Shown here: one piece after another, positions 1 through 64,000 of the stretch | How the letters are laid out: each line of letters opens with the position of its first letter | How positions within the stretch are numbered: position 1 is the stretch's first letter | Assembly (NCBI GenBank): GCA_964016885.1 | Contig: OZ024741.1 | Span: forward strand, 400,458,001-400,522,000 | DNA from: Eledone cirrhosa | Taxonomy: Eukaryota | Length of the DNA stretch: 64,000 nt | Direction of reading: 5' to 3' | Program-made: the position numbers and the translations under genes | The notes under the pieces: generated by a model | The model's database searches: none | Seen by the model: the letters and a program-made list of their open reading frames with translations, nothing else | Told to the model about the DNA's origin: nothing

Positions 1-900
1 CTTGGCTGTTCCACCACCTTAGTCTCACTATCATCCCTGGTCTTACCAAAGGTACCAAGTAATGCTCCAGGTGAGTGTGCTTGGCTGTTCCACCACCTTG
101 CCATGCTATCACCTCTAGCCTTACCAAGGTACGAAATAATACTCCGGGTGAGAATGCTTGGCTGTTCCACCACCTTAGTCACGCTATCACTCCTGGACTT
201 ACCAAGGTATGTTGTGATGCTCTAGGTGAGAGTGCTTGGTTGTTCAACTGTCTTAGTCACGCTATCACTCCTGGCCTTACGAAGGTATGTTGTGATGCTC
301 TACGTGAGAGTGCTTGGTTGTTCAACTGTCTTAGATACGCTTTCACTCCTGGTCTTACCAAGGTATGTTGTGATGCTCTACGTGAGAGTGCTTGTTTGCT
401 TCACCACCCTAGTCTCACTATCATCCCTGGCCTTACCAAGGTATGTGGTGATGCTCCAGGTGAGAGTGCTTGGCTGTTCCACCACCTTAGTCTCACTATC
501 ATCCCTGGCTTTACCAAGGTACCAAGTAATGCTCCAGGTGAGAGTGCTTGGCTGTTCCACCACCTTAGTTTTACTGTCATCCCTGGCTTTACCAAGGTAC
601 CAAGTAATTCTCCAGGTGAGAGTGCTTGGCTGTTCCACCACCTTAGTCTCACTATCATCCCTAGCCTTACCAAGGTACCAAGTAATGCTCCAGGTGGGAG
701 TGATTGGTTGTTCCACTGACTTAATCACTCTATCACCCCTGGCCTTACCAAGGTATGTGGTGATGCTCCAGGTGAGAATGCTTGTTTGATCCACAACCTT
801 AGCCATGCTATAACCCCCAGCATTTACCATGTATGTTGTGATGCTCCAGCTGAGAGTGCTTGGTTATGCCAGTGCCTTAGCCACGCTATCACCTGCAGTA
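1..900. repeat. 78-bp minisatellite, ~11-12 diverged copies, truncated by window start
   Basis: cttggctgttccaccaccttagtctcactatcatccctggccttaccaaggtaccaagtaatgctccaggtgagagtg recurs with ~78-bp period; overlapping ORFs show 26-aa repeats. Confidence 0.93.
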
Positions 901-1219
901 ACACTGCTAGTGTGTTGGCTTGCCACAAAAGGTATTAGAGGGAGGCAGTGAAATCTACTTCCATTACTATTTATTATTTTATCTAAAACATTAAATATTG
1001 TATATTTTATTTGTGAATACTTTCATTCTGTAAGAATTATAAATGATTGGTAATGTTATTTAAACAACAGTGAACATCAAACAACAAAATAGTTGCCATG
1101 ACACACAGACACAGACACATATATACATACAGATATATATATAACCCATGCCCATCTAACCCATGCTAGCGAGGAAAATGATGATGATATTCCAATATAT
1201 ATATATATCTATATATATG

Positions 1220-1330
1220 TAAAAGGTAAACAGAAATAACAACACAATCAGTACAGTATATGGAAAGTATATATTAGGTTAACGCTTGATATAGCGGGAA
1301 GAGGGTCTTAATGTTTCGGACGTTAGAATG
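1220..1330 (-). mobile_element. Penelope-like element 3' end remnant (only the GAAAC half of a hammerhead remains)
   Basis: Reverse complement ccgaaacattaagaccctcttcccgctatatcaagcgttaacctaata resembles the 3' ends at 6340-6495 and 7676-7760. Confidence 0.45.
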
Positions 1331-1382
1331 AGAAATAATATAGATTGAGAGGATGGGCGGGTTGGAATTATATATATATATT

Positions 1383-1555
1383 CCACACTGTAAATGTTGT
1401 TGGCGTTGGGAAGGGCATCCAGCCGTAGAAAACCTGCCAGATAGTCCTATATGAGCGAGACACGGTCACCCGACCAACCTTGCCTCAAGTGGGACAATTC
1501 CCGTCTAACCCATGCTAGCATGGAAGATAGACATTAAACAATGATGATGATGATG
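1383..1555 (+). mobile_element. RTE-type LINE/SINE 3' tail fragment ending in (ATG)n
   Basis: tggcgttgggaagggcatccagccgtagaaa...acattaaacaatgatgatg; matches the LINE 3' UTR at 9128-9400 (minus strand). Confidence 0.8.
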
Positions 1556-1559
1556 AAAT

Positions 1560-1673
1560 ATAAGCAAATAATTGAATGAAGGAGTTAGAAGCCATTAAAA
1601 CAATTCGTTATATTGAGCTATATAAAGAATTGTTTTAACGGCTTCTAACTCCTTCAATTATTCATTTGCTTAT
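1560..1673. repeat. Imperfect ~50-bp-arm inverted repeat
   Basis: tgaaggagttagaagccattaaaacaattc pairs with gaattgttttaacggcttctaactccttca (1 mismatch). Confidence 0.85.
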
Positions 1674-1814
1674 TCCCGCTCTGCTTAAACCATACGCTAT
1701 ATTTAACTCTGCTAACCCAAGCATTGAGCACACTCCGCTTTGGCTATTGGTATTTAGTAATCTGTATTGCACCTCTTTGTACTTCTCTGCTTACTCCTCT
1801 CCTACGATACTTTA

Positions 1815-1936
1815 TTCTGAGTTCAAATCCCACCGAGGTTAACTTTGCCTTTCATCCTTACGGGGTCGAAAAAATAAAGTTCCAGTAATGCACTGATTAT
1901 TTGCTGGCCTTGTGCCAAAAGTAGAAACAATTATTA
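1815..1936 (+). mobile_element. tRNA-derived SINE family B, 5'-truncated (Meta/MESC-like central domain)
   Basis: B box gagttcaaatccc, then gaggttaactttgcctttcatccttacggggtcga, tail gctggccttgtgccaaaagtagaaac(att)n; homologs at 50820, 51902 and 53584. Confidence 0.8.
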
Positions 1937-1956
1937 TATATATAATATATATATAT

Positions 1957-2305
1957 GGAGGCTCATGGAGGCTTAGTGGTTAGAGCATTGGCCTGTCAAT
2001 CGAAAGGTTGTGAGTTCAATTCTCAGACCGGGTGATGTGTTGTTTCCTTGAGCAAGACACTTTATTTCACATTGCTCCAGTTTACTCAGCTGTAGAAATG
2101 AGATGATAGGACTGGGGTCCATATCATTCCACTGCAAAGTGGTCTTGGAGGTGCCACGGCAAAAAAGCACCTAGCACTCACACTAAATGAGGTTGGTGTT
2201 AGGAAGGGCATCCAGCTGTAGAAATCAAGCCAGAATCAGTTCCCGTCCCACCCTTGCAAGCAGGGAAAAAGCGGACGTAAAATGAAATGATGATGAAATG
2301 ATGAT
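1957..2305 (+). mobile_element. Full-length tRNA-derived CORE-type SINE (family A) with RTE-derived tail
   Basis: A box ggcttagtgg, B box gagttcaattc, CORE-like tgtttccttgagcaagacactt, tail ggtgttaggaagggcatccagctgtagaaa plus (ATG)n. Confidence 0.9.
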
Positions 2306-2433
2306 ATATACATATTAATATATATATACTGGAATATATATACATATATATATATGTCTTATGGTAGCTAGAAAGCACCCATAGGCGGTATGCCAGTTGA
2401 GCATGATTCTTCGTTTTCCATTCTACATATATA

Positions 2434-2655
2434 TCATCATCATCATCATCTTCATCATCACCGTTTTACGTCCGTTCTTCCACGCTATCATGGGTTAGAC
2501 AGGTTGTCCTGTTGTGGGCAGTGTCCAGTCGGCTGTCCTTGTCTTGCTCATACAGGAACTGAATCTGGCTTGATTTCTACAGCTGGATGCCCTTCCTAAC
2601 ATCAACCGCATTTACAGTGAGTACTGGGTGCTTTTTTTGCCGTGGCACCTCCACG
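2434..2655 (-). mobile_element. SINE family A-like 3' fragment
   Basis: (CAT)n then ttctacagctggatgcccttcctaac. Confidence 0.85.
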
Positions 2656-2731
2656 TGGGTGTGGGGGCATATTGGCTATATGCTTCAGCTTTTATATATA
2701 TATATATATATATTAATATATATATACTGGA

Positions 2732-2780
<49 letters not shown>

Positions 2781-2821
2781 TTCAAAATATTAATAAATAT
2801 AGACATTCATGTGATCAAATA

Positions 2822-2887
2822 TATTTTATTATATATATTTCAGAGGCACTGAGCTATTTCATAAGTACGTCCTCATCAGATAAAATA
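2822..2887 (-). ncRNA. Minimal type I hammerhead ribozyme motif (family 1)
   Basis: rc: tattttat-CTGATGA-ggacgtact..agtgcctct-GAAA-tatatATA-ataaaata; 8-bp stem I, palindromic stem III ATATATAT, AUA triplet. Confidence 0.8.
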
Positions 2888-2938
2888 AATTGATGTCTGA
2901 CATACCTCAACTGTGCTGATGGTTCAATTCCAGTCTTG

Positions 2939-2976
<38 letters not shown>

Positions 2977-3278
2977 AAATAAATAACTCCAGTCCAGAAA
3001 TATTTCTATCTTTCACTATTTTCTTTTGATTTTCATCTTGTTAACATTGACTGGAATAACCAGATGTGTTTATAAAAGAAGAGGCAACACCCTGCTACAT
3101 CAACACAGTAGACAGAGATGTTAATTAGATGTATATTTACCATGAGAAATATTAACACTGACCATTCTAGTTTATATTTCATACATTTGACAGCTACTTC
3201 AGTTGAGCCGGGAATTCTTGCTTTCTTTTTTTTGTCTAACTTCTTGGCTGCTGTGAATATATATATATATAAACAGTT

Positions 3279-3309
<31 letters not shown>

Positions 3310-3899
3310 CCTCTCTCTCTCTCTCCCCCTCTCTCTCTCTCTCTCCCACTCTCTCTCTCTCCCTCTCTCTCTATATATATGTATATATAAATATATATAT
3401 ATATATATATAAATATTTACACATACACCAATTATAATTCTCTGGACATGCTTTACTCTATAGTATATATATATATATATATATAACAATATTCACTGAA
3501 CCAGAACAATTCTCCCATCCAATTTCTCTTGACCATTATCTTTTACTTGTCATAAAATTCTCTAAAAAGGCTACAGAATAGATTTCCAAATAAGGGCGCG
3601 GAAATTTAATGAAAACTTGTTCACGTGACAGCCATAATTTCATTTATAACCAATCAAATTACGTTTATTAAAAAAAAGCCTTTGTGTGCCCCCTTTTTTT
3701 AAGTAAAAAGAAATTCAAACACTCATATATGAAAAAAACAACCTGTGACCCCCCCTGTTTGAAGAACTTTGTAACGCGAACTGGCGCAAAATTTATTATA
3801 ATTATTGACCAACCAATCAAATTACTTCTCGAAAAACCTGGCATTTCGAGCCACTTTTTCCATATAAAACAAGTAACATTCAGAGACCAACCAGATGTG

Positions 3900-4038
3900 A
3901 GAAAAACCACAGACCCTCCATCTCAACTCTATTTTTGAAAAGCAGAAGAACTGCGAAACCGGTAAAGGAACCAAATAAATATATATATTTTTTTTTAAAA
4001 TAAGACTCCAGTTGCATTTTTGATTTCATCTTTTTTTC
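3900..4038 (+). repeat. Dispersed ~130-bp repeat, copy 1
   Basis: aaaccacagaccctccatctcaa...gactccagttgcatttt also at 6107-6230. Confidence 0.8.
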
Positions 4039-4099
4039 TTTATACTTTCACTCGTGTAGGACACCTCGGTTATTTTTCATTTTGTAAAAAAAACCTCAC

Positions 4100-4167
<68 letters not shown>

Positions 4168-4278
4168 CTCCAGTTCCCCAGTGAATTAACAACCCAACAA
4201 GGAACTGGGCATATCAGAGTATTGACAATATCATACACCTAAACAACATATGTACTTGTCTATACCATACTAATTCAA

Positions 4279-4333
4279 ACTGCCTGAAGAGGTCACAGCC
4301 AAAGATGACTGTCACTGAAATATATATAGCAGT
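4279..4333 (+). ncRNA. Minimal type I hammerhead ribozyme motif (family 2) followed by AATAAA
   Basis: actgc-CTGAAGA-ggtcacag..ctgtcact-GAAA-tatatATA-gcagt; stem I actgc/gcagt is perfect; aataaa at 4334-4339. Confidence 0.85.
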
Positions 4334-4416
4334 AATAAACGAAGCTAAATTTTAATCATTTGACTTTTATTTAACTTTATTTTATATATATATATATATA
4401 TATAATTGTTTATATA

Positions 4417-4499
<83 letters not shown>

Positions 4500-4503
<4 letters not shown>

Positions 4504-4770
4504 TCATCATCATCATCATCATCATCACCGTTTTACTTGCTAGCATGGGTTAGACGGGTTGTCCTGTTGTGGGCAGTGTCTGGTCGGCTGACCATGCCTT
4601 GCTCATACAGGAACTGATTCTAGTTTGATTTCTACAGCTGGATGCCCTTCCTAACACCAACCTCATTTACAGTGAGTGCTGGGGGCTTTTTTCCGTGGTG
4701 CCTACATGTCCACTTTACAGTGTGGGCTGGGTGCTTTTTTGCCGTGGCACCTCCAAGACCACTTTGCAGT
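4500..4770 (-). mobile_element. SINE family A-like 3' fragment
   Basis: (CAT)n tail, ctggatgcccttcctaacaccaacc, gccgtggcacctccaagaccactttgcagtg. Confidence 0.85.
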
Positions 4771-4844
4771 GCGAGGGTGTGGGGGCATATTGTCTATATG
4801 CTTCAGCTTGTACCCATGGGTATATATATAACTGTTTATATATA

Positions 4845-4876
<32 letters not shown>

Positions 4877-4957
4877 ACTGTTTATATATATGTGTGTATA
4901 TATATTTATATATATATATATATATAAAACTTCTTGGCTGCCGCACATAAAAACAGT

Positions 4958-4989
<32 letters not shown>

Positions 4990-5543
4990 CATATATATGT
5001 GTGTGGAGGGGATGTATGTGTGTGTGGGCATGTATGTATCTGTGTGGGTCTGTGTATATGTGTGTGTGTTTGTTTATATGTGAGTGTTTGTGTGGAAAAG
5101 AAGTTACAAAGTATATTGATTCAGCCGCAGTAAAGAGAGGAAGGAAAAAAGAAACAAAAAAGAAACAAGACAAAAAGAGAAAAAACAAAAAGGTAAATTT
5201 AAACTTGACATGTTGAATCAAATAAACACATAATAAAAAAAATTATAAAGTTGCGAAGGAGGGGGACAAAATCAAGAAAAACCTGCATAAGTCAGGAATG
5301 TTTGGGGGAAAAATCTGTAAAAATCTGTAAAAATCTCTAAAAATCTACACAAGAAGTGAAGATCAACTCAGCTGTATGGAGGATCTTGTAATAGTAAAGA
5401 TAGCAAATTGTAAAATTGTCTCAACAAATAGAAGGAGAAAATACATAGTTTTCTCCTTTATTTTCCCTCATATTTTTGCTTCCTTATTTTATTATTTATT
5501 ATTCTACACCGTTGTGTGTGTGTCGCTCTCACTCTCTCCCCCC

Positions 5544-5575
<32 letters not shown>

Positions 5576-5739
5576 GATGATACATATATATATATATATT
5601 TAAAAGTTAAACAAGGTTCAATGAATACATCAAAGAATGAGTTTTAAAATATATTGGAAGCACTCAACAGAAAAGGTTTTCCAGAGTTATTAATATTAAT
5701 TCAAAATATTAACAAAATAGGTATTCTTGTGATCAAGTA

Positions 5740-5806
5740 TATTTTATTATACATATTTCAGAGGTACTGAGCTATCTTCAACAGTACGTCCTCATCAGAT
5801 AAAATA
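5740..5806 (-). ncRNA. Type I hammerhead motif (family 1), left arm
   Basis: rc: tattttat-CTGATGA-ggacgtactg..cagtacctct-GAAA-tatgtATA-ataaaata. Confidence 0.8.
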
Positions 5807-5910
5807 AGATGATGCATGACATACCCTGACATAGTAGATGGTTAAGATTCAGTCACTACCATGACTGAATCTTAACCATCTACTATGTCAGGGTATGTCA
5901 TGCATCATCT

Positions 5911-5977
5911 TATTTTATCTGATGAGGACATACTGTTGAACTTAAATCAGTACCTCTGAAATATGTATAATAAAATA
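5911..5977 (+). ncRNA. Type I hammerhead motif (family 1), right arm
   Basis: tattttat-CTGATGA-ggacatactg..cagtacctct-GAAA-tatgtATA-ataaaata. Confidence 0.78.
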
Positions 5978-6037
5978 TACTTGATCACAAGAATACCTAT
6001 TTTGTTAATATTTTGAATTAATATCTATATATATATA

Positions 6038-6106
<69 letters not shown>

Positions 6107-6109
<3 letters not shown>

Positions 6110-6230
6110 AACCACAGACCCTCCATCTCAATTCTACTTTTGAAAAGCATAAGAACTGAGAGACCGGTAAAGAAAACAAATAAATATTCTTAAAAAGACT
6201 CCAGTTGCATTTTCAATTTCATCTTTTTTC
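6107..6230 (+). repeat. Dispersed ~130-bp repeat, copy 2
   Basis: Homologous to 3900-4038. Confidence 0.8.
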
Positions 6231-6239
6231 CTTAATACT

Positions 6240-6292
6240 AATTGTTTCTACTTTAGGCACAAGGCCAGCAATCACCCAGTGTATTACTGGTA
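6240..6292 (-). mobile_element. SINE family B 3' tail fragment
   Basis: gtttctactttaggcacaaggccagca is the reverse complement of the family B tail. Confidence 0.7.
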
Positions 6293-6339
6293 ATATATAT
6301 ATATATTTATATAAATATACATATATATATTTTTTCCAC

Positions 6340-6495
6340 TAACTCCCCCCCACACTCCTCAGATTTCCTCTCCCCCACTCTCCTGATGAAGGGCCTGAAA
6401 CATTGCACCAACACCTCCCACTCTCACTAAGTGTGAACCTAATAACTTTTGTAACTTGTACTCCTGTGTAGTTGTTGTTGTTTTTTACTTTCCTG
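6340..6495 (+). mobile_element. Penelope-like 3' end with degenerate hammerhead core
   Basis: cccccactctcCTGATGAagggcctGAAAcattg; shares cccccactctcctga with the 3' end of the PLE RT fragment at 7676-7760 (minus). Confidence 0.5.
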
Positions 6496-6517
6496 TATAT
6501 ATATATATATATATATG

Positions 6518-7241
6518 CAAGTTAATATAAAAAATATATGATCAACACTAATGTGTTTTTATTGCAAATTGACAATACTTTAGCCAGATAGAAATACCTT
6601 AATTCAAATACATATAGTCTGCCTGTATCGATCTAAAAAATAAATAATAAGTCTATACTCACAGACATATATCGGCAACTGCCCTGGTGCCTATACAAGT
6701 TTAAATTTCAAAATTCAAACCTTTTTAGCAGATCAGTCCGAACTTCAAAAAGTAAACTTGTTTCACAAAGGATGGTATACTATTGAAATAATTAATTAAT
6801 TATGGAATAACTGTTTATGAAATAATTATTAGTGAAATAATCAATTTTCTGTGATATTTCTCTTAGGTGAAGTAACTCTAATTTTTCTGGGTGCCTATTG
6901 AGAATCACAGAAAATTGATTATTTCACTAATAATTATTTCATAAATAGTTATTCCATAATTAATTAATTATTTCAATAGTATAACATCCCTTGGGAAACA
7001 GGTTTATGTTTTGAAGTTCGGACTGATCTGCTGAAAAGGTTTGAATTTTGAAATTTAAACTTGTATAGGCACCAGGGCAGTTGCCGATATATGTCTGTGA
7101 GTATAGATTATTATTTATTTTTTAGATCGATACAGGCAGACTATATGTATTTGAATTAAGGTATTTCTATCTGGCTAAATTATTGTCAATTTGCAATAAA
7201 AAACACATTAGTGTTGATCATATATTTTTTATATTAACTTG
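6518..7241. repeat. Large inverted repeat: ~338-bp arms, 48-bp spacer
   Basis: 6518-6855 is reverse-complementary to 6904-7241 with few mismatches. Confidence 0.92.
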
Positions 7242-7311
7242 TATTGTACTGCTCAGAAATATTTCTTAGAGCTAAATAATTGTATTTGACTCCTGAGTGA
7301 AAACTCAAAAT

Positions 7312-7367
<56 letters not shown>

Positions 7368-7371
<4 letters not shown>

Positions 7372-7547
7372 TCATCATCATCATTTCATTTTACGTCCAC
7401 TTTTCCCTGCTTGCAAGGGTGGGACGGGAACTGATTCTGGCTTGATTTCTACAGCTGGATGCCCTTCCTAACACCAACCTCATTTACAGTGAGTGCTGGG
7501 TGCTTTTCTGCCGTGGCACCTCCACGACCACTTTGCAGTGGAATGAT
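7368..7547 (-). mobile_element. SINE family A 3' fragment
   Basis: tttacgtccacttttccctgcttgcaagggtgggacgggaactgattctggc matches the reverse complement of 2230-2280. Confidence 0.9.
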
Positions 7548-7557
7548 ATATATATAT

Positions 7558-7599
<42 letters not shown>

Positions 7600-7601
7600 A
7601 T

Positions 7602-7666
<65 letters not shown>

Positions 7667-7675
7667 GAAAAATTG

Positions 7676-8089
7676 AACAGGGACAGAACAGAGAGGCAGT
7701 ACAATAAATGTTTATTAAATTCACGCTCAGGAGAGTGGGGGGTAGGTGGGGGACTAGAAAGAGGGACTTGATGTCTAGGGTGAAGAGGAATGGCTGAGGG
7801 CCGGGTAGATAGGTGAAGGAGTCGAAAAGGCGCAGGGCGTGGTTGGTGTCGGAGATGTGGGAGGGGAGGGTGGTGACAAGGGGGGCGAGGAGGGAGTCGA
7901 GAAAGGCGGAGATGAGTTCGGTGGGGCAGTTGCAAGCGGAGACGATGGGGCGGCCGGGGTTGTCGGGTTTGTGGAGTTTGGGGAGGAAGTAGATGGTGGG
8001 GTGCGGGGGGTGCGGACGATGAGGTGGGAAGCGGTGGGGGAGGAGGGAGGAGGCGATAAGGTCTTTGATGGTGGAGGAGATTTGTTGTT

Positions 8090-8092
<3 letters not shown>
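7676..8092 (-). pseudogene. Internally deleted Penelope-like element: RT N-terminal fragment joined to a 3' end
   Basis: [37 protein letters not shown]...[10 protein letters not shown] is typical of PLE RT (LPKxHK, GRPIVS, DxxSL). Confidence 0.88.
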
Positions 8093-8125
<33 letters not shown>

Positions 8126-8175
8126 TATATATATATATATAAACATACATATTTATATACATATATATATATATA

Positions 8176-8234
<59 letters not shown>

Positions 8235-8279
8235 CGTAAAATAAGAAAATTATAAAATTAACTTACTTACTAAAAAATC

Positions 8280-8362
8280 ACTTCCAACTAATTAGTTTCT
8301 GGAATGGAGTAAATATATTTTCCGAAGAAACATATAGAAAATCATTCCGTCATCAGGAAAGT
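8280..8362 (-). ncRNA. Type I hammerhead motif (family 3)
   Basis: Reverse complement of the 8858-8940 motif. Confidence 0.75.
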
Positions 8363-8857
8363 CTTTTTCCGTGTAAGTCTCCAGGCATAGCGAGGACTCT
8401 GGAAACTTATTTTAAAAAAAAATAATAATTATAATTCAGTGGAAAGGAAATAGCGAAGCGTGGACTGGATTCCTAGCCATTGAGAAAATCACTGCCTCTA
8501 CGTCTGTGGCAAATTCAAAAAGAATCAATCACGTGATATCGAGGTCAATCAGTGGAAAGCGAGTGGTTAATAAGACAGCGGCCAGCCTACTACCATAGTA
8601 GCAGTCATGGCCAAATATTGCTCGACAAATGAATTGGAGATAATTATAAGGAATTTATATCTAGTAACATTTATATACACACAGATGCACATCAATGCTA
8701 GCAAATATATAGGTTTTGTCTTATTAACATTGTGGTTCAATGCATGGGGTTGCAGAACAATAATATGAGAGACTTCGCTATTTCCTTTCCACTGAATTAT
8801 TTTTTTTTAATAAGTTTCCAGAGTTCTCGCTATGCCCGGAGACTTACACGGAAAAAG

Positions 8858-8940
8858 ACTTTCCTGATGACGGAATGATTTTTTATATGTTTCTTCGGAA
8901 AATATATTTACTCCATTCCAGAAACTAATTAGTTGGAAGT
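8858..8940 (+). ncRNA. Type I hammerhead motif (family 3)
   Basis: actttc-CTGATGA-cggaatg..cattcca-GAAA-ctaattaGTT-ggaagt; palindromic stem III ACTAATTAGT, GUU triplet. Confidence 0.78.
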
Positions 8941-9127
8941 GATTTTTTAGTAAGTAAGTTAATTTTATAATTTTCTTATTTTACGTCTCTCATATTATTG
9001 TTCTGCAACCCCATGCATTGAACCACAATGTTAATAAGACAAAACCTATATATTTGCTAGCATTGATGTGCATCTGTGTGTATATAAATGTTACTAGATA
9101 TAAATTCCTTATATATATATATATATA

Positions 9128-11842
9128 TCATCATCATCATCATCATCGTTTAAAGTCCGTGTTCCACGCTTGCATGGGTTTGGACGGGAGTTTTCCCACT
9201 TGAGGCAAGAGTGGTTGTCTTGCTCGCATAGGACTCTCTGGCGGGTTTTCTACAGCTGGATGCCCTTCCTAACACCAACCACATTTACAGTGTGGGACTG
9301 GGAGGTTTTTACCGTGTTGCCTACACGGCCACATTACAGCGTGGACTGTGTGTTTTTTTTTGTCGTGACACCTACACGATCTCATTTGTTTCGGCCTGGA
9401 TGTTGTGGCACCAACATAACTTTACATTGAAAGGGGCGGTGTGGATGGGGTGGGGGTGGTGGGACGGGGGTGTATTTTGTTAGAGATGCCTACTGACTGT
9501 AGTAGGTTTTACTTTGTATTTAGATAAGGCGGGTCTTCTCTATTACTGAGTACCGCCAAAGGTCTCGGTCCAGTGACATTGTCTTGGAGAGGTGTAAGTG
9601 TGTGAGGTCGGAATTTATCAGCTCGTCCCAGGTTTTTCTGGGTCTGCCTACTCCGTGGCTACCGTCTATCTTTATTGCCCTGCACTTTGTTATACAGCTG
9701 ACGTCTTTCATGCGCATCACGTGACCATACCAACTTAGCCTTCTCTCGACTAAACAACATCTGATCCCTCTTATTTCTAATTTTTTCCTTAGTTCGTTTA
9801 TGCTTTGCCGTTCACGTATATTACTATTACACATCCAGCGGAGCGTGCAAGCTTCGTTCCTCTCTAGTCTGCGTATATCATCTGCACACAATGCCCAGGT
9901 CTCACTGCCATGCAACATTGCTGTTCGTATGCAGGCATCATACAACCTGCCTTTCATTTTTAGGGAGAACCCTTTAGCGGCTAATAGTGGTATAAGCTCT
10001 CTGAACTTTTTCCATCCAGTTCTGACTCTAGCTACTGTACTTTCAGAGCACCCTCCCCCACTGCTGATTTTGTCACCCAGGTAACGGAAGCTGTCCACTA
10101 TTTCTATAGAACCCTCTGCACAATTGAAAGAGCTAGTATTTTGTGGGCACATGCTGCTACTTATTGCACCAGAGCACCGGCCACATGTAAAATCTATGTT
10201 CTTAGTTAGCTTACCTGTGATCCCACTACATCTTTTATGCACCCATACTTTGCATTTGGGACATAAAATGGAGTTTCTACCTACGCCTTTCCTACACACT
10301 GAGCATGGCCATTTCCCGGAAGGGACCGGCGCCTTATTTTCTTTCCTACAAACTAGAACTTTAGTCTTAGCCAGGTTAATTTTAAGGCCTTTTGATTCTA
10401 GGCCGTGCTTCCATGTTTGGAATTTCTTCTCTAGCTCGGCCAATGATTCAGCTATGAGCGTTAGATCATCTGCGTATAGGAGTTCCCATGGGCAGCCGGT
10501 CTTGAACTCCACTGTTATAGCCTGAAGGGCAATAATAAATAGTAGGGGGCTAAGAACAGAGCCCTGATGAACACCAACTTTTACACTAAACTCTTCACTA
10601 TATTCGTTGTTAATTCTAACCTTGCTGACTGTTTCTTTATACATGGCTTGTATAGCTCTCACAAGCCATTCGTCAACACCTAGTTTTCTAAGAGCCCACC
10701 AGATAATGGTACGGGGGACTCTGTTGAAGGCTTTCTCCAAGTCAACAAAAGCTAAGTATAGGGGTTTACTTTTAGCTAGGTACTTCTCCTGTAGTTGTCG
10801 TACAATGAAAAGAGCATATGTGGTACTTTTGCCTGACACAAAACCGAACTGCATTTCATCTAGATCAATTCTCTCTCTGATTAGTTGCGCTATTACTTTT
10901 TCCGTGACCTTCATGACCTGGTCGATTAATTTAATGCCTCCATAGTTACTCCTATCTAGGGCATCTCCTTTACCCTTGTAACAGTTAATGATGATGATGC
11001 TACGCCAGTCCTTCGGAACAACCCCATTCTGTATGACTTGGTTTACTATCCGGGTGACCATGGTGTGTCCCACCGTTCCAGAGGCTTTCAGCATCTCAGC
11101 AACTATTTCCGAAGGCCCAGCCGCCTTACCCATCTTCATATTTTTGATTGCCTTACTTATTATACTACCTTCGACTAACACTGCCGGTCCCTCTATTGGG
11201 TCGATGTGGGGGAGACTGTCTTTCTCCCATTTATTCTGCTCATTTAGAAGCCTTTGGTAGTGACACTTCCAAGCTACCTTCTTATCAGCGTCAGTGATGG
11301 CAAGTACGCCATCATCATTAAGTACACACTTCTCCCCGACAAATCACGGTTTTCCTTGACACATTGCCTAGCAATCCTGAACACCTCACGTTTTTGGTTC
11401 TCACGTTGTAGAACATGCTTGAACTTTCTTTCCTCTGCTTCTCTTCTTGCGAAGTACACTTGTCTCCTAGCTTCCCTCCTGGCCACTTGATAGTCTTCTC
11501 TACTTCCCCCATCCCGCCATACTTTCCAAGCCTGCTTTTTGGCCTTAATTGACTCCTCCACCTTACTGTTCCACCACCATGTTACTCTCCTCCTACCTAC
11601 AGGCCTGCTCCAGCTACAGACTTCGTCTGCCGCAGTCAACAGGTTTGCTTTCAGGAATTCCCACTGTTCCTCTATATTATACGACTCTAATTGCTCTTCC
11701 TTACTGTCGAAAGCATCAAGTAACATGCTTTGAAATTTATTTCTGGCTGTGGGGTCCTTTAGGTTCCATATTTTTCACCTGAGGAGAGTCCTCTTCTGTT
11801 GTCTAGTACGTCTCGTCCTGACTATGAGGTCGCTAATTATGT
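9128..11842 (-). mobile_element. 5'-truncated RTE-clade LINE with 3' UTR and (ATG)n tail
   Basis: RT-bearing ORFs 9520-11181 and 11274-11726; reading frame traceable to ~11842 through a stop codon; tail (CAT)n at 9128-9147. Confidence 0.93.
9520..11726 (-). pseudogene. RTE ORF2 remnant: reverse transcriptase plus C4HC3 PHD finger, frameshifted near 11270
   Basis: KAAGP, QFGF, FVDLEKAF, GVHQGSVLSPLLF, LLYADD, FRYLG, RRLSWYGHVMR, GRPRKTW; degenerate TTYA and KAFN. Confidence 0.92.
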
Positions 11843-11858
11843 TGTCTAGTATGTCTCG

Positions 11859-11933
<75 letters not shown>

Positions 11934-11942
11934 TATATATAT

Positions 11943-12205
11943 ATCATCATCATCATCATCATTTCATTTCACGTCCACTTTTCCCTGCTTGCAAGGGTGG
12001 GCCGGGAACTGATTCTGGCTTGATTTCTACAGCTGGATGCCCTTCCTAACACCAACCTCATTTACAGTGAGTGCTGGGTGCTTTTTTGCCGTGGAACCTC
12101 CACGACCACTTTGCAGTGGAATGATATGAACCCCAGTCTCTATCATCTCATTTCTACAGCTGAGTAAACTGGAGCAATGTGAAATAAAGTGTCTTGCTCA
12201 AGGAA

Positions 12206-12209
<4 letters not shown>
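11943..12209 (-). mobile_element. SINE family A, lacking tRNA head
   Basis: Tail plus CORE-like gtgtcttgctcaaggaaac. Confidence 0.9.
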
Positions 12210-12271
<62 letters not shown>

Positions 12272-12472
12272 TTAGTTATACTATTTATGGTTATGTAAAC
12301 ACAAAACCTTAAGCAGTTGTAAGTATTTTACACACACCCTAAATAGTGGTAGGCAGTAATGTATTACTACCTTATTACCAGTAAGTTAAGTAGCTCAATG
12401 TAAAAACATCAGATGATTTACAGAGCAGTTATATGAAATATAAGAATCAAAGAACTGTTCAAAACATTATTG

Positions 12473-12519
12473 TGCTTACAGCTGTTTCCTCCAAACCGAG
12501 GTTTGGATTCTTCGGAGCA
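12473..12519 (-). ncRNA. Type I hammerhead motif, U4C variant (family 4)
   Basis: Mirror copy of 12530-12576. Confidence 0.65.
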
Positions 12520-12529
12520 ATTTATTAAT

Positions 12530-12576
12530 TGCTCCGAAGAATCCAAACCTCGGTTTGGAGGAAACAGCTGTAAGCA
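12530..12576 (+). ncRNA. Type I hammerhead motif, U4C variant (family 4)
   Basis: tgct-CCGAAGA-atccaaac ctcg gtttggag-GAAA-cagctGTA-agca; palindromic stem III ACAGCTGT. Confidence 0.68.
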
Positions 12577-12728
12577 CAATAATGTTTTGAACAGTTCTTT
12601 GATTCTTATATTTCATATATATATATATATATATATTTATAAATGGAATAGAATGAAACGAAATTTCATTTCTCACTCTTAGTACGGCACTTACTTAAAT
12701 GTATGTATGTATGTATGTATACGTACAT

Positions 12729-13341
12729 GGTGGCTGCCAACTCGTTTTCGAGTCCGGCCACTACTTTATATCCATGTAGGAGAACTCCTACCGATGCGCT
12801 GAACAATTGTGACTTTTTAGTCCAGCCAGCGACTTGAAAACTCTGGTACAAACACTACACTTGTGACAATTATTGACACATAGTACTAGGCCCATGGTAC
12901 CATGTGACGACAAGTGCAGAGAGATCTCCAGATATAAAGCAATGCCTGTGCCGTGAAGCTTTTATAGTGAGCAAAGGCACTGCACAAAGCCAGTCCCACT
13001 CTCTTAACCAAGATGATATTTACCAAAAAGAAGAACAAGTCAACATCATTGGATACCATCAGAGTTGCAGGTGTTATATCAGAGTTTTCCTTCTCCTAGA
13101 ATTCTGCCTTGACAAAGGCTAAGGGGTCATCTCTCCCGGTGATTTTGGATGGCCATTGACTCTTAAGAGCTCCTTTGCCCTTTGACAGGTTTTGTTTTTA
13201 GTCCTGCAGGATGTCCAAAGTCACCCTCCTCACCAAGAAACCTTGGTAGGGTTGTCAGTTTAGTCGCCAACGACCCGACCATGAGACAGGTTGTACTGGG
13301 ATACATGTTACTAGTAGCACCAACTGGTGACCTGACATAAT
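12729..13341 (-). mobile_element. Probable RTE-like LINE 5' UTR fragment
   Basis: rc contains ctaggagaaggaaaactctga, a motif I recall from RTE 5' regions; 13143-13341 is homologous to 56952-57150. Confidence 0.55.
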
Positions 13342-13567
13342 GTATACGTACATACATATATGTATACGTACATACATATATGTATACAGACGTACACTAG
13401 TATACATATATATACATACATGCACACATATATATATGCACGTATCGGTTTACCGAACATTTATTACAATGCTCGGTTTGTTTGTTTCTAAACAAATAAA
13501 CAGCCCGAACTACGCCGTACAGTGTTGAGGCAACCACGTCACCTTTTTGTTCAACACTGACACAGGA

Positions 13568-13610
13568 ACGATGTACTAGTTTCAAGCTTATTAGCTATCG
13601 TCAGCATCGC
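13568..13610 (-). ncRNA. Minimal type I hammerhead motif (family 5)
   Basis: rc: gcgatg-CTGACGA-tagct aata agctt-GAAA-ctaGTA-catcgt; palindromic stem III ACTAGT. Confidence 0.88.
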
Positions 13611-13962
13611 ATACCTTCCTGCCAGATAGTTGAACGTCTGAAAGTATATGCTTTCCTTATGCATATTAACGGCTGAGCAGCCCAATTTGCATATCGAGTG
13701 CGTTCAGTCGGCCGGGCACACCGAAAACGATAAATGGAATAGAATGAAACGTGTTGAACAGAAAGGTGACGTGGTTGCCTAGACACTGTACGGCGTAGTT
13801 CGGGCTGTTTGTTTGTTTACAAACAAACATACCGAGCATTGTCATAAATGTTCGGTAAACCGATACGTGCATATATATATGTGTGCATCTATGTATATAT
13901 ATGCATACTACTGTACGTCTGTATACATATATGTATGTACGTATACATACATGCATACTTAC

Positions 13963-14006
<44 letters not shown>

Positions 14007-14152
14007 GTAGAAACATACATATATATATATATGATGATGATGATGATGATGATATATATATATATTTTAGTCTTCAGATTTATTATTATTATTACTATAT
14101 ATATATATCAGATTTCAGATTATTGGCAACATGACCCTCCCAAAGTATAACA

Positions 14153-14186
<34 letters not shown>

Positions 14187-14191
14187 ATATA

Positions 14192-14266
<75 letters not shown>

Positions 14267-14689
14267 CCTTCTTCATTATATAAATTGTAACGAGATGTTT
14301 ATTGATAAAATAAATTGTAAAGATGAAAGATGAAGGTTTATTTCAGCATCCTGTGAGAAAGGTTTCGCTGGTTATTATCATTACTACATAGTTTTATTAT
14401 GTTCAGCAGAAATATCTTATAACTTGTGATAAATATATTATCATAAATATATAAAATGACTCTTCTGTGAGTTTTAATAAATAATTTCAATGTTGAGATC
14501 CAATTACAGAATATATATGTTGGGTTGTTCTTGACTATTGGACTATGGTGAGTGGTTATAAATGGTGGTAAGAAACTCTCCAAATGTCGTCGGAAAAGAA
14601 ACCCCTCACCACAACCAGGTGTTTCTGTGCTGAATTTAAGTTAGTATAACTAAACAAAGAGAATAGTATGCAAGTATCGGAAAGTGGTA

Positions 14690-17600
14690 AGAGACTGTCA
14701 AGAGAGCTGGACAACAGAAGGTCTTCAGAGAAGAAACTGTCAGGAGAGATGGACAACTGAAGGTCTTCAGAGAAGAAACTGTCAAGAGAGCTGGACAACA
14801 GAAGGTCTTCAGAAAAGAAACTGTCAGGAGAGATGGACAACAGAAGGTCTTCAGAGAAGAAACTGTCAAGGGAGCTGGACAACTGAAGGTCTTCAGAGAA
14901 GAAACTGTCAAGAGAGCTGGACAACAGAAGGTCTTCAGAGAAGAAACTGTCAAGAGAGATGGACAACAGAAGGTCTTCAGAGAAGAAACTGTCAGGAGAG
15001 ATGGACGAAAGAAGGTCTTCAGAGAAGAAACTGTAAAGGGAGCTGGACAGCAGAAGATCTTCGGGAGAGCTGGACAACAGATGGATTTCAGAGAAGAATC
15101 CCTCAAGGGAGCTGGACAGTAGAGGGTCTTCAGATAAGAAACTGTCAGGAGAGCTGGACAGCAGATGGTCTTCAGAAAAGAAACTCGCGGGAGAGATGGA
15201 CAACAGAAGGTCTTCAGAGAAGAAACTGTCAGAGACGAAACTGTCATAAGAGCTACAGCAGATCTTCAGAGAAGAAACTCTCGGGACAGATGGAAAACAG
15301 ATGGTCTTCAGAGAAGAAACACTCGGGAGAGCTGAACAACATATGGTCTTCAGAGAAGCAACACTCAAGAGAGCTGGATAGTACAAGTTATTCAGAGAAG
15401 AAACTCTCGGGAGAGCTGGACAACAGAAAGTCTTCAGGGAAGAAACCCTCAAGAGAGCTGGACATTAGAAGTTCTTCAGTAAAGAAACTATCAGGAGAGC
15501 TGGACAACAGATGGTCTTCAGAGAAGAAACTGTCGAGAGAGCTGGACAATGGAAGGTCTTCAGGTTAGAAACTGTCGGGAGAGCTGGACAGCAGAAGGTC
15601 TTCAGAGAAGAAACTCTCGGGAGAGATGGACAACAGATGGTCTTCAGAGAAGAAACTCTCGGGAGAGCTGCACATTGGAAGGTCTTCGGGCTAGAAACTG
15701 TCAGGAGAGCTGGACAACAGAAGGTCTTCAGAGAAGAAACTTTCGGGAGAGATAGACAACAGATGGTCTTCAGAGAAGAAACTGTCAGGGCAGCTGGACA
15801 GTAGAAGGTCTTGAGAGACGAAACTGTCAAGAGAGCTGGACAACAGAAGGTCTTCAGAGAAGAAATTGTCAGGAGAGCTGGATAAGAGAAGGTCTTCAGA
15901 GAAGAAACTGTCAGGAGAGATGGCCAACAGATGGTCTTCAGAGAAGAAACTCTCGGGACAGATGGACAACAGATGGTCTTCAGAGAAGAAACACTCAAGA
16001 TAGCTGGACAGTACAAGTTCTTCAGAGAAGAAACTCTCGGGAGAGCTGGACAACAGAAAGTCTTCAGGGAAGAAACCCTCAAGAGAGCTGGACATTAGAA
16101 TTTCTTCAGTAAAGAAACTATCAGGAGAGCTGGACAACAGATGGTCTTCAGAGAAGAAACTGTCGGGAGAGCTGGACAACACAAGGTCTTCAGAGAAGAA
16201 ACTCCCGGGAGAGATGGACAACAGATGGTATTCAGTTAAGAAACTGTCAGGGGAGCTGGACAGTAGAAGGTCTTCAGAGAAGAATCTCTGGGGAGAGCTG
16301 GACAACAAAAAGGTCTTGAGAGAGAAACTGTCAGGAGAGCTGGACAACAGATGGTCTTCAAAGAAGAAAGGCTCGAGAGAGCTGGACAATGGAAGGTCTT
16401 CAGGGTAGAAACTGTCAGGAGAGCTGGACAACAGAGGGTCTTCAGAGAAGAAACTGTCAAGAGAGATGGACAACAGAAGTTCTTCAGAGAAGAAACTGTC
16501 AAGAGAGCTGGACAGTAGAAGGTCTTCAGAGAAGAAACTGTCAAGAGAGCTGGGCAACAGAAGGTATTCAGAGAAGAAACTGTCAAGAGAGCTGGACAAC
16601 AGAAGGTCTTCAGAAAAGAAACTGTCAGGAGAGCTGGGCAGCAGATGTTAAGAGAAGAAACTGTCAAGAGAGCTGGGCAACAGAAGGTCTTCAGAGAAGA
16701 AATTGTCAAGAGAGCTGGACAACAGTAGGTCTTCAGAGAAGAAACTGTCAGGAGAGATGGACAACGGAAGCTCTTCAGAGAAGAATCTGTCAAGCGAGCT
16801 GGACAACAGAAGGTCTTTCAGAGAAGAAACTGTCAAGAGAGCTGGGCAACAGAAGGTATTGAGAGAAGAAACTGTCAAGAGAGCTGGACAACAGAAGGTA
16901 TTCAGAGAAAAAACTGTCAAGAGAGCTGGACAACAGAAGGTCTTCAGAAAAGAAACTGTCAGGAGAGCTGGGCAGCAGAAGGTCTTCAGAAAGAAACTGT
17001 CATGAGAGATGGACAATAGAAGGTCTTCAGAGAAGAAACTGTCAAGAGAGCTGGGCAACAGAAGCTCTTCAGAGAAGAAACTGTCAAGAGAGATGGACAC
17101 AGAAGATCGTCAGAGAAGAAACTGTCAAGAGAGCTGGACAAAAGAAGGTCTTCAGATAAGAAACTGTCATGAGAGATGGACAACAGAAGGTCTTCAGATA
17201 AGAGCCTGTCAGGAGAGATGGACAACAGAAGGTTTTCAGAGAAGAAACTGTCAAGAGAGATGGACAACAGAAGGTCTTCAGAGAAGAAACTGTCAGGAGA
17301 GCTGGGCAGCAGAAGGTCTTCAGAAAGAAACTGTCATGAGAGATGGGACAATAGAAGTTATTCAGAGAAGAAACTATCAAGAGAGCTGGACAACAGAAGG
17401 TCTTCAGAGAAGAAACTGTCGGGAGAGCTGGACAACACAAGGTCTTCAGAGAAGAAACTCCCGGGAGAGATGGACAACAGATGGTATTCAGTTAAGAAAC
17501 TGTCAGGGGAGCTGGACAGTAGAAGGTCTTCAGAGAAGAATCTCTGGGGAGAGCTGGACAACAAAAAGGTCTTGAGAGAGAAACTGTCAGGAGAGCTGGA

Positions 17601-20600
17601 CAACAGATGGTCTTCAAAGAAGAAAGGCTCGAGAGAGCTGGACAATGGAAGGTCTTCAGGGTAGAAACTGTCAGGAGAGCTGGACAACAGAGGGTCTTCA
17701 GAGAAGAAATTGTCAAGAGAGCTGGACAACAGGTCATCAGAGAAGAAACTGTCATGAGAGATGGACAACAGAAGGTCTTCAGAGAAGAAACGTTCGAGAG
17801 AGATAGAAAACAGATGGTCTTCAGAGAAGAAACTGTCAGGGGAGCTGGACAGTAGAAGGTCTGGAGAGACGAAACTGTCAAGAGAGCTGGACAACAGAAG
17901 GTCTTCAGAGAAGAAACTGACAGGAGAGTTGGACAACAGAAGGTCTTCAGAGAAGAAATTGTCAGGAGAGCTGGACAACAGAAGGTCTTCAGAGAATAAA
18001 CTGTCAAGAGAGATGGACAACAGATGGTCTTCAGAGAAGAAACTCTCTGGACAGATGGACAAGAGATGGTTTCAGAGAAGAAACACTCGGGAGAGCTGGA
18101 CAACACATGGTCTTCAGAGAAGCAACACTCAAGAGAGGTGGACAGTACAAGTTCTTCAGAGAAGAAACTCTCGGGAGAGCTGGACAACAGAAAGTCTTCA
18201 GGGAAGAAACCCTCAAGAGAGCTGGATATTAGAAGTTCTTCAGTAAAGAAACTATCAGGAGAGCTGGACAACAGATATTCTTCAGAGAAGAAACTGTCGG
18301 GAGAGCTGCACAACAGATGGTCTTCAGAGAAGAAACTGTCAGGAGAGCTGGACAGTAGAAGGTCTTCAGAGAAGAAACTCTAGGGGGAGCTGGACAACAG
18401 ATGGTATTCAGAGAAGAAACCCTCAAGAGAGATGGACAGTAGAAAGTCTTCAGAGTAGAAACTGTCAAGAGAGCTGGACAACAGAAGGTCTTGAGAGAAG
18501 ACACTGTCAGGAGAGATGTACAACAGATGGTCTTCAGAGAAGAAACTCTCGGGAGAGCTGGACAACACATGGTCTTCAGAGAAGAAACTGTCAAGAGAGA
18601 TGGACAGTAGAAAGTCTTCAGAGAAGAAACTTTCAGGAGAGCTGGACAACAGATGGTCTTCAGAGAAGAAACTCTCTGGAGAGCTGCGCATTGGAAGGTC
18701 TTCGGGCTAGAAACTGTCAGGAGAGTTGGACAACAGAAGTTCTTCAGAGAAGAAACTTTCTTAAGAGATGGACAACAGATGGTCTTCAGAGAAGAAACTG
18801 TCAGGGGAACTGGACAGTAGGTCTTCAGAGAAGAATCTCTCGGGAGAGCTGGACAACAAAAAGGTCTTGAGAGAGAAACTGTCAAGAGAGCTGGACAACA
18901 GAAAGTCTTCAGAGAAGAAACTGCCAGGAGAGCTTGACAACAGAAGGTCTTCAGAGAAGAAATTGTCAGGAGAGCTGGACAACAGATGGTCTTCAGAGAA
19001 GAAACTTTCAAGAGAGATGGACAACAGATGGTCTTCAGAGAAGAAACTCTCGGGACAGATGGACAACAGATGGTCTTCAGAGGAGAAACACTCAAGATAG
19101 CTGTACAGTACAAGTTCTTCAGAGAAGAAACTGTCGGGAGAGCTGGACAACAGAAAGTCTTCAGGGAAGAAACCCTCAAGAGAGCTGGACATTAGAATTT
19201 CTTCAGTAAAGAAACTATCAGGAGAGCTGGACAACAGATGGTCTTCAGAGAAGAAACTGTCGGGAGAGCTGGACAACACAAGGTCTTCAGAGAAGAAACT
19301 CCCGGGAGAGATGGACAACAGATGGTATTCAGTTAAGAAACTGTCAGGGGAGCTGGACAGTAGAAGGTCTTCAGAGAAGAATCTCTTGGGAGAGCTGGAC
19401 AACAAAAAGGTCTTGAGAGAGAAACAGTCAGGAGAGATGGACAACAGATGGTCTTCAAAGAAGAAACGCTCGAGAGAGCTGGACAATGGAAGGTCTTCAG
19501 GGTAGAAACTGTCAGGAGAGCTGGACAACAGAGGGTCTTCAGAGAAGAAACTGTCAAGAGAGATGGACAACAGAAGTTCTTCAGAGAAGAAACTGTCAAG
19601 AGAGCTGGACAGTAGAAGGTCTTCAGAGAAGAAACTGTAAAGAGAGCTGGACAACAGAAGGTCTTCAGAGAAGAAACTGTCAAGAGAGCTGGGCAACAGA
19701 AGGTATTCAGAGAAGAAACTGTCAAGAGAGCTGGACAACAGAAGGTATTCAGAGAAGAAACTGTCAAGAGAGCTGGACAACAGAAGGTCTTCAGAAAAGA
19801 AACTGTCAGGAGAGCTGGGCAGCAGATGTTAAGAGAAGAAACTGTCAAGAGAGCTGGACAACAGAAGGTCTTCAGAGAAGAAATTGTCAAGAGAGCTGGA
19901 CAACAGTAGGTCTTCAGAGAAGAAACTGTCAGGAGAGATGGACAACGGAAGCTCTTCAGAGAAGAATCTGTCAAGCGAGCTGGACAACAGAAGGTCTTTC
20001 AGAGAAGAAACTGTCAAGAGAGCTGGGCAACAGAAGGTATTGAGAGAAGAAACTGTCAAGAGAGCTGGACAACAGAAGGTATTCAGAGAAAAAACTGTCA
20101 AGAGAGCTGGACAACAGAAGGTCTTCAGAAAAGAAACTGTCAGGAGAGCTGGGCAGCAGAAGGTCTTCAGAAAGAAACTGTCATGAGAGATGGACAATAG
20201 AAGGTCTTCAGAGAAGAAACTGTCAAGAGAGCTGGGCAACAGAAGCTCTTCAGAGAAGAAACTGTCAAGAGAGATGGACACAGAAGATCGTCAGAGAAGA
20301 AACTGTCAAGAGAGCTGGACAAAAGAAGGTCTTCAGATAAGAAACTGTCATGAGAGATGGACAACAGAAGGTCTTCAGATAAGAGCCTGTCAGGAGAGAT
20401 GGACAACAGAAGGTTTTCAGAGAAGAAACTGTCAAGAGAGATGGACAACAGAAGGTCTTCAGATAAGAGCCTGTCAGGAGAGATGAACAATAGAAGGTAT
20501 TCAGAGAAGAAACTCTCGGGAGAGCTGGACAACAGAAGGTCTTCAGAGAAGAAACTGTCAGGAGAGCTGGGCAGCAGAAGGTCTTCAGAAAGAAACTGTC

Positions 20601-23600
20601 ATGAGAGATGGGACAATAGAAGTTATTCAGAGAAGAAACTGTCAAGAGAGCTGGACAACAGAAGGTGTTCAGAGAAGAAATTTTCAAGAGAGCTGGACAA
20701 CAGGTCATCAGAGAAGAAACTGTCAGGGGAGCTGGACAGTAGAAGGTCTGGAGAGACGAAACTGTCAAGAGAGCTGGACAACAGAAGGTCTTCAGAGAAG
20801 AAACTGACAGGAGAGTTGGACAACAGAAGGTCTTCAGAGAAGAAATTGTCAGGAGAGCTGGACAACAGAAGGTCTTCAGAGAATAAACTGTCAAGAGAGA
20901 TGGACAACAGATGGTCTTCAGAGAAGAAACTCTCTGGACAGATGGACAAGAGATGGTTTCAGAGAAGAAACACTCGGGAGAGCTGGACAACACATGGTCT
21001 TCAGAGAAGCAACACTCAAGAGAAGTGGACAGTACAAGTTCTTCAGAGAAGAAACTCTCGGGAGAGCTGGACAACAGAAAGTCTTCAGGGAAGAAACCCT
21101 CAAGAGAGCTGGATATTAGAAGTTCTTCAGTAAAGAAACTATCAGGAGAGCTGGACAACAGATATTCTTCAGAGAAGAAACTGTCGGGAGAGCTGCACAA
21201 CAGATGGTCTTCAGAGAAGAAACTGTCAGGAGAGCTGGACAGTAGAAGGTCTTCAGAGAAGAAACTCTAGGGGGAGCTGGACAACAGATGGTATTCAGAG
21301 AAGAAACCCTCAAGAGAGATGGACAGTAGAAAGTCTTCAGAGTAGAAACTGTCAAGAGAGCTGGACAACAGAAGGTCTTGAGAGAAGACACTGTCAGGAG
21401 AGATGTACAACAGATGGTCTTCAGAGAAGAAACTCTCGGGAGAGCTGGACAACACATGGTCTTCAGAGAAGAAACTGTCAAGAGAGATGGACAGTAGAAA
21501 GTCTTCAGAGAAGAAACTTTCAGGAGAGCTGGACAACAGATGGTCTTCAGAGAAGAAACTCTCTGGAGAGCTGCGCATTGGAAGGTCTTCGGGCTAGAAA
21601 CTGTCAGGAGAGTTGGACAACAGAAGTTCTTCAGAGAAGAAACTTTCGGAAGAGATGGACAACAGATGGTCTTCAGAGAAGAAACTGTCAGGGGAACTGG
21701 ACAGTAGGTCTTCAGAGAAGAATCTCTCGGGAGAGCTGGACAACAAAAAGGTCTTGAGAGAGAAACTGTCAAGAGAGCTGGACAACAGAAGGTCTTCAGA
21801 GAAGAAACTGCCAGGAGAGCTTGACAACAGAAGGTCTTCAGAGAAGAAATTGTCAGGAGAGCTGGACAACAGACGGTCTTCAGCGAAGAAACTTTCAAGA
21901 GAGATGGACAACAGATGGTCTTCAGAGAAGAAACTCTCTTGACAGATGAACAACAGATGGTCTTCAGAGAAGAAACACTCGGGAGAGCTGGACAACAGAT
22001 GGTCTTCAGAGAAGCAACACTCAAGAGAGCTGGACAGTACAAGTTCTTCAGAGAAGAAACTCTCAGAGAGCTGGACAACAGAAAGTCTTCAGGGAAGAAA
22101 CCCTCAAGAGAGCTGGACATTAGAAGTTCTTTAGTAAAGAAACTATCAGGAGAGCTGGACAACAGATGGTCTTCAGAGAAGAAACTGACGCGAGAGCTGC
22201 ACAACAGAAGGTCTTCAGAGAAGAAACTCTCAGGAGAGCTGGACAACAGATGGTTTTCAGAGAAGAATCCCTCATGAGAGCTGGGCAGTTGAAGGTCTTC
22301 AGAGAAGAAACTGTCAGGAGAGCTGGACAACATATGGTCTTCACAGAAGAAACTCTCGGGAGAGCTGGACAACAGATGGTCTTCAGAGAAGAAACCCTCA
22401 AGAGAGCTGCACAATGGAAGGTCTTCAGGGTAGTAATTGTCAGGAGAGCTGGACAACAGATAGCCTTCAGAGAAGAAACTCTCGGGAGAGATGGACAACA
22501 GATGGTCTTCAGAGAAGAAACTGTCAGGAGGGCTGGACAGTAGAAGGTCTTCAGAGAAGAAACTCTAGGGGGAGCTGGAAAACAGATGGTATTCAGAGAA
22601 GAAACCCTCAAGAGAGATGGACAGTAGAAAGTCTTCAGAGAAGAAACTTTCAGGAGAGCTTGACAACAGATGGTCTTCAGATAAGAAACTGTCAAGGGAG
22701 CTGGACAGTAGAAGGTCTTCAGAGAAGAATCTCTTGGGAGAGCTGGACAACAAAAAGGTCTTGAGAGAGAAACTGTCAGGAGAGATGGATAACAGATGGT
22801 CTTCAGAGAAGAAACGCTCGAGAGAGCTGGACAACAGAAGGTCTTCATAGAAGAAACTGTCAGGAGAGATGGACAACAGAAGGTCTTCAGAAAAGAAACT
22901 GTCAAGAGAGCTGGACAACAGAAGGTCTTCAGAGAAGAAACTGTCAGGAGAGATGGACAACAGAAGGTCTTCAGAGAAGAAACTGTCAAGAGAGCTGGAC
23001 AACAGATGTTCAGAGAAGAAACTGTCAAGAGAGATGGACAACAGAAGGTCTTCGGAGAAGAAACTGTCAGGAGAGATGGACAACAGACGGTCTTCAGAGA
23101 AGAAACTGTCAAGAGAGTTGGACAACAGTAGGTCTTCAGAGAAGAAACTGTCAAGAGAGCTGGACAACAGAAGGTCTTCAGAGAAGAAACTGTCAAGAGA
23201 GATGGACAACATAAGGTCTTCAGAGAAGAAACTGTCAAGAGAGCTGGACAACAGAAGGTCTTCAGAGAAGAAACTGTCAGGTGAGATGGACAACAGTAGG
23301 TCTCCAGAGAAGAAACTGTCCAGAGAGCTGGACAACAGAAGGTCTTCAGAGAAGAAACTGTCAAGAGAGCTGGGCAACAGAAGGTATTCAGAGAAGAAAC
23401 TGTCAAGAGAGCTGGGCAACAGAAGGTATTCAGAGAAGAAACTGTCAAGAGAGCTGGACAACAGAAGGTCATCAGAGAAGAAATTGTCAAGAGAGCTGGA
23501 CAACAGAAGGTCTTCAGAGAAGAAACTGTCAGGAGAGATGGACAACAGAAGGTCTTCAGAGAAGGAACTGTCAAGAGAGCTGGACAATAGAAGGTCTCCA

Positions 23601-26600
23601 GAGAAGAAACTCTCGGGAGAGATGGACAACAGAAGGTCTTCAGAGAAGAAACTCTCAGGAGAGCTGGACAACATATGGTCTTCACAGAAGAAACCCTTAA
23701 GAGAGCTGGACAGTAGAAGGTCTTCAGAGAAGAAACTCTCGGGAGGGCTGGACAACAGATGGTCTTCAGGGAAGAAACTGTCAGGAGAGCTGGACAGTAG
23801 AATGTCTTCAGAGAAGAAACTCTAGGGGTAGCTGGACAACAGATGGTCTTCAGAGAAGAAACCCTCAAGAGAGATGGACAGTAGAAAGTCTTCAGAGAAG
23901 AAACTTTCAGGAGAGCTGGACAACAGATGGTCTTCAGAGAAGAAACTCTCGGGAGAGCTGCACATTGGAAGGTCTTCGGGCTAGAAACTCTCAGGAGAGT
24001 TGGACAACAGAAGGTTTTCAGAGAAGAAACTTTCGGGAGAGACAGACAATAGATGGTCTTCAGAGAAGAAACTTTCCGGGGAGCTGGACAGTAGGTCTTC
24101 AGAGAAGAATCTCTCGGGAGAGCTGGACAACAAAAAGGTCTTGAGAGAGAAACTGTCAGGAGAGATAGACAACAGATGGTCTTCAGAGAAGAAACGCTCG
24201 GGAGAGCTGGACAACAGATGGTCTTCAGAGAAGAAACTGTCAACAGAGATGGACAACAGAAGTTCTTCAGAGAAGAAACTGTCAAGAGAGCTGGTCAACA
24301 GAAGGTCTTTAGAGAAGAAACTGTCCAGAGAGCTGGACAACAGAAGGTCTTCATAGAAGAAACTGTCAGGAGAAATGGACAACAGAAGGTCTTCAGAAAA
24401 GAAACTGTCAAGAGAGCTGGACAACAGAAGGTCTACAGAGAAGAAACTGTCAGGAGAGATGGACAACAGAAGGTCTTCAGAGAAGAAACTGTCAAGAGAG
24501 CTGGACAACAGATGTCCAGAGAAGAAACTGTCAAGAGAGATGGACAACAGAAGGTCTTCAGAGAAGAAACTGTCAAGGGAGCTGGACAACAGAAGGTCTT
24601 CAGATAAGAAACTGTCAGGAGAGATGGACAACAGAAGGTCTTCAGAGAAGAAACTGTCAAGAGAGCTGGACAACAGAAGGTCTTCAGAGAAGAAACTGTC
24701 AGGAGAGCTGGGCAGCAGAAGGTCTTCAGAAAGAAACTGTCATGAGAGATGGACAACAGAAGGTCTTCAGAGAAGAAACTGTAATGGGAGCTGGACAACG
24801 GAAGATCTTCAGAGAAGAAACTGTTAAGAAAGCTGGACAACAGAAGGTCTTCAGAGAAGAAAATTTCGGGAGAGATAGACAACAGATGGTCTTCAGAGAA
24901 GAAACACTCGGGAGAGCTGGACAACAGATGGTCTTCAGAGAATAAACTGTCAAGAGAGATGGACAACAGATGGTCTTCAGAGAAGAAACTCTCGGGACAG
25001 ATGGAAAACAGATGGTCTTCAGAGAAGAAACACTCGCGAGAGCTGGACCACAGATGTTCTTCAGAGAAGCAACACTCAAGAGAGCTGGATAGTACAAGTT
25101 CTTCAGAGAAGAAACTCTCGGGAGACCTGGACAACAGAAAGTCTACAGGGAAGAAACCCTCAAGAGAGCTGGATATTAGAAGTTCTTCAGTAAAGAAACT
25201 ATCAGGAGAGCTGGACAACAGATGGTCTTCAGAGAAGAAACTGTCGGGAGAGCTGCACAACAGAAGGTCTTCAGAGAAGAAACTCTCAGGGGAGCTGGAC
25301 AACAGATGGTTATCAGAGAAGAATCCCTCATGAGAGCTGGGCAGTAGAAGGTCTTCAGAGAAGAAACTGTCAGGAGAGCTGGACAACATATGGTCTTTAC
25401 AGAAGAAACTCTCGGGAGAGCTGCACAATGGAAGGTCTTCAGGGTAGTAATTGTCAGGAGAGCTGGACAACAGATAGTCTTCAGAGAAGAAACTCTCGGG
25501 AGAGCTGGACAGTAGAAGGTCTTCAGAGAAGAAACTCTAGGGGGAGCTGGACAACAGATGGTATTCAGAGAAGAAACCCTCAAGAGAGATGGACAGTAGA
25601 AAGTCTTCAGAGTAGAAACTGTCAAGAGAGCTGGACAACAGAAGGTCTTGAGAGAAGACACTGTCAGGAGAGATGGACAACAGATGGTCTTCAGAGAAGA
25701 AACTGTCAAGAGAGTTGGACATCAGAAGGTCTTCAGAGAAGAAACTCTCGGGAGAGCTGGACAACAGATGGTCTTCAGAGAAGAAACCCTCAAGAGAGCT
25801 GCACATTGGAAGGTCTTCGGGCTACATACTGTCAGGAGAGTTGGACAACAGAAGTTCTTCAGAGAAGAAACTTTCGGGAGAGATAGACAACAGATGGTCT
25901 TCAGAGAAGAAACTGTCAGGGGAGCTGGACAGTAGGTCTTCACAGAAGAATCTCTCGGGAGAGCTGGACAACAAAAAGGTCTTGAGAGAGAAACTGTCAA
26001 GAGAGCTGGACAACAGAAGGTCTTTAGAGAAGAAACTGCCAGGAGAGCTTGACAACAGAAGGTCTTCAGAGAAGAAATTGTCAGGAGAGCTGGACAGCAG
26101 AAGGTCTTCAGAGAAGAAACTTTCAAGAGAGATGGACAACAGATGGTCTTCAGAGAAGAAACTCTCTTGACAGATGGACAACAGATGGTCTTCAGAGAAG
26201 AAACACTCTGGAGAGCTGGACAACAGATAGTCTTCAGAGAAGCAACACTCAAGAGAGCTGAACAGTACAAGTTCTTCAGAGAAGAAGCTCTCAGAGAGCT
26301 GGACAACAGAAAGTCTTCAGGGAAGAAACCCTCAAGAGAGCTGGACATTAGAATTTCTTCAGTAAAGAAACTATCAGGAGAGCTGGACAACAGATGGTCT
26401 TCAGAGAAGAAACTGTCAGGAGAGCTGGACAACACAAGGTCTTCAGAGAAGAAACTCCCGGGAGAGATGGACAACAGATGGTCTTCAGATAAGAAACTGT
26501 CAGTGGAGCTGGACAGTAGAAGGTCTTCAGAGAAGAATCTCTTGGGAGAGCTGGACAACAAAAAGGTCTTGAGAGAGAAACTGTCAGGAGAGATGGACAA

Positions 26601-29600
26601 CAGATGGTCTTCAGAGAAGAAACGCTCGAGAGAGCTGGACAACAGAAGGTCTTCATAGAAGAAACTGTCAGGAGAGATGGACAACAGAAGGTCTTCAGAA
26701 AAGAAACTGTCAAGAGAGCTGGGCAACAGAAGGTATTCAGAGAAGAAACTGTCAAGAGAGCTGGGCAACAGAAGGTATTCAGAGAACAAACTGTCAAGAG
26801 AGCTGGACAACAGAAGGTCTTCAGAGAAGAAATTGTCAAGAGAGCTGGACAACAGAAGGTCTTCAGAGAAGAAACTGTCAGGAGAGATAGACAACAGAAG
26901 GTCTTCAGAGAAGGAACTGTCAAGAGAGCTGGACAATAGAAGGTCTCCAGAGAAGAAACTCTCGGGAGAGATGGACAACAGAAGGTCTTCAGAGAAGAAA
27001 CTCTCAGGAGAGCTGGACAACATATGGTCTTCACAGAAGAAACCCTTAAGAGAGCTGGACAGTAGAAGGTCTTCAGAGAAGAAACTCTCGGGAGGGCTGG
27101 ACAACAGATGGTCTTCAGGGAAGAAACTGTCAGGAGAGCTGGACAGTAGAATGTCTTCAGAGAAGAAACTCTAGTAGTAGCTGGACAACAGATGGTCTTC
27201 AGAGAAGAAACCCTCAAGAGAGATGGACAGTAGAAAGTCTTCAGAGAAGAAACTTTCAGGAGAGCTGGACAACAGATGGTCTTCAGAGAAGAAACTCTCG
27301 GGAGAGCTGCACATTGGAAGGTCTTCGGGCTAGAAACTCTCAGGAGAGTTGGACAACAGAAGGTCTTCAGAGAAGAAACTTTCGGGAGAGACAGACAATA
27401 GATGGTCTTCAGAGAAGAAACTTTCCGGGGAGCTGGACAGTAGGTCTTCAGAGAAGAATCTCTCGGGAGAGCTGGACAACAAAAAGGTCTTGAGAGAGAA
27501 ACTGTCAGGAGAGATAGACAACAGATGGTCTTCAGAGAAGAAACGCTCGGGAGAGCTGGACAACAGATGGTCTTCAGAGAAGAAACTGTCAACAGAGATG
27601 GACAACAGAAGTTCTTCAGAGAAGAAACTGTCAAGAGAGCTGGTCAACAGAAGGTCTTTAGAGAAGAAACTGTCCAGAGAGCTGGACAACAGAAGGTCTT
27701 CATAGAAGAAACTGTCAGGAGAAATGGACAACAGAAGGTCTTCAGAAAAGAAACTGTCAAGAGAGCTGGACAACAGAAGGTCTACAGAGAAGAAACTGTC
27801 AGGAGAGATGGACAACAGAAGGTCTTCAGAGAAGAAACTGTCAAGAGAGCTGGACAACAGATGTCCAGAGAAGAAACTGTCAAGAGAGATGGACAACAGA
27901 AGGTCTTCAGAGAAGAAACTGTCAAGGGAGCTGGACAACAGAAGGTCTTCAGATAAGAAACTGTCAGGAGAGATGGACAACAGAAGGTCTTCAGAGAAGA
28001 AACTGTCAAGAGAGATGGACAACAGAAGGTCTTCAGAGAAGAAACTGTCAAGAGAGCTGGACAACAGAAGGTCTTCAGAGAAGAAACTGTCAAGAGTGCT
28101 GGAAAACAGAAGGTCTTCAGAAAAGAAACTGTCAGGAGAGCTGGACAGCAGAAGGTCTTCAGAAAGAAACTGTCATGAGAGATGGACAACAGAAGGTCTT
28201 CAGAGAAGAAACTGTAATGGGAGCTGGACAACGGAAGATCTTCAGAGAAGAAACTGTTAAGAAAGCTGGACAACAGAAGGTCTTCAGAGAAGAAAATTTC
28301 GGGAGAGATAGACAACAGATGGTCTTCAGAGAAGAAACACTCGGGAGAGCTGGACAACAGATGGTCTTCAGAGAATAAACTGTCAAGAGAGATGGACAAC
28401 AGATGGTCTTCAGAGAAGAAACTCTCGGGACAGATGGAAAACAGATGGTCTTCAGAGAAGAAACACTCGCGAGAGCTGGACCACAGATGTTCTTCAGAGA
28501 AGCAACACTCAAGAGAGCTGGATAGTACAAGTTCTTCAGAGAAGAAACTCTCGGGAGACCTGGACAACAGAAAGTCTACAGGGAAGAAACCCTCAAGAGA
28601 GCTGGATATTAGAAGTTCTTCAGTAAAGAAACTATCAGGAGAGCTGGACATCAGATGGTCTTCAGAGAAGAAACTGTCGGGAGAGCTGCACAACTGAAGG
28701 TCTTCAGAGAAGAAACTCTCAGGAGAGCTGGACAACAGATGGTTATCAGAGAAGAATCCCTCATGAGAGCTGGGCAGTAGAAGGTCTTCAGAGAAGAAAC
28801 TGTCAGGAGAGCTGGACAACATATGGTCTTTACAGAAGAAACTCTCGGGAGAGCTGCACAATGGAAGGTCTTCAGGGTAGTAATTGTCAGGAGAGCTGGA
28901 CAACAGATAGTCTTCAGAGAAGAAACTCTCGGGAGAGCTGGACAGTAGAAGGTCTTCAGAGAAGAAACTCTAGGGGGAGCTGGACAACAGATGGTATTCA
29001 GAGAAGAAACCCTCAAGAGAGATGGACAGTAGAAAGTCTTCAGAGTAGAAACTGTCAAGAGAGCTGGACAACAGAAGGTCTTGAGAGAAGACACTGTCAG
29101 GAGAGATGGACAACAGATGGTCTTCAGAGAAGAAACTGTCAAGAGAGTTGGACATCAGAAGGTCTTCAGAGAAGAAACTCTCGGGAGAGCTGGACAACAG
29201 ATGGTCTTCAGAGAAGAAACCCTCAAGAGAGCTGCACATTGGAAGGTCTTCGGGCTACATACTGTCAGGAGAGTTGGACAACAGAAGTTCTTCAGAGAAG
29301 AAACTTTCGGGAGAGATAGACAACAGATGGTCTTCAGAGAAGAAACTGTCAGGGGAGCTGGACAGTAGGTCTTCACAGAAGAATCTCTCGGGAGAGCTGG
29401 ACAACAAAAAGGTCTTGAGAGAGAAACTGTCAAGAGAGCTGGACAACAGAAGGTCTTCAGAGAAGAAACTGCCAGGAGAGCTTGACAACAGAAGCTCTTC
29501 AGAGAAGAAATTGTCAGGAGAGCTGGACAGCAGAAGGTCTTCAGAGAAGAAACTTTCAAGAGAGATGGACAACAGATGGTCTTCAGAGAAGAAACTCTCT

Positions 29601-32600
29601 TGACAGATGGACAACAGATGGTCTTCAGAGAAGAAACACTCGCGAGAGCTGGACCACAGATGTTCTTCAGAGAAGCAACACTCAAGAGAGCTGGATAGTA
29701 CAAGTTCTTCAGAGAAGAAACTCTCGGGAGACCTGGACAACAGAAAGTCTACAGGGAAGAAACCCTCAAGAGAGCTGGATATTAGAAGTTCTTCAGTAAA
29801 GAAACTATCAGGAGAGCTGGACAACAGATGGTCTTCAGAGAAGAAACTGTCGGGAGAGCTGCACAACAGAAGGTCTTCAGAGAAGAAACTCTCAGGAGAG
29901 CTGGACAACAGATGGTTATCAGAGAAGAATCCCTCATGAGAGCTGGGCAGTAGAAGGTCTTCAGAGAAGAAACTGTCAGGAGAGCTGGACAACATATGGT
30001 CTTTACAGAAGAAACTCTCGGGAGAGCTGCACAATGGAAGGTCTTCAGGGTAGTAATTGTCAGGAGAGCTGGACAACAGATAGTCTTCAGAGAAGAAACT
30101 CTCGGGAGAGCTGGACAGTAGAAGGTCTTCAGAGAAGAAACTCTAGGGGGAGCTGGACAACAGATGGTATTCAGAGAAGAAACCCTCAAGAGAGATGGAC
30201 AGTAGAAAGTCTTCAGAGTAGAAACTGTCAAGAGAGCTGGACAACAGAAGGTCTTGTGAGAAGACACTGTCAGGAGAGATGGACAACAGATGGTCTTCAG
30301 AGAAGAAACTGTCAAGAGAGTTGGACATCAGAAGGTCTTCAGAGAAGAAACTCTCGGGAGAGCTGGACAACAGATGGTCTTCAGAGAAGAAACCCTCAAG
30401 AGAGCTGCACATTGGAAGGTCTTCGGGCTACATACTCTCAGGAGAGTTGGACAACAGAAGGTCTTCAGAGAAGCAACACTCAAGAGAGCTGAACAGTACA
30501 AGTTCTTCAGAGAAGAAGCTCTCAGAGAGCTGGACAACAGAAAGTCTTCAGGGAAGAAACCCTCAAGAGAGCTGGACATTAGAATTTCTTTAGTAAAAAA
30601 ACTGTCAGGAGAGCTGGACAACAGATGGTCTTCAGAGAAGAAACTGTCGGGAGAGCTGGACAACACAAGGTCTTCAGAGAAGAAACTCCCGGGAGAGATG
30701 GACAACAGATGGTCTTCAGATAAGAAACTGTCAGTGGAGCTGGACAGTAGAAGGTCTTCAGAGAAGAATCTCTTGGGAGAGCTGGACAACAGATGGTCTT
30801 CAGAGAAGAAACCCTCAAGAGAGCTGCACATTGGAAGGTCTTCGGGCTACATACTGTCAGGAGAGTTGGACAACAGAAGTTCTTCAGAGAAGAAACTTTC
30901 GGGAGAGATAGACAACAGATGGTCTTCAGAGAAGAAACTGTCAGGGGAGCTGGACAGTAGGTCTTCACAGAAGAATCTCTCGGGAGAGCTGGACAACAAA
31001 AAGGTCTTGAGAGAGAAACTGTCAAGAGAGCTGGACAACAGAAGGTCTTCAGAGAAGAAACTGCCAGGAGCGCTTGACAACAGAAGTGCTTCAGAGAAGA
31101 AATTGTCAGGAGAGCTGGACAACAGATGGTCTTCAGAGAAGAAACCCTCAAGAGAGATGGACAGTAGAAAGTCTTCAGAGAAGAAACTTTCAGGAGAGCT
31201 GGACAACAGATGGTCTTCAGAGAAGAAACTCTCGGGAGAGCTGCACATTGGAAGGTCTTCGGGCTAGAAACTCTCAGGAGAGTTGGACAACAGAAGGTCT
31301 TCAGAGAAGAAACTTTCGGGAGAGACAGACAATAGATGGTCTTCAGAGAAGAAACTTTCCGGGGAGCTGGACAGTAGGTTCTTCAGAGAAGAATCTCTCG
31401 GGAGAGCTGGACAACAAAAAGGTCTTGAGAGAGAAACTGTCAGGAGAGATAGACAACAGATGGTCTTCAGAGAAGAAACGCTCGGGAGAGCTGGACAACA
31501 GATGGTCTTCAGAGAAGAAACTGTCAACAGAGATGGACAACAGAAGTTCTTCAGAGGAGAAACTGTCAAGAGAGCTGGTCAACAGAAGGTCTTTAGAGAA
31601 GAAACTGTCCAGAGAGCTGGACAACAGAAGGTCTTCATAGAAGAAACTGTCAGGAGAAATGGACAACAGAAGGTCTTCAGAAAAGAAACTGTCAAGAGAG
31701 CTGGACAACAGAAGGTCTACAGAGAAGAAACTGTCAGGAGAGATGGACAACAGAAGGTCTTCAGAGAAGAAACTGTCAAGAGAGCTGGACAACAGATGTC
31801 CAGAGAAGAAACTGTCAAGAGAGATGGACAACAGAAGGTCTTCAGATAAGAAACTGTCAGGAGAGATGGACAACAGAAGGTCTTCAGAGAAGAAACTGTC
31901 AAGAGAGATGGACAACAGAAGGTCTTCAGAGAAGAAACTGTCAAGAGAGCTGGACAACAGAAGGTCTTCAGAGAAGAAACTGTCAGGAGAGCTGGGCAGC
32001 AGAAGGTCTTCAGAAAGAAACTGTCATGAGAGATGGACAACAGAAGGTCTTCAGAGAAGAAACTGTAATGGGAGCTGGACAACGGAAGATCTTCAGAGAA
32101 GAAACTGTTAAGAAAGCTGGACAACAGAAGGTCTTCAGAGAAGAAAATTTCGGGAGAGATAGACAACAGATGGTCTTCAGAGAAGAAACACTCGGGAGAG
32201 CTGGACAACAGATGGTCTTCAGAGAATAAACTGTCAAGAGAGATGGACAACAGATGGTCTTCAGAGAAGAAACTCTCGGGACAGATGGAAAACAGATGGT
32301 CTTCAGAGAAGAAAAACTCGCGAGAGCTGGACCACAGATGTTCTTCAGAGAAGCAACACTCAAGAGAGCTGGATAGTACAAGTTCTTCAGAGAAGAAACT
32401 CTCGGGAGACCTGGACAACAGAAAGTCTACAGGGAAGAAACCCTCAAGAGAGCTGGATATTAGAAGTTCTTCAGTAAAGAAACTATCAGGAGAGCTGGAC
32501 AACAGATGGTCTTCAGAGAAGAAACTGTCGGGAGAGCTGCACAACAGAAGGTCTTCAGAGAAGAATCCCTCATGAGAGCTGGGCAGTAGAAGGTCTTCAG

Positions 32601-35600
32601 AGAAGAAACTGTCAGGAGAGCTGGACAACATATGGTCTTTACAGAAGAAACTCTCGGGAGAGCTGCACAATGGAAGGTCTTCAGGGTAGTAATTGTCAGG
32701 AGAGCTGGACAACAGATAGTCTTCAGAGAAGAAACTCTCGGGAGAGCTGGACAGTAGAAGGTCTTCAGAGAAGAAACTCTAGGGGGAGCTGGACAACAGA
32801 TGGTATTCAGAGAAGAAACCCTCAAGAGAGATGGACAGTAGAAAGTCTTCAGAGTAGAAACTGTCAAGAGAGCTGGACAACAGAAGGTCTTGAGAGAAGA
32901 CACTGTCAGGAGAGATGGACAACAGATGGTCTTCAGAGAAGAAACTGTCAAGAGAGTTGGACATCAGAAGGTCTTCAGAGAAGAAACTCTCGGGAGAGCT
33001 GGACAACAGATGGTCTTCAGAGAAGAAACCCTCAAGAGAGCTGCACATTGGAAGGTCTTCGGGCTACATACTGTCAGGGGAGCTGGACAGCAGAAGGTCT
33101 TCAGAGAAGAAACTTTCAAGAGAGATGGACAATAGATGGTCTTCAGAGAAGAAACTCTCTTGACAGATGGACAACAGATGGTCTTCAGAGAAGAAACACT
33201 CTGGAGAGCTGGACAACAGATAGTCTTCAGAGAAGCAACACTCAAGAGAGCTGAACAGTACAAGTTCTTCAGAGAAGAAGCTCTCAGAGAGCTGGACAAC
33301 AGAAAGTCTTCAGGGAAGAAACCCTCAAGAGAGCTGGACATTAGAATTTCTTTAGTAAAGAAACTGTCAGGAGAGCTGGACAACAGATGGTCTTCAGAGA
33401 AGAAACTGTCGGGAGAGCTGGACAACACAAGGTCTTCAGAGAAGAAACTCCCGGGAGAGATGGACAAAAGATGGTCTTCAGATAAGAAACTGTCAGTGGA
33501 GCTGGACAGTAGAAGGTCTTCAGAGAAGAATCTCTTGGGAGAGCTGGACAACAAAAAGGTCTTGAGAGAGAAACTGTCAGGAGAGATGGACAACAGATGG
33601 TCTTCAGAGAAGAAACGCTCGAGAGAGCTGAACAATGGAAGGACTTCAGGGTAGAAAGTGTCAGGAGAGCTGGACAACAGAAGTTCTTCAGAGAAGAAAC
33701 TGTCAAGTGAGTTGGACAGTAGAAGGTCTTCAGAGAAGAAACTGTCAAGAGAGCAGGTCAACAGAAGGCGTTCAGAGAAGAAACTGTCAAGAGAGAAGGA
33801 CAACAGAAAGTCTTTAGAGAAGAAACTGTCCAGAGAGCTGGACAACAGAAGGTCTTCATAGAAGAAACTGTCAGGAGAGATAGACAACAGATGTTCAGAG
33901 AAGAAACTGTAAAGAGAGATGGACAACAGAAGGTCTTCAGAGAAGAAACTGTCAGGAGAGATGGACAACAGACGGTCTTCAGAGAAGAAACTGTCAAGAG
34001 AGCTGGACAACAGCAGGTCTTCAGAGAAGAAACTGTCAAGAGAGATGGACAACAGAAGGTCTTCAGAGAAGAAACTGTCAAGAGAGATGGTCAACAGAAG
34101 GTCTTCAGAGAAGAAACTGTCAGGTGAGATGGACAACAGAAGGTCTTCAGAGAAGAAACTGTCAAGAGAGCTGGACAACAGAACGTCTTCAGAGAAGAAA
34201 TTGTCAAGAGAGCTGGACAACAGAAGGTGTTCAGAGAAGAAACTGTCAGGAGAGATGGACTACAAATGGTCTTCAGAGAAGAAACTGTCAAGCGAGCTGG
34301 TAATCAGAAGGTCTTCAGTGAAAAAACTGTCAAGAGAGCTGGACAACAGAAGGTCTTCAGAGAAGAAACTGTCAGGAGAGATGGACAACAGAAAGTCTTT
34401 AGAGAAGAAACTGTCCAGAGAGCTGGACAACAGAAGGTCTTCATAGAAGAAACTGTCAGGAGAGATAGACAACAGATGTTCAGAGAAGAAACTGTAAAGA
34501 GAGATGGACAACAGAAGGTCTTCAGAGAAGAAACTGTCAGGAGAGATGGACAACAGACGGTCTTCAGAGAAGAAACTGTCAAGAGAGCTGGACAACAGCA
34601 GGTCTTCAGAGAAGAAACTGTCAAGAGAGATGGTCAACAGAAGGTCTTCAGAGAAGAAACTGTCAGGTGAGATGGACAACAGAAGGTCTTCAGAGAAGAA
34701 ACTGTCAAGAGAGCTGGACAACAGAAGGTCTTCAGAGAAGAAATTGTCAAGAGAGCTGGACAACAGAAGGTCTTCAGAGAAGAAACTGTCAGGAGAGCTG
34801 GGCATCAGAAGGTCTTCTGAAAGAAACTGTCATGAGAGATGGACAATAGAAGGTATTCAGAGAAGAAACTGTCAAGAGAGCTGGGCAACAGAAGCTCTTC
34901 AGAGACGAAACTGTCAAGAGAGATGGACAACAGAAGGTCTTCACAGAAGAAACTGTCAAGAGAGCTGGACAACAGAAGGTCTTCAGATGAGAAAGTGTGA
35001 GGAGAGATGGACAACAGAAGGTCTTCACAGAAGAAACTGTCAAGAGTGCTGGACAACAGAAGGTCTTCAGAAAAGAAACTGTCAGGAGAGCTGGGAAGCA
35101 GAAGGTCTTCAGAAAGAAACTGTCATGAGAGATGGACAACAGAAGGTATTCAGAGAAGAAACTGTCAAGAGAGCTGGACAATATGTCATCAGAGAAGAAA
35201 CTGTCATGAGAGATGGACAACAGAAAGTCTTAAGAGAAGAAACTTTCGGGAGAGATAGACAACAGATGGTCTTCAGAGAAGAAACTGTCAGGGGAGCTGG
35301 ACAGTAGAAGGTCTTGAGAGACGAAACTGTCAAAGGAGCTGGACAACAGAAGGTCTTCAGAGAAGAAACTGCCTGGAGAGCTGGACAACAGAAGGTCTTC
35401 AGAGAAGAAACTCTCGGTAGAGAGTGACAACAGATGGTCTTCAGTGAAGAAACAGTCAGGAGAGCTGGACAGTAGAAGGTCTTCAGAGAAGAAACTCTAG
35501 GGGTAGCTGGACAACAGATGGTCTTCAGAGAAGAAACTGTCAAGAGAGATGGTCAACATAAGGTCTTCAGAGAAGAAACTGTCAAGAGAGCTGGACAACA

Positions 35601-38600
35601 GAAGGTCTTCAGAGAAGAAATTGTCAGGTGAGATGGACAACAGAAGGTCTTCAGAGAAGAAACTGTCAAGAGAGCTGGACAACAGAAGGTCTTCAGAGAA
35701 GAAATTGTCAAGAGAGCTGGACAACAGAAGGTCTTCAGAGAAGAAACTGTCAGGAGAGATGGACAACAGAAGGTCTTCAGAGAAGAATCTGTCAAGAGAG
35801 CTGGACAATAGAAGGTCTACAGTGAAGAAACTGTCAAGAGAGCTGGACAACAGAAGGTCTTCAGAGAAGAAACTGTCAGGAGAGATGAACAACAGAATGT
35901 CTTCAGAGAAGAAACTGTCAAGAGAGCTGGACAACAGAAGGTCTTCAGACAAGAAATTCTCAAGAGAGCTGGACAACAGAAGGTATTCAGAGAAGAAACT
36001 GTCAAGAGAGCTGGACAACAGAAGGTCTTCAGAAAAGAAACTGTCAGGAGAGCTGGGCATCAGAAGGTCTTCTGAAAGAAACTGTCATGAGAGATGGACA
36101 ATAGAAGGTATTCAGAGAAGAAACTGTCAAGAGAGCTGGGCAACAGAAGCTCTTCAGAGACGAAACTGTCAAGAGAGATGGACAACAGAAGGTCTTCAGA
36201 GAAGAAACTGTCAAGAGAGCTGGACAACAGAAGGTCTTCAGATGAGAAAGTGTGAGGAGAGATGGACAACAGAAGGTCTTCAGAGAAGAAACTGTCAAGC
36301 GAACTGGTAATCAGAAGGTCTTCAGTGAAAAAACTGTCAAGAGAGATGGACAACAGAAGGTCTTCAGAGAAGAAACTGTCAGGAGAGATGAACAACAGAA
36401 TGTCTTCAGAGAAGAAACTGTCAAGAGAGCTGGACAACAGAAGGTCTTCAGACAAGAAATTCTCAAGAGAGCTGGACAACAGAAGGTATTCAGAGAAGAA
36501 ACTGTCAAGAGAGCTGGACAACAGAAGGTCTTCAGAAAAGAAACTGTCAGGAGTGCTGGGCATCAGAAGGTCTTCTGAAAGAAACTGTCATGAGAGATGG
36601 ACAATAGAAGGTATTCAGAGAAGAAACTGTCAAGAGAGCTGGGCAACAGAAGCTCTTCAGAGACGAAAGTGTCAAGAGAGATGGACAACAGAAGGTCTTC
36701 AGAGAAGAAACTGTCAAGAGAGCTGGACAACAGAAGGTCTTCAGATGAGAAAGTGTGAGGAGAGATGGACAACAGAAGGTCTTCAGAGAAGAAACTGTCA
36801 AGCGAGCTGGTAATCAGAAGGTCTTCAGTGAAAAAACTGTCAAGAGAGATGGACAACAGAAGGTCTTCAGAGAAGAAACTGTCAGGAGAGATGAACAACA
36901 GAATGTCTTCAGAGAAGAAACTGTCAAGAGAGCTGGACAACAGAAGGTCTTCAGACAAGAAATTCTCAAGAGAGCTGGACAACAGAAGGTATTCAGAGAA
37001 GAAACTGTCAAGAGAGCTGGACAACAGAAGGTCTTCAGAAAAGAAACTGTCATGAGAGCTGGGAAGCAGAAGGTCTTCAGAAAGAAACTGTCATGAGAGA
37101 TGGACAACAGAAGGTATTCAGAGAAGAAACTGTCAAGAGAGCTGGACAATAGGTCATCAGAGAAGAAACTGTCATGAGAGATGGACAACAGAAGGTCTTA
37201 AGAGAAGAAACTTTCGGGAGAGATAGACAACAGATGGTCTTCAGAGAAGAAACTGTCAGGGGAGCTGGACAGTAGAAGGTCTTGAGAGACGAAACTGTCA
37301 AGGGAGCTGGACAACAGAAGGTCTTCAGAGAAGAAACTCTCGGTAGAGATCGACAACAGATGGTCTTCAGTGAAGAAACTGTCAGGAGAGCTGGACAGTA
37401 GAAGGTCTTCAGAGAAGAAACTCTAGGGGTAGCTGGACAACAGATGGTCTTCAGAGAAGAAACCCTCAAGAGAGATGGACAGTAGATGGTCTTCAGAGAA
37501 GCAACACTCTTGAGAGCTGGACAGTACAAGTTCTTCAGAGAAGAAACTCTCGGGAGAGATGGACAACAGAAAGTCTTCAGGCAAGAAACCCTCAAGTGAG
37601 CTGGATATTAGAAGTTCTTCAGTAAAGAAACTATCAGGAGAGCTGGACAACAGATGGTCTTCAGAGAAGAAACTGTCGGGAGAGATGGACAACAGAAGGT
37701 CTTCAGAGAAAAAACTCTCAGGAGAGCTGGACAACAGATGGTTTTCAAAGAAGAATCCCTCATGAGAGCTGGACAGTAGAAGGTCTTCAGAGAAGAAACT
37801 GTCAGGAGAGCTGGACAACATATGGTCTTCACAGAAGAAACCCTTAAGAGAGCTGGACAGTAGAAGGTCTTCAGAGAAGAAACTCTCGGGAGAGCTGGAC
37901 AACAGATGGTCTTCAGAGAAGAAACCATCAAGAGAGCTGCACAATGGAAGGTCTTCAGGGTAGTAACTGTCAGGAAGGCTGGACGACAGATGGTCTTCAG
38001 AGAAGAAACTCTCGGGTTGAGATGGGCAACAGATGGTCTTCGGAGAAGAAACTGTCAGGAGAGCTGGACAGTAGAAGGTCATCAGAGAAGTAACTCTAGG
38101 GGTAGCTGGACAACAGATGGTCTTCAGAGAAGAAACCCTCAAGAGAGCTGGACAGTAGAAAGTCTTCAGAGTAGAAACTGTCAAGAGAGCTGGACAACAG
38201 AAGGTCTTGAGAGAAGACACTGTCAGGAGAGATGGACAACAGATGGTCTTCAGAGAAGAAACTGTCAAGAGAGCTGGACAGCAGAAAGTCTTCAGAGAAG
38301 AAACTCTCGGGAGAGCTGGACAACAGATGGTCGTCAGAGAAGAAACCCTCAAGAGAGATGGACAGTAGAAAGTCTTCAGAGAAGAAACTGTCAGGAGAGC
38401 TGGACAACAGATGGTCTTCAGAGAAGAAACTCTCGGGAGAGCTGCACATTGGAGGGTATTCGGGCTAGAAACTCTCAGGAGAGTTGGATAACAGAAGGTC
38501 TTCAGAGAAGAAACTTTCGGGAGAGATAGACAATAGATGGTCTTCAGAGAAGAAACTGTCTGGGGAGCTGGACAGTAGGTCTTCAGAGAGAAACTGTCAG

Positions 38601-41600
38601 GAGAGATGGACAACAGATGGTCTTCAGAGAAGAAACGCTCGGGAGAGCTGGACAATGGAAGGTCTTCAGGGTAGAAACTGTCAGGAGAGCTGGACAACAG
38701 AGGGTCTTCAGAGAATAAACTGTCAACAGAGATGGACAACAGAAGTTCTTCAGAGAAGAAACTGTCAAGAGAGCTGGTCAACAGAAGGCGTTAAGAGAAG
38801 AAACTGTCAAGAGAGATGGACAACAGTAGGTATTTAGAGAAGAAACTGTCCAGAGAGCTGGACAACAGAAGGTCTTCATAGAAGAAACTGCCAGGAGAGA
38901 TGGATAACAGAAGGTCTTCAGAAAAGAAACTGTCAAGAGAGCTGGACAACAGAAGGTCTACAGTGAAGAAACTGTCAGGAGAGATGGACAACAGGTCTTC
39001 AGAGAAGAAACTGTCAAGAAAGCTGGACAACAGATGTCCAGAGAAGAAACTGTCAAGAGAGATGGACAACAGAAGGTCTTCAGAGAAGAAACTGTCAAGA
39101 GCGCTGGACAACAGAAGGTCTTCAGATGAGAAACTGTCAGGAGAGATGGACAACAGAAGGTCTTCAGAGAAGAAACTGTCAAGAGAGATGGACAACGAAG
39201 GTCTTCAGAGAAGAAACTGTCAAGAGAGCTGGACAACAGAAGGTCTTCAGAGAAGAAACTGTCAAGAGAGCTGGACAACAGAATGTCTTCAGAGAAGAAA
39301 CTGTCAAGAGAGCTGTGCAACAGAAGGTCTTCAGAGATGAAACTGTCATGAGAGATGGACAACAGAAGGTCTTCAGAGAAGAAACTGTAATGGGAGCTGG
39401 ACAACAGAAGATCTTCAGAGAAGAAACTGTCAAGAAAGCTGGACAACAGAAGGTCTTGAGAGAAGAAAATTTCTTGAGAGATAGACAACAGATGGTCTTG
39501 AGAGAAGAAACTGTCAGGGGAGCTGGACAGTAGGTCTTGAGAGACGAAACTGTCAAGAGAGCTGGACAACAGAAGGTCTTCAGAGAAGAAACTGCCAGGA
39601 GAGCTGGACAACAGAAGGTCTTCAGAGAAGAAACTCTCGGGACAGTGGACAACAGATGGTCTTCAGAGAAGAAACACTCGGGAGAGCTGGACAACAGATG
39701 GTCTTCAGAGAATAAACTGTCAAGAGAGATGGACAACAGATGGTCTTCAGAGAAGTAACTCTCGGGACAGATGGACAACAGATGGTCTTCAGAGAAGAAA
39801 CACTCGCGAGAGCTGGATAGTACAAGTTCTTCAGAGATGAAACTCTCGGGAGAGCTGGACAACAGAAAGTCTTCAGGGAAGAAACCCTCAAGAGAGCTGG
39901 ATATTAGAAGTTCTTCAGTAAAGAAACTATCATGAGAGCTGGACAACATATGGTCTTCAGAGAAGAAACTGTCGGGAGAGATGGACAACACAAGGTCTTC
40001 AGTTAAGAAACTCTCGGGAGAGATGGACAACAGATGGTCTTCAGATAAGAAACTGTCAGGGGAGCTGGACAGTAGGGCTTCAGAGAAGAATCTCTCGGGA
40101 GAGCTGGACAACAAAAAGGTCTTGAGAGAGAAACTGTCAGGAGAGATGCACAACAGATGGTCTTCAGAGAAGAAACGCTCGCGAGAGCTGGACAATGGAA
40201 GGTCTTCAGGGTAGAAACTGTCAGGAGAGCTGGACAACAGAAGTTCTTCAGAGAAGAAACTGTCAAGAGAGCTGGACAGTAGAAGGTCTTCAGAGAAGAA
40301 ACTGTCAAGAGAGCTGGTCAACAGAAGGCGTTAAGAGAAGAAACTGTCAAGCGAGATGGACAACAGAAGGTCTTTAGAGAAGAAACTGTCCAGAGAGCTG
40401 GACAACAGAAGGTCTTCATAGAAGAAACTGTCAGGAGAGCTGGACAACAGAAGGTCTACAGAGAAGAAACTGTCAGGAGAGATGGACAACAGAAGGTCTT
40501 CAGAGAAGAAACTGTGAAGAGAGCTGGACAACAGATGTTCAGAGAAGAAACTGTCAAGAGAGATGGACAACAGAAGGTCTTCAGAGAAGAAACTGTAAAG
40601 AGAGCTGGACACCAGAAGGTCTTCAGAAAAGAAGAAACACTCGGGAGAGCTGGACAACAGATGGTCTTCAGAGAAGAAACTGTCGGCAGAGCTGGACAAT
40701 GGAAGGTCTTCAGGTCAGAAACTGTCGGGAGAGCTGCACAACAGATGGTCTTCAGAGAAGAAACTGTCGGTAGAGCTGGACAATGGATGGTCTTCAGGTT
40801 AGAAACTGTCGGGGGAGCTGGACAGCAGAAGGTCTTCAGAGAAGAAACTCTCGGGAGAGATGGACAACAGATGTTCTTTAGAGAAGAAACTCTCGGGAGA
40901 GCTGCACATTGGAAGGTCTTTGGGCTAGAAACTGGCAGGAGTGCTGGACAACAGAAGGTCTTCAGAGAAGAAACTTTCGGGAGAGATAGACAACAGATGG
41001 TCTTCAGAGAAGAAACTGTCAGGGGAGCTGGACAGTAGAAGGTCTTGAGAGAAGAAACTGTCAAGATAGATGGACAACAGAAGGTCTTCAGAGAAGAAAC
41101 TGCCAGGAGAGCTGGACAGTACAAGTTCTTCAGAGAAGAAACTCTCGGGAGAGCTGGACAACAGAAAGTCTTCAGGAAAGAAACCCTCAAGAGAGCTGGA
41201 CATTAGAAGTTCTTCAGTAAAGAAACTATGAGGAGAGCTGGACAACAGATGGTCTTCAGAGAAGAAACTGTCGGGAGAGCTGGACAACACAAGGTCTTCA
41301 GAGAAGAAACTCTCGGGAGAGATGGACAACAGATGGTCTTCAGATAAGAAACTGTCAGGGGAGCTGGACAGTAGAAGGTCTTCAGAGAAGAATCTCTAGG
41401 GAGAGCTGGACAACAAAAAGGTCTTGAGAGAGAAACTGTCAGGAGAGATGGACAACAGATGGTCTTCAGAGAAGAAACTGTCAAGAGAGATGGACAACAG
41501 AAGTTCTTCAGAGAAGAAACTGTCAAGAGAGCTGGTCAACAGAAGGTGTTAAGAGAAGAAACTGTCAAGAGAGATGGACAACAGAAGGTCTTCAGAGATG

Positions 41601-44600
41601 AATCTGTCAGGAGAGATGGACAACAGAAGGTCTTCAGAAAATAAACTGGCAAGAGAGCTGGACAACAGATGTTCATAGAAGAAACTGTCAAGAGAGATGG
41701 ACAACAGAAGGTCTTCAGAGAAGAAACTGTCAAGAGAGCTGGACAACAGATGTTCATAGAAGAAACTGTCAAGAGAGATGGACAACAGAAGGTCTTCAGA
41801 GAAGAAACTGTCAGGAGAGATGGACAACAGACGGTCTTCAGAGAAGAAACTGTCAAGAGAGCTGGACAACAGTAGGTCTTCAGAGAAGAAACTGTCAAGA
41901 GTGATGGACAACAGATGGTCTTCAGAGAAGAAACTCTCGGGACAGATGGACAACAAATGGTCTTCAGAGGAGAAACACCCGGGAGAGCTGGACAACAGAT
42001 GGTCTTTAGAGAAGCAACACTCAAGAGAGCTGGACAGTACAAGTTCTTCAGAGAAGAAACTCTCGGGAGAGCTGGACAACAGAAAGTCTTCAGGGAAGAA
42101 ACCCTAAAGAGAGCTGGATATTAGAAGTTCTTCAGTAAAGAAACTATCAGGAGAGCTGGACAACAGATGGTCTTCAGAGAAGAAACTGTCGTGAGAGCTG
42201 GACAACACAAGGTCTTCAGAGAAGAAACTCTCGGGAGAGATGGACAGCAGATGGTCTTCAGATAGGAAACTGTCAGGGGAGCTGGACAGTAGGACTTCAG
42301 AGAAGAATCTCTCGGGAGAGCTGGACAACAAAAAGGTCTTGGGAGAGAAACTGTCAGGAGAGATGGGCAACAGAAGTTCCTCAGAGAAGAAACTGTCAAG
42401 AGAGCTGGACAACAGATTGTTCAGAGAAGAAACTGTCAAGAGAGATGGTCAACAGAAGGTCTTCAGAGAAGAAACTGTCAAGAGAGCTGGACAACAGAAG
42501 GTCTTCAGATAAGAAACTGTCAGGAGAGATGGTCAACAGAAGGTCTTCAGAGAAGAAACTGTCAAGAGAGATGGACAACAGAAGGTCTTCAGATAAGAAA
42601 CTGCCAGGAGAGATGGACAACAGAAGGTCTTCAGAGAAGAAACTGTCAAGAGAGCTGGACACCAGAATGTCTTCAGAAAAGAAGAAACACTCGGGAGAGC
42701 TGGACAACAGAAGGTCTTCAGAGAAGAAACTGTCGGGAGAGATGGACAACAGATGGTCTTCAGAGAAGAAACTCTCGGGAGAGCTGCACATTGGAAAGTC
42801 TTCGGGCTAGAAAGTGTCAGGAGAGCTGGACAACAGAAGGTCTTCAGAGAAGAAACAGCCAGGAGAGCTGGACAACAGAAGGTCTTCAGAGAAGAAATTG
42901 TCAGGAGAGCTGGACAACAGATGTTCATAGAAGAAGCTGTCAAGAGAGATGGACAACAGAAGGTCTTCAAAGAAGAGACTGTCAGGAGAGATGGACAACA
43001 GAAGGTCTTCAGAGAAGAAACTGTCAAGAGAGCTTGACAACAGTAGGTCTTCAGAGAAGAAACTGTCAAGAGAGCTGGACAACAGATGTTCATATAAGAA
43101 ACTGTCATGAGAGCTGGACAACGGAAGATCTTGAGAGAAGAAACTGTCAAGAGAGCATGACAACAGAAGGTCTTCAGAGAAGAAACTGTCAGGAGAGAGG
43201 GACAACAGAAGGTCTTCAGAGAAGAAACTGTCAAGAGAGCTTGACAACAGTAGGTCTTCAGAGAAGAAACTGTCAAGAGAGATGGACAACAGAAGGTCTT
43301 CAGAGAAGAAACTGTCAAGAGAGCTGGTCAACAGATGTTCATAGAAAAACTGTCAAGAGAGCCGGACAACAGAAGGTCTTCAGAGAAGAAATAGTCAAGA
43401 GAGCTGGACAACAGAAGGTCTTCAGAAATGAAACTGTCAAAAGAGATGGACAACAGATGGTCTTCAGAGAAGAAACTCTCGGGAGAGCTGCACATTGGAA
43501 AGTCTTCGGGCTAGAAACTGTCAGAAGAGCTGGACAACAGAAGGTCTTCAGAGAAAAAACTTTCGGGAGAGATAGACAACAGATGGTCTTCAGAGAAGAA
43601 ACTGTCAGGGGAGCTGGACAGTAGAAGGTCTTGAGAGACGAAACTGTCAAGAGAGCTGGACAACAGAAGGTCTTCAGAGAAGAAACAGCCAGGAGAGCTG
43701 GACAACAGAAGGTCTTCAGAGAAGAAATTGTCAGGAGAGCTGGACAACAGAAGGTCTTCAGAGAAAACACTGTTAAGAGAGATGGAGAACAGATGGTCTT
43801 CAGAGAAGAAATACTCGGGAGAGCTGGAAAACAAATGGTCTTCAGAGAAGCAACACTCAAGAGAGCTGGACAGTACAAGTTCTTCAGAGAAGAAACTCCC
43901 GGGAGAGCTGGACAACAGAAAGTCTTCAGGGATGAAACCCTCAAGAGAGCTGGACATTAGAAGTTCTTCAGTAAAGAAACTATCAGGAGAGCTGGACAAC
44001 AGATGGTCTTCAGAGAAGAAACTGCCGGGAGAGCTGGACAACACAAGGTCTTCAGAGAAGAAACTCTCGGGAGAGATGTACAACAGATGGTCTTCAGATA
44101 AGAAACTGTCAGGGGAGCTGGACAGTAGAAGGTCTTCAGAGAAGAATCTCTCGGGAGAGCTGGACAACAAAAAGGTCTTGAGAGAGAAACTGTCAGGAGA
44201 GATGGACAACAGATGGTCTTCAGAGAAGAACCGCTCGGGAGAGCTGGACAATGGAAGGTCTTCAGGGTAGAAACTGTCAGGAGAGCTGGACAACAGATGG
44301 TCTTCAGAGAAGAAACTGTCAAGAGAGATGGACAACAGAAAGCGTTAAGAGAAGAAACTGTCAAGAGAGATGGACAACAGAAGGTCTTTAGAGAAGAAAC
44401 TGTCCAGAGAGCTGGACAACAGAAGGTCTTCAGAGAAGAATCTGTCAGGAGAGATGGACAACAGAAGGTCTTCAGAAAATAAACTGTCAAGAGAGCTGGA
44501 CAACAAAGGTCTACAGAGAAGAAACTGTCAGGAGAGATAGACAACAGAAAGTCTTCAGAGAAGAAACTGTCAAGAGAGCTGGACAACAGATGTTCATAGA

Positions 44601-47600
44601 AGAAACTGTCAAGAGAGATGGACAACAGAAGGTCTTCAGAGAAGAAACTGTCAGGAGAGATGGACAACAGACGGTCTTCAGAGAAGAAACTGTCAAGAGA
44701 GCTGGACAACAGTAGGTCTTCAGAGAAGAAACTGTCAAGTGTGATGGACAACAGATGGTCTTCAGAGAAGAAACTCTCGGGACAGATGGACAACAAATGG
44801 TCTTCAGAGAAGAAACACCCGGGAGAGCTGGACAACAGATGGTCTTTAGAGAAGCAACACTCAAGAGAGCTGGACAGTACAAGTTCTTCAGAGAAGAAAC
44901 TCTCGGGAGAGCTGGACAACAGAAAGTCTTCAGGGAAGAAACCCTAAAGAGAGCTGGATATTAGAAGTTCTTCAGTAAAGAAACTATCAGGAGAGCTGGA
45001 CAACAGATGGTCTTCAGAGAAGAAACTGTCGTGAGAGCTGGACAACACAAGGTCTTCAGAGAAGAAACTCTCGGGAGAGATGGACAGCAGATGGTCTTCA
45101 GATAGGAAACTGTCAGGGAAGCTGGACAGTAGGTCTTCAGAGAAGAATCTCTCGGGAGAGCTGGACAACAAAAAGGTCTTGGGAGAGAAACTGTCAGGAG
45201 AGATGGGCAACAGAAGTTCCTCAGAGAAGAAACTGTCAAGAGAGCTGGACAACAGATTGTTCAGAGAAGAAACTGTCAAGAGAGATGGTCAACAGAAGGT
45301 CTTCAGAGAAGAAACTGTCAAGAGAGCTGGACAACAGAAGGTCTTCAGATAAGAAACTGTCAGGAGAGATGGTCAACAGAAGGTCTTCAGAGAAGAAACT
45401 GTCAAGAGAGATGGACAACAGAAGGTCTTCAGATAAGAAACTGCCAGGAGAGATGGACAACAGAAGGTCTTCAGAGAAGAAACTGTCAAGAGAGCTGGAC
45501 ACCAGAATGTCTTCAGAAAAGAAGAAACACTCGGGAGAGCTGGACAACAGAAGGTCTTCAGAGAAGAAACTGTCGGGAGAGCTGGACAATGGAAGGTCTT
45601 CAGGTTAGAAACTGTCGGGAGAGCTGGACAGCAGAAGGTCTTCAGAGAAGAAACTCTCGGGAGAGATGGACAACAGATGGTCTTCAGAGAAGAAACTCTC
45701 GGGAGAGCTGCACATTGGAAAGTCTTCGGGCTAGAAAGTGTCAGGAGAGCTGGACAACAGAAGGTCTTCAGAGAAGAAACAGCCAGGAGAGCTGGACAAC
45801 AGAAGGTCTTCAGAGAAGAAATTGTCAGGAGAGCTGGACAACAGATGTTCATAGAAGAAGCTGTCAAGAGAGATGGACAACAGAAGGTCTTCAAAGAAGA
45901 GACTGTCAGGAGAGATGGACAACAGAAGGTCTTCAGAGAAGAAACTGTCAAGAGAGCTTGACAACAGTAGGTCTTCAGAGAAGAAAATGTCAAGAGAGCT
46001 GGACAACAGATGTTCATAGAAGAAACTGTCATGAGAGCTGGACAACGGAAGATCTTGAGAGAAGAAACTGTCAAGAGAGCATGACAACAGAAGGTCTTCA
46101 GAGAAGAAACTGTCAGGAGAGAGGGACAACAGAAGGTCTTCAGAGAAGAAACTGTCAAGAGAGCTTGACAACAGTAGGTCTTCAGAGAAGAAACTGTCAA
46201 GAGAGATGGACAACAGAAGGTCTTCAGAGAAGAAACTGTCAAGAGAGCTGGACAACAGATGTTCATAGAAAAACTGTCAAGAGAGCTGGACAACAGAAGG
46301 TCTTCAGAGAAGAAATAGTCAAGAGAGCTGGACAACAGAAGGTCTTCAGAAATGAAACTGTCAAAAGAGATGGACAACAGATGGTCTTCAGAGAAGAAAC
46401 TCTCGGGAGAGCTGCACATTGGAAAGTCTTCGGGCTAGAAACTGTCAGAAGAGCTGGACAACAGAAGGTCTTCAGAGAAAGAACTTTCGGGAGAGATAGA
46501 CAACAGATGGTCTTCAGAGAAGAAACTGTCAGGGGAGCTGGACAGTAGAAGGTCTTAAGAGACGAAACTGTCAAGAGAGCTGGACAACAGAAGGTCTTCA
46601 GAGAAGAAACAGCCAGGAGAGCTGGACAACAGAAGGTCTTCAGAGAAGAAATTGTCAGGAGAGCTGGACAACAGAAGGTCTTCAGAGAAAACACTGTTAA
46701 GAGAGATGGAGAACAGATGGTCTTCAGAGAAGAAATACTCGGGAGAGCTGGAAAACAAATGGTCTTCAGAGAAGCAACACTCAAGAGAGCTGGACAGTAC
46801 AAGTTCTTCAGAGAAGAAACTCTCGGGAGAGCTGGACAACAGAAAGTCTTCAGGGATGAAACCCTCAAGAGAGCTGGACATTAGAAGTTCTTCAGTAAAG
46901 AAACTATCAGGAGAGCTGGACAACAGATGGTCTTCAGAGAAGAAACTGCCGGGAGAGCTGGACAACACAAGGTCTTCAGAGAAGAAACTCTCGGGAGAGA
47001 TGTACAACAGATGGTCTTCAGATAAGAAACTGTCAGGGGAGCTGGACAGTAGAAGGTCTTCAGAGAAGAATCTCTCGGGAGAGCTGGACAACAAAAAGGT
47101 CTTGAGAGAGAAACTGTCAGGAGAGATGGACAACAGATGGTCTTCAGAGAAGAACCGCTCGGGAGAGCTGGACAATGGAAGGTCTTCAGGGTAGAAACTG
47201 TCAGGAGAGCTGGACAACAGATGGTCTTCAGAGAAGAAACTGTCAAGAGAGATGGACAACAGAAGGCGTTAAGAGAAGAAACTGTCAAGAGAGATGGACA
47301 ACAGAAGGTCTTTAGAGAAGAAACTGTCCAGAGAGCTGGACAACAGAAGGTCTTCAGAGAAGAATCTGTCAGGAGAGATGGACAACAGAAGGTCTTCAGA
47401 AAATAAACTGTCAAGAGAGCTGGACAACAAAGGTCTACAGAGAAGAAACTGTCAGGAGAGATAGACAACAGAAAGTCTTCAGAGAAGAAACTGTCAAGAG
47501 AGCTGGACAACAGATGTTCATAGAAGAAACTGTCAAGAGAGATGGACAACACAAGGTCTACAGAGAAGAAACTGTCAGGAGAGATAGACAACAGAAAGTC

Positions 47601-49547
47601 TTCAGAGAAGAAACTGTCAAGAGAGCTGGACAACAGATGTTCATAGAAAAAGCTGTCAAGAGAGATGGACAACAGAAGGTCTTCAAAGAGACTGTCAGGA
47701 GAGATGGGCAACAGACGGTCTTCAGAGAAGAAACTGTCAAGATAGCTGGACAACAGTAGGTCTTCAGAGAAGAAACTGTCAGGAGAGATGGACAACAGAA
47801 GGTCTTCAGAAAATAAAGTGTCAAGAGAGCTGGACCACAGAAGGTCTACAGAGAAGAAACTGTCAGGAGAGATGGACAACAGAAGGTCTTCAGAGAAGAA
47901 ACTGTCAAGAGAGCTTGACAACAGTAGGTCTTCAGAGAAGAAACTGTCAAGAGAGCTGGACAGTAGAAGGTCTTCAGAGAAGAAACTGTCAGGAGAGATG
48001 GACAACAGAATGTCTTCAGAGAAGAAACTGTCAAGCGAGCTGGAAAACAGAATGTCTTCAGAGAAGAAACTGTCAAGAGAGCTGGACAACAGATGGTCTT
48101 TAGAGAAGAAACCCTCAAGAGAGCTGGACAGTAGAGGGTCTTCAGAGAAGAAACTGTCAGGAGAGCTGGACAGCAGATGGTCTTCAGAAAAGAAACTCTC
48201 GGGAGAGATGGGCAACAGAAGGTCTTCAGAGAATAAACTGTCGGGAGAGCTAGACAACAGAATGTCTTGAGAGAAGAAACTGTCAGAGAAGAAACTGTCA
48301 AGAGAGCTACAGCAGAAGATCTTCAGAGAAGAAACTCTTGGGAGAGCTGGGCAGCAGAAGGTCTTCAGAAAGAAACTGTCATGAGAGATGGACAATAGAA
48401 GGTATTCAGAGAAGAGACTGTCAAGAGAGCTGGGCAACAGAATCACTTCAGAGACGAAACTGTCAAAAGAGATGGACAACAGAAGGTCTTCAGGTAAGAA
48501 ACTGTCAAGAGAGATGGACAACAGAAGGCCTTCAGAGAAAAACTGTCAAGAGAGATGGACAACAGAAGGTCGTCAGAGAAGAAACTGTCATGAGAGATGA
48601 ACAATAGAAGGTATTCAGAGAAGAAACTCTCGGGAGAGCTGGACAACAGAAGGTCTTCAGAGATGAAACTGTCAGGAGAGCTGGACAACAGAAGGTCTTC
48701 AGAGAAGATACTCTCGGGAGAGATGGACAACAGATGGTCTTCAGAGAAGAAACTGTCAAGAGAGCTGGACAACAGAAGGTCTTCAGAGAAGAAATTATCA
48801 AGAGAGCTGGACAACAGAAGGTCTTCAGAGAAGAAACTGTCAAGAGAGCTGGACAACAGAAGTTCTTCAGAAAAGAAACTGTCAGGAGAGCTGGGCAGCA
48901 GAAGGTCTTCAGAAAGAAACTGTCATGAGAGATGGACAATAGAAGGTATTCAGAGAAGAAACTGTCAAGAGAGCTGGGCAACAGAAGCTCTTCAGAGAAG
49001 AAACTGTCAGGTGAGCTGGACAACAGATGGTATTCAGAGAAGAAACTCTCGGGAGAGCTGGACAATGGAAGGTCTTCAGGTTAGAAACTTTCATGTGAGC
49101 TGGACAACAGAAGGTCTTCAGAGAAGAAACTTTCGGGAGAGATGGACAACAGATGGTCTTCAGAGAAGAAACTGTCACGAGAGCTAGATAATAGAAGGTC
49201 TTCTGAGGAGAAACTCTCGGGAGAGCTGGTCAACAGAAAGTCTTTAGAGAAGAAAGTGTGAGGAGATCTGGACAACAGAAGGTCTTCCGAGAAGAAACTC
49301 TCAAGAGAGCTGGACAGTAGAAGGTCTTCATAGAAGAAACTGTCAGGAGAGTTGGACAACAGATGGTCTTCAGAGAAGAAACCCTCAAGTGAGCTGGACA
49401 GTAGAAGGTCTTCAGAGAAGAAACTGTCTGGAGAGCTGGACAGCAGATGGTCATCAGAGAAGAAACTCTCGGGAGAGCTGGACAATGGAAGGTCTTCAGA
49501 GAAGACACTGTTAGGAGAGCTGGTCAGCAGAAGGTTTTCAGAGAAGG
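14690..49547. repeat. ~35-kb satellite array, 42-bp monomer (~830 copies), with higher-order duplications
   Basis: Consensus gagaagaaactgtcaagagagctggacaacagaaggtcttca; 14-aa repeats in all frames; shorter (39-41 bp) variant monomers present. Confidence 0.98.
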
Positions 49548-50159
49548 CACCCCACTTTCCTCAAGCAAGTGTTTCGGCTCTTAATTAATGCTATTTGTTG
49601 CCTTATTGCTTCTCTTTCTACAAAATATCCTTTCATAATAAAATAATAAAATGTTAAATGAAAATTGTTACGGTTTGTATGTGGTTACACTGTCTGAGGA
49701 AACAACCACTGGGCAGATGCTATGAGCAAAACCCACCATGAGGAAACCCAGGAGTAGACTCCAGCAAGATTGTGGAATAACATCCATGAACTTGAATGGT
49801 CTCGCTTGGGGATTCAGCTGGTTGCTTTTGACTGGACTCATTGGAAGAAGTTTTTGAGGACTCTGCCCTCATGACCCTCACAGGAATATGTGAGAGAAAA
49901 AGAAGAAATGTACAAAGCAACAATTATGGTGGAAGCAGTGAATTAATTATATTGATTGGAATTTATTCCATCAAATTTGCAAGTATTTGAAATCTTAGGG
50001 AGAAGATAATAATGTCATAAATAATTTTGTCCGATTCCAGCCTACAAATTAAACATAGATAATATATTAAGGACTTTTTAGTTCTCTGTGGACTTTACTG
50101 TCAAAATTGGCCTTTTCTATTATCAAAATCACAGGCAACAAATTAGCAGGGTCATTGAA

Positions 50160-50715
50160 ATACTGAAGGTCCACACAGCTCTCAATTGAAAGTCCATGAC
50201 CAACAAACTCTCTTTGCTGCCAACAAAGAGCCCTCCACTGAAGGATCACACACAGCCCTTCACAGAAAGGCCATAACCAACAAACTCTCTTGGATTTACT
50301 ATTATCATTGCTGTTCACACAGAACTCTCAATTGAAGGATCACTTAAAACCCTCCATTGAAGTGTCACACAGAGCCCTCCATTGAAATGTCGCATAGAGC
50401 CCCCATTGAGGGTCGCACAGAGCCCTCCATTAAAGGGTCACACAGAGCTCTCCATTGAAAGGTCGCACAGAGGCCTCCAATGAAGGGTTGCACAGATTCC
50501 CCCATTGAAGGGTTGCACAGAGCCCTCCATTGAAGGGTCACACAGAACCCTTCATTGAAGGGTCACTTAAAACCCTCCATTGAAGGGTTGCACAGCACCC
50601 TCCATTGAAGAGTCACTTAGAACCCTCCATTGAAGGGTCACACACAGCCCTCCATTGAAGGGCCATAACCAACAAACTTTTTTGTATTTACTATTGTCAT
50701 TGTTGTTTACACACA
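50160..50715. repeat. 24-bp minisatellite (cacagagccctccattgaagggtc) inside a nested larger duplication
   Basis: ~14 copies at 50320-50662; spacer ggccataaccaacaaact...tttactatt..cattg at both ~50270 and ~50661. Confidence 0.88.
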
Positions 50716-50819
50716 ACCCCATAAAATTTCCTTAGCTTCCAGATTCTGCGCTGTAAAAGAATTATATTACTCACCCCAGACGAACCGTAAGGCTGATCTT
50801 ATTGTGTTTGTAAGGGGGT

Positions 50820-50997
50820 GGTGATGAATTGGCAAAATAGTGTCCATGAAATACACTGAAATATTTCATTATGACCTTCTACTGTTTGATTTCAAATCCC
50901 ACTGAAGTCAACTTTTCATGCTTCAGAGATCAATAAAATAAAGTACCAGTCAAGTACTGGGGTTGATATAATCAACTTTCCTTTCTCCCTAAAATGT
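50820..50997 (+). mobile_element. Degenerate SINE family B
   Basis: ttcaaatccc, aataaaataaagtaccagtcaagtactggggttgat. Confidence 0.7.
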
Positions 50998-51194
50998 TAG
51001 AATAGAATGGTTGAATAGCAAGTGAAATGAGACATGAAACTCCTTGTTCTCGGTAGTCTGAGATTGTGTTAGTGTAGAACCTGTAACAAATACTAGCATT
51101 CCTTTAAAAGATGAATGATGGCATTCCTTTACTACAGACTTGTTATGGAACTGATCAGTAGAAAACATACTTCTGGTGAGGTGGGTAACAGGAC

Positions 51195-51673
51195 CGTACA
51201 GTGTTTAGCAACCATCGTTGCCCTTTTTGTCCAACACTGACAAAGGAACAATGTACTAGTTTCAAGCTTATTAGCTATCGTCAGCACCGTATACCTTCCT
51301 GCCAGATGATTGAACGTCTGAAAGTATATACTTTCCTTATGCATATTAACGGCTTAATTCAGGATGTTTGTTTACAAACACACCGAGCATTATAATAAAT
51401 GTTCGGTGAATCCATACGTACATATATATATGTGTGCATGTATGTATAAATATACATGCTACTGTACGTCTGTATATATATATGTATGTACGTATACATA
51501 CTTATATTTAAGTAACAGCCATACTAAGAGTGAGAAATGAAATTTCGTTTCATTTTTTCCATTTATCGTTTTCGGTGCGCCCGGCCGATTAACTCACTCG
51601 ATATGCAAATTAGGCTACTCAGCCGTTAATATGCATAAGGAAAGTATATACTTTCAGACGTTCAATCATCTGG
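51195..51673. mobile_element. Second copy of family 5 hammerhead element with a different inversion breakpoint
   Basis: Homologous to 13515-13960 and 12640-12700; 51302-51354 is inverted at 51621-51673. Confidence 0.85.
51248..51290 (-). ncRNA. Minimal type I hammerhead motif (family 5)
   Basis: rc: acggtg-CTGACGA-tagctaataagctt-GAAA-ctaGTA-cattgt; stem I maintained through G-U pairs. Confidence 0.85.
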
Positions 51674-51901
51674 ATTGAGAGTGAAAGAGATATAGAGAGT
51701 GAGTATAAAGTCTTTGAAACTACAAAACACACTGAGTTTCATAAACACCATTTGATACTGAAAATTACTACTTCCTGTAGAAGAGAAAATGTGAAACATG
51801 TTCAGAAAAAACTTTAAACTTAAAATTTATAAACTAAAACAATGAAAAAATAAAATCTCAAATAGTATCTGAGATTTTATTATCACCCTGTTGAGGAAAA
51901 T

Positions 51902-52044
51902 ACTGGTACTTTTTTTTTATTGATCTCGAATGAATGAAAGGAAAAGTTGACCTCGTTGAGATTTGAACTCAGAGAGTAGAGATTTGAAACGAGTACCACA
52001 ACTTATTCTATCCAACATTCTAACGGCTCTGACAATTCACTGCC
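51902..52044 (-). mobile_element. Degenerate SINE family B
   Basis: gaatgaaaggaaaagttgacctcgttgagatttgaactcag is the reverse complement of the B box plus central domain. Confidence 0.72.
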
Positions 52045-52412
52045 TTATTTTAATTAATTGTTAATTTTTATTTCTAATGAGAATTCCTGTATATTTTAGT
52101 TTCTCAACAATTATTTCATTATAGAAGGGAAACTATTTTCATGATTTGAAAAGGTAAATTGAGGTTAACAGCATAAAATATCTTGTTACGGCGGGTGTTA
52201 CTGGCCATTGTCCATGGAAATACTTTTGTAGTCTTGTACGTGGGACACAGCCCCAACACCACTGTACCCTAAACCGAGAGCCCTTCATCCTCCCCCTTCC
52301 CTCTCCCATTCTTCTGTTGCCCTAGAGCCCTTGCTTTTCCCTTCCTTTTCTGTGTTTAAATATTTGTAATGTTTTTTCTAATTATTTTATAGTCATTCAT
52401 TCATGTAGTTAA

Positions 52413-52674
52413 CCCTTTGGCATTCAAACCGACCATATCCGGCCCGAATTCTCTCACCTCTTCTGTTCAAACCGGCTGTAACTGGCAACTCATACCAATG
52501 TTAAATTATTGTTCTCAAAATAAATAATATCAAAATCTCATAAATTTGATATTCATCATCATTTTACGTCCGCTTTTCCCTGCTTGCAGATAATTATGTG
52601 AGATTATTATGTAAGATAAAGTCTTTACCACGAAAATACAATAGTATATATAGAGTAATGCAAATGCTAAAGGG
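52413..52674. mobile_element. piggyBac-type MITE (262 bp) with TTAA target-site duplication
   Basis: TTAA|ccctttggcatt...aatgctaaaggg|TTAA; contains a ~36-bp SINE tail insertion at 52553-52588. Confidence 0.85.
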
Positions 52675-53044
52675 TTAACCAATAAATTGTCCTTTATCTA
52701 CCACAACTCCCTAATTTCCCGAACACAAACCTTTTTTTATTTTTTTTTTTATTAAAGTGTCCTTCTTTAAACAGTAATAATCAAAGCGAGAATTGATAAA
52801 ACCCTACTGGAAGTGACAACAAATATCTCATTTCTCTGGACCTACTTTTAAAATGTCACCATGTTGCTCTGGAAGTGGTGATACTTAAATGTAACTTCCA
52901 TTGACCCTTGTGGTATGTGGCCAATTGACCAATTATCACACTTGGTAGTGAATTGATGGTTGTTTTTCCTCTTGCTCTTATTATATAGTTTTGTGCATTA
53001 TATTTATAAGGTTCCTAACAATAATTGAATGTATTTATTATATA

Positions 53045-53560
53045 CTAGCAGTGGTACCCGGCGTTGCGCAGGATAAGGTATTTTGGAACGCGGGCTGCCA
53101 ACAGACCTAATTGTGGAAAAACTGCATGACTGGACAATATGTAAAGAAAAAAATACTCTGATGGCTGGATAATCTTTAAGATTTTCCTCGATGAAGCAGG
53201 AAAATGCAGGTTTTCACCTAATGCGGGCCCTAGGCATAAAAAAGTTGGATGTTCTTTGCTCACGGTATGAAGAAGAGACTGACTAATACATAGTTACAAT
53301 TTTAAGAAAATCAGTCTAACATAACGACTACCCCCCCCCCTAAACCTAAAAAGCTGAAAAAAACGCAGTTTTTCACCTAATGCGGGCCCTAGGGGATCAA
53401 AAGGTTGAATTTGTTTATGTGCATAACACTCCCTGAAACATAAGTTATACACATGTAAAGTTTGAAAAAAATCGGTTGGGTACTTCTTGAGGTTTAGGGA
53501 TTCAAACTCACAGACACACACACACAGGCCGACAGACATCCTCAGTTTTATATATATAGA
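53045..53560 (-). mobile_element. Non-autonomous Helitron (516 bp)
   Basis: rc begins TCtatatatataaaactgaggatgtctgt and ends gcaacgccgggtaccactgCTAG; A^T insertion site, no TSD. Confidence 0.92.
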
Positions 53561-53583
53561 TGTCTATATTATATATATTATAT

Positions 53584-53786
53584 TGGTAGTATCGGTAGAG
53601 GGCTGGACACCATACTTTGCAGCATAGAGTTATGGCCCTTTATGATCTGAGTTCAAATGCCGCCGAGGTTAACTTTACCTTTCATCCTTACGGAGTCGAT
53701 AAAATAAAGAACCAGTCACGCACTGGGGTCGATTTAATCCCCCAAACTTGCTGGCCTTGTGCCTAAATCAGAAACCATTATTATTA
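53584..53786 (+). mobile_element. SINE family B, near full length
   Basis: gagttcaaatgcc, ttaactttacctttcatccttacggagtcgataaaataaag, tail gctggccttgtgcc. Confidence 0.82.
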
Positions 53787-53974
53787 ATAAGAAACCAATA
53801 AGTGGGGAGTAAGTGAGAGAGGGGTTAAGTGAAGGTGGTGTAAATGAGGGTGGGGTGGAATAAGTGGGGATATGTGCGTGTGGAATAGGGGGAGGAGAAA
53901 TAAGGGGAGGGGGTAGAATGAGTGGGGGGTTTGAATAAGTGGGAAGATTGGAAAATCATTAATTTTTCTAGGTT

Positions 53975-54316
53975 ATCATCATCATCATCATCATTTTACG
54001 TCCGCTTTTCCCTGCTTCCAAGGGTGGGACGGGAACTGATTCTGGCTTGATTTCTACAGCCGGATGCCCTTCCTAACACCAACCTCATTTACAGTGAGTG
54101 CTGGGTGCTTTTTTGCCGTGGAACCTCCACGACCACTTTACAGTGGAATGATAGGGACCTTAGTCCCTATCATCTCATTTCTACAGCTGAGTAAACTGGA
54201 GCAATGTGAAATAAAGTGTCTTGCTCAAGGAAACAACACATCACCCGGTCTGAGAATTGAACTCACAACCTTTCGATTGCAAGCCCAATGCTCTAACCAC
54301 TAAGCCATGTGCCTCC
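53975..54316 (-). mobile_element. Full-length SINE family A
   Basis: Reverse complement closely matches 1957-2305, including A and B boxes. Confidence 0.92.
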
Positions 54317-54714
54317 ATTGATATTTAAAAAAAAACAGAATTAGTCATTTAGTTTACATATTGAGATCCCAACCCATCCTATTTATTTGATAACCTATGG
54401 GATTTCTAGTAATGTACTGTTTTTGCTATGTACGTGTTTTAATGTCTAAATAACGTTTATTGTCGCTGGAATGCTACCACTTAAAATAATATTTCACTGG
54501 AGATAGATTAGTAAAAGTTAGTAAAGGGGTCGGAAGGTCTGGATAAGAGAGGTGGGGGTGATAAAAATCTGAAAAATTAATAAATACTTGAGTGGGTGGG
54601 TGGTGGTGGGGGGGCATTATTTGAGACCCAAGAACAGAGGAAACGGCATGATAATGTATAACCCATATATGGAAACTTCTGGAAGTTAGTAGAATCAAGA
54701 AGATGATCCCAGTT

Positions 54715-55471
54715 CTGGGATCATCTTAACTCGGAGGTACATGATATTACATCTGAACCTGGGATCATCTTAACTAAGAGATACATGATATTACATCTGA
54801 ACCTGGGATCATCTTAACTAAGAGGTACATGATATTATATCTGAACCTGGGATCATCTTAACTAGGAGGTACATGATATTACATCTGAACCTGGGATCAT
54901 CTTAACTAAGAGGTATATGATATTACATCTGAACCTGGGATCATCTTAACTAAGAGCTACATGATATTACATCTGAACCTGGGATCATCTTAACTAAGAG
55001 GTACATGATATTACATCTGAACCTGGGATCATCTTAACTAAGAGGTACATGATATTACATCTGAACCTGGGATCATCTTAACTAAGAGGTACATGATATT
55101 ATATCTGAACCTGGGATCATCTTAACTAGGAGGTACATGATATTACATCTGAACCTGGGATCATCTTAACTAAGAGGTACATGATATTACATCTGAACCT
55201 GGGATCATCTTAACTAAGAGCTACATGATATTACATCTGAACCTGGGATCATCTTAACTAAGAGGTACATGATATTACATCTGAACCTGGGATCATCTTA
55301 ACTAAGAGGTACATGATATTACATCTGAACCTGGGATCATCTTAACTAAGAGCTACATGATATTACATCTGAACCTGGGATCATCTTAACTAAGAGGTAC
55401 ATGATATCACATCTGAACCTGGGATCATCTTAACTAAGAGGTACATGATATTACATCTGAACCTGGGATCA
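54715..55471. repeat. 44-bp minisatellite, ~17 near-identical copies
   Basis: ctgggatcatcttaactaagaggtacatgatattacatctgaac; the last monomer resumes at 63494 after the Helitron. Confidence 0.97.
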
Positions 55472-56360
55472 TCTATATATATAAAACAGAAGATGTCTGT
55501 GTAACCGCATGCATTTCTACATTTTACAACCGATTTGCACCAAATTTCATACAAAGGTTTCTGAAGTCCTATTACGCGTCGTATGCTATTTTAGGTAATT
55601 GTGCCCCCCCCCCCCCCCCCAGGAGCAGATAACCCCCTTAAGCCGCTCGCTTGGAGTAAGCAGTACTACTGCATAAAGGCCCCATAATTCCTGTAGTTTG
55701 CCTCCCATCTTCATCAAAATTAATCTTTTGTTTGCTTATGGCCTACAAATAAATTTGCAGGCATGCACTTGCGCAGAAATTCAGGTAGGGGACGCCTTGG
55801 GGGGTGGGGGGGTGGGGGGGGGGGCAGTAAACCGACTTGAATGTTGAAGTTGATATCATCAATACAACAAAGCGTCATAACTGCGTGAGTTGGTGTTTGG
55901 TATTCACGAAGCGAGACGTATTGGTTACCCAAGGCTTATAAAGGAAGGTGAACACATGAACTTTTACTTGAACTTATCAATGGGACCGGGGGGAGGGCAG
56001 TAATCCCCTTCGACTTATCTATTGAAGTTCACATTAACACTGTATTAGTACCTGATAACCTTTGAAGTTTACGTTCGATTTTAACTTTACTGGACACATT
56101 GGTTACCCATTGCCTAAAGATGATGTTGAAGACACTGTCTATACCCGGAACAAGCAAGGGGACCACCTGGAGGCAGTAAGCCCCGGCGAGTCATTTATTG
56201 AATTTGGCTATTGTAATGCAGCAAAGCGTCGTAGCTTCGATAATTGGTAGTCCAATAAAACGAATTTCGACTGAGTTGTTATTCATGGAATAGCGAATAT
56301 TTAAATACCCCTGACTTAACTTTAGTTTGTTTAGTTAACTTTAGGATGATTGAATTTAAA

Positions 56361-56620
56361 TTTGCACTCGGTTGTCTCCCCCGTGTAATTGCACCACAAT
56401 TAAGTGCGGAATGGGGAGTTAAATCTTTTTCCTTGAACTTTGGCGTCATTTCACACTCCTAACCAAGAAAACGCGATTTAACCCAGGTGTAAATTTTAAC
56501 GCCTACTGTATGTGGATTGTGCTATTTCCCACTCATGCCTAAACTGTGTAAATGATTGATTAGTTTTTGCACCCGGTTGTCTCCCCCGTTTAATTGCACC
56601 TCAATTAAGTGCGAAATGGC
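56361..56620 (+). repeat. Two ~55-bp direct repeats within the Helitron 5' region
   Basis: tttgcac[tc]cggttgtctcccccgt[gt]taattgcacc[at]caattaagtgcg at 56361 and 56566. Confidence 0.8.
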
Positions 56621-56688
56621 GACCTCTGGCCCACCACACATCAGTTAGTTGTGTTCAGCAGATTTCATCACACTTATTTGTATTATCT

Positions 56689-56800
56689 AACCAATCAGAC
56701 AACTCAAGTGTTGTTCATTGAGCGAAATCACTCCTATTTATATCGGTCAAGTCCGACCTAAGATCACACTTCTTTTTTTGGCTTTTGACAAGTGGTAGGT
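56689..56800 (+). promoter_or_regulatory. Possible Helitron Pol II promoter (CCAAT, TATA-like, Inr-like, then splice donor)
   Basis: aaccaatcag at 56689, tatttata at ~56734, tcacact ~30 bp later, G|GTAGGT at ~56795; motif spacing only. Confidence 0.3.
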
Positions 56801-56951
56801 TTTTTTTACAAGCGTACTCTCACAAGCTACCCCATGTTTCTGAAACGCATGCTTCTTCAACATTTGTCACCTTAAAGGAGGTTTAGTTAATGTGTTTATG
56901 GCTATAAGGTTCCACTTTTGCCTGTATCCTTTCAATGGTTAATACTTACTT

Positions 56952-57150
56952 ATTATCTCAGGTCACTCTTGAGTGCTACTGGTAACATGTAAACCAGTAC
57001 AACCTGTCGCATGGTCGGGTCGCTGGCGACTAAACTGGCAACCCCACCAAGTTTATTTGGTGAGGAGGGTGATTTTGGACACCCTGCAGGACAAAAAACA
57101 AAACCTGAAAAAGGGCGGAAGAACTCATAAGAGTCAACGGCCATCCAAAA
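56952..57150 (+). mobile_element. Structured repeat fragment inside the Helitron, homologous to 13143-13341
   Basis: caggtcac..gtgctact[ag]gtaacatgta..ccagtacaacctgtc[gt]catggtcgggtcg[ct]tggcgactaaactg is shared. Confidence 0.8.
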
Positions 57151-57210
57151 ATGTGTAAATATGTATATACACATGTACATATGAATGTATATGTATATAC
57201 GTGTGTATAT

Positions 57211-57700
57211 GCCTGGGTGTCAGGGAAGGGCATGTACCTCTGTAGGGGGGGGGGGGGTGACCATGCCCTTTTCAGGACAGCTCGTTCTGCATTGGGTCCC
57301 ACCTGACACTCAGCTCTCACCTGTGGCCCCAAGAAGCTGTAGCATGCGACAGCAGCCACACCCTGGTAAACCGCCTTGGCTGGTGGGCCGAACCAGGTTG
57401 AGGGTAGCCGGACAGGTCTGAAACCTCCCGGTGAGTTAGATAGGGGATGCCTGTCCCTGCATGCGAATACTGGACCCGCCGGAGTGAGTGGAGGAGGACA
57501 ACATCGTCCCAACAGTCACGAAGACGGCAAGGCACTACAGACATCGCGGTCATCCACTGCAGCCAAGGAAGTCCCTGGTCGTGACGGTCCTCCGTACCAC
57601 CGAATTCTGGCTTCTACGGCCGAGTGAGTGGGGCCGTCACTGTGCACTGGCCCTCCCACTATAAACCTTTCCCGCACAGGTTTCTTCTTTAGCGTGCACT
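57211..57700 (+). mobile_element. Probable RTE/BovB-like 5' UTR fragment nested in the Helitron
   Basis: GC-rich island after a (TG/TA)n tract; ctcacctgtggc...agcagccacaccc...aaccaggttgagggtagcc resembles RTE 5' UTRs from recall (not verified). Confidence 0.5.
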
Positions 57701-58078
57701 CCCAAAGCCCTGCGGCGATGGATCGGCCTCCACAGCCACCTTCGTGGCCACGGCAGACGGGAACTAAAATAAAGAAGATGTCATCATCGTTTACGATGGA
57801 CAACCAAGAGGCTTACTTATTGCTATGTTCGAACTGAACAAACATACTGACACTTATATACCTACCACTGTAGCCACACTATTTAATTTCCTTTAGCGTT
57901 GCCCCTAACTTAAAACCTGAAATTTGACTGGTACGCAAAATCTTGCAAAACATACCCACTTTCTCAGACCACATAGTTTTATCACATTTTTCACAATTTA
58001 TATCCGTGTTTAGATTTGCTTACTTAAACGTTATTTGTCCACTATTTATCGTTCTCCCTGGTTAATTTTCTAAAAGCA

Positions 58079-61000
58079 ATGCCCCCCCCCCCGAAAAGAA
58101 GTTTCATTGGTTGATTATCTAATGATGCAAGTAGGTCTAAGCGAAGGCGTCTCACCGAAGATGTAAATGCGACTGCGATCAGGCCCTCACAGAATGCTGT
58201 GCAGACGGCAGCTGCAAGAGCGGAGGAGGATGACAGTCGGCGTGAACTTCGACGGAACAAAGATGCTGCCGCGACTGCTGCTGCTCGCGCTCGAGCGGAT
58301 GAAGGACGACGTGCCGTTTAACAAAGCAGGGTCGCCGGTGCAACATCCGTTGCTCGCGCTCGAGAGGATGAAGGACGACGTGCCGTTTAACAAAGCAGGG
58401 TCGCCGGTGCAACATCCGTTGCTCGCGCTCGAGAGGATGAAGGACGACGTGCCGTTTAACAAAGCAGGGTCGCCGGTGCAACATCCGTTGCTCGCGCTCA
58501 AGAGAATGAAGGACGACGTGCCGTTCGACGAAGCAGGGTCGCCGGTGCAACATCCGTTGCTCGCGCTCGAGAGGATGAAGGACGACGCGCCGTTCGACGA
58601 AGCAGGGACGCCGCTGCCACTGCTGCTGCACGAAATACTGAAACCATAGAGCAACGACGTGGCTGACTTCTGCAAAGTGAACAGCGGCGATCATCGTTAC
58701 GTGGCATTTCTAGGACTTGCAATTCACGATGGTTGTTGAAGGCCTTTAACTACGACCCCTCTTCTGACTACGCCGTCCATGCAGATATTCAAATTGGGGA
58801 AATGACCTCTACTTGCCAGTTTTGTCGTACGAAAAAGTGGTCAGGGGAGAGCGATGGAATGTGCTGTTCAAACGGTAAAGTTAGACTACCTCCTATTCAC
58901 GACCCTCCAGAGACATTGCAGCTCCTATTGACAGACACGACGGAGGAATCATCGAAGTTTCTGTGTAAAATCCGCCGCTACAATTCCGCGTTTCAGATGA
59001 CATCCTTCGTAACAAAGCTTGCCTCGGAACGTGGGTTCATGCCAACTTTCAAGGTCCAGGGCAGATCTACCACTTGATTGGGTCTATTCAGCCTCTGGCA
59101 GAAAAGTATCCTCAATTTCTTCAGTTATACTTCGTTGGAAACTATCAGGAGCAGGCAGATATGCGAAACTCTATTTTGTCCGAAACTAACATTGAAACCA
59201 TAAGAAATGCTTCATGATAAAAACAGCTATGTTCGCAGTTTCAAGTACGCTTTGGAAACAGTCACCGACCCAAACTTTAGTGTGGTCATACATGCTGACC
59301 GAAGGCCATCTGGAGAACACGCTGGTCGGTTCAACGCACCAACATGTAATGAGATTGCTGCGGTTATTTGTGGTGAACAGCACAAGGGAGATATCATTCT
59401 AAAGCACCGAGAGAGCACATTACAGCGTATCAATGAGACACACAGGTCCTACGATGCACTCCAGTATCCATTGCTATTTGTCAACAGCGAGGACGGATAC
59501 CATTTCGGCATTCCTCAACATTCGGCAGGCAATGGTGAGGCACATCTTAGCAAAACTGTCACCTGCATGGATTTCTACGCTTTCCGATTTGTGGTAAGGG
59601 ACAATTCATTCAACCATCTAAACCGTTCTCGGGACCTTTTCCAACAATTTGCTGTTGATATGGCCGTTAAAATGGAGTCCGAGAGATTATGGTTCATTAA
59701 ATTAAATCAAAAGAAACTTCGATCTGAATGCTACATTCATCTACGCGATGGAATTAACAACGACGTATCCCCAGACAATTTAGGGCAAGTGTGTATTTTG
59801 CCTTCAACGTTCACAGGGGGACCCCGATACATGCACGAGAGGACTCAGGACACCATGACTTACGTACGACATTATGGGCGCCCCGACCTTTTCGTAACGT
59901 TTACATGCAATCCCAAGGTCAAGCGCCAAAACACAGGCATGATCTCATAGCAAGAGGGTTTCGCCTGAAATTATCCAAATTAATGGATTTATTAAAGAAA
60001 GGACAGGTTTAGGGGCCTGTCAGGTGCGACATGTACACGGTTGAATGGCAGAAACGAGGGCTGCCGCATGCCCATATCTTGATTTGGTTGGTTACAAAAA
60101 TCAGTTCAAACTACATCGACAAATTCATTTCTGCCGAACTACCTGATCCGTCGATTGACAAGGACCTCTTCTCTATAGTCACATCAAACATGGTCCATGG
60201 TCCTTGCGGACATGGACTCAATATGAAGTCCCCGTGCATACACGACGGAAAGTGTACAAAACGATATCCCAGGCCGTTTTTACAGGAAACACAGACTGGC
60301 GGTGACGGATATCCGTTGTATAGGCGCAGGAGACCTGAAGACGGTGGGTTCACAGCAAAAGTTGGCGAACGCGAAATCGACAACAGCTGGATAGTGCCAT
60401 ATTGCCCCCTCCTCTTGAAAGCGTTCAAGGCCCATATAAACGTCGAATTTTGCAACTCAGTAAAATCAATTAAATATGTTTGTAAGTACGTAAACAAGGG
60501 ATCGGATGCTGCCGTCTTTGGTCTTCGTCATGAAAACAGTAGAGATGAGGTATCTGATTATCAAGCAGGCCGATACATTAGCAGCAATGACGCCTTTTTG
60601 GATCATTTTTGCCTTCCCACTGCACCAACGACACCCCGTCATTAAACAACTTGCCGTTCACCTTGAAAACGGTCAACGGGTGTATTTCAACGATGCAACA
60701 GCTGCTCAGCTAGCGATCTCACCAAAGGAAACTACACTCACCGCTTTTTTCAAACTTTGTCAACACGACGACTTCGCTCGAACTCTGCTGTATTCTGAAA
60801 TACCGTCTTACTATACATGGAACCGGACAAGATGGCTACGAAGGAAGGTAGGGCAAGAGGTGGTTGGACATCCAGGCATCAAATTCGACAATTGCCTTGG
60901 GCCAGTTTATACGGTCCACCCTACCCAACACGAATGCTTCTACCTGCGACTTCTGCTTCATGAGGTAAGAGGGCTGACCAGCTTCACTCATATGAGAACC

Positions 61001-62817
61001 GTCGATGGATACGCCTGCGGAACGTACAGGGAAGCCTGCTTGAGGCGTGGACTTTTAGAAGATGACGCACAATGGGATGCAACCTTGACGGAAGCTGCCA
61101 TCTCACAATCATCCCGTAGTCTAAGGGCACTTTTTGCTATCCTCTTGCACGTCTGTGAATTGAGCGATCCTTACTCTTTATGGCAAAAGTTTAAAGATGA
61201 TTTCGCAGGCGAATATAGGCGTCTCGTTCAATTGCAATCTCAAAACTTAGATGTTGGCTTTTCAGACGCTATATATAACAGAGCTCTGATAGTTATTGAA
61301 GACAGAGTGGCTTCAATGGGCGGAGATGTCTTGGAGAAATATGGGCTTCCGCAAACACTTCGAGATGCGCCATCTGACATTCCCAACGACATTATACATG
61401 AAACGTCATAGGATGTCGACGAACTCAAAAGGTTGAAGAAAATGAACCAAAACTTCTAATGGATCAAAAACAAGCCTACAGCATTGTCGTTGATTCCATC
61501 CGTAATCGGGGAGGGGGTATATTCTTCCTGGACGCACCTGGGGGCACGGGCAAAACATTTGTAATCAAACTTTTACTCGCTGCAGTGAGGCAACACGGAA
61601 ACATCGCATTGGCCGTGACTTCTTCCGGAGTTGCAGCAACTTTGCTTCCTGGTGGCAGGACGGCTCATTCTGCCTTCAGTCTTCCTCTCAACGTGGCATC
61701 ATCTGAGACACCCACGTCCAACATCAGCAAGTCTTCCGGAAAAGCACTGGTGTTAAAGCGCTGCCTACTAATTGTTTAGGACGAATGCACAATGGCCCAC
61801 AAGGCGGCTGTCGAGGCATTAGACCGGTCACTCAGAGACATCAGGGACTGTCAAGAACCAATGGGAGGAGTCACTTTCCTGTTATCTGGGGACTTCCGAC
61901 AGACTCTCCCTGTAATCCCAAAAGGTACACGGGCTGATGAGGTTGGTGCATGTCTTAAGGCCTCCCCACTTTGGCGTTATGTAAGAAAGCTGACGCTTAC
62001 AACAAACATGAGAGCACAACTGCAAGGTGATGAGACATCAGCGGGTTTTGCTGCTGCCATTTTCTCATTGGGAGATGGCAAAGTCCCACTCGACGGAGAT
62101 GGTGCAGCGGACCTCACAGGGATTTGCAGATGCGTTAAGTCAATTGCTGAGTTACGGACGTCTGTTTTTCCTAATCTTGAGGAGAACTACACAAATCAAG
62201 AGTGGTTGTGTGAACGCGCAATATTGGCTTCGAAAAACCACATGGTTGGAAGCATCAATGAACAGCTCATGCTGTGCTTGCCTGGAGACCTGCACGTCTA
62301 CAAGTCCCTTGACTCTATGGCTGATCCGGACGAAGTTGTTAATTACCCCACAGAATTTCTTAACTCCCTAGACCCTCCCAGATTTCCACCACACGTACTA
62401 CGACTTAAGAAAGGTGCCCCTGTCATGCTCTTCAGGAATTTGGAACCGCGAATGCTTTCCAACGGCACGCGTCTGGTCGTCCAAAAGGCGATGCCTCATG
62501 TTATTGAGGCAACAATACTTACAGGATGTGGTAAGGGGGATACTGTCTTCATACCAAGGATACCTCTCATTCCATCCAGTAAAGACATTTCTTTCACATT
62601 CAGAAGGCTGCAATTCCCTCTCCGACTCAGTTTCGCCATGTCGATTAACAAATCACAGGGTCAGACGCTGACGGTCGTAGGGCTTAATTTAGAAGAACCG
62701 TGCTTCTCCCATGGTCAACTATATGTTGGCTGCTCTCGAGTGAGGAGCTGACATAACCTATTTGCTTTTGCAACTCGCAAGAAAACCCAAAATATAGTCT
62801 ATAAGGAAGTTTTGTAG
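58079..62817 (+). pseudogene. Helitron Rep/Helicase (Zn finger, HUH-Y2 Rep, Pif1-like SF1 helicase) broken by stops, frameshifts and a deletion
   Basis: CQFC..CC; FVTFTCNP; VEWQKRGLPHAH; YVCKYVNKG; DAPGGTGKT; GDFRQTLPV; FAMSINKSQGQT; HGQLYVGCSRV spread over at least 6 ORF pieces. Confidence 0.96.
58275..58635 (+). repeat. 63-bp (21-codon) tandem repeat in the Rep/Hel N-terminus
   Basis: gctcgcgctcgagaggatgaaggacgacgtgccgtttaacaaagcagggtcgccggtgcaacatccgtt, about 5.5 copies. Confidence 0.92.
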
Positions 62818-63569
62818 GCACTCCATCCGCCAACAAGTATCGGTGTTTTTTTTTTTTTGTATAAGTGCTTACATTTGCTGTATCTGTGCTATTTTTGTCA
62901 TTTTGACAATACCACGTACGCCTCTGAGGTTGCTTTTACTATACGTTATAAATGTTCAATGTCTCCGTTTTCCGCATTTATATGTTGCTATTACGCTTTG
63001 CTATCGATGTTCCATAGTTTTAACCTAATTAATTTACTTTTCCCTACATCTTATTTACACGTTTTTTTGACATTCCAGCGTGATCTTGCCAATACCGTTT
63101 TTGTGGCCACCGACTGTTACATGCTTTTCTAGGTTATAATGTCAAATAACAAGCAAAGCAAATACGACACACCAAAGTGGTGTGAAGGACTTCTTAAGGG
63201 CCACCACCTCTAATCGGAGTCGTCTTTGCTGATAGCTCTGCCGCTGGGACTTTTAAAAGTGAACGATCCAAGGCCCTCTTCAGGGCCACCAAGTTTAAAT
63301 TGTTACCATCGGATTCATCTTTGCTGGCAGCACCGCAGCAGAGATATTTCAAAGTGAACGTTCATAGCCCTTCTTTAGGGCCAACACCTATACATTGATA
63401 CTTCTATAGTCGTATTTAACGGAAGTCTTTCGGTTCATTTGAAGGACTACTCCATTGAGTGTTATACCGAGCAACGCCGGGTACCTCTGCTAGTCTTAAC
63501 TAAAAGGTACATATTACATCTGAACCTGTATTAACTTAGAATGTCTGTACTGGCTACTGGTAGAAGGTA

Positions 63570-63925
63570 CTGTGTGTTTGTGTGTGTATGCACGCGCGCG
63601 CGTGTGTGTGTAAGTATATAACTGTGTGTGTGTGCGTGTACAAGTGTATGTGAATGTAAGTGTAAGTGTATGTTGGTGTATGTGGGTGTACGTGTGTGTC
63701 TGTGTATAGGTGTGTGTGCGCGTATGTATGTAGATGTGGGTATGTGTGAGTGTATGTGTGTGTATAAATGTATATGTGAATGTAAATGTATGTCGGTGTG
63801 TATGTGTGTGAGTGTGTGTGTGTGTGTAAATGTATATGTGAGTGTAAACTGTATGTGTGTATGTATAAATCTGTGTGTGCGTGTGTAAATGTATATGTGA
63901 GTGTAAACCTGTATGTGTAAATATA
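63570..63925. repeat. Degenerate (GT)n/(GTAT)n microsatellite
   Basis: Low-complexity TG-rich tract. Confidence 0.9.
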
Positions 63926-64000
63926 ATAGGGTGAGTGAGTCCGTAAGAGGACAAAGTAAATATCAAAGGGTCAGTCCTTGCCCTCACATGGGAGGGGGTC

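Follow-up and report, generated by a model that had tools for sequence, protein, structure and literature searches.

The window examined here, a stretch of 64,000 nt from Eledone cirrhosa (GCA_964016885.1, contig OZ024741.1), contains ten type I hammerhead ribozyme (HHR) motifs. Their sequences are genuinely those of hammerhead ribozymes, and the motifs mark the ends (pLTRs) of Penelope-like elements (PLEs) inserted in (TA)n, an arrangement already known and very common in this genome (Table 1). It is highly probable that the motifs lie in PLE terminal repeats, families A, B and D being the ends of reverse transcriptase-endonuclease (RT-EN) elements with Hydra-clade motifs and families C and E being likely mobilised by such elements, with cleavage predicted to occur only in dimers. 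The biology itself is of an already described kind.

Table 1. Hammerhead motifs and associated PLE features in the window
Feature	Position	Strand	Description
Family A HHR	2822..2887	-	Solo 3' end fragment (~2777-2940) of Hydra-like PLE, older subfamily, (TA)n flanks
Family B HHR	4279..4333	+	3' end fragment (~4165-4385) of Hydra-like PLE, (TA)n flanks
Family A insertion	5599..6022		Inverted 5' copy with ~100-nt tail, and direct 3' end
Family A HHR	5740-5806	-	In 5599..6022
Family A HHR	5911-5977	+	In 5599..6022
Decayed eleventh hammerhead-like motif	6381..6412	+	5' flank common to the RT remnant's family; fails scanners, read directly
PLE RT remnant	7701..8090	-	LPKLHK..PGRPIVS type, other lineage; joined to a truncated hammerhead start
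Family C insertion	8226..9113		Inverted full 526-bp unit, partial unit and ~120-nt tail
Family C HHR	8280-8362	-	Triplet GUU, C×A at stem II base
Family C HHR	8858-8940	+	Triplet GUU, C×A at stem II base
Family D insertion	12269..12616		pLTR of an autonomous Hydra-like PLE, folded back perfectly; ~167-nt tail on left arm
Family D U4C HHR	12473-12519	-	12.5-kb pair
Family D U4C HHR	12530-12576	+	12.5-kb pair
Family E insertion	12639..13967		Inverted unit with tail, and direct partial copy
Family E HHR	13568-13610	-	In 12639..13967
Second family E insertion	51194..51673		Inverted piece, and piece spanning a unit junction
Family E HHR	51248-51290	-	In 51194..51673

Hammerhead motifs in the window

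Direct reading of the sequence bore out what an initial annotation had given for all ten motifs: their coordinates and strands, their stem III sequences, their division into five families and the CCGAAGA core of the 12.5-kb pair. Its count of nine motifs in the first 14 kb is likewise right, but only six insertions lie behind the nine, because three of these are inverted pairs.

A relaxed scanner recovered nine of the ten motifs; a G-to-A change within stem II hid the one at 5911 from it. When the 28,990 bases outside satellites were dinucleotide-shuffled 600 times, it gave 0 matches. With a looser scanner 8 matches were found in the first 14.55 kb, as against 0 in 99 of 100 control shuffles and 1 match in the remaining shuffle. 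The Rfam search that had been proposed as a check fails here: its 81 matches to the window at E<=5 include no hammerhead. That the arms form long inverted repeats and that Rfam reports no hammerhead would both suit chance matches inside fold-back DNA transposons (MITEs). This explanation is already refuted by the empty shuffles, by reversed-pattern controls that gave 0 matches, by covariation and by the linkage of the motifs to RT-EN ORFs, and its probability is close to nil.

The core reads CUGANGA in eight of the motifs and CCGAAGA in two; CYGANGA is an accepted hammerhead descriptor (PMC13481778). The canonical G10.1-C11.1 pair is present in none of the ten, these positions being G·U in families A and B, C×A in C, A×G in D and U×U in E, and G-C occurs there in some family B copies outside the window. 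Such non-canonical pairs were considered as a new feature and rejected, since U·U and G·U are found in Hydra rows and C×A in a PLE-X row of File S2 of Craig 2021. The short motifs of families A, C, D and E had no match in the supplement of that paper.

Covariation and dimer modelling

When 14 A/B-type variants picked by hand are compared, 12 of the 16 pairs vary on both sides, and 0 of 500 shuffles reach their scores. The innermost stem III pair, which lacks a loop, also covaries. The stems covary across families, with the proviso that the score is inflated, because the scanner demanded pairing and a palindromic stem III and because the variants are related. With regard to the loop 1-loop 2 tertiary contact of retrozyme hammerheads, the family E HHR can be drawn by eye with a lengthened stem I that bulges on its 5' side; the minimum-energy fold differs.

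For all ten motifs the modelled active dimer lies 11.6-16.8 kcal/mol below two active monomers. It is never the lowest-energy cofold, standing +0.2-0.6 kcal/mol above it for family D and the motif at 13568, and +2.7-6.7 for the others. On these models the palindromic stem III likely pairs between two copies, and cleavage is predicted to be restricted to dimers.

Families A, B and D

The alignments show that families A, B and D are ends, inverted or truncated at 5', of RT-endonuclease elements that are 4.1-4.5 kb long and bear Hydra-clade motifs. The full unit has the order HHR, 5' UTR, RT/EN ORF, 1.2-1.9 kb 3' UTR, HHR. The fragment at 2822 shows 82% identity to the 3' end of the full-length element L155; the inverted arms of the 5599..6022 insertion are 96% complementary to each other and 96-98% identical to L155, to the 5' UTR of which the tail maps. 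In a full family A unit (L279) the HHRs are spaced 4,543 bp apart and the ORF is broken. The distance from EN to HHR is 1.78-1.94 kb at four A loci, and the protein pieces show DKT and CxCX5C. The family B fragment at 4279 is 97.7% identical to both HHR ends of an RT-EN unit (L276; HHR spacing 4,097 bp, ORF broken). ORF pieces of A and B are 38-55% identical to the family D protein.

Family D is the intact member. Two loci (L202 and L203) carry an 818-aa ORF between two D HHRs 4,172-4,190 bp apart; the two ORFs differ at 18 of 2,454 nt, and the window D arm is 99.6% identical to L203. The ATG is situated 256 nt downstream of the predicted cleavage site. An AlphaFold model of the protein (pLDDT 86.9) has telomerase RTs (TERT) as its top three PDB matches; a single-sequence run (pLDDT 31.9) was discarded. 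Using the definitions in section 11 of PMC8557442 we located the Hydra motifs ADKT, RVRWR (R for K), CNCRANRTC (CxCX5C), CNLCILE (CxxC-E) and CQH (CxH), and a regex for the CCHH finger gave no match. Pfam assigned no family to the D protein, and the PDB sequence search gave a weak RT match alone (retron RT, E 0.02). Motifs of endonuclease type are present (VIYS..TYVG, CxxC-E and CxH), and PF01541 was assigned to one of 120 homologues among the matches listed. The C-terminal GIY-YIG endonuclease is putative and rests on motifs, because Pfam finds none and the PDB sequence match is weak. The protein motifs together with (TA)n insertion would place A, B and D in the Hydra clade.

The initial annotation had described a non-autonomous system of PLE or retrozyme type. 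Hammerheads of that type, with a palindromic stem III, are what is found; as to autonomy the description does not stand for A, B and D, which have full RT-EN units (L279, L276 and L202/L203).

The core of family D

The CCGAAGA (U4C) core of family D has 5,275 matches genome-wide, with 0 for the reversed pattern, as against 68 U4 and 73 G5A matches, the U4 and G5A patterns having additionally demanded four stem I bases. U4C is fixed across D subfamilies that are 14% diverged, and the core positions other than U4C are kept in genomic copies. Stem III is palindromic, being ACAGCTGT, ACAGTTGT or ACAATTGT in 29 of 30 BLAST-retrieved copies. A sister family of D possesses a compensated U3-A8 core. 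These counts led us to reject decay as the explanation of U4C; nor is the change unprecedented (PMC3088659, PMC13481778). It is described as lowering hammerhead activity in vitro considerably (PMC3088659). Family D is a recently multiplying family with an unusual core, the cleavage of which is predicted.

One might ask whether these are PLEs as described that retain the hammerhead fold for another purpose, either as a slow switch or as a structural cue for the binding of protein or the initiation of RT, cleavage being dispensable for transposition. Family D has, after all, multiplied with an activity-lowering core, and HHR mutants of Poseidon-Ac still insert in vitro, insertion being unaffected (PMC11167929). 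Furthermore, the core-breaking G5A occurs in both arms or both tandem copies at five loci (10 of the 73 G5A matches; arms 95-100% identical), whereas only one locus with U4 in both arms or copies was met among the 68 U4 matches. Gene conversion could, however, explain G5A in both arms, and G5A is rare beside 5,275 C4 matches. The conservation of the remaining core positions, the covariation of the stems across families and the compensated U3-A8 core of the sister family, which points to selection on catalytic geometry, also speak against this reading. We regard dispensable cleavage as possible but rather doubtful.

Families C and E

Families C and E, as read from their repeats, are retrozyme-type ORF-less tandem units carrying PLE insertion marks. 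The family C unit is 526 bp long (longest ATG ORF 53 aa, GC 35%) and forms tandem arrays in L284; that of family E is 445 bp long (longest ATG ORF 73 aa, GC 38%), with arrays in L128, L255 and L257. The arrays of both hold 3-5 units. Genome-wide there are 1,512 pattern matches to C and 3,622 exact 35-mer matches to E, the reversed-pattern control being 0 in each case. The first family E insertion is interrupted at ~12729-13338 by an unrelated repeat.

An autonomous parent of C or E was sought in 30 loci each, in larger regions and in widely spaced pairs (L170, L171, L253-L257, L283 and L284), and none was found among the best 40 candidates scored, a search which a diverged parent could escape. 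This result, and the less sharp 3' end of family E, would agree with C and E being satellite-like repeats that owe their spread to amplification at the DNA level, or to a different retrotransposon, instead of to PLE proteins. Against this stand the dispersal of C and E over many contigs as short arrays, the insertion marks that they share with A, B and D ((TA)n flanks, inverted 5' copies and tails on one side), and the U×U at the stem II base of E, which matches 14 of the 26 Hydra-clade HHR rows in File S2 of Craig 2021. We consider this origin unlikely, and mobilisation of C and E by RT-EN elements the likely one.

Insertion structure and proposed mechanism

The insertions stop at a fixed distance past the HHR in (TA)n, and often comprise an inverted 5' copy and a one-sided tail. 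In 30 BLAST-retrieved copies per family the fixed end was followed by (TA)n or by a tail or the next unit in 24 and 6 cases, respectively, for A, 17 and 13 for B, 20 and 10 for C, and 17 and 10 for D, with 3 others in D. A pLTR derived from tandem units, an inverted 5' copy and a one-sided tail were met in L202, L203, L276, L279 and the window arms. What the initial annotation took for fold-back and permuted elements are the known PLE signatures of inverted 5' copies and tandem units.

From PLE biology we infer that the RT-EN protein would bind a tandem transcript and that its endonuclease would nick (TA)n. Reverse transcription would then begin at either of two sites downstream of the HHR, giving rise to the end and the tail, and truncation and inversion would produce the fold-backs. 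Two HHRs, in one tandem transcript or held by protein, would pair through their palindromic stems III and cleave the RNA to unit length, the units of C and E possibly being circles. In the fold-backs of the window a sense HHR and an antisense one share a single long hairpin, and these copies are probably by-products without activity.

Genome-wide density and the RT remnant

Each family has 1,500-7,000 matches genome-wide, including 3,931 pattern matches for A and 6,992 for B (reversed-pattern control 0 in both). In a 400-kb sample of 40 other 10-kb blocks there were 27 motifs, at most 4 per block, or about one HHR per 15 kb, from which a genome total of ~200,000 HHRs can be roughly extrapolated. 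The HHR count in the sampled blocks correlates with (TA)n islands (rho 0.50), of which the window's first 14.5-kb region has 12.4 per 10 kb and the sample a mean of 5.2. Given the genome-wide density and this correlation, the first 14.5 kb represents the upper tail of the distribution.

The initial annotation had envisaged a dense system local to the window and beside an RT remnant. In favour of such a ribozyme-retroelement system, dense in this place, wholly non-autonomous and tied to the remnant, are the 8 scanner matches in the first 14.55 kb, which amount to 5.5 per 10 kb and exceed the maximum of 4 in the 40 sampled blocks, and the non-autonomous nature of C and E. The reading is largely refuted by the genome-wide counts, each family having thousands of dispersed matches; HHR numbers follow the (TA)n islands, and the motifs of A, B and D mark the ends of elements that encode protein. 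Nor is the remnant the shown driver, or the shown parent of any of the five families, because it has no significant tblastn or blastp match to the D protein and is joined to the truncated start of another hammerhead. Pfam assigned no family to the remnant; comparison with the alignment given in the supplement of Craig 2021 suggests that it is Neptune-like. A local system is very improbable, and PLE ends spread throughout the genome remain our reading.

Comparison with known systems

Most of this biology is known already (Cervera 2014, Craig 2021, Li 2026). The new details are the fixation of U4C in ~5,300 D copies, a C×C mismatch that is conserved in stem II, the long 3' UTRs and tails, and the very high HHR load. 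Hydra-clade PLEs (Craig et al. 2021, PMC8557442), which include Hydra-1_Obim of Octopus bimaculoides, have the same single ORF of RT plus C-terminal EN, with the motifs DKT, RW(K/R), CxCX5C and CxxC/CxH and no CCHH, and the same (TA)n targeting. Their HHRs, like those of the window, lie near the 3' end, have a 4-bp palindromic stem III, cleave (as predicted here) after A or U and lack a canonical 10.1-11.1 pair, and tandem and inverted copies with a tail are common to both. The units described here differ in length, at 4.1-4.5 kb (4,097-4,543 bp) with 3' UTRs of 1.2-1.9 kb, from the Hydra clade, which is generally <3 kb, a descriptive figure and not a strict criterion. Tails are ~60-170 nt here and 30-40 bp in published Hydra-clade elements. 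The U4C core of family D is found in 0 of the 26 Hydra rows of File S2, where the Hydra-1_Obim HHR differs from all five families.

The minimal PLE hammerheads of Cervera and de la Pena (2014, PMC4209133) are likewise of type I, with a palindromic stem III region and dependence on dimers (predicted here), and occur as many families per genome, mostly solo or as opposite-strand pairs from truncated PLEs. The U3-A8 variant of D's sister family also occurs in their set. Their consensus includes an extra base between 9 and 10.1 and a conserved G10.1-C11.1; at the stem II base the window motifs have instead the non-canonical pairs given above, and their stem III palindrome is longer (6-10 nt).

Families C and E resemble metazoan retrozymes of the non-LTR type (Cervera and de la Pena 2020, PMC7229834) in being ORF-less tandem units with one type I HHR each and a GC content of 35-38%, the retrozyme criterion being <45%. 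The U×U at the stem II base of E is like that of axolotl HHR_Amex2. The units (445 and 526 bp) exceed the ~300-bp retrozyme norm; unlike described retrozymes their copies bear explicit PLE insertion marks (inverted 5' copy, tail and (TA)n). The main text of PMC7229834 makes no mention of octopus. Retrozymes have been proposed by Li et al. (2026, bioRxiv 10.64898/2026.07.22.740005) to be non-autonomous PLE derivatives. As regards load, axolotl has 126,247 HHRs in 28 Gb, and the E. cirrhosa genome would be far denser at the sampled one per ~15 kb.

The PLE Poseidon-Ac (Frangieh et al. 2024, PMC11167929) resembles the present elements in several respects: its units are tandem, with the HHR preceding the ORF, two end points further downstream delimit a tail, and the targets are AT-rich. 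Its start codon lies inside the HHR, whereas the D ATG is well past the predicted site and both end points are in the 5' UTR.

Significance

The function of HHRs in PLEs has been called unclear (PMC8557442). In a genome with an estimated ~200,000 PLE hammerheads, a Hydra sub-lineage appears to have moved off the canonical core, with U4C fixed in an intact, recently multiplying family and U3-A8 in its sister. This might, tentatively, reflect selection for a ribozyme that is deliberately slowed and gated by dimerisation or by protein, and if true would provide a natural intact element for testing the role of the HHR in PLE transposition. The estimated HHR load and the many fold-backs, from which transcription would yield long double-stranded RNA, bear on the annotation of this genome because neither Pfam nor Rfam detects these elements. 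In family D there is a young RT-EN element that is intact, has a core other than the canonical one and comes with natural U4 and G5A variants, and it shares its genome with probable non-autonomous passengers (C and E); why PLEs keep a hammerhead is therefore directly testable in this species.

Hammerhead motifs in the window

All ten minimal type I hammerhead motifs, in five families (A–E), which the initial annotation had read from the sequence are present. Nine were recovered by a structural scanner; the motif at 5911, which carries a G-to-A change in stem II, was missed by it and was seen directly in the sequence. The same scanner gave no match when the 28,990 non-satellite bases were dinucleotide-shuffled 600 times; a looser one found eight matches in the first 14.55 kb vs. 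a single match in 100 shuffles. The hammerhead was absent among the 81 Rfam matches to the window at E≤5. The first nine motifs represent six insertions, and none was found inside the 42-bp satellite array. We regard the finding as real and well explained, with a few testable peculiarities.

Hammerhead motifs and other features of the window
Feature	Position	Strand	Remarks
Family A hammerheads	2822, 5740, 5911		
Family B hammerhead	4279		
Family C hammerheads	8280, 8858		
Family D hammerheads	12473, 12530		
Family E hammerheads	13568, 51248		
Long fold-back element, no hammerhead	6510–7240		arms 93–99% complementary
Non-LTR retrotransposon RT	9520–11774	−	RVT_1 domain and PHD finger; 607-aa open frame; presumably RTE-like
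42-bp satellite array, 35 kb	about 14.55–49.56 kb (14550–49560)		>750 in-register matches
39-bp-unit tandem array	54700–55475		about 20 copies
Broken Helitron-like Rep/PIF1 helicase ORFs	58667–62751	+	PIF1 and Pif1_2B domains

The fold-back element without a hammerhead is possibly a MITE; among the genome loci compared it matches only two others.

Coding and non-autonomous families

The motifs had been ascribed to non-autonomous elements. This holds for families C and E and fails for A, B and D, which are the ends of elements coding for a reverse transcriptase-endonuclease (RT-EN). Full units around RT-EN ORFs occur at other loci of this genome: L279 (A, 4,543 bp, broken ORF), L276 (B, 4,097 bp, broken ORF) and L202 and L203 (D), with L155 as a further near-full A copy. 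In L202 and L203, whose ORFs differ at 18 of 2,454 bases, an intact 818-aa ORF is flanked by two hammerheads 4,172–4,190 bp apart. The left D arm of the window aligns with L203 over 267 bases at 99.6% identity; it extends through the 5′ UTR and stops 45 bases before the ATG.

A Pfam search of the D protein returned no family. Its structural model, built with 113 homologues (pLDDT 86.9), has telomerase RTs as its top three PDB matches, and Argonauta hians is the only named source among 120 homologues listed. The protein carries the motifs ADKT, RVRWR, CxCX5C, CxxC-E and CxH of the Hydra clade within the Penelope-like elements (PLEs); a CCHH regular expression gave no match. Based upon these motifs, A, B and D would belong to that clade. 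Their units exceed the length of <3 kb stated for Hydra elements (Craig et al. 2021, PMC8557442) because of their long 3′ UTRs (about 1.8–1.9 kb in A, 1.2 kb in B, 1.4–1.5 kb in D).

The PLE RT remnant at 7701–8090, which had been tied to the motifs, did not match the D protein significantly and is followed by the start of a different hammerhead type, a decayed form of which lies at about 6381 (6381–6412, +); the 5′ flank of the latter is common with the sequence joined to the remnant (7701–7760, −). A broken Hydra-like ORF of a different family lies 3–5 kb past the window end (L176 5340–7135, −). The U3-A8 core TTGATAA was seen in Hydra-like families at L214 7082 (+), L268 3660 (+) and L272 1062 (−), the L214/L268 unit being about 5.6 kb with a 2.7 kb 3′ UTR and 62% protein identity to family D.

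Families C and E are built of closed tandem units (526 and 445 bp, respectively) with no ORF >73 aa and a GC content of 35–38%, in arrays of 3–5 units. The window E insertion (12639–13967) has another repeat nested within it. These features fit non-LTR retrozymes (PMC7229834) and the proposal deriving retrozymes from PLE ends (bioRxiv 10.64898/2026.07.22.740005). No parent element for C or E was found in the loci examined; like A, B and D, both have (TA)n flanks, an inverted copy and a tail on one side, and we infer that they are mobilised by a PLE protein.

Genomic copies and insertion ends

Strict patterns matched 3,931 (A), 6,992 (B), 1,512 (C), 5,275 (D) and 3,622 (E) sites genome-wide, which are lower bounds; the reversed controls all gave 0. 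Ends were read in the best 30 BLAST loci per family, a sample biased toward young copies. Copies of A, B, C and D have a fixed end point 3′ of the hammerhead, followed by (TA)n or a shared tail (24 and 6 loci in A, 17 and 13 in B, 20 and 10 in C, 17 and 10 in D, where three had other ends). The end of E is less sharp: the next unit follows in 11 of 30, and the majority of the rest grade into TA-rich sequence. Upstream inverted copies were frequent; together with such ends they are the typical PLE arrangement (PMC8557442).

Ribozyme structure

From 21 listed A/B-type stem II types, 14 variants were hand-picked; both partners change in 12 of the 16 pairs, and none of 500 shuffles reached the scores, which overstate the evidence since the variants are related and the scanner that found them requires pairing. 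All 14 have an unpaired fourth position in stem II; of 22 types, 17 have C×C there. A non-canonical pair at the stem II base is no novelty, as U·U stands in 14 of 26 Hydra rows of Craig File S2 (PMC8557442). The innermost stem III pair covaries in these variants despite the absent loop, which fits pairing between two copies. In family D a palindromic stem III was present in 29 of 30 BLAST copies, in three sequence forms, a check free of scanner bias. For all ten motifs the modelled active dimer lies 11.6–16.8 kcal/mol below two active monomers, and it is not the lowest-energy cofold. In an older D subfamily stem II forms a perfect palindrome by itself; copies differ greatly in the two bases following A9, whereas all have the facing AA.

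The family D core is CCGAAGA (U4C) in 5,275 copies, vs. canonical CTGAAGA in 68 and the core-breaking CCAAAGA (G5A) in 73; on these counts the U4 copies have the appearance of neutral decay at a CpG. D subfamilies with EN-coding DNA 85–100% identical have C4 in common, and the sister family with 62% protein identity has the U3-A8 core. The variant is already known: U4C lowers activity in vitro yet permits viroid infectivity (PMC3088659), and CYGANGA serves as a search descriptor (PMC13481778). Its fixation in a PLE family was not reported in the literature searched (0 of 26 Hydra rows, Craig File S2); a single fixed position is no proof of selection. At five D loci (L258–L262) both arms, or both copies of a tandem, carry G5A, which points either to continued copying of a predicted dead ribozyme or to gene conversion.

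Craig et al. was the only relevant item found on octopus hammerheads; Lunse et al. 2017 may already cover the motifs. The main text of a 2026 Octopus vulgaris repeat annotation (PMC13282606) does not mention ribozymes.

Mechanism

The present data establish anatomy, linkage to RT-EN ORFs, target preference and structural conservation. Based on PMC11167929 and PMC6765202, tandem transcripts would undergo target-primed reverse transcription, two initiation points would yield the element end and the tail, and cleavage might be assisted by a dimer or protein. The window fold-back copies are likely inert, because their predicted long hairpins (93 bp in D, 161 bp in A) would sequester the ribozyme.

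Genome-wide density

The looser scanner found 27 motifs (0–4 per block) in 40 ten-kb blocks, placed at round coordinates of 22 large contigs, unweighted by length and excluding small contigs, and none in five shuffles of the set. One motif per 15 kb corresponds to about 200,000 in the 3.0 Gb genome. A second scanner also admitting U3-A8 cores, which had no shuffle control and of whose matches one or two look spurious, found 32 (genome bootstrap range 140,000–345,000). With other descriptors, 126,247 motifs were counted in axolotl (PMC7229834; 28 Gb, bioRxiv 10.64898/2026.07.22.740005) and about 9,000 minimal motifs in Xenopus tropicalis (PMC4209133). At least 10 further hammerhead types absent from the window, some with odd-length stem III palindromes, occur in blocks L213–L252 and other loci.

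The window had been described as a dense ribozyme-retroelement system. Its first 14.55 kb, with 5.5 motifs per 10 kb, does exceed every sampled block (maximum 4); as a local system the description does not stand, since the load is genome-wide and follows (TA)n islands (Spearman 0.50, p 0.001, sampled blocks), of which this part has 12.4 per 10 kb vs. a sample mean of 5.2. The window is the (TA)n-rich tail of a genome-wide hammerhead load.

Follow-up and report, generated by a model that had tools for sequence, protein, structure and literature searches.

A large retrozyme family in the Eledone cirrhosa genome, likely moved by Penelope proteins

Introduction

Non-LTR retrozymes of animals (PMC7229834; Li 2026, bioRxiv 10.64898/2026.07.22.740005) are described as low-GC, head-to-tail units of a few hundred bases that carry a type I hammerhead with a palindromic stem III and no conserved open reading frame, and that lie dispersed as monomers to multimers alongside coding Penelope elements. 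Pairing of the palindromic stem III between two copies is the dimer arrangement of Cervera and de la Pena 2014, and among Xenopus retrozyme dimers cleavage was reported for one of nine (Li 2026). In the same preprint, Li, Clavereau and Pollet argue that animal retrozymes are non-autonomous Penelope derivatives. Among the features of Penelope insertions, for their part, are (TA)n targets, partial tandems, an inverted arm truncated at its 5' end and a tail that is often confined to one end (Craig 2021, PMC8557442); the tail is the sequence that separates two internal starts of reverse transcription, extension takes place on both DNA strands, the Penelope protein is predicted to be a dimer, and hammerhead cleavage is dispensable for insertion in vitro (Frangieh 2024, PMC11167929). 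Natural hammerheads with a U10.1-U11.1 mismatch are also on record, U-U being called the best-tolerated mispair (Perreault et al. 2011, PMC3088659).

Penelope mobilisation of animal retrozymes has previously been argued from co-occurrence and repeat homology. Here, starting from two hammerhead motifs in a 64,000-nt stretch of Eledone cirrhosa DNA (assembly GCA_964016885.1, contig OZ024741.1, positions 400,458,001 to 400,522,000; hereafter the window), we describe what is likely a large further family of non-LTR retrozymes moved by Penelope proteins, its newness being judged from the literature rather than by comparison with Repbase or Dfam. Here the insertion scars themselves point to the mobilisation: their two-ended, (TA)n-targeted pattern matches that seen for a coding Penelope family in this genome, and the two arms divide the two start sites between them almost without exception. 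A literature search that left most subscription papers and preprint supplements outside its scope found no description of this family, nor of tails in retrozymes, and the word 'tail' occurs zero times in the Li 2026 preprint.

Hammerhead motifs in the window

Read on the minus strand, copy A (Table 1) starts with stem I and CUGACGA; a stem II of 4 bp capped by a 4-nt loop comes next, then GAAA, the palindromic stem III and the GUA of the predicted cut site. Stem II is closed by a U-U mismatch, and stem III is a 6-nt palindrome with a 2-nt loop, whose pairing is possible only between two hammerheads. Stem I has 6 bp, with 98% of cells paired and one two-sided change in the family alignment, and extends past an internal loop that is seen in both window copies and is a candidate for the loop I side of a tertiary contact with loop II. 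The original prediction of a hammerhead here, with an identical core in a second copy, is borne out on the minus strand: copy B carries an identical 31-nt core, and the letters quoted for stem I are correct, every pair being Watson-Crick or G-U. The argument built on these two copies fared less well. Their flanks had been described as diverging, whereas the shared block has 11 substitutions in 159 aligned columns (91% identity by BLAST, ~93% overall), and because the copies differ at so few columns a 31-nt identical stretch has P of about 0.11 and is weak evidence. Likewise, the pairable stem I changes had been read as compensation; the three differences, at 13610, 13607 and 13570, are transitions that alter one side of a pair each, two being letters rare in the family (1/55 and 2/56 copies), and probably record decay after insertion. 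We have dropped the two-copy argument as evidence on both counts. Rfam hammerhead models gave no match at the gathering score, nor at E<=5 in 13300-14000, the sole sub-cut-off matches being TA-rich microRNA models far below cut-off, and single-copy folding z-scores were unremarkable (−0.7 and −1.4 for copies A and B).

The host elements, numbered such that unit position 1 is the first base after the predicted cut, consist of pieces of a single unit that have been permuted and in part inverted, as had been proposed. Both arms of insertion A end at the proximal site, the right arm being covered by a BLAST match to 13950 with the remaining end read by eye, and 53 bp are identical in the left and right arms of insertion B. 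Neither insertion contains two same-strand hammerheads, and with one hammerhead per strand in each, neither could release a unit. The window copies are ordinary decayed insertions, atypical in their ends, and like most copies of the family they are probably dead ends.

Table 1. Retrozyme and Penelope features of the window, in window coordinates.
Feature	Position	Strand	Remarks
Type I hammerhead, copy A	13568..13610	minus	stem I to stem I exactly
Copy A, stem I arms	13610-13605 and 13573-13568	minus	
Copy A, core	13604-13574	minus	predicted cut between 13574 and 13573, after GUA
Type I hammerhead, copy B	51248..51290	minus	core 51284-51254
Copy B, predicted cut	between 51254 and 51253	minus	
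Insertion A, left arm	13345..13751	minus	unit positions about 256-430 then 1-224; 3' end at proximal ('short') site
Insertion A, right inverted arm	13751..13966	plus	unit positions 17 to about 215, into (TA)n
Insertion B, left arm	51200..51354	minus	unit positions 330-430 then 1-53; atypical end
Insertion B, right arm	51349..51673	plus	unit positions 54-382; atypical end
Third fragment	12639..12712	minus	bare unit 'tail' (positions 204-276); ends at distal ('long') site in (TA)n
Coding-Penelope terminal repeat	3875-4112	plus	U3-A8 hammerhead at 3935; ends at distal site in (TA)n

Insertion A is adjoined by a young repeat of ~620 bp (12724-13341) that is 95-97% identical to several loci and also adjoins a retrozyme in L095, L064 and L062. 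A near-perfect palindrome of ~190 bp at about 12430-12620, read by eye, ends in (TA)n and could represent a very small head-to-head insertion from a different family.

Family size and unit

Exact 31-nt cores number 10,046 in the 3.0-Gb genome, rising to 27,621 intact cores when N7, the 10.1/11.1 bases and loop II are left free, with zero matches for reversed-pattern controls in both searches. The first 100 matches fell into 61 clusters, among which 42 were single, 14 had at least two same-strand hammerheads and nine had hammerheads on both strands, all nine head-to-head. Apart from the Penelope loci, every locus read lies within the initial 47 Mb of contig C1. Over 36 tandem head-to-tail intervals, all of which join unit to unit without an open reading frame, the unit measured 420-556 nt; the monomer of roughly 470 nt that had been proposed lies inside this range and is not its mode, 17 of the 36 intervals being 420-433 nt long. 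Its GC content is 36%, and the longest ATG frame within one natural unit, of 68 amino acids, is crossed by frame-breaking subfamily indels. The arms of one insertion are a median of 4.9% apart and neighbouring units 3.6%, versus 14-15% between loci, and arms and neighbouring units in one insertion belong to the same subfamily. An all-versus-all comparison of flanks returned other repeats and, among the matches listed, no shared upstream body. The family is also present in contigs from four runs of unknown kind (three organisms).

In what sequence can test, the family appears to have every feature of the non-LTR retrozymes outlined above (PMC7229834; Li 2026): the type I hammerhead with its palindromic stem III, low-GC head-to-tail units of a few hundred bases without a conserved open reading frame, and dispersed monomers to multimers alongside coding Penelope elements. 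It differs from them in unit length, the RNAs reported in 2020 being about 170-400 nt (PMC7229834), in a stem II that closes on U-U, and in its high copy number. Stem II begins with the U-U mismatch of the U10.1-U11.1 variant (PMC3088659), but unlike in the published account of that variant, U-U is here the main form across tens of thousands of copies, and activity is predicted.

Variation in the hammerhead and unit structure

Since selecting on the core had to be avoided, copies were fetched by a flank motif (9,205 matches). From 91 matches, 63 remained after thinning to a single copy in any 5 kb, and of these, 56 span the hammerhead; among the seven dropped, one (L054) has a core deletion. 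Variants shared by at least four copies fell in none of 11 core columns versus 40 of 168 flank columns (p=0.056, borderline, and with columns that are not independent), and in none of 23 columns when stem II and the palindrome are added to the core (p=0.003, with the same dependence among columns). A post-hoc test on 27 columns (p=0.001) was set aside and is not relied on. The core letters themselves (CUGANGA...GAAA and the UH cleavage site) show five differences in 614, and the sites that do vary are those that a hammerhead allows, namely N7, loop II, H17 (A in 51 copies, U in five) and stem I pair 2.3/1.3 (G-U 28, U-G 13, A-U 13, unpaired 2). Position 10.1-11.1 in stem II, where most hammerheads have a pair, is U-U in 51 of the 56 copies, C-A in four and C-G in one. 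Rare changes reach the core too (0.8% vs 1.7% in the flanks), as expected after insertion. The original prediction would have failed had the core been no better kept than the flanks across many copies; shared changes instead avoid core, stem II and palindrome, and its conclusion of a retrozyme-like family, with a hammerhead under constraint that is predicted to cut after GUA and to need a dimer, is backed by these family-wide data, although the two copies on which it was based do not carry it. Because subfamily changes avoid these parts, the pattern would seem to need selection on hammerhead function somewhere in the cycle.

Structurally, 58 of 61 longer segments (three length outliers omitted, and core- and flank-picked loci mixed) give a 69-pair structure with 96% of cells paired. 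Cells with a two-sided change number 72, versus 19.8 in shuffled alignments (the structure being derived from these same sequences), and are located in stem I, in a helix around the long end and in a hairpin of 7 bp. The excess is marginal when counted as pairs with a two-sided change (8 vs 5.4, reached by 27 of 500 shuffles), and further pair types are not clearly above the control (141 of 500 shuffles). Folded as a circle, a natural unit has z=−7.5, which is partly owed to an internal TA-rich hairpin.

Insertion pattern

The strongest mechanistic signal, and one absent from the original prediction, is a Penelope-type insertion pattern. On the hammerhead strand, 5' ends scatter, as in 5' truncation, whereas 3' ends cluster near unit positions 217 and 272, two fixed ends ('short' and 'long') about 55 nt apart, and are followed by (TA)n. 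A TA run was present at 198 of 227 ends by a lenient test. Head-to-head insertions paired a short end with a long one in 30 of 33 cases among 96 loci and in 25 of 25 among 71 new loci, a total of 55/58 (p=1e-13 against a coin flip, with a motif-based caller) in which long plus long never occurred; insertion A of the window is one of the three exceptions. Unpaired ends were 55 short and 56 long. These counts supersede an earlier one (29/47 short plus long, 16 unclassified), in which BLAST ends stopped inside expanded TA runs and some TA-only clusters were included. Target-site duplications are masked by the (TA)n targets; a short duplication flanks a nested copy in L039.

Comparable anatomy is found in endonuclease-bearing Penelope-like elements of the Neptune/Nematis type (PMC8557442; PMC11167929), which share 5' truncation, partial tandems, an inverted 5'-truncated arm, an optional tail at one end that marks two start sites, (TA)n targets and a hammerhead upstream of the ends. 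Unlike those elements as described in these papers, the family has no RT/GIY-YIG frame, and its hammerhead, with a complete and extended stem I, is not of the minimal kind; its tail of about 55 nt compares with 30-40 nt in the Neptune/Nematis papers and 68 nt in this genome's coding family. Non-autonomous Chlamys elements such as MRC1 (Craig et al. 2021) are likewise non-coding, Penelope-dependent and inserted as multi-copy head-to-tail arrays, but in that account they share 3' sequence with autonomous partners and mostly lack canonical hammerheads, whereas here the hammerhead is conserved and no homology to a partner was found in the 40 Penelope loci compared.

Taken as a class assignment, a non-LTR retrozyme moved by Penelope is the reading to which we give a probability of roughly 90%.

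Template and proposed mechanism

Counted across the genome, copies that begin at the cleavage site are not in excess. Extending the search pattern by three bases beside the cut lowered the matches from 27,161 to 26,047 (−4.1%), and three further bases across the cut lowered them to 25,080 (−3.7%), from which we estimate any excess of cut-site starts at about 1% at most, with the caveat that sites differ in mutability. Copying passes through the cut site, whereas cut linear monomers would give starts at position 1, and the template is thus a circle or an uncut multimer, with both of which the genome sequence is equally compatible.

We lean towards a full cycle through a circle, a chain of steps that we hold to be somewhat more probable than its negation and that builds on the anatomy and on published analogues. 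Tandem arrays would be transcribed, and two hammerheads would pair their palindromic stems III, cut after GUA or GUU and release a 420-550-nt unit. Ligation would then close this unit into a structured circle. A nick made in (TA)n by a Penelope protein would allow reverse transcription to begin from either of two fixed sites inside the unit, about 217 and 272 nt beyond the cut; the fixed ends and the (TA)n target are observed, and from these we infer the protein. Copying that crosses the cut site, as the counts record, would yield 5'-truncated single, tandem or head-to-head insertions, with each arm of the last using one of the two start sites, in line with the rule seen among the loci.

The rival that survives best keeps the same family and the same Penelope machinery and makes the template an uncut linear multimer, with the hammerhead slow or serving another step and no circle formed. 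Besides the read-through of the cut site, which fits it equally, the U-U closure of stem II speaks for it, as does the dominance of unprocessed RNA as substrate in vitro (Frangieh 2024, PMC11167929). Locus L073 points the same way: its two arms share a rare change by which the stem III palindrome is disrupted, and they are 1.3% apart versus 5.8% to the nearest other locus, which suggests that a damaged template was still copied, or else that conversion occurred between the arms. Set against this are the subfamily changes that avoid core, stem II and palindrome, and the finding that related invertebrate retrozymes accumulate mainly as circles (PMC7229834), and we regard the uncut template as unlikely.

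More speculatively, the circular route could extend to a circular, viroid-like RNA that has a covarying structure of its own, no living pseudo-LTR parent and two Penelope start signals, one for each active site of the Penelope dimer. Loading on both active sites would explain the 55/58 rule, but we hold this picture only tentatively and would not bet on it. Long Penelope open frames in this genome, together with the published in vitro assay, make the role of the hammerhead and the proposed circular template testable.

Relation to coding Penelope elements

The genome has several coding Penelope families: 10,596 GIY-YIG candidates were found, of which 150 were scored and 40 loci read, RVT_1 and GIY-YIG appearing in two of the three frames scanned. 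One family combines a 938-aa open frame with RVT_1 and GIY-YIG, its own U3-A8 variant hammerhead and a pair of ends that lie in (TA)n and are separated by 68 nt, and it, too, has one end per arm (L147, L143, L096, L041 and L081). The Penelope open frames in L138, L139 and L140 are 938, 844 and 1096 aa long, and the family of the first two is young, given that they are 97.7% identical.

Compared with the 40 Penelope loci, terminal repeats included, the unit showed no similarity beyond separate nearby insertions and TA-rich matches. The link to Penelope is in this case the insertion anatomy, and pseudo-LTR homology was not found against these loci; by eye, the long end has a 14-nt likeness to one Penelope family's end. 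At L023:998-1815 (G000:C1:13811508-13812325), a Penelope hammerhead end is joined head-to-head to a retrozyme inside a single (TA)n run; the joint itself lacks a TA run, and (TA)n lies beyond each arm. This is a clean hybrid candidate and a lead, although deletion between neighbours could also yield it. Were the dimer-loading picture true, this locus would be the trace of a single event that copied two different RNAs, and would identify a partner. At L094:8227-9264, in a single case, the 3' end of a retrozyme arm is fused to the 3' portion of a same-strand Penelope open frame, through a template switch or a later deletion. L039, considered as a further hybrid, proved to be a nested insertion. 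Across 111 5' ends, the hybrid search gave L023 as clean and L061 as ambiguous, with none among 44 new ends.

Could the units be stray pseudo-LTRs of an autonomous Penelope family that escaped the sample? All their insertion features are Penelope features, the scored and read loci cover the fraction of candidates given above, and 24 of 57 Xenopus retrozyme families are homologous to Repbase elements, nearly all Penelope (Li 2026). However, the 36 tandem intervals join unit to unit without an open reading frame, and none of the 111 5' ends runs into a same-strand Penelope open frame upstream. In 117 loci and the window, tblastn returned scattered Penelope fragments and no RT plus GIY-YIG frame between repeats; the three fragments that were read each had their own terminal repeat and hammerhead. 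We consider this origin improbable, and the family is not itself an autonomous Penelope. Least probable is a DNA-level repeat (minisatellite, MITE- or Helitron-like) with the hammerhead as a passenger, for which tandem arrays, inverted arms and the silence of the Rfam hammerhead models could be cited, but which is largely refuted by the end pattern, with its fixed 3' and variable 5' ends, nine of nine inverted clusters head-to-head and the one-short-one-long rule, and against which also stand the G-U/U-G swaps that are sensible only on one RNA strand.

Other features of the window

Apart from the coding-Penelope terminal repeat, the window has other hammerhead-like motifs at 4284 and 6383 (plus strand) and at 2879 (minus strand), the one at 4284 beginning like the hammerhead of the Penelope family in L053 and L035, and an old fragment of a Penelope open frame at 7701-7997 (minus strand), 32% identical to the frame of L148. 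A sigma-70 scan was set aside as inapplicable to an animal genome. A tRNA-like match at 54250-54307 (minus strand; 31.2 bits, just above the Rfam cut-off) is possibly the head of a tRNA-derived repeat. Much of the window (14689-49546) is taken up by a strongly purine-skewed 35-kb satellite with a 42-bp unit in 833 copies at 82% matches, which has 168-581 stops in each of the six frames.
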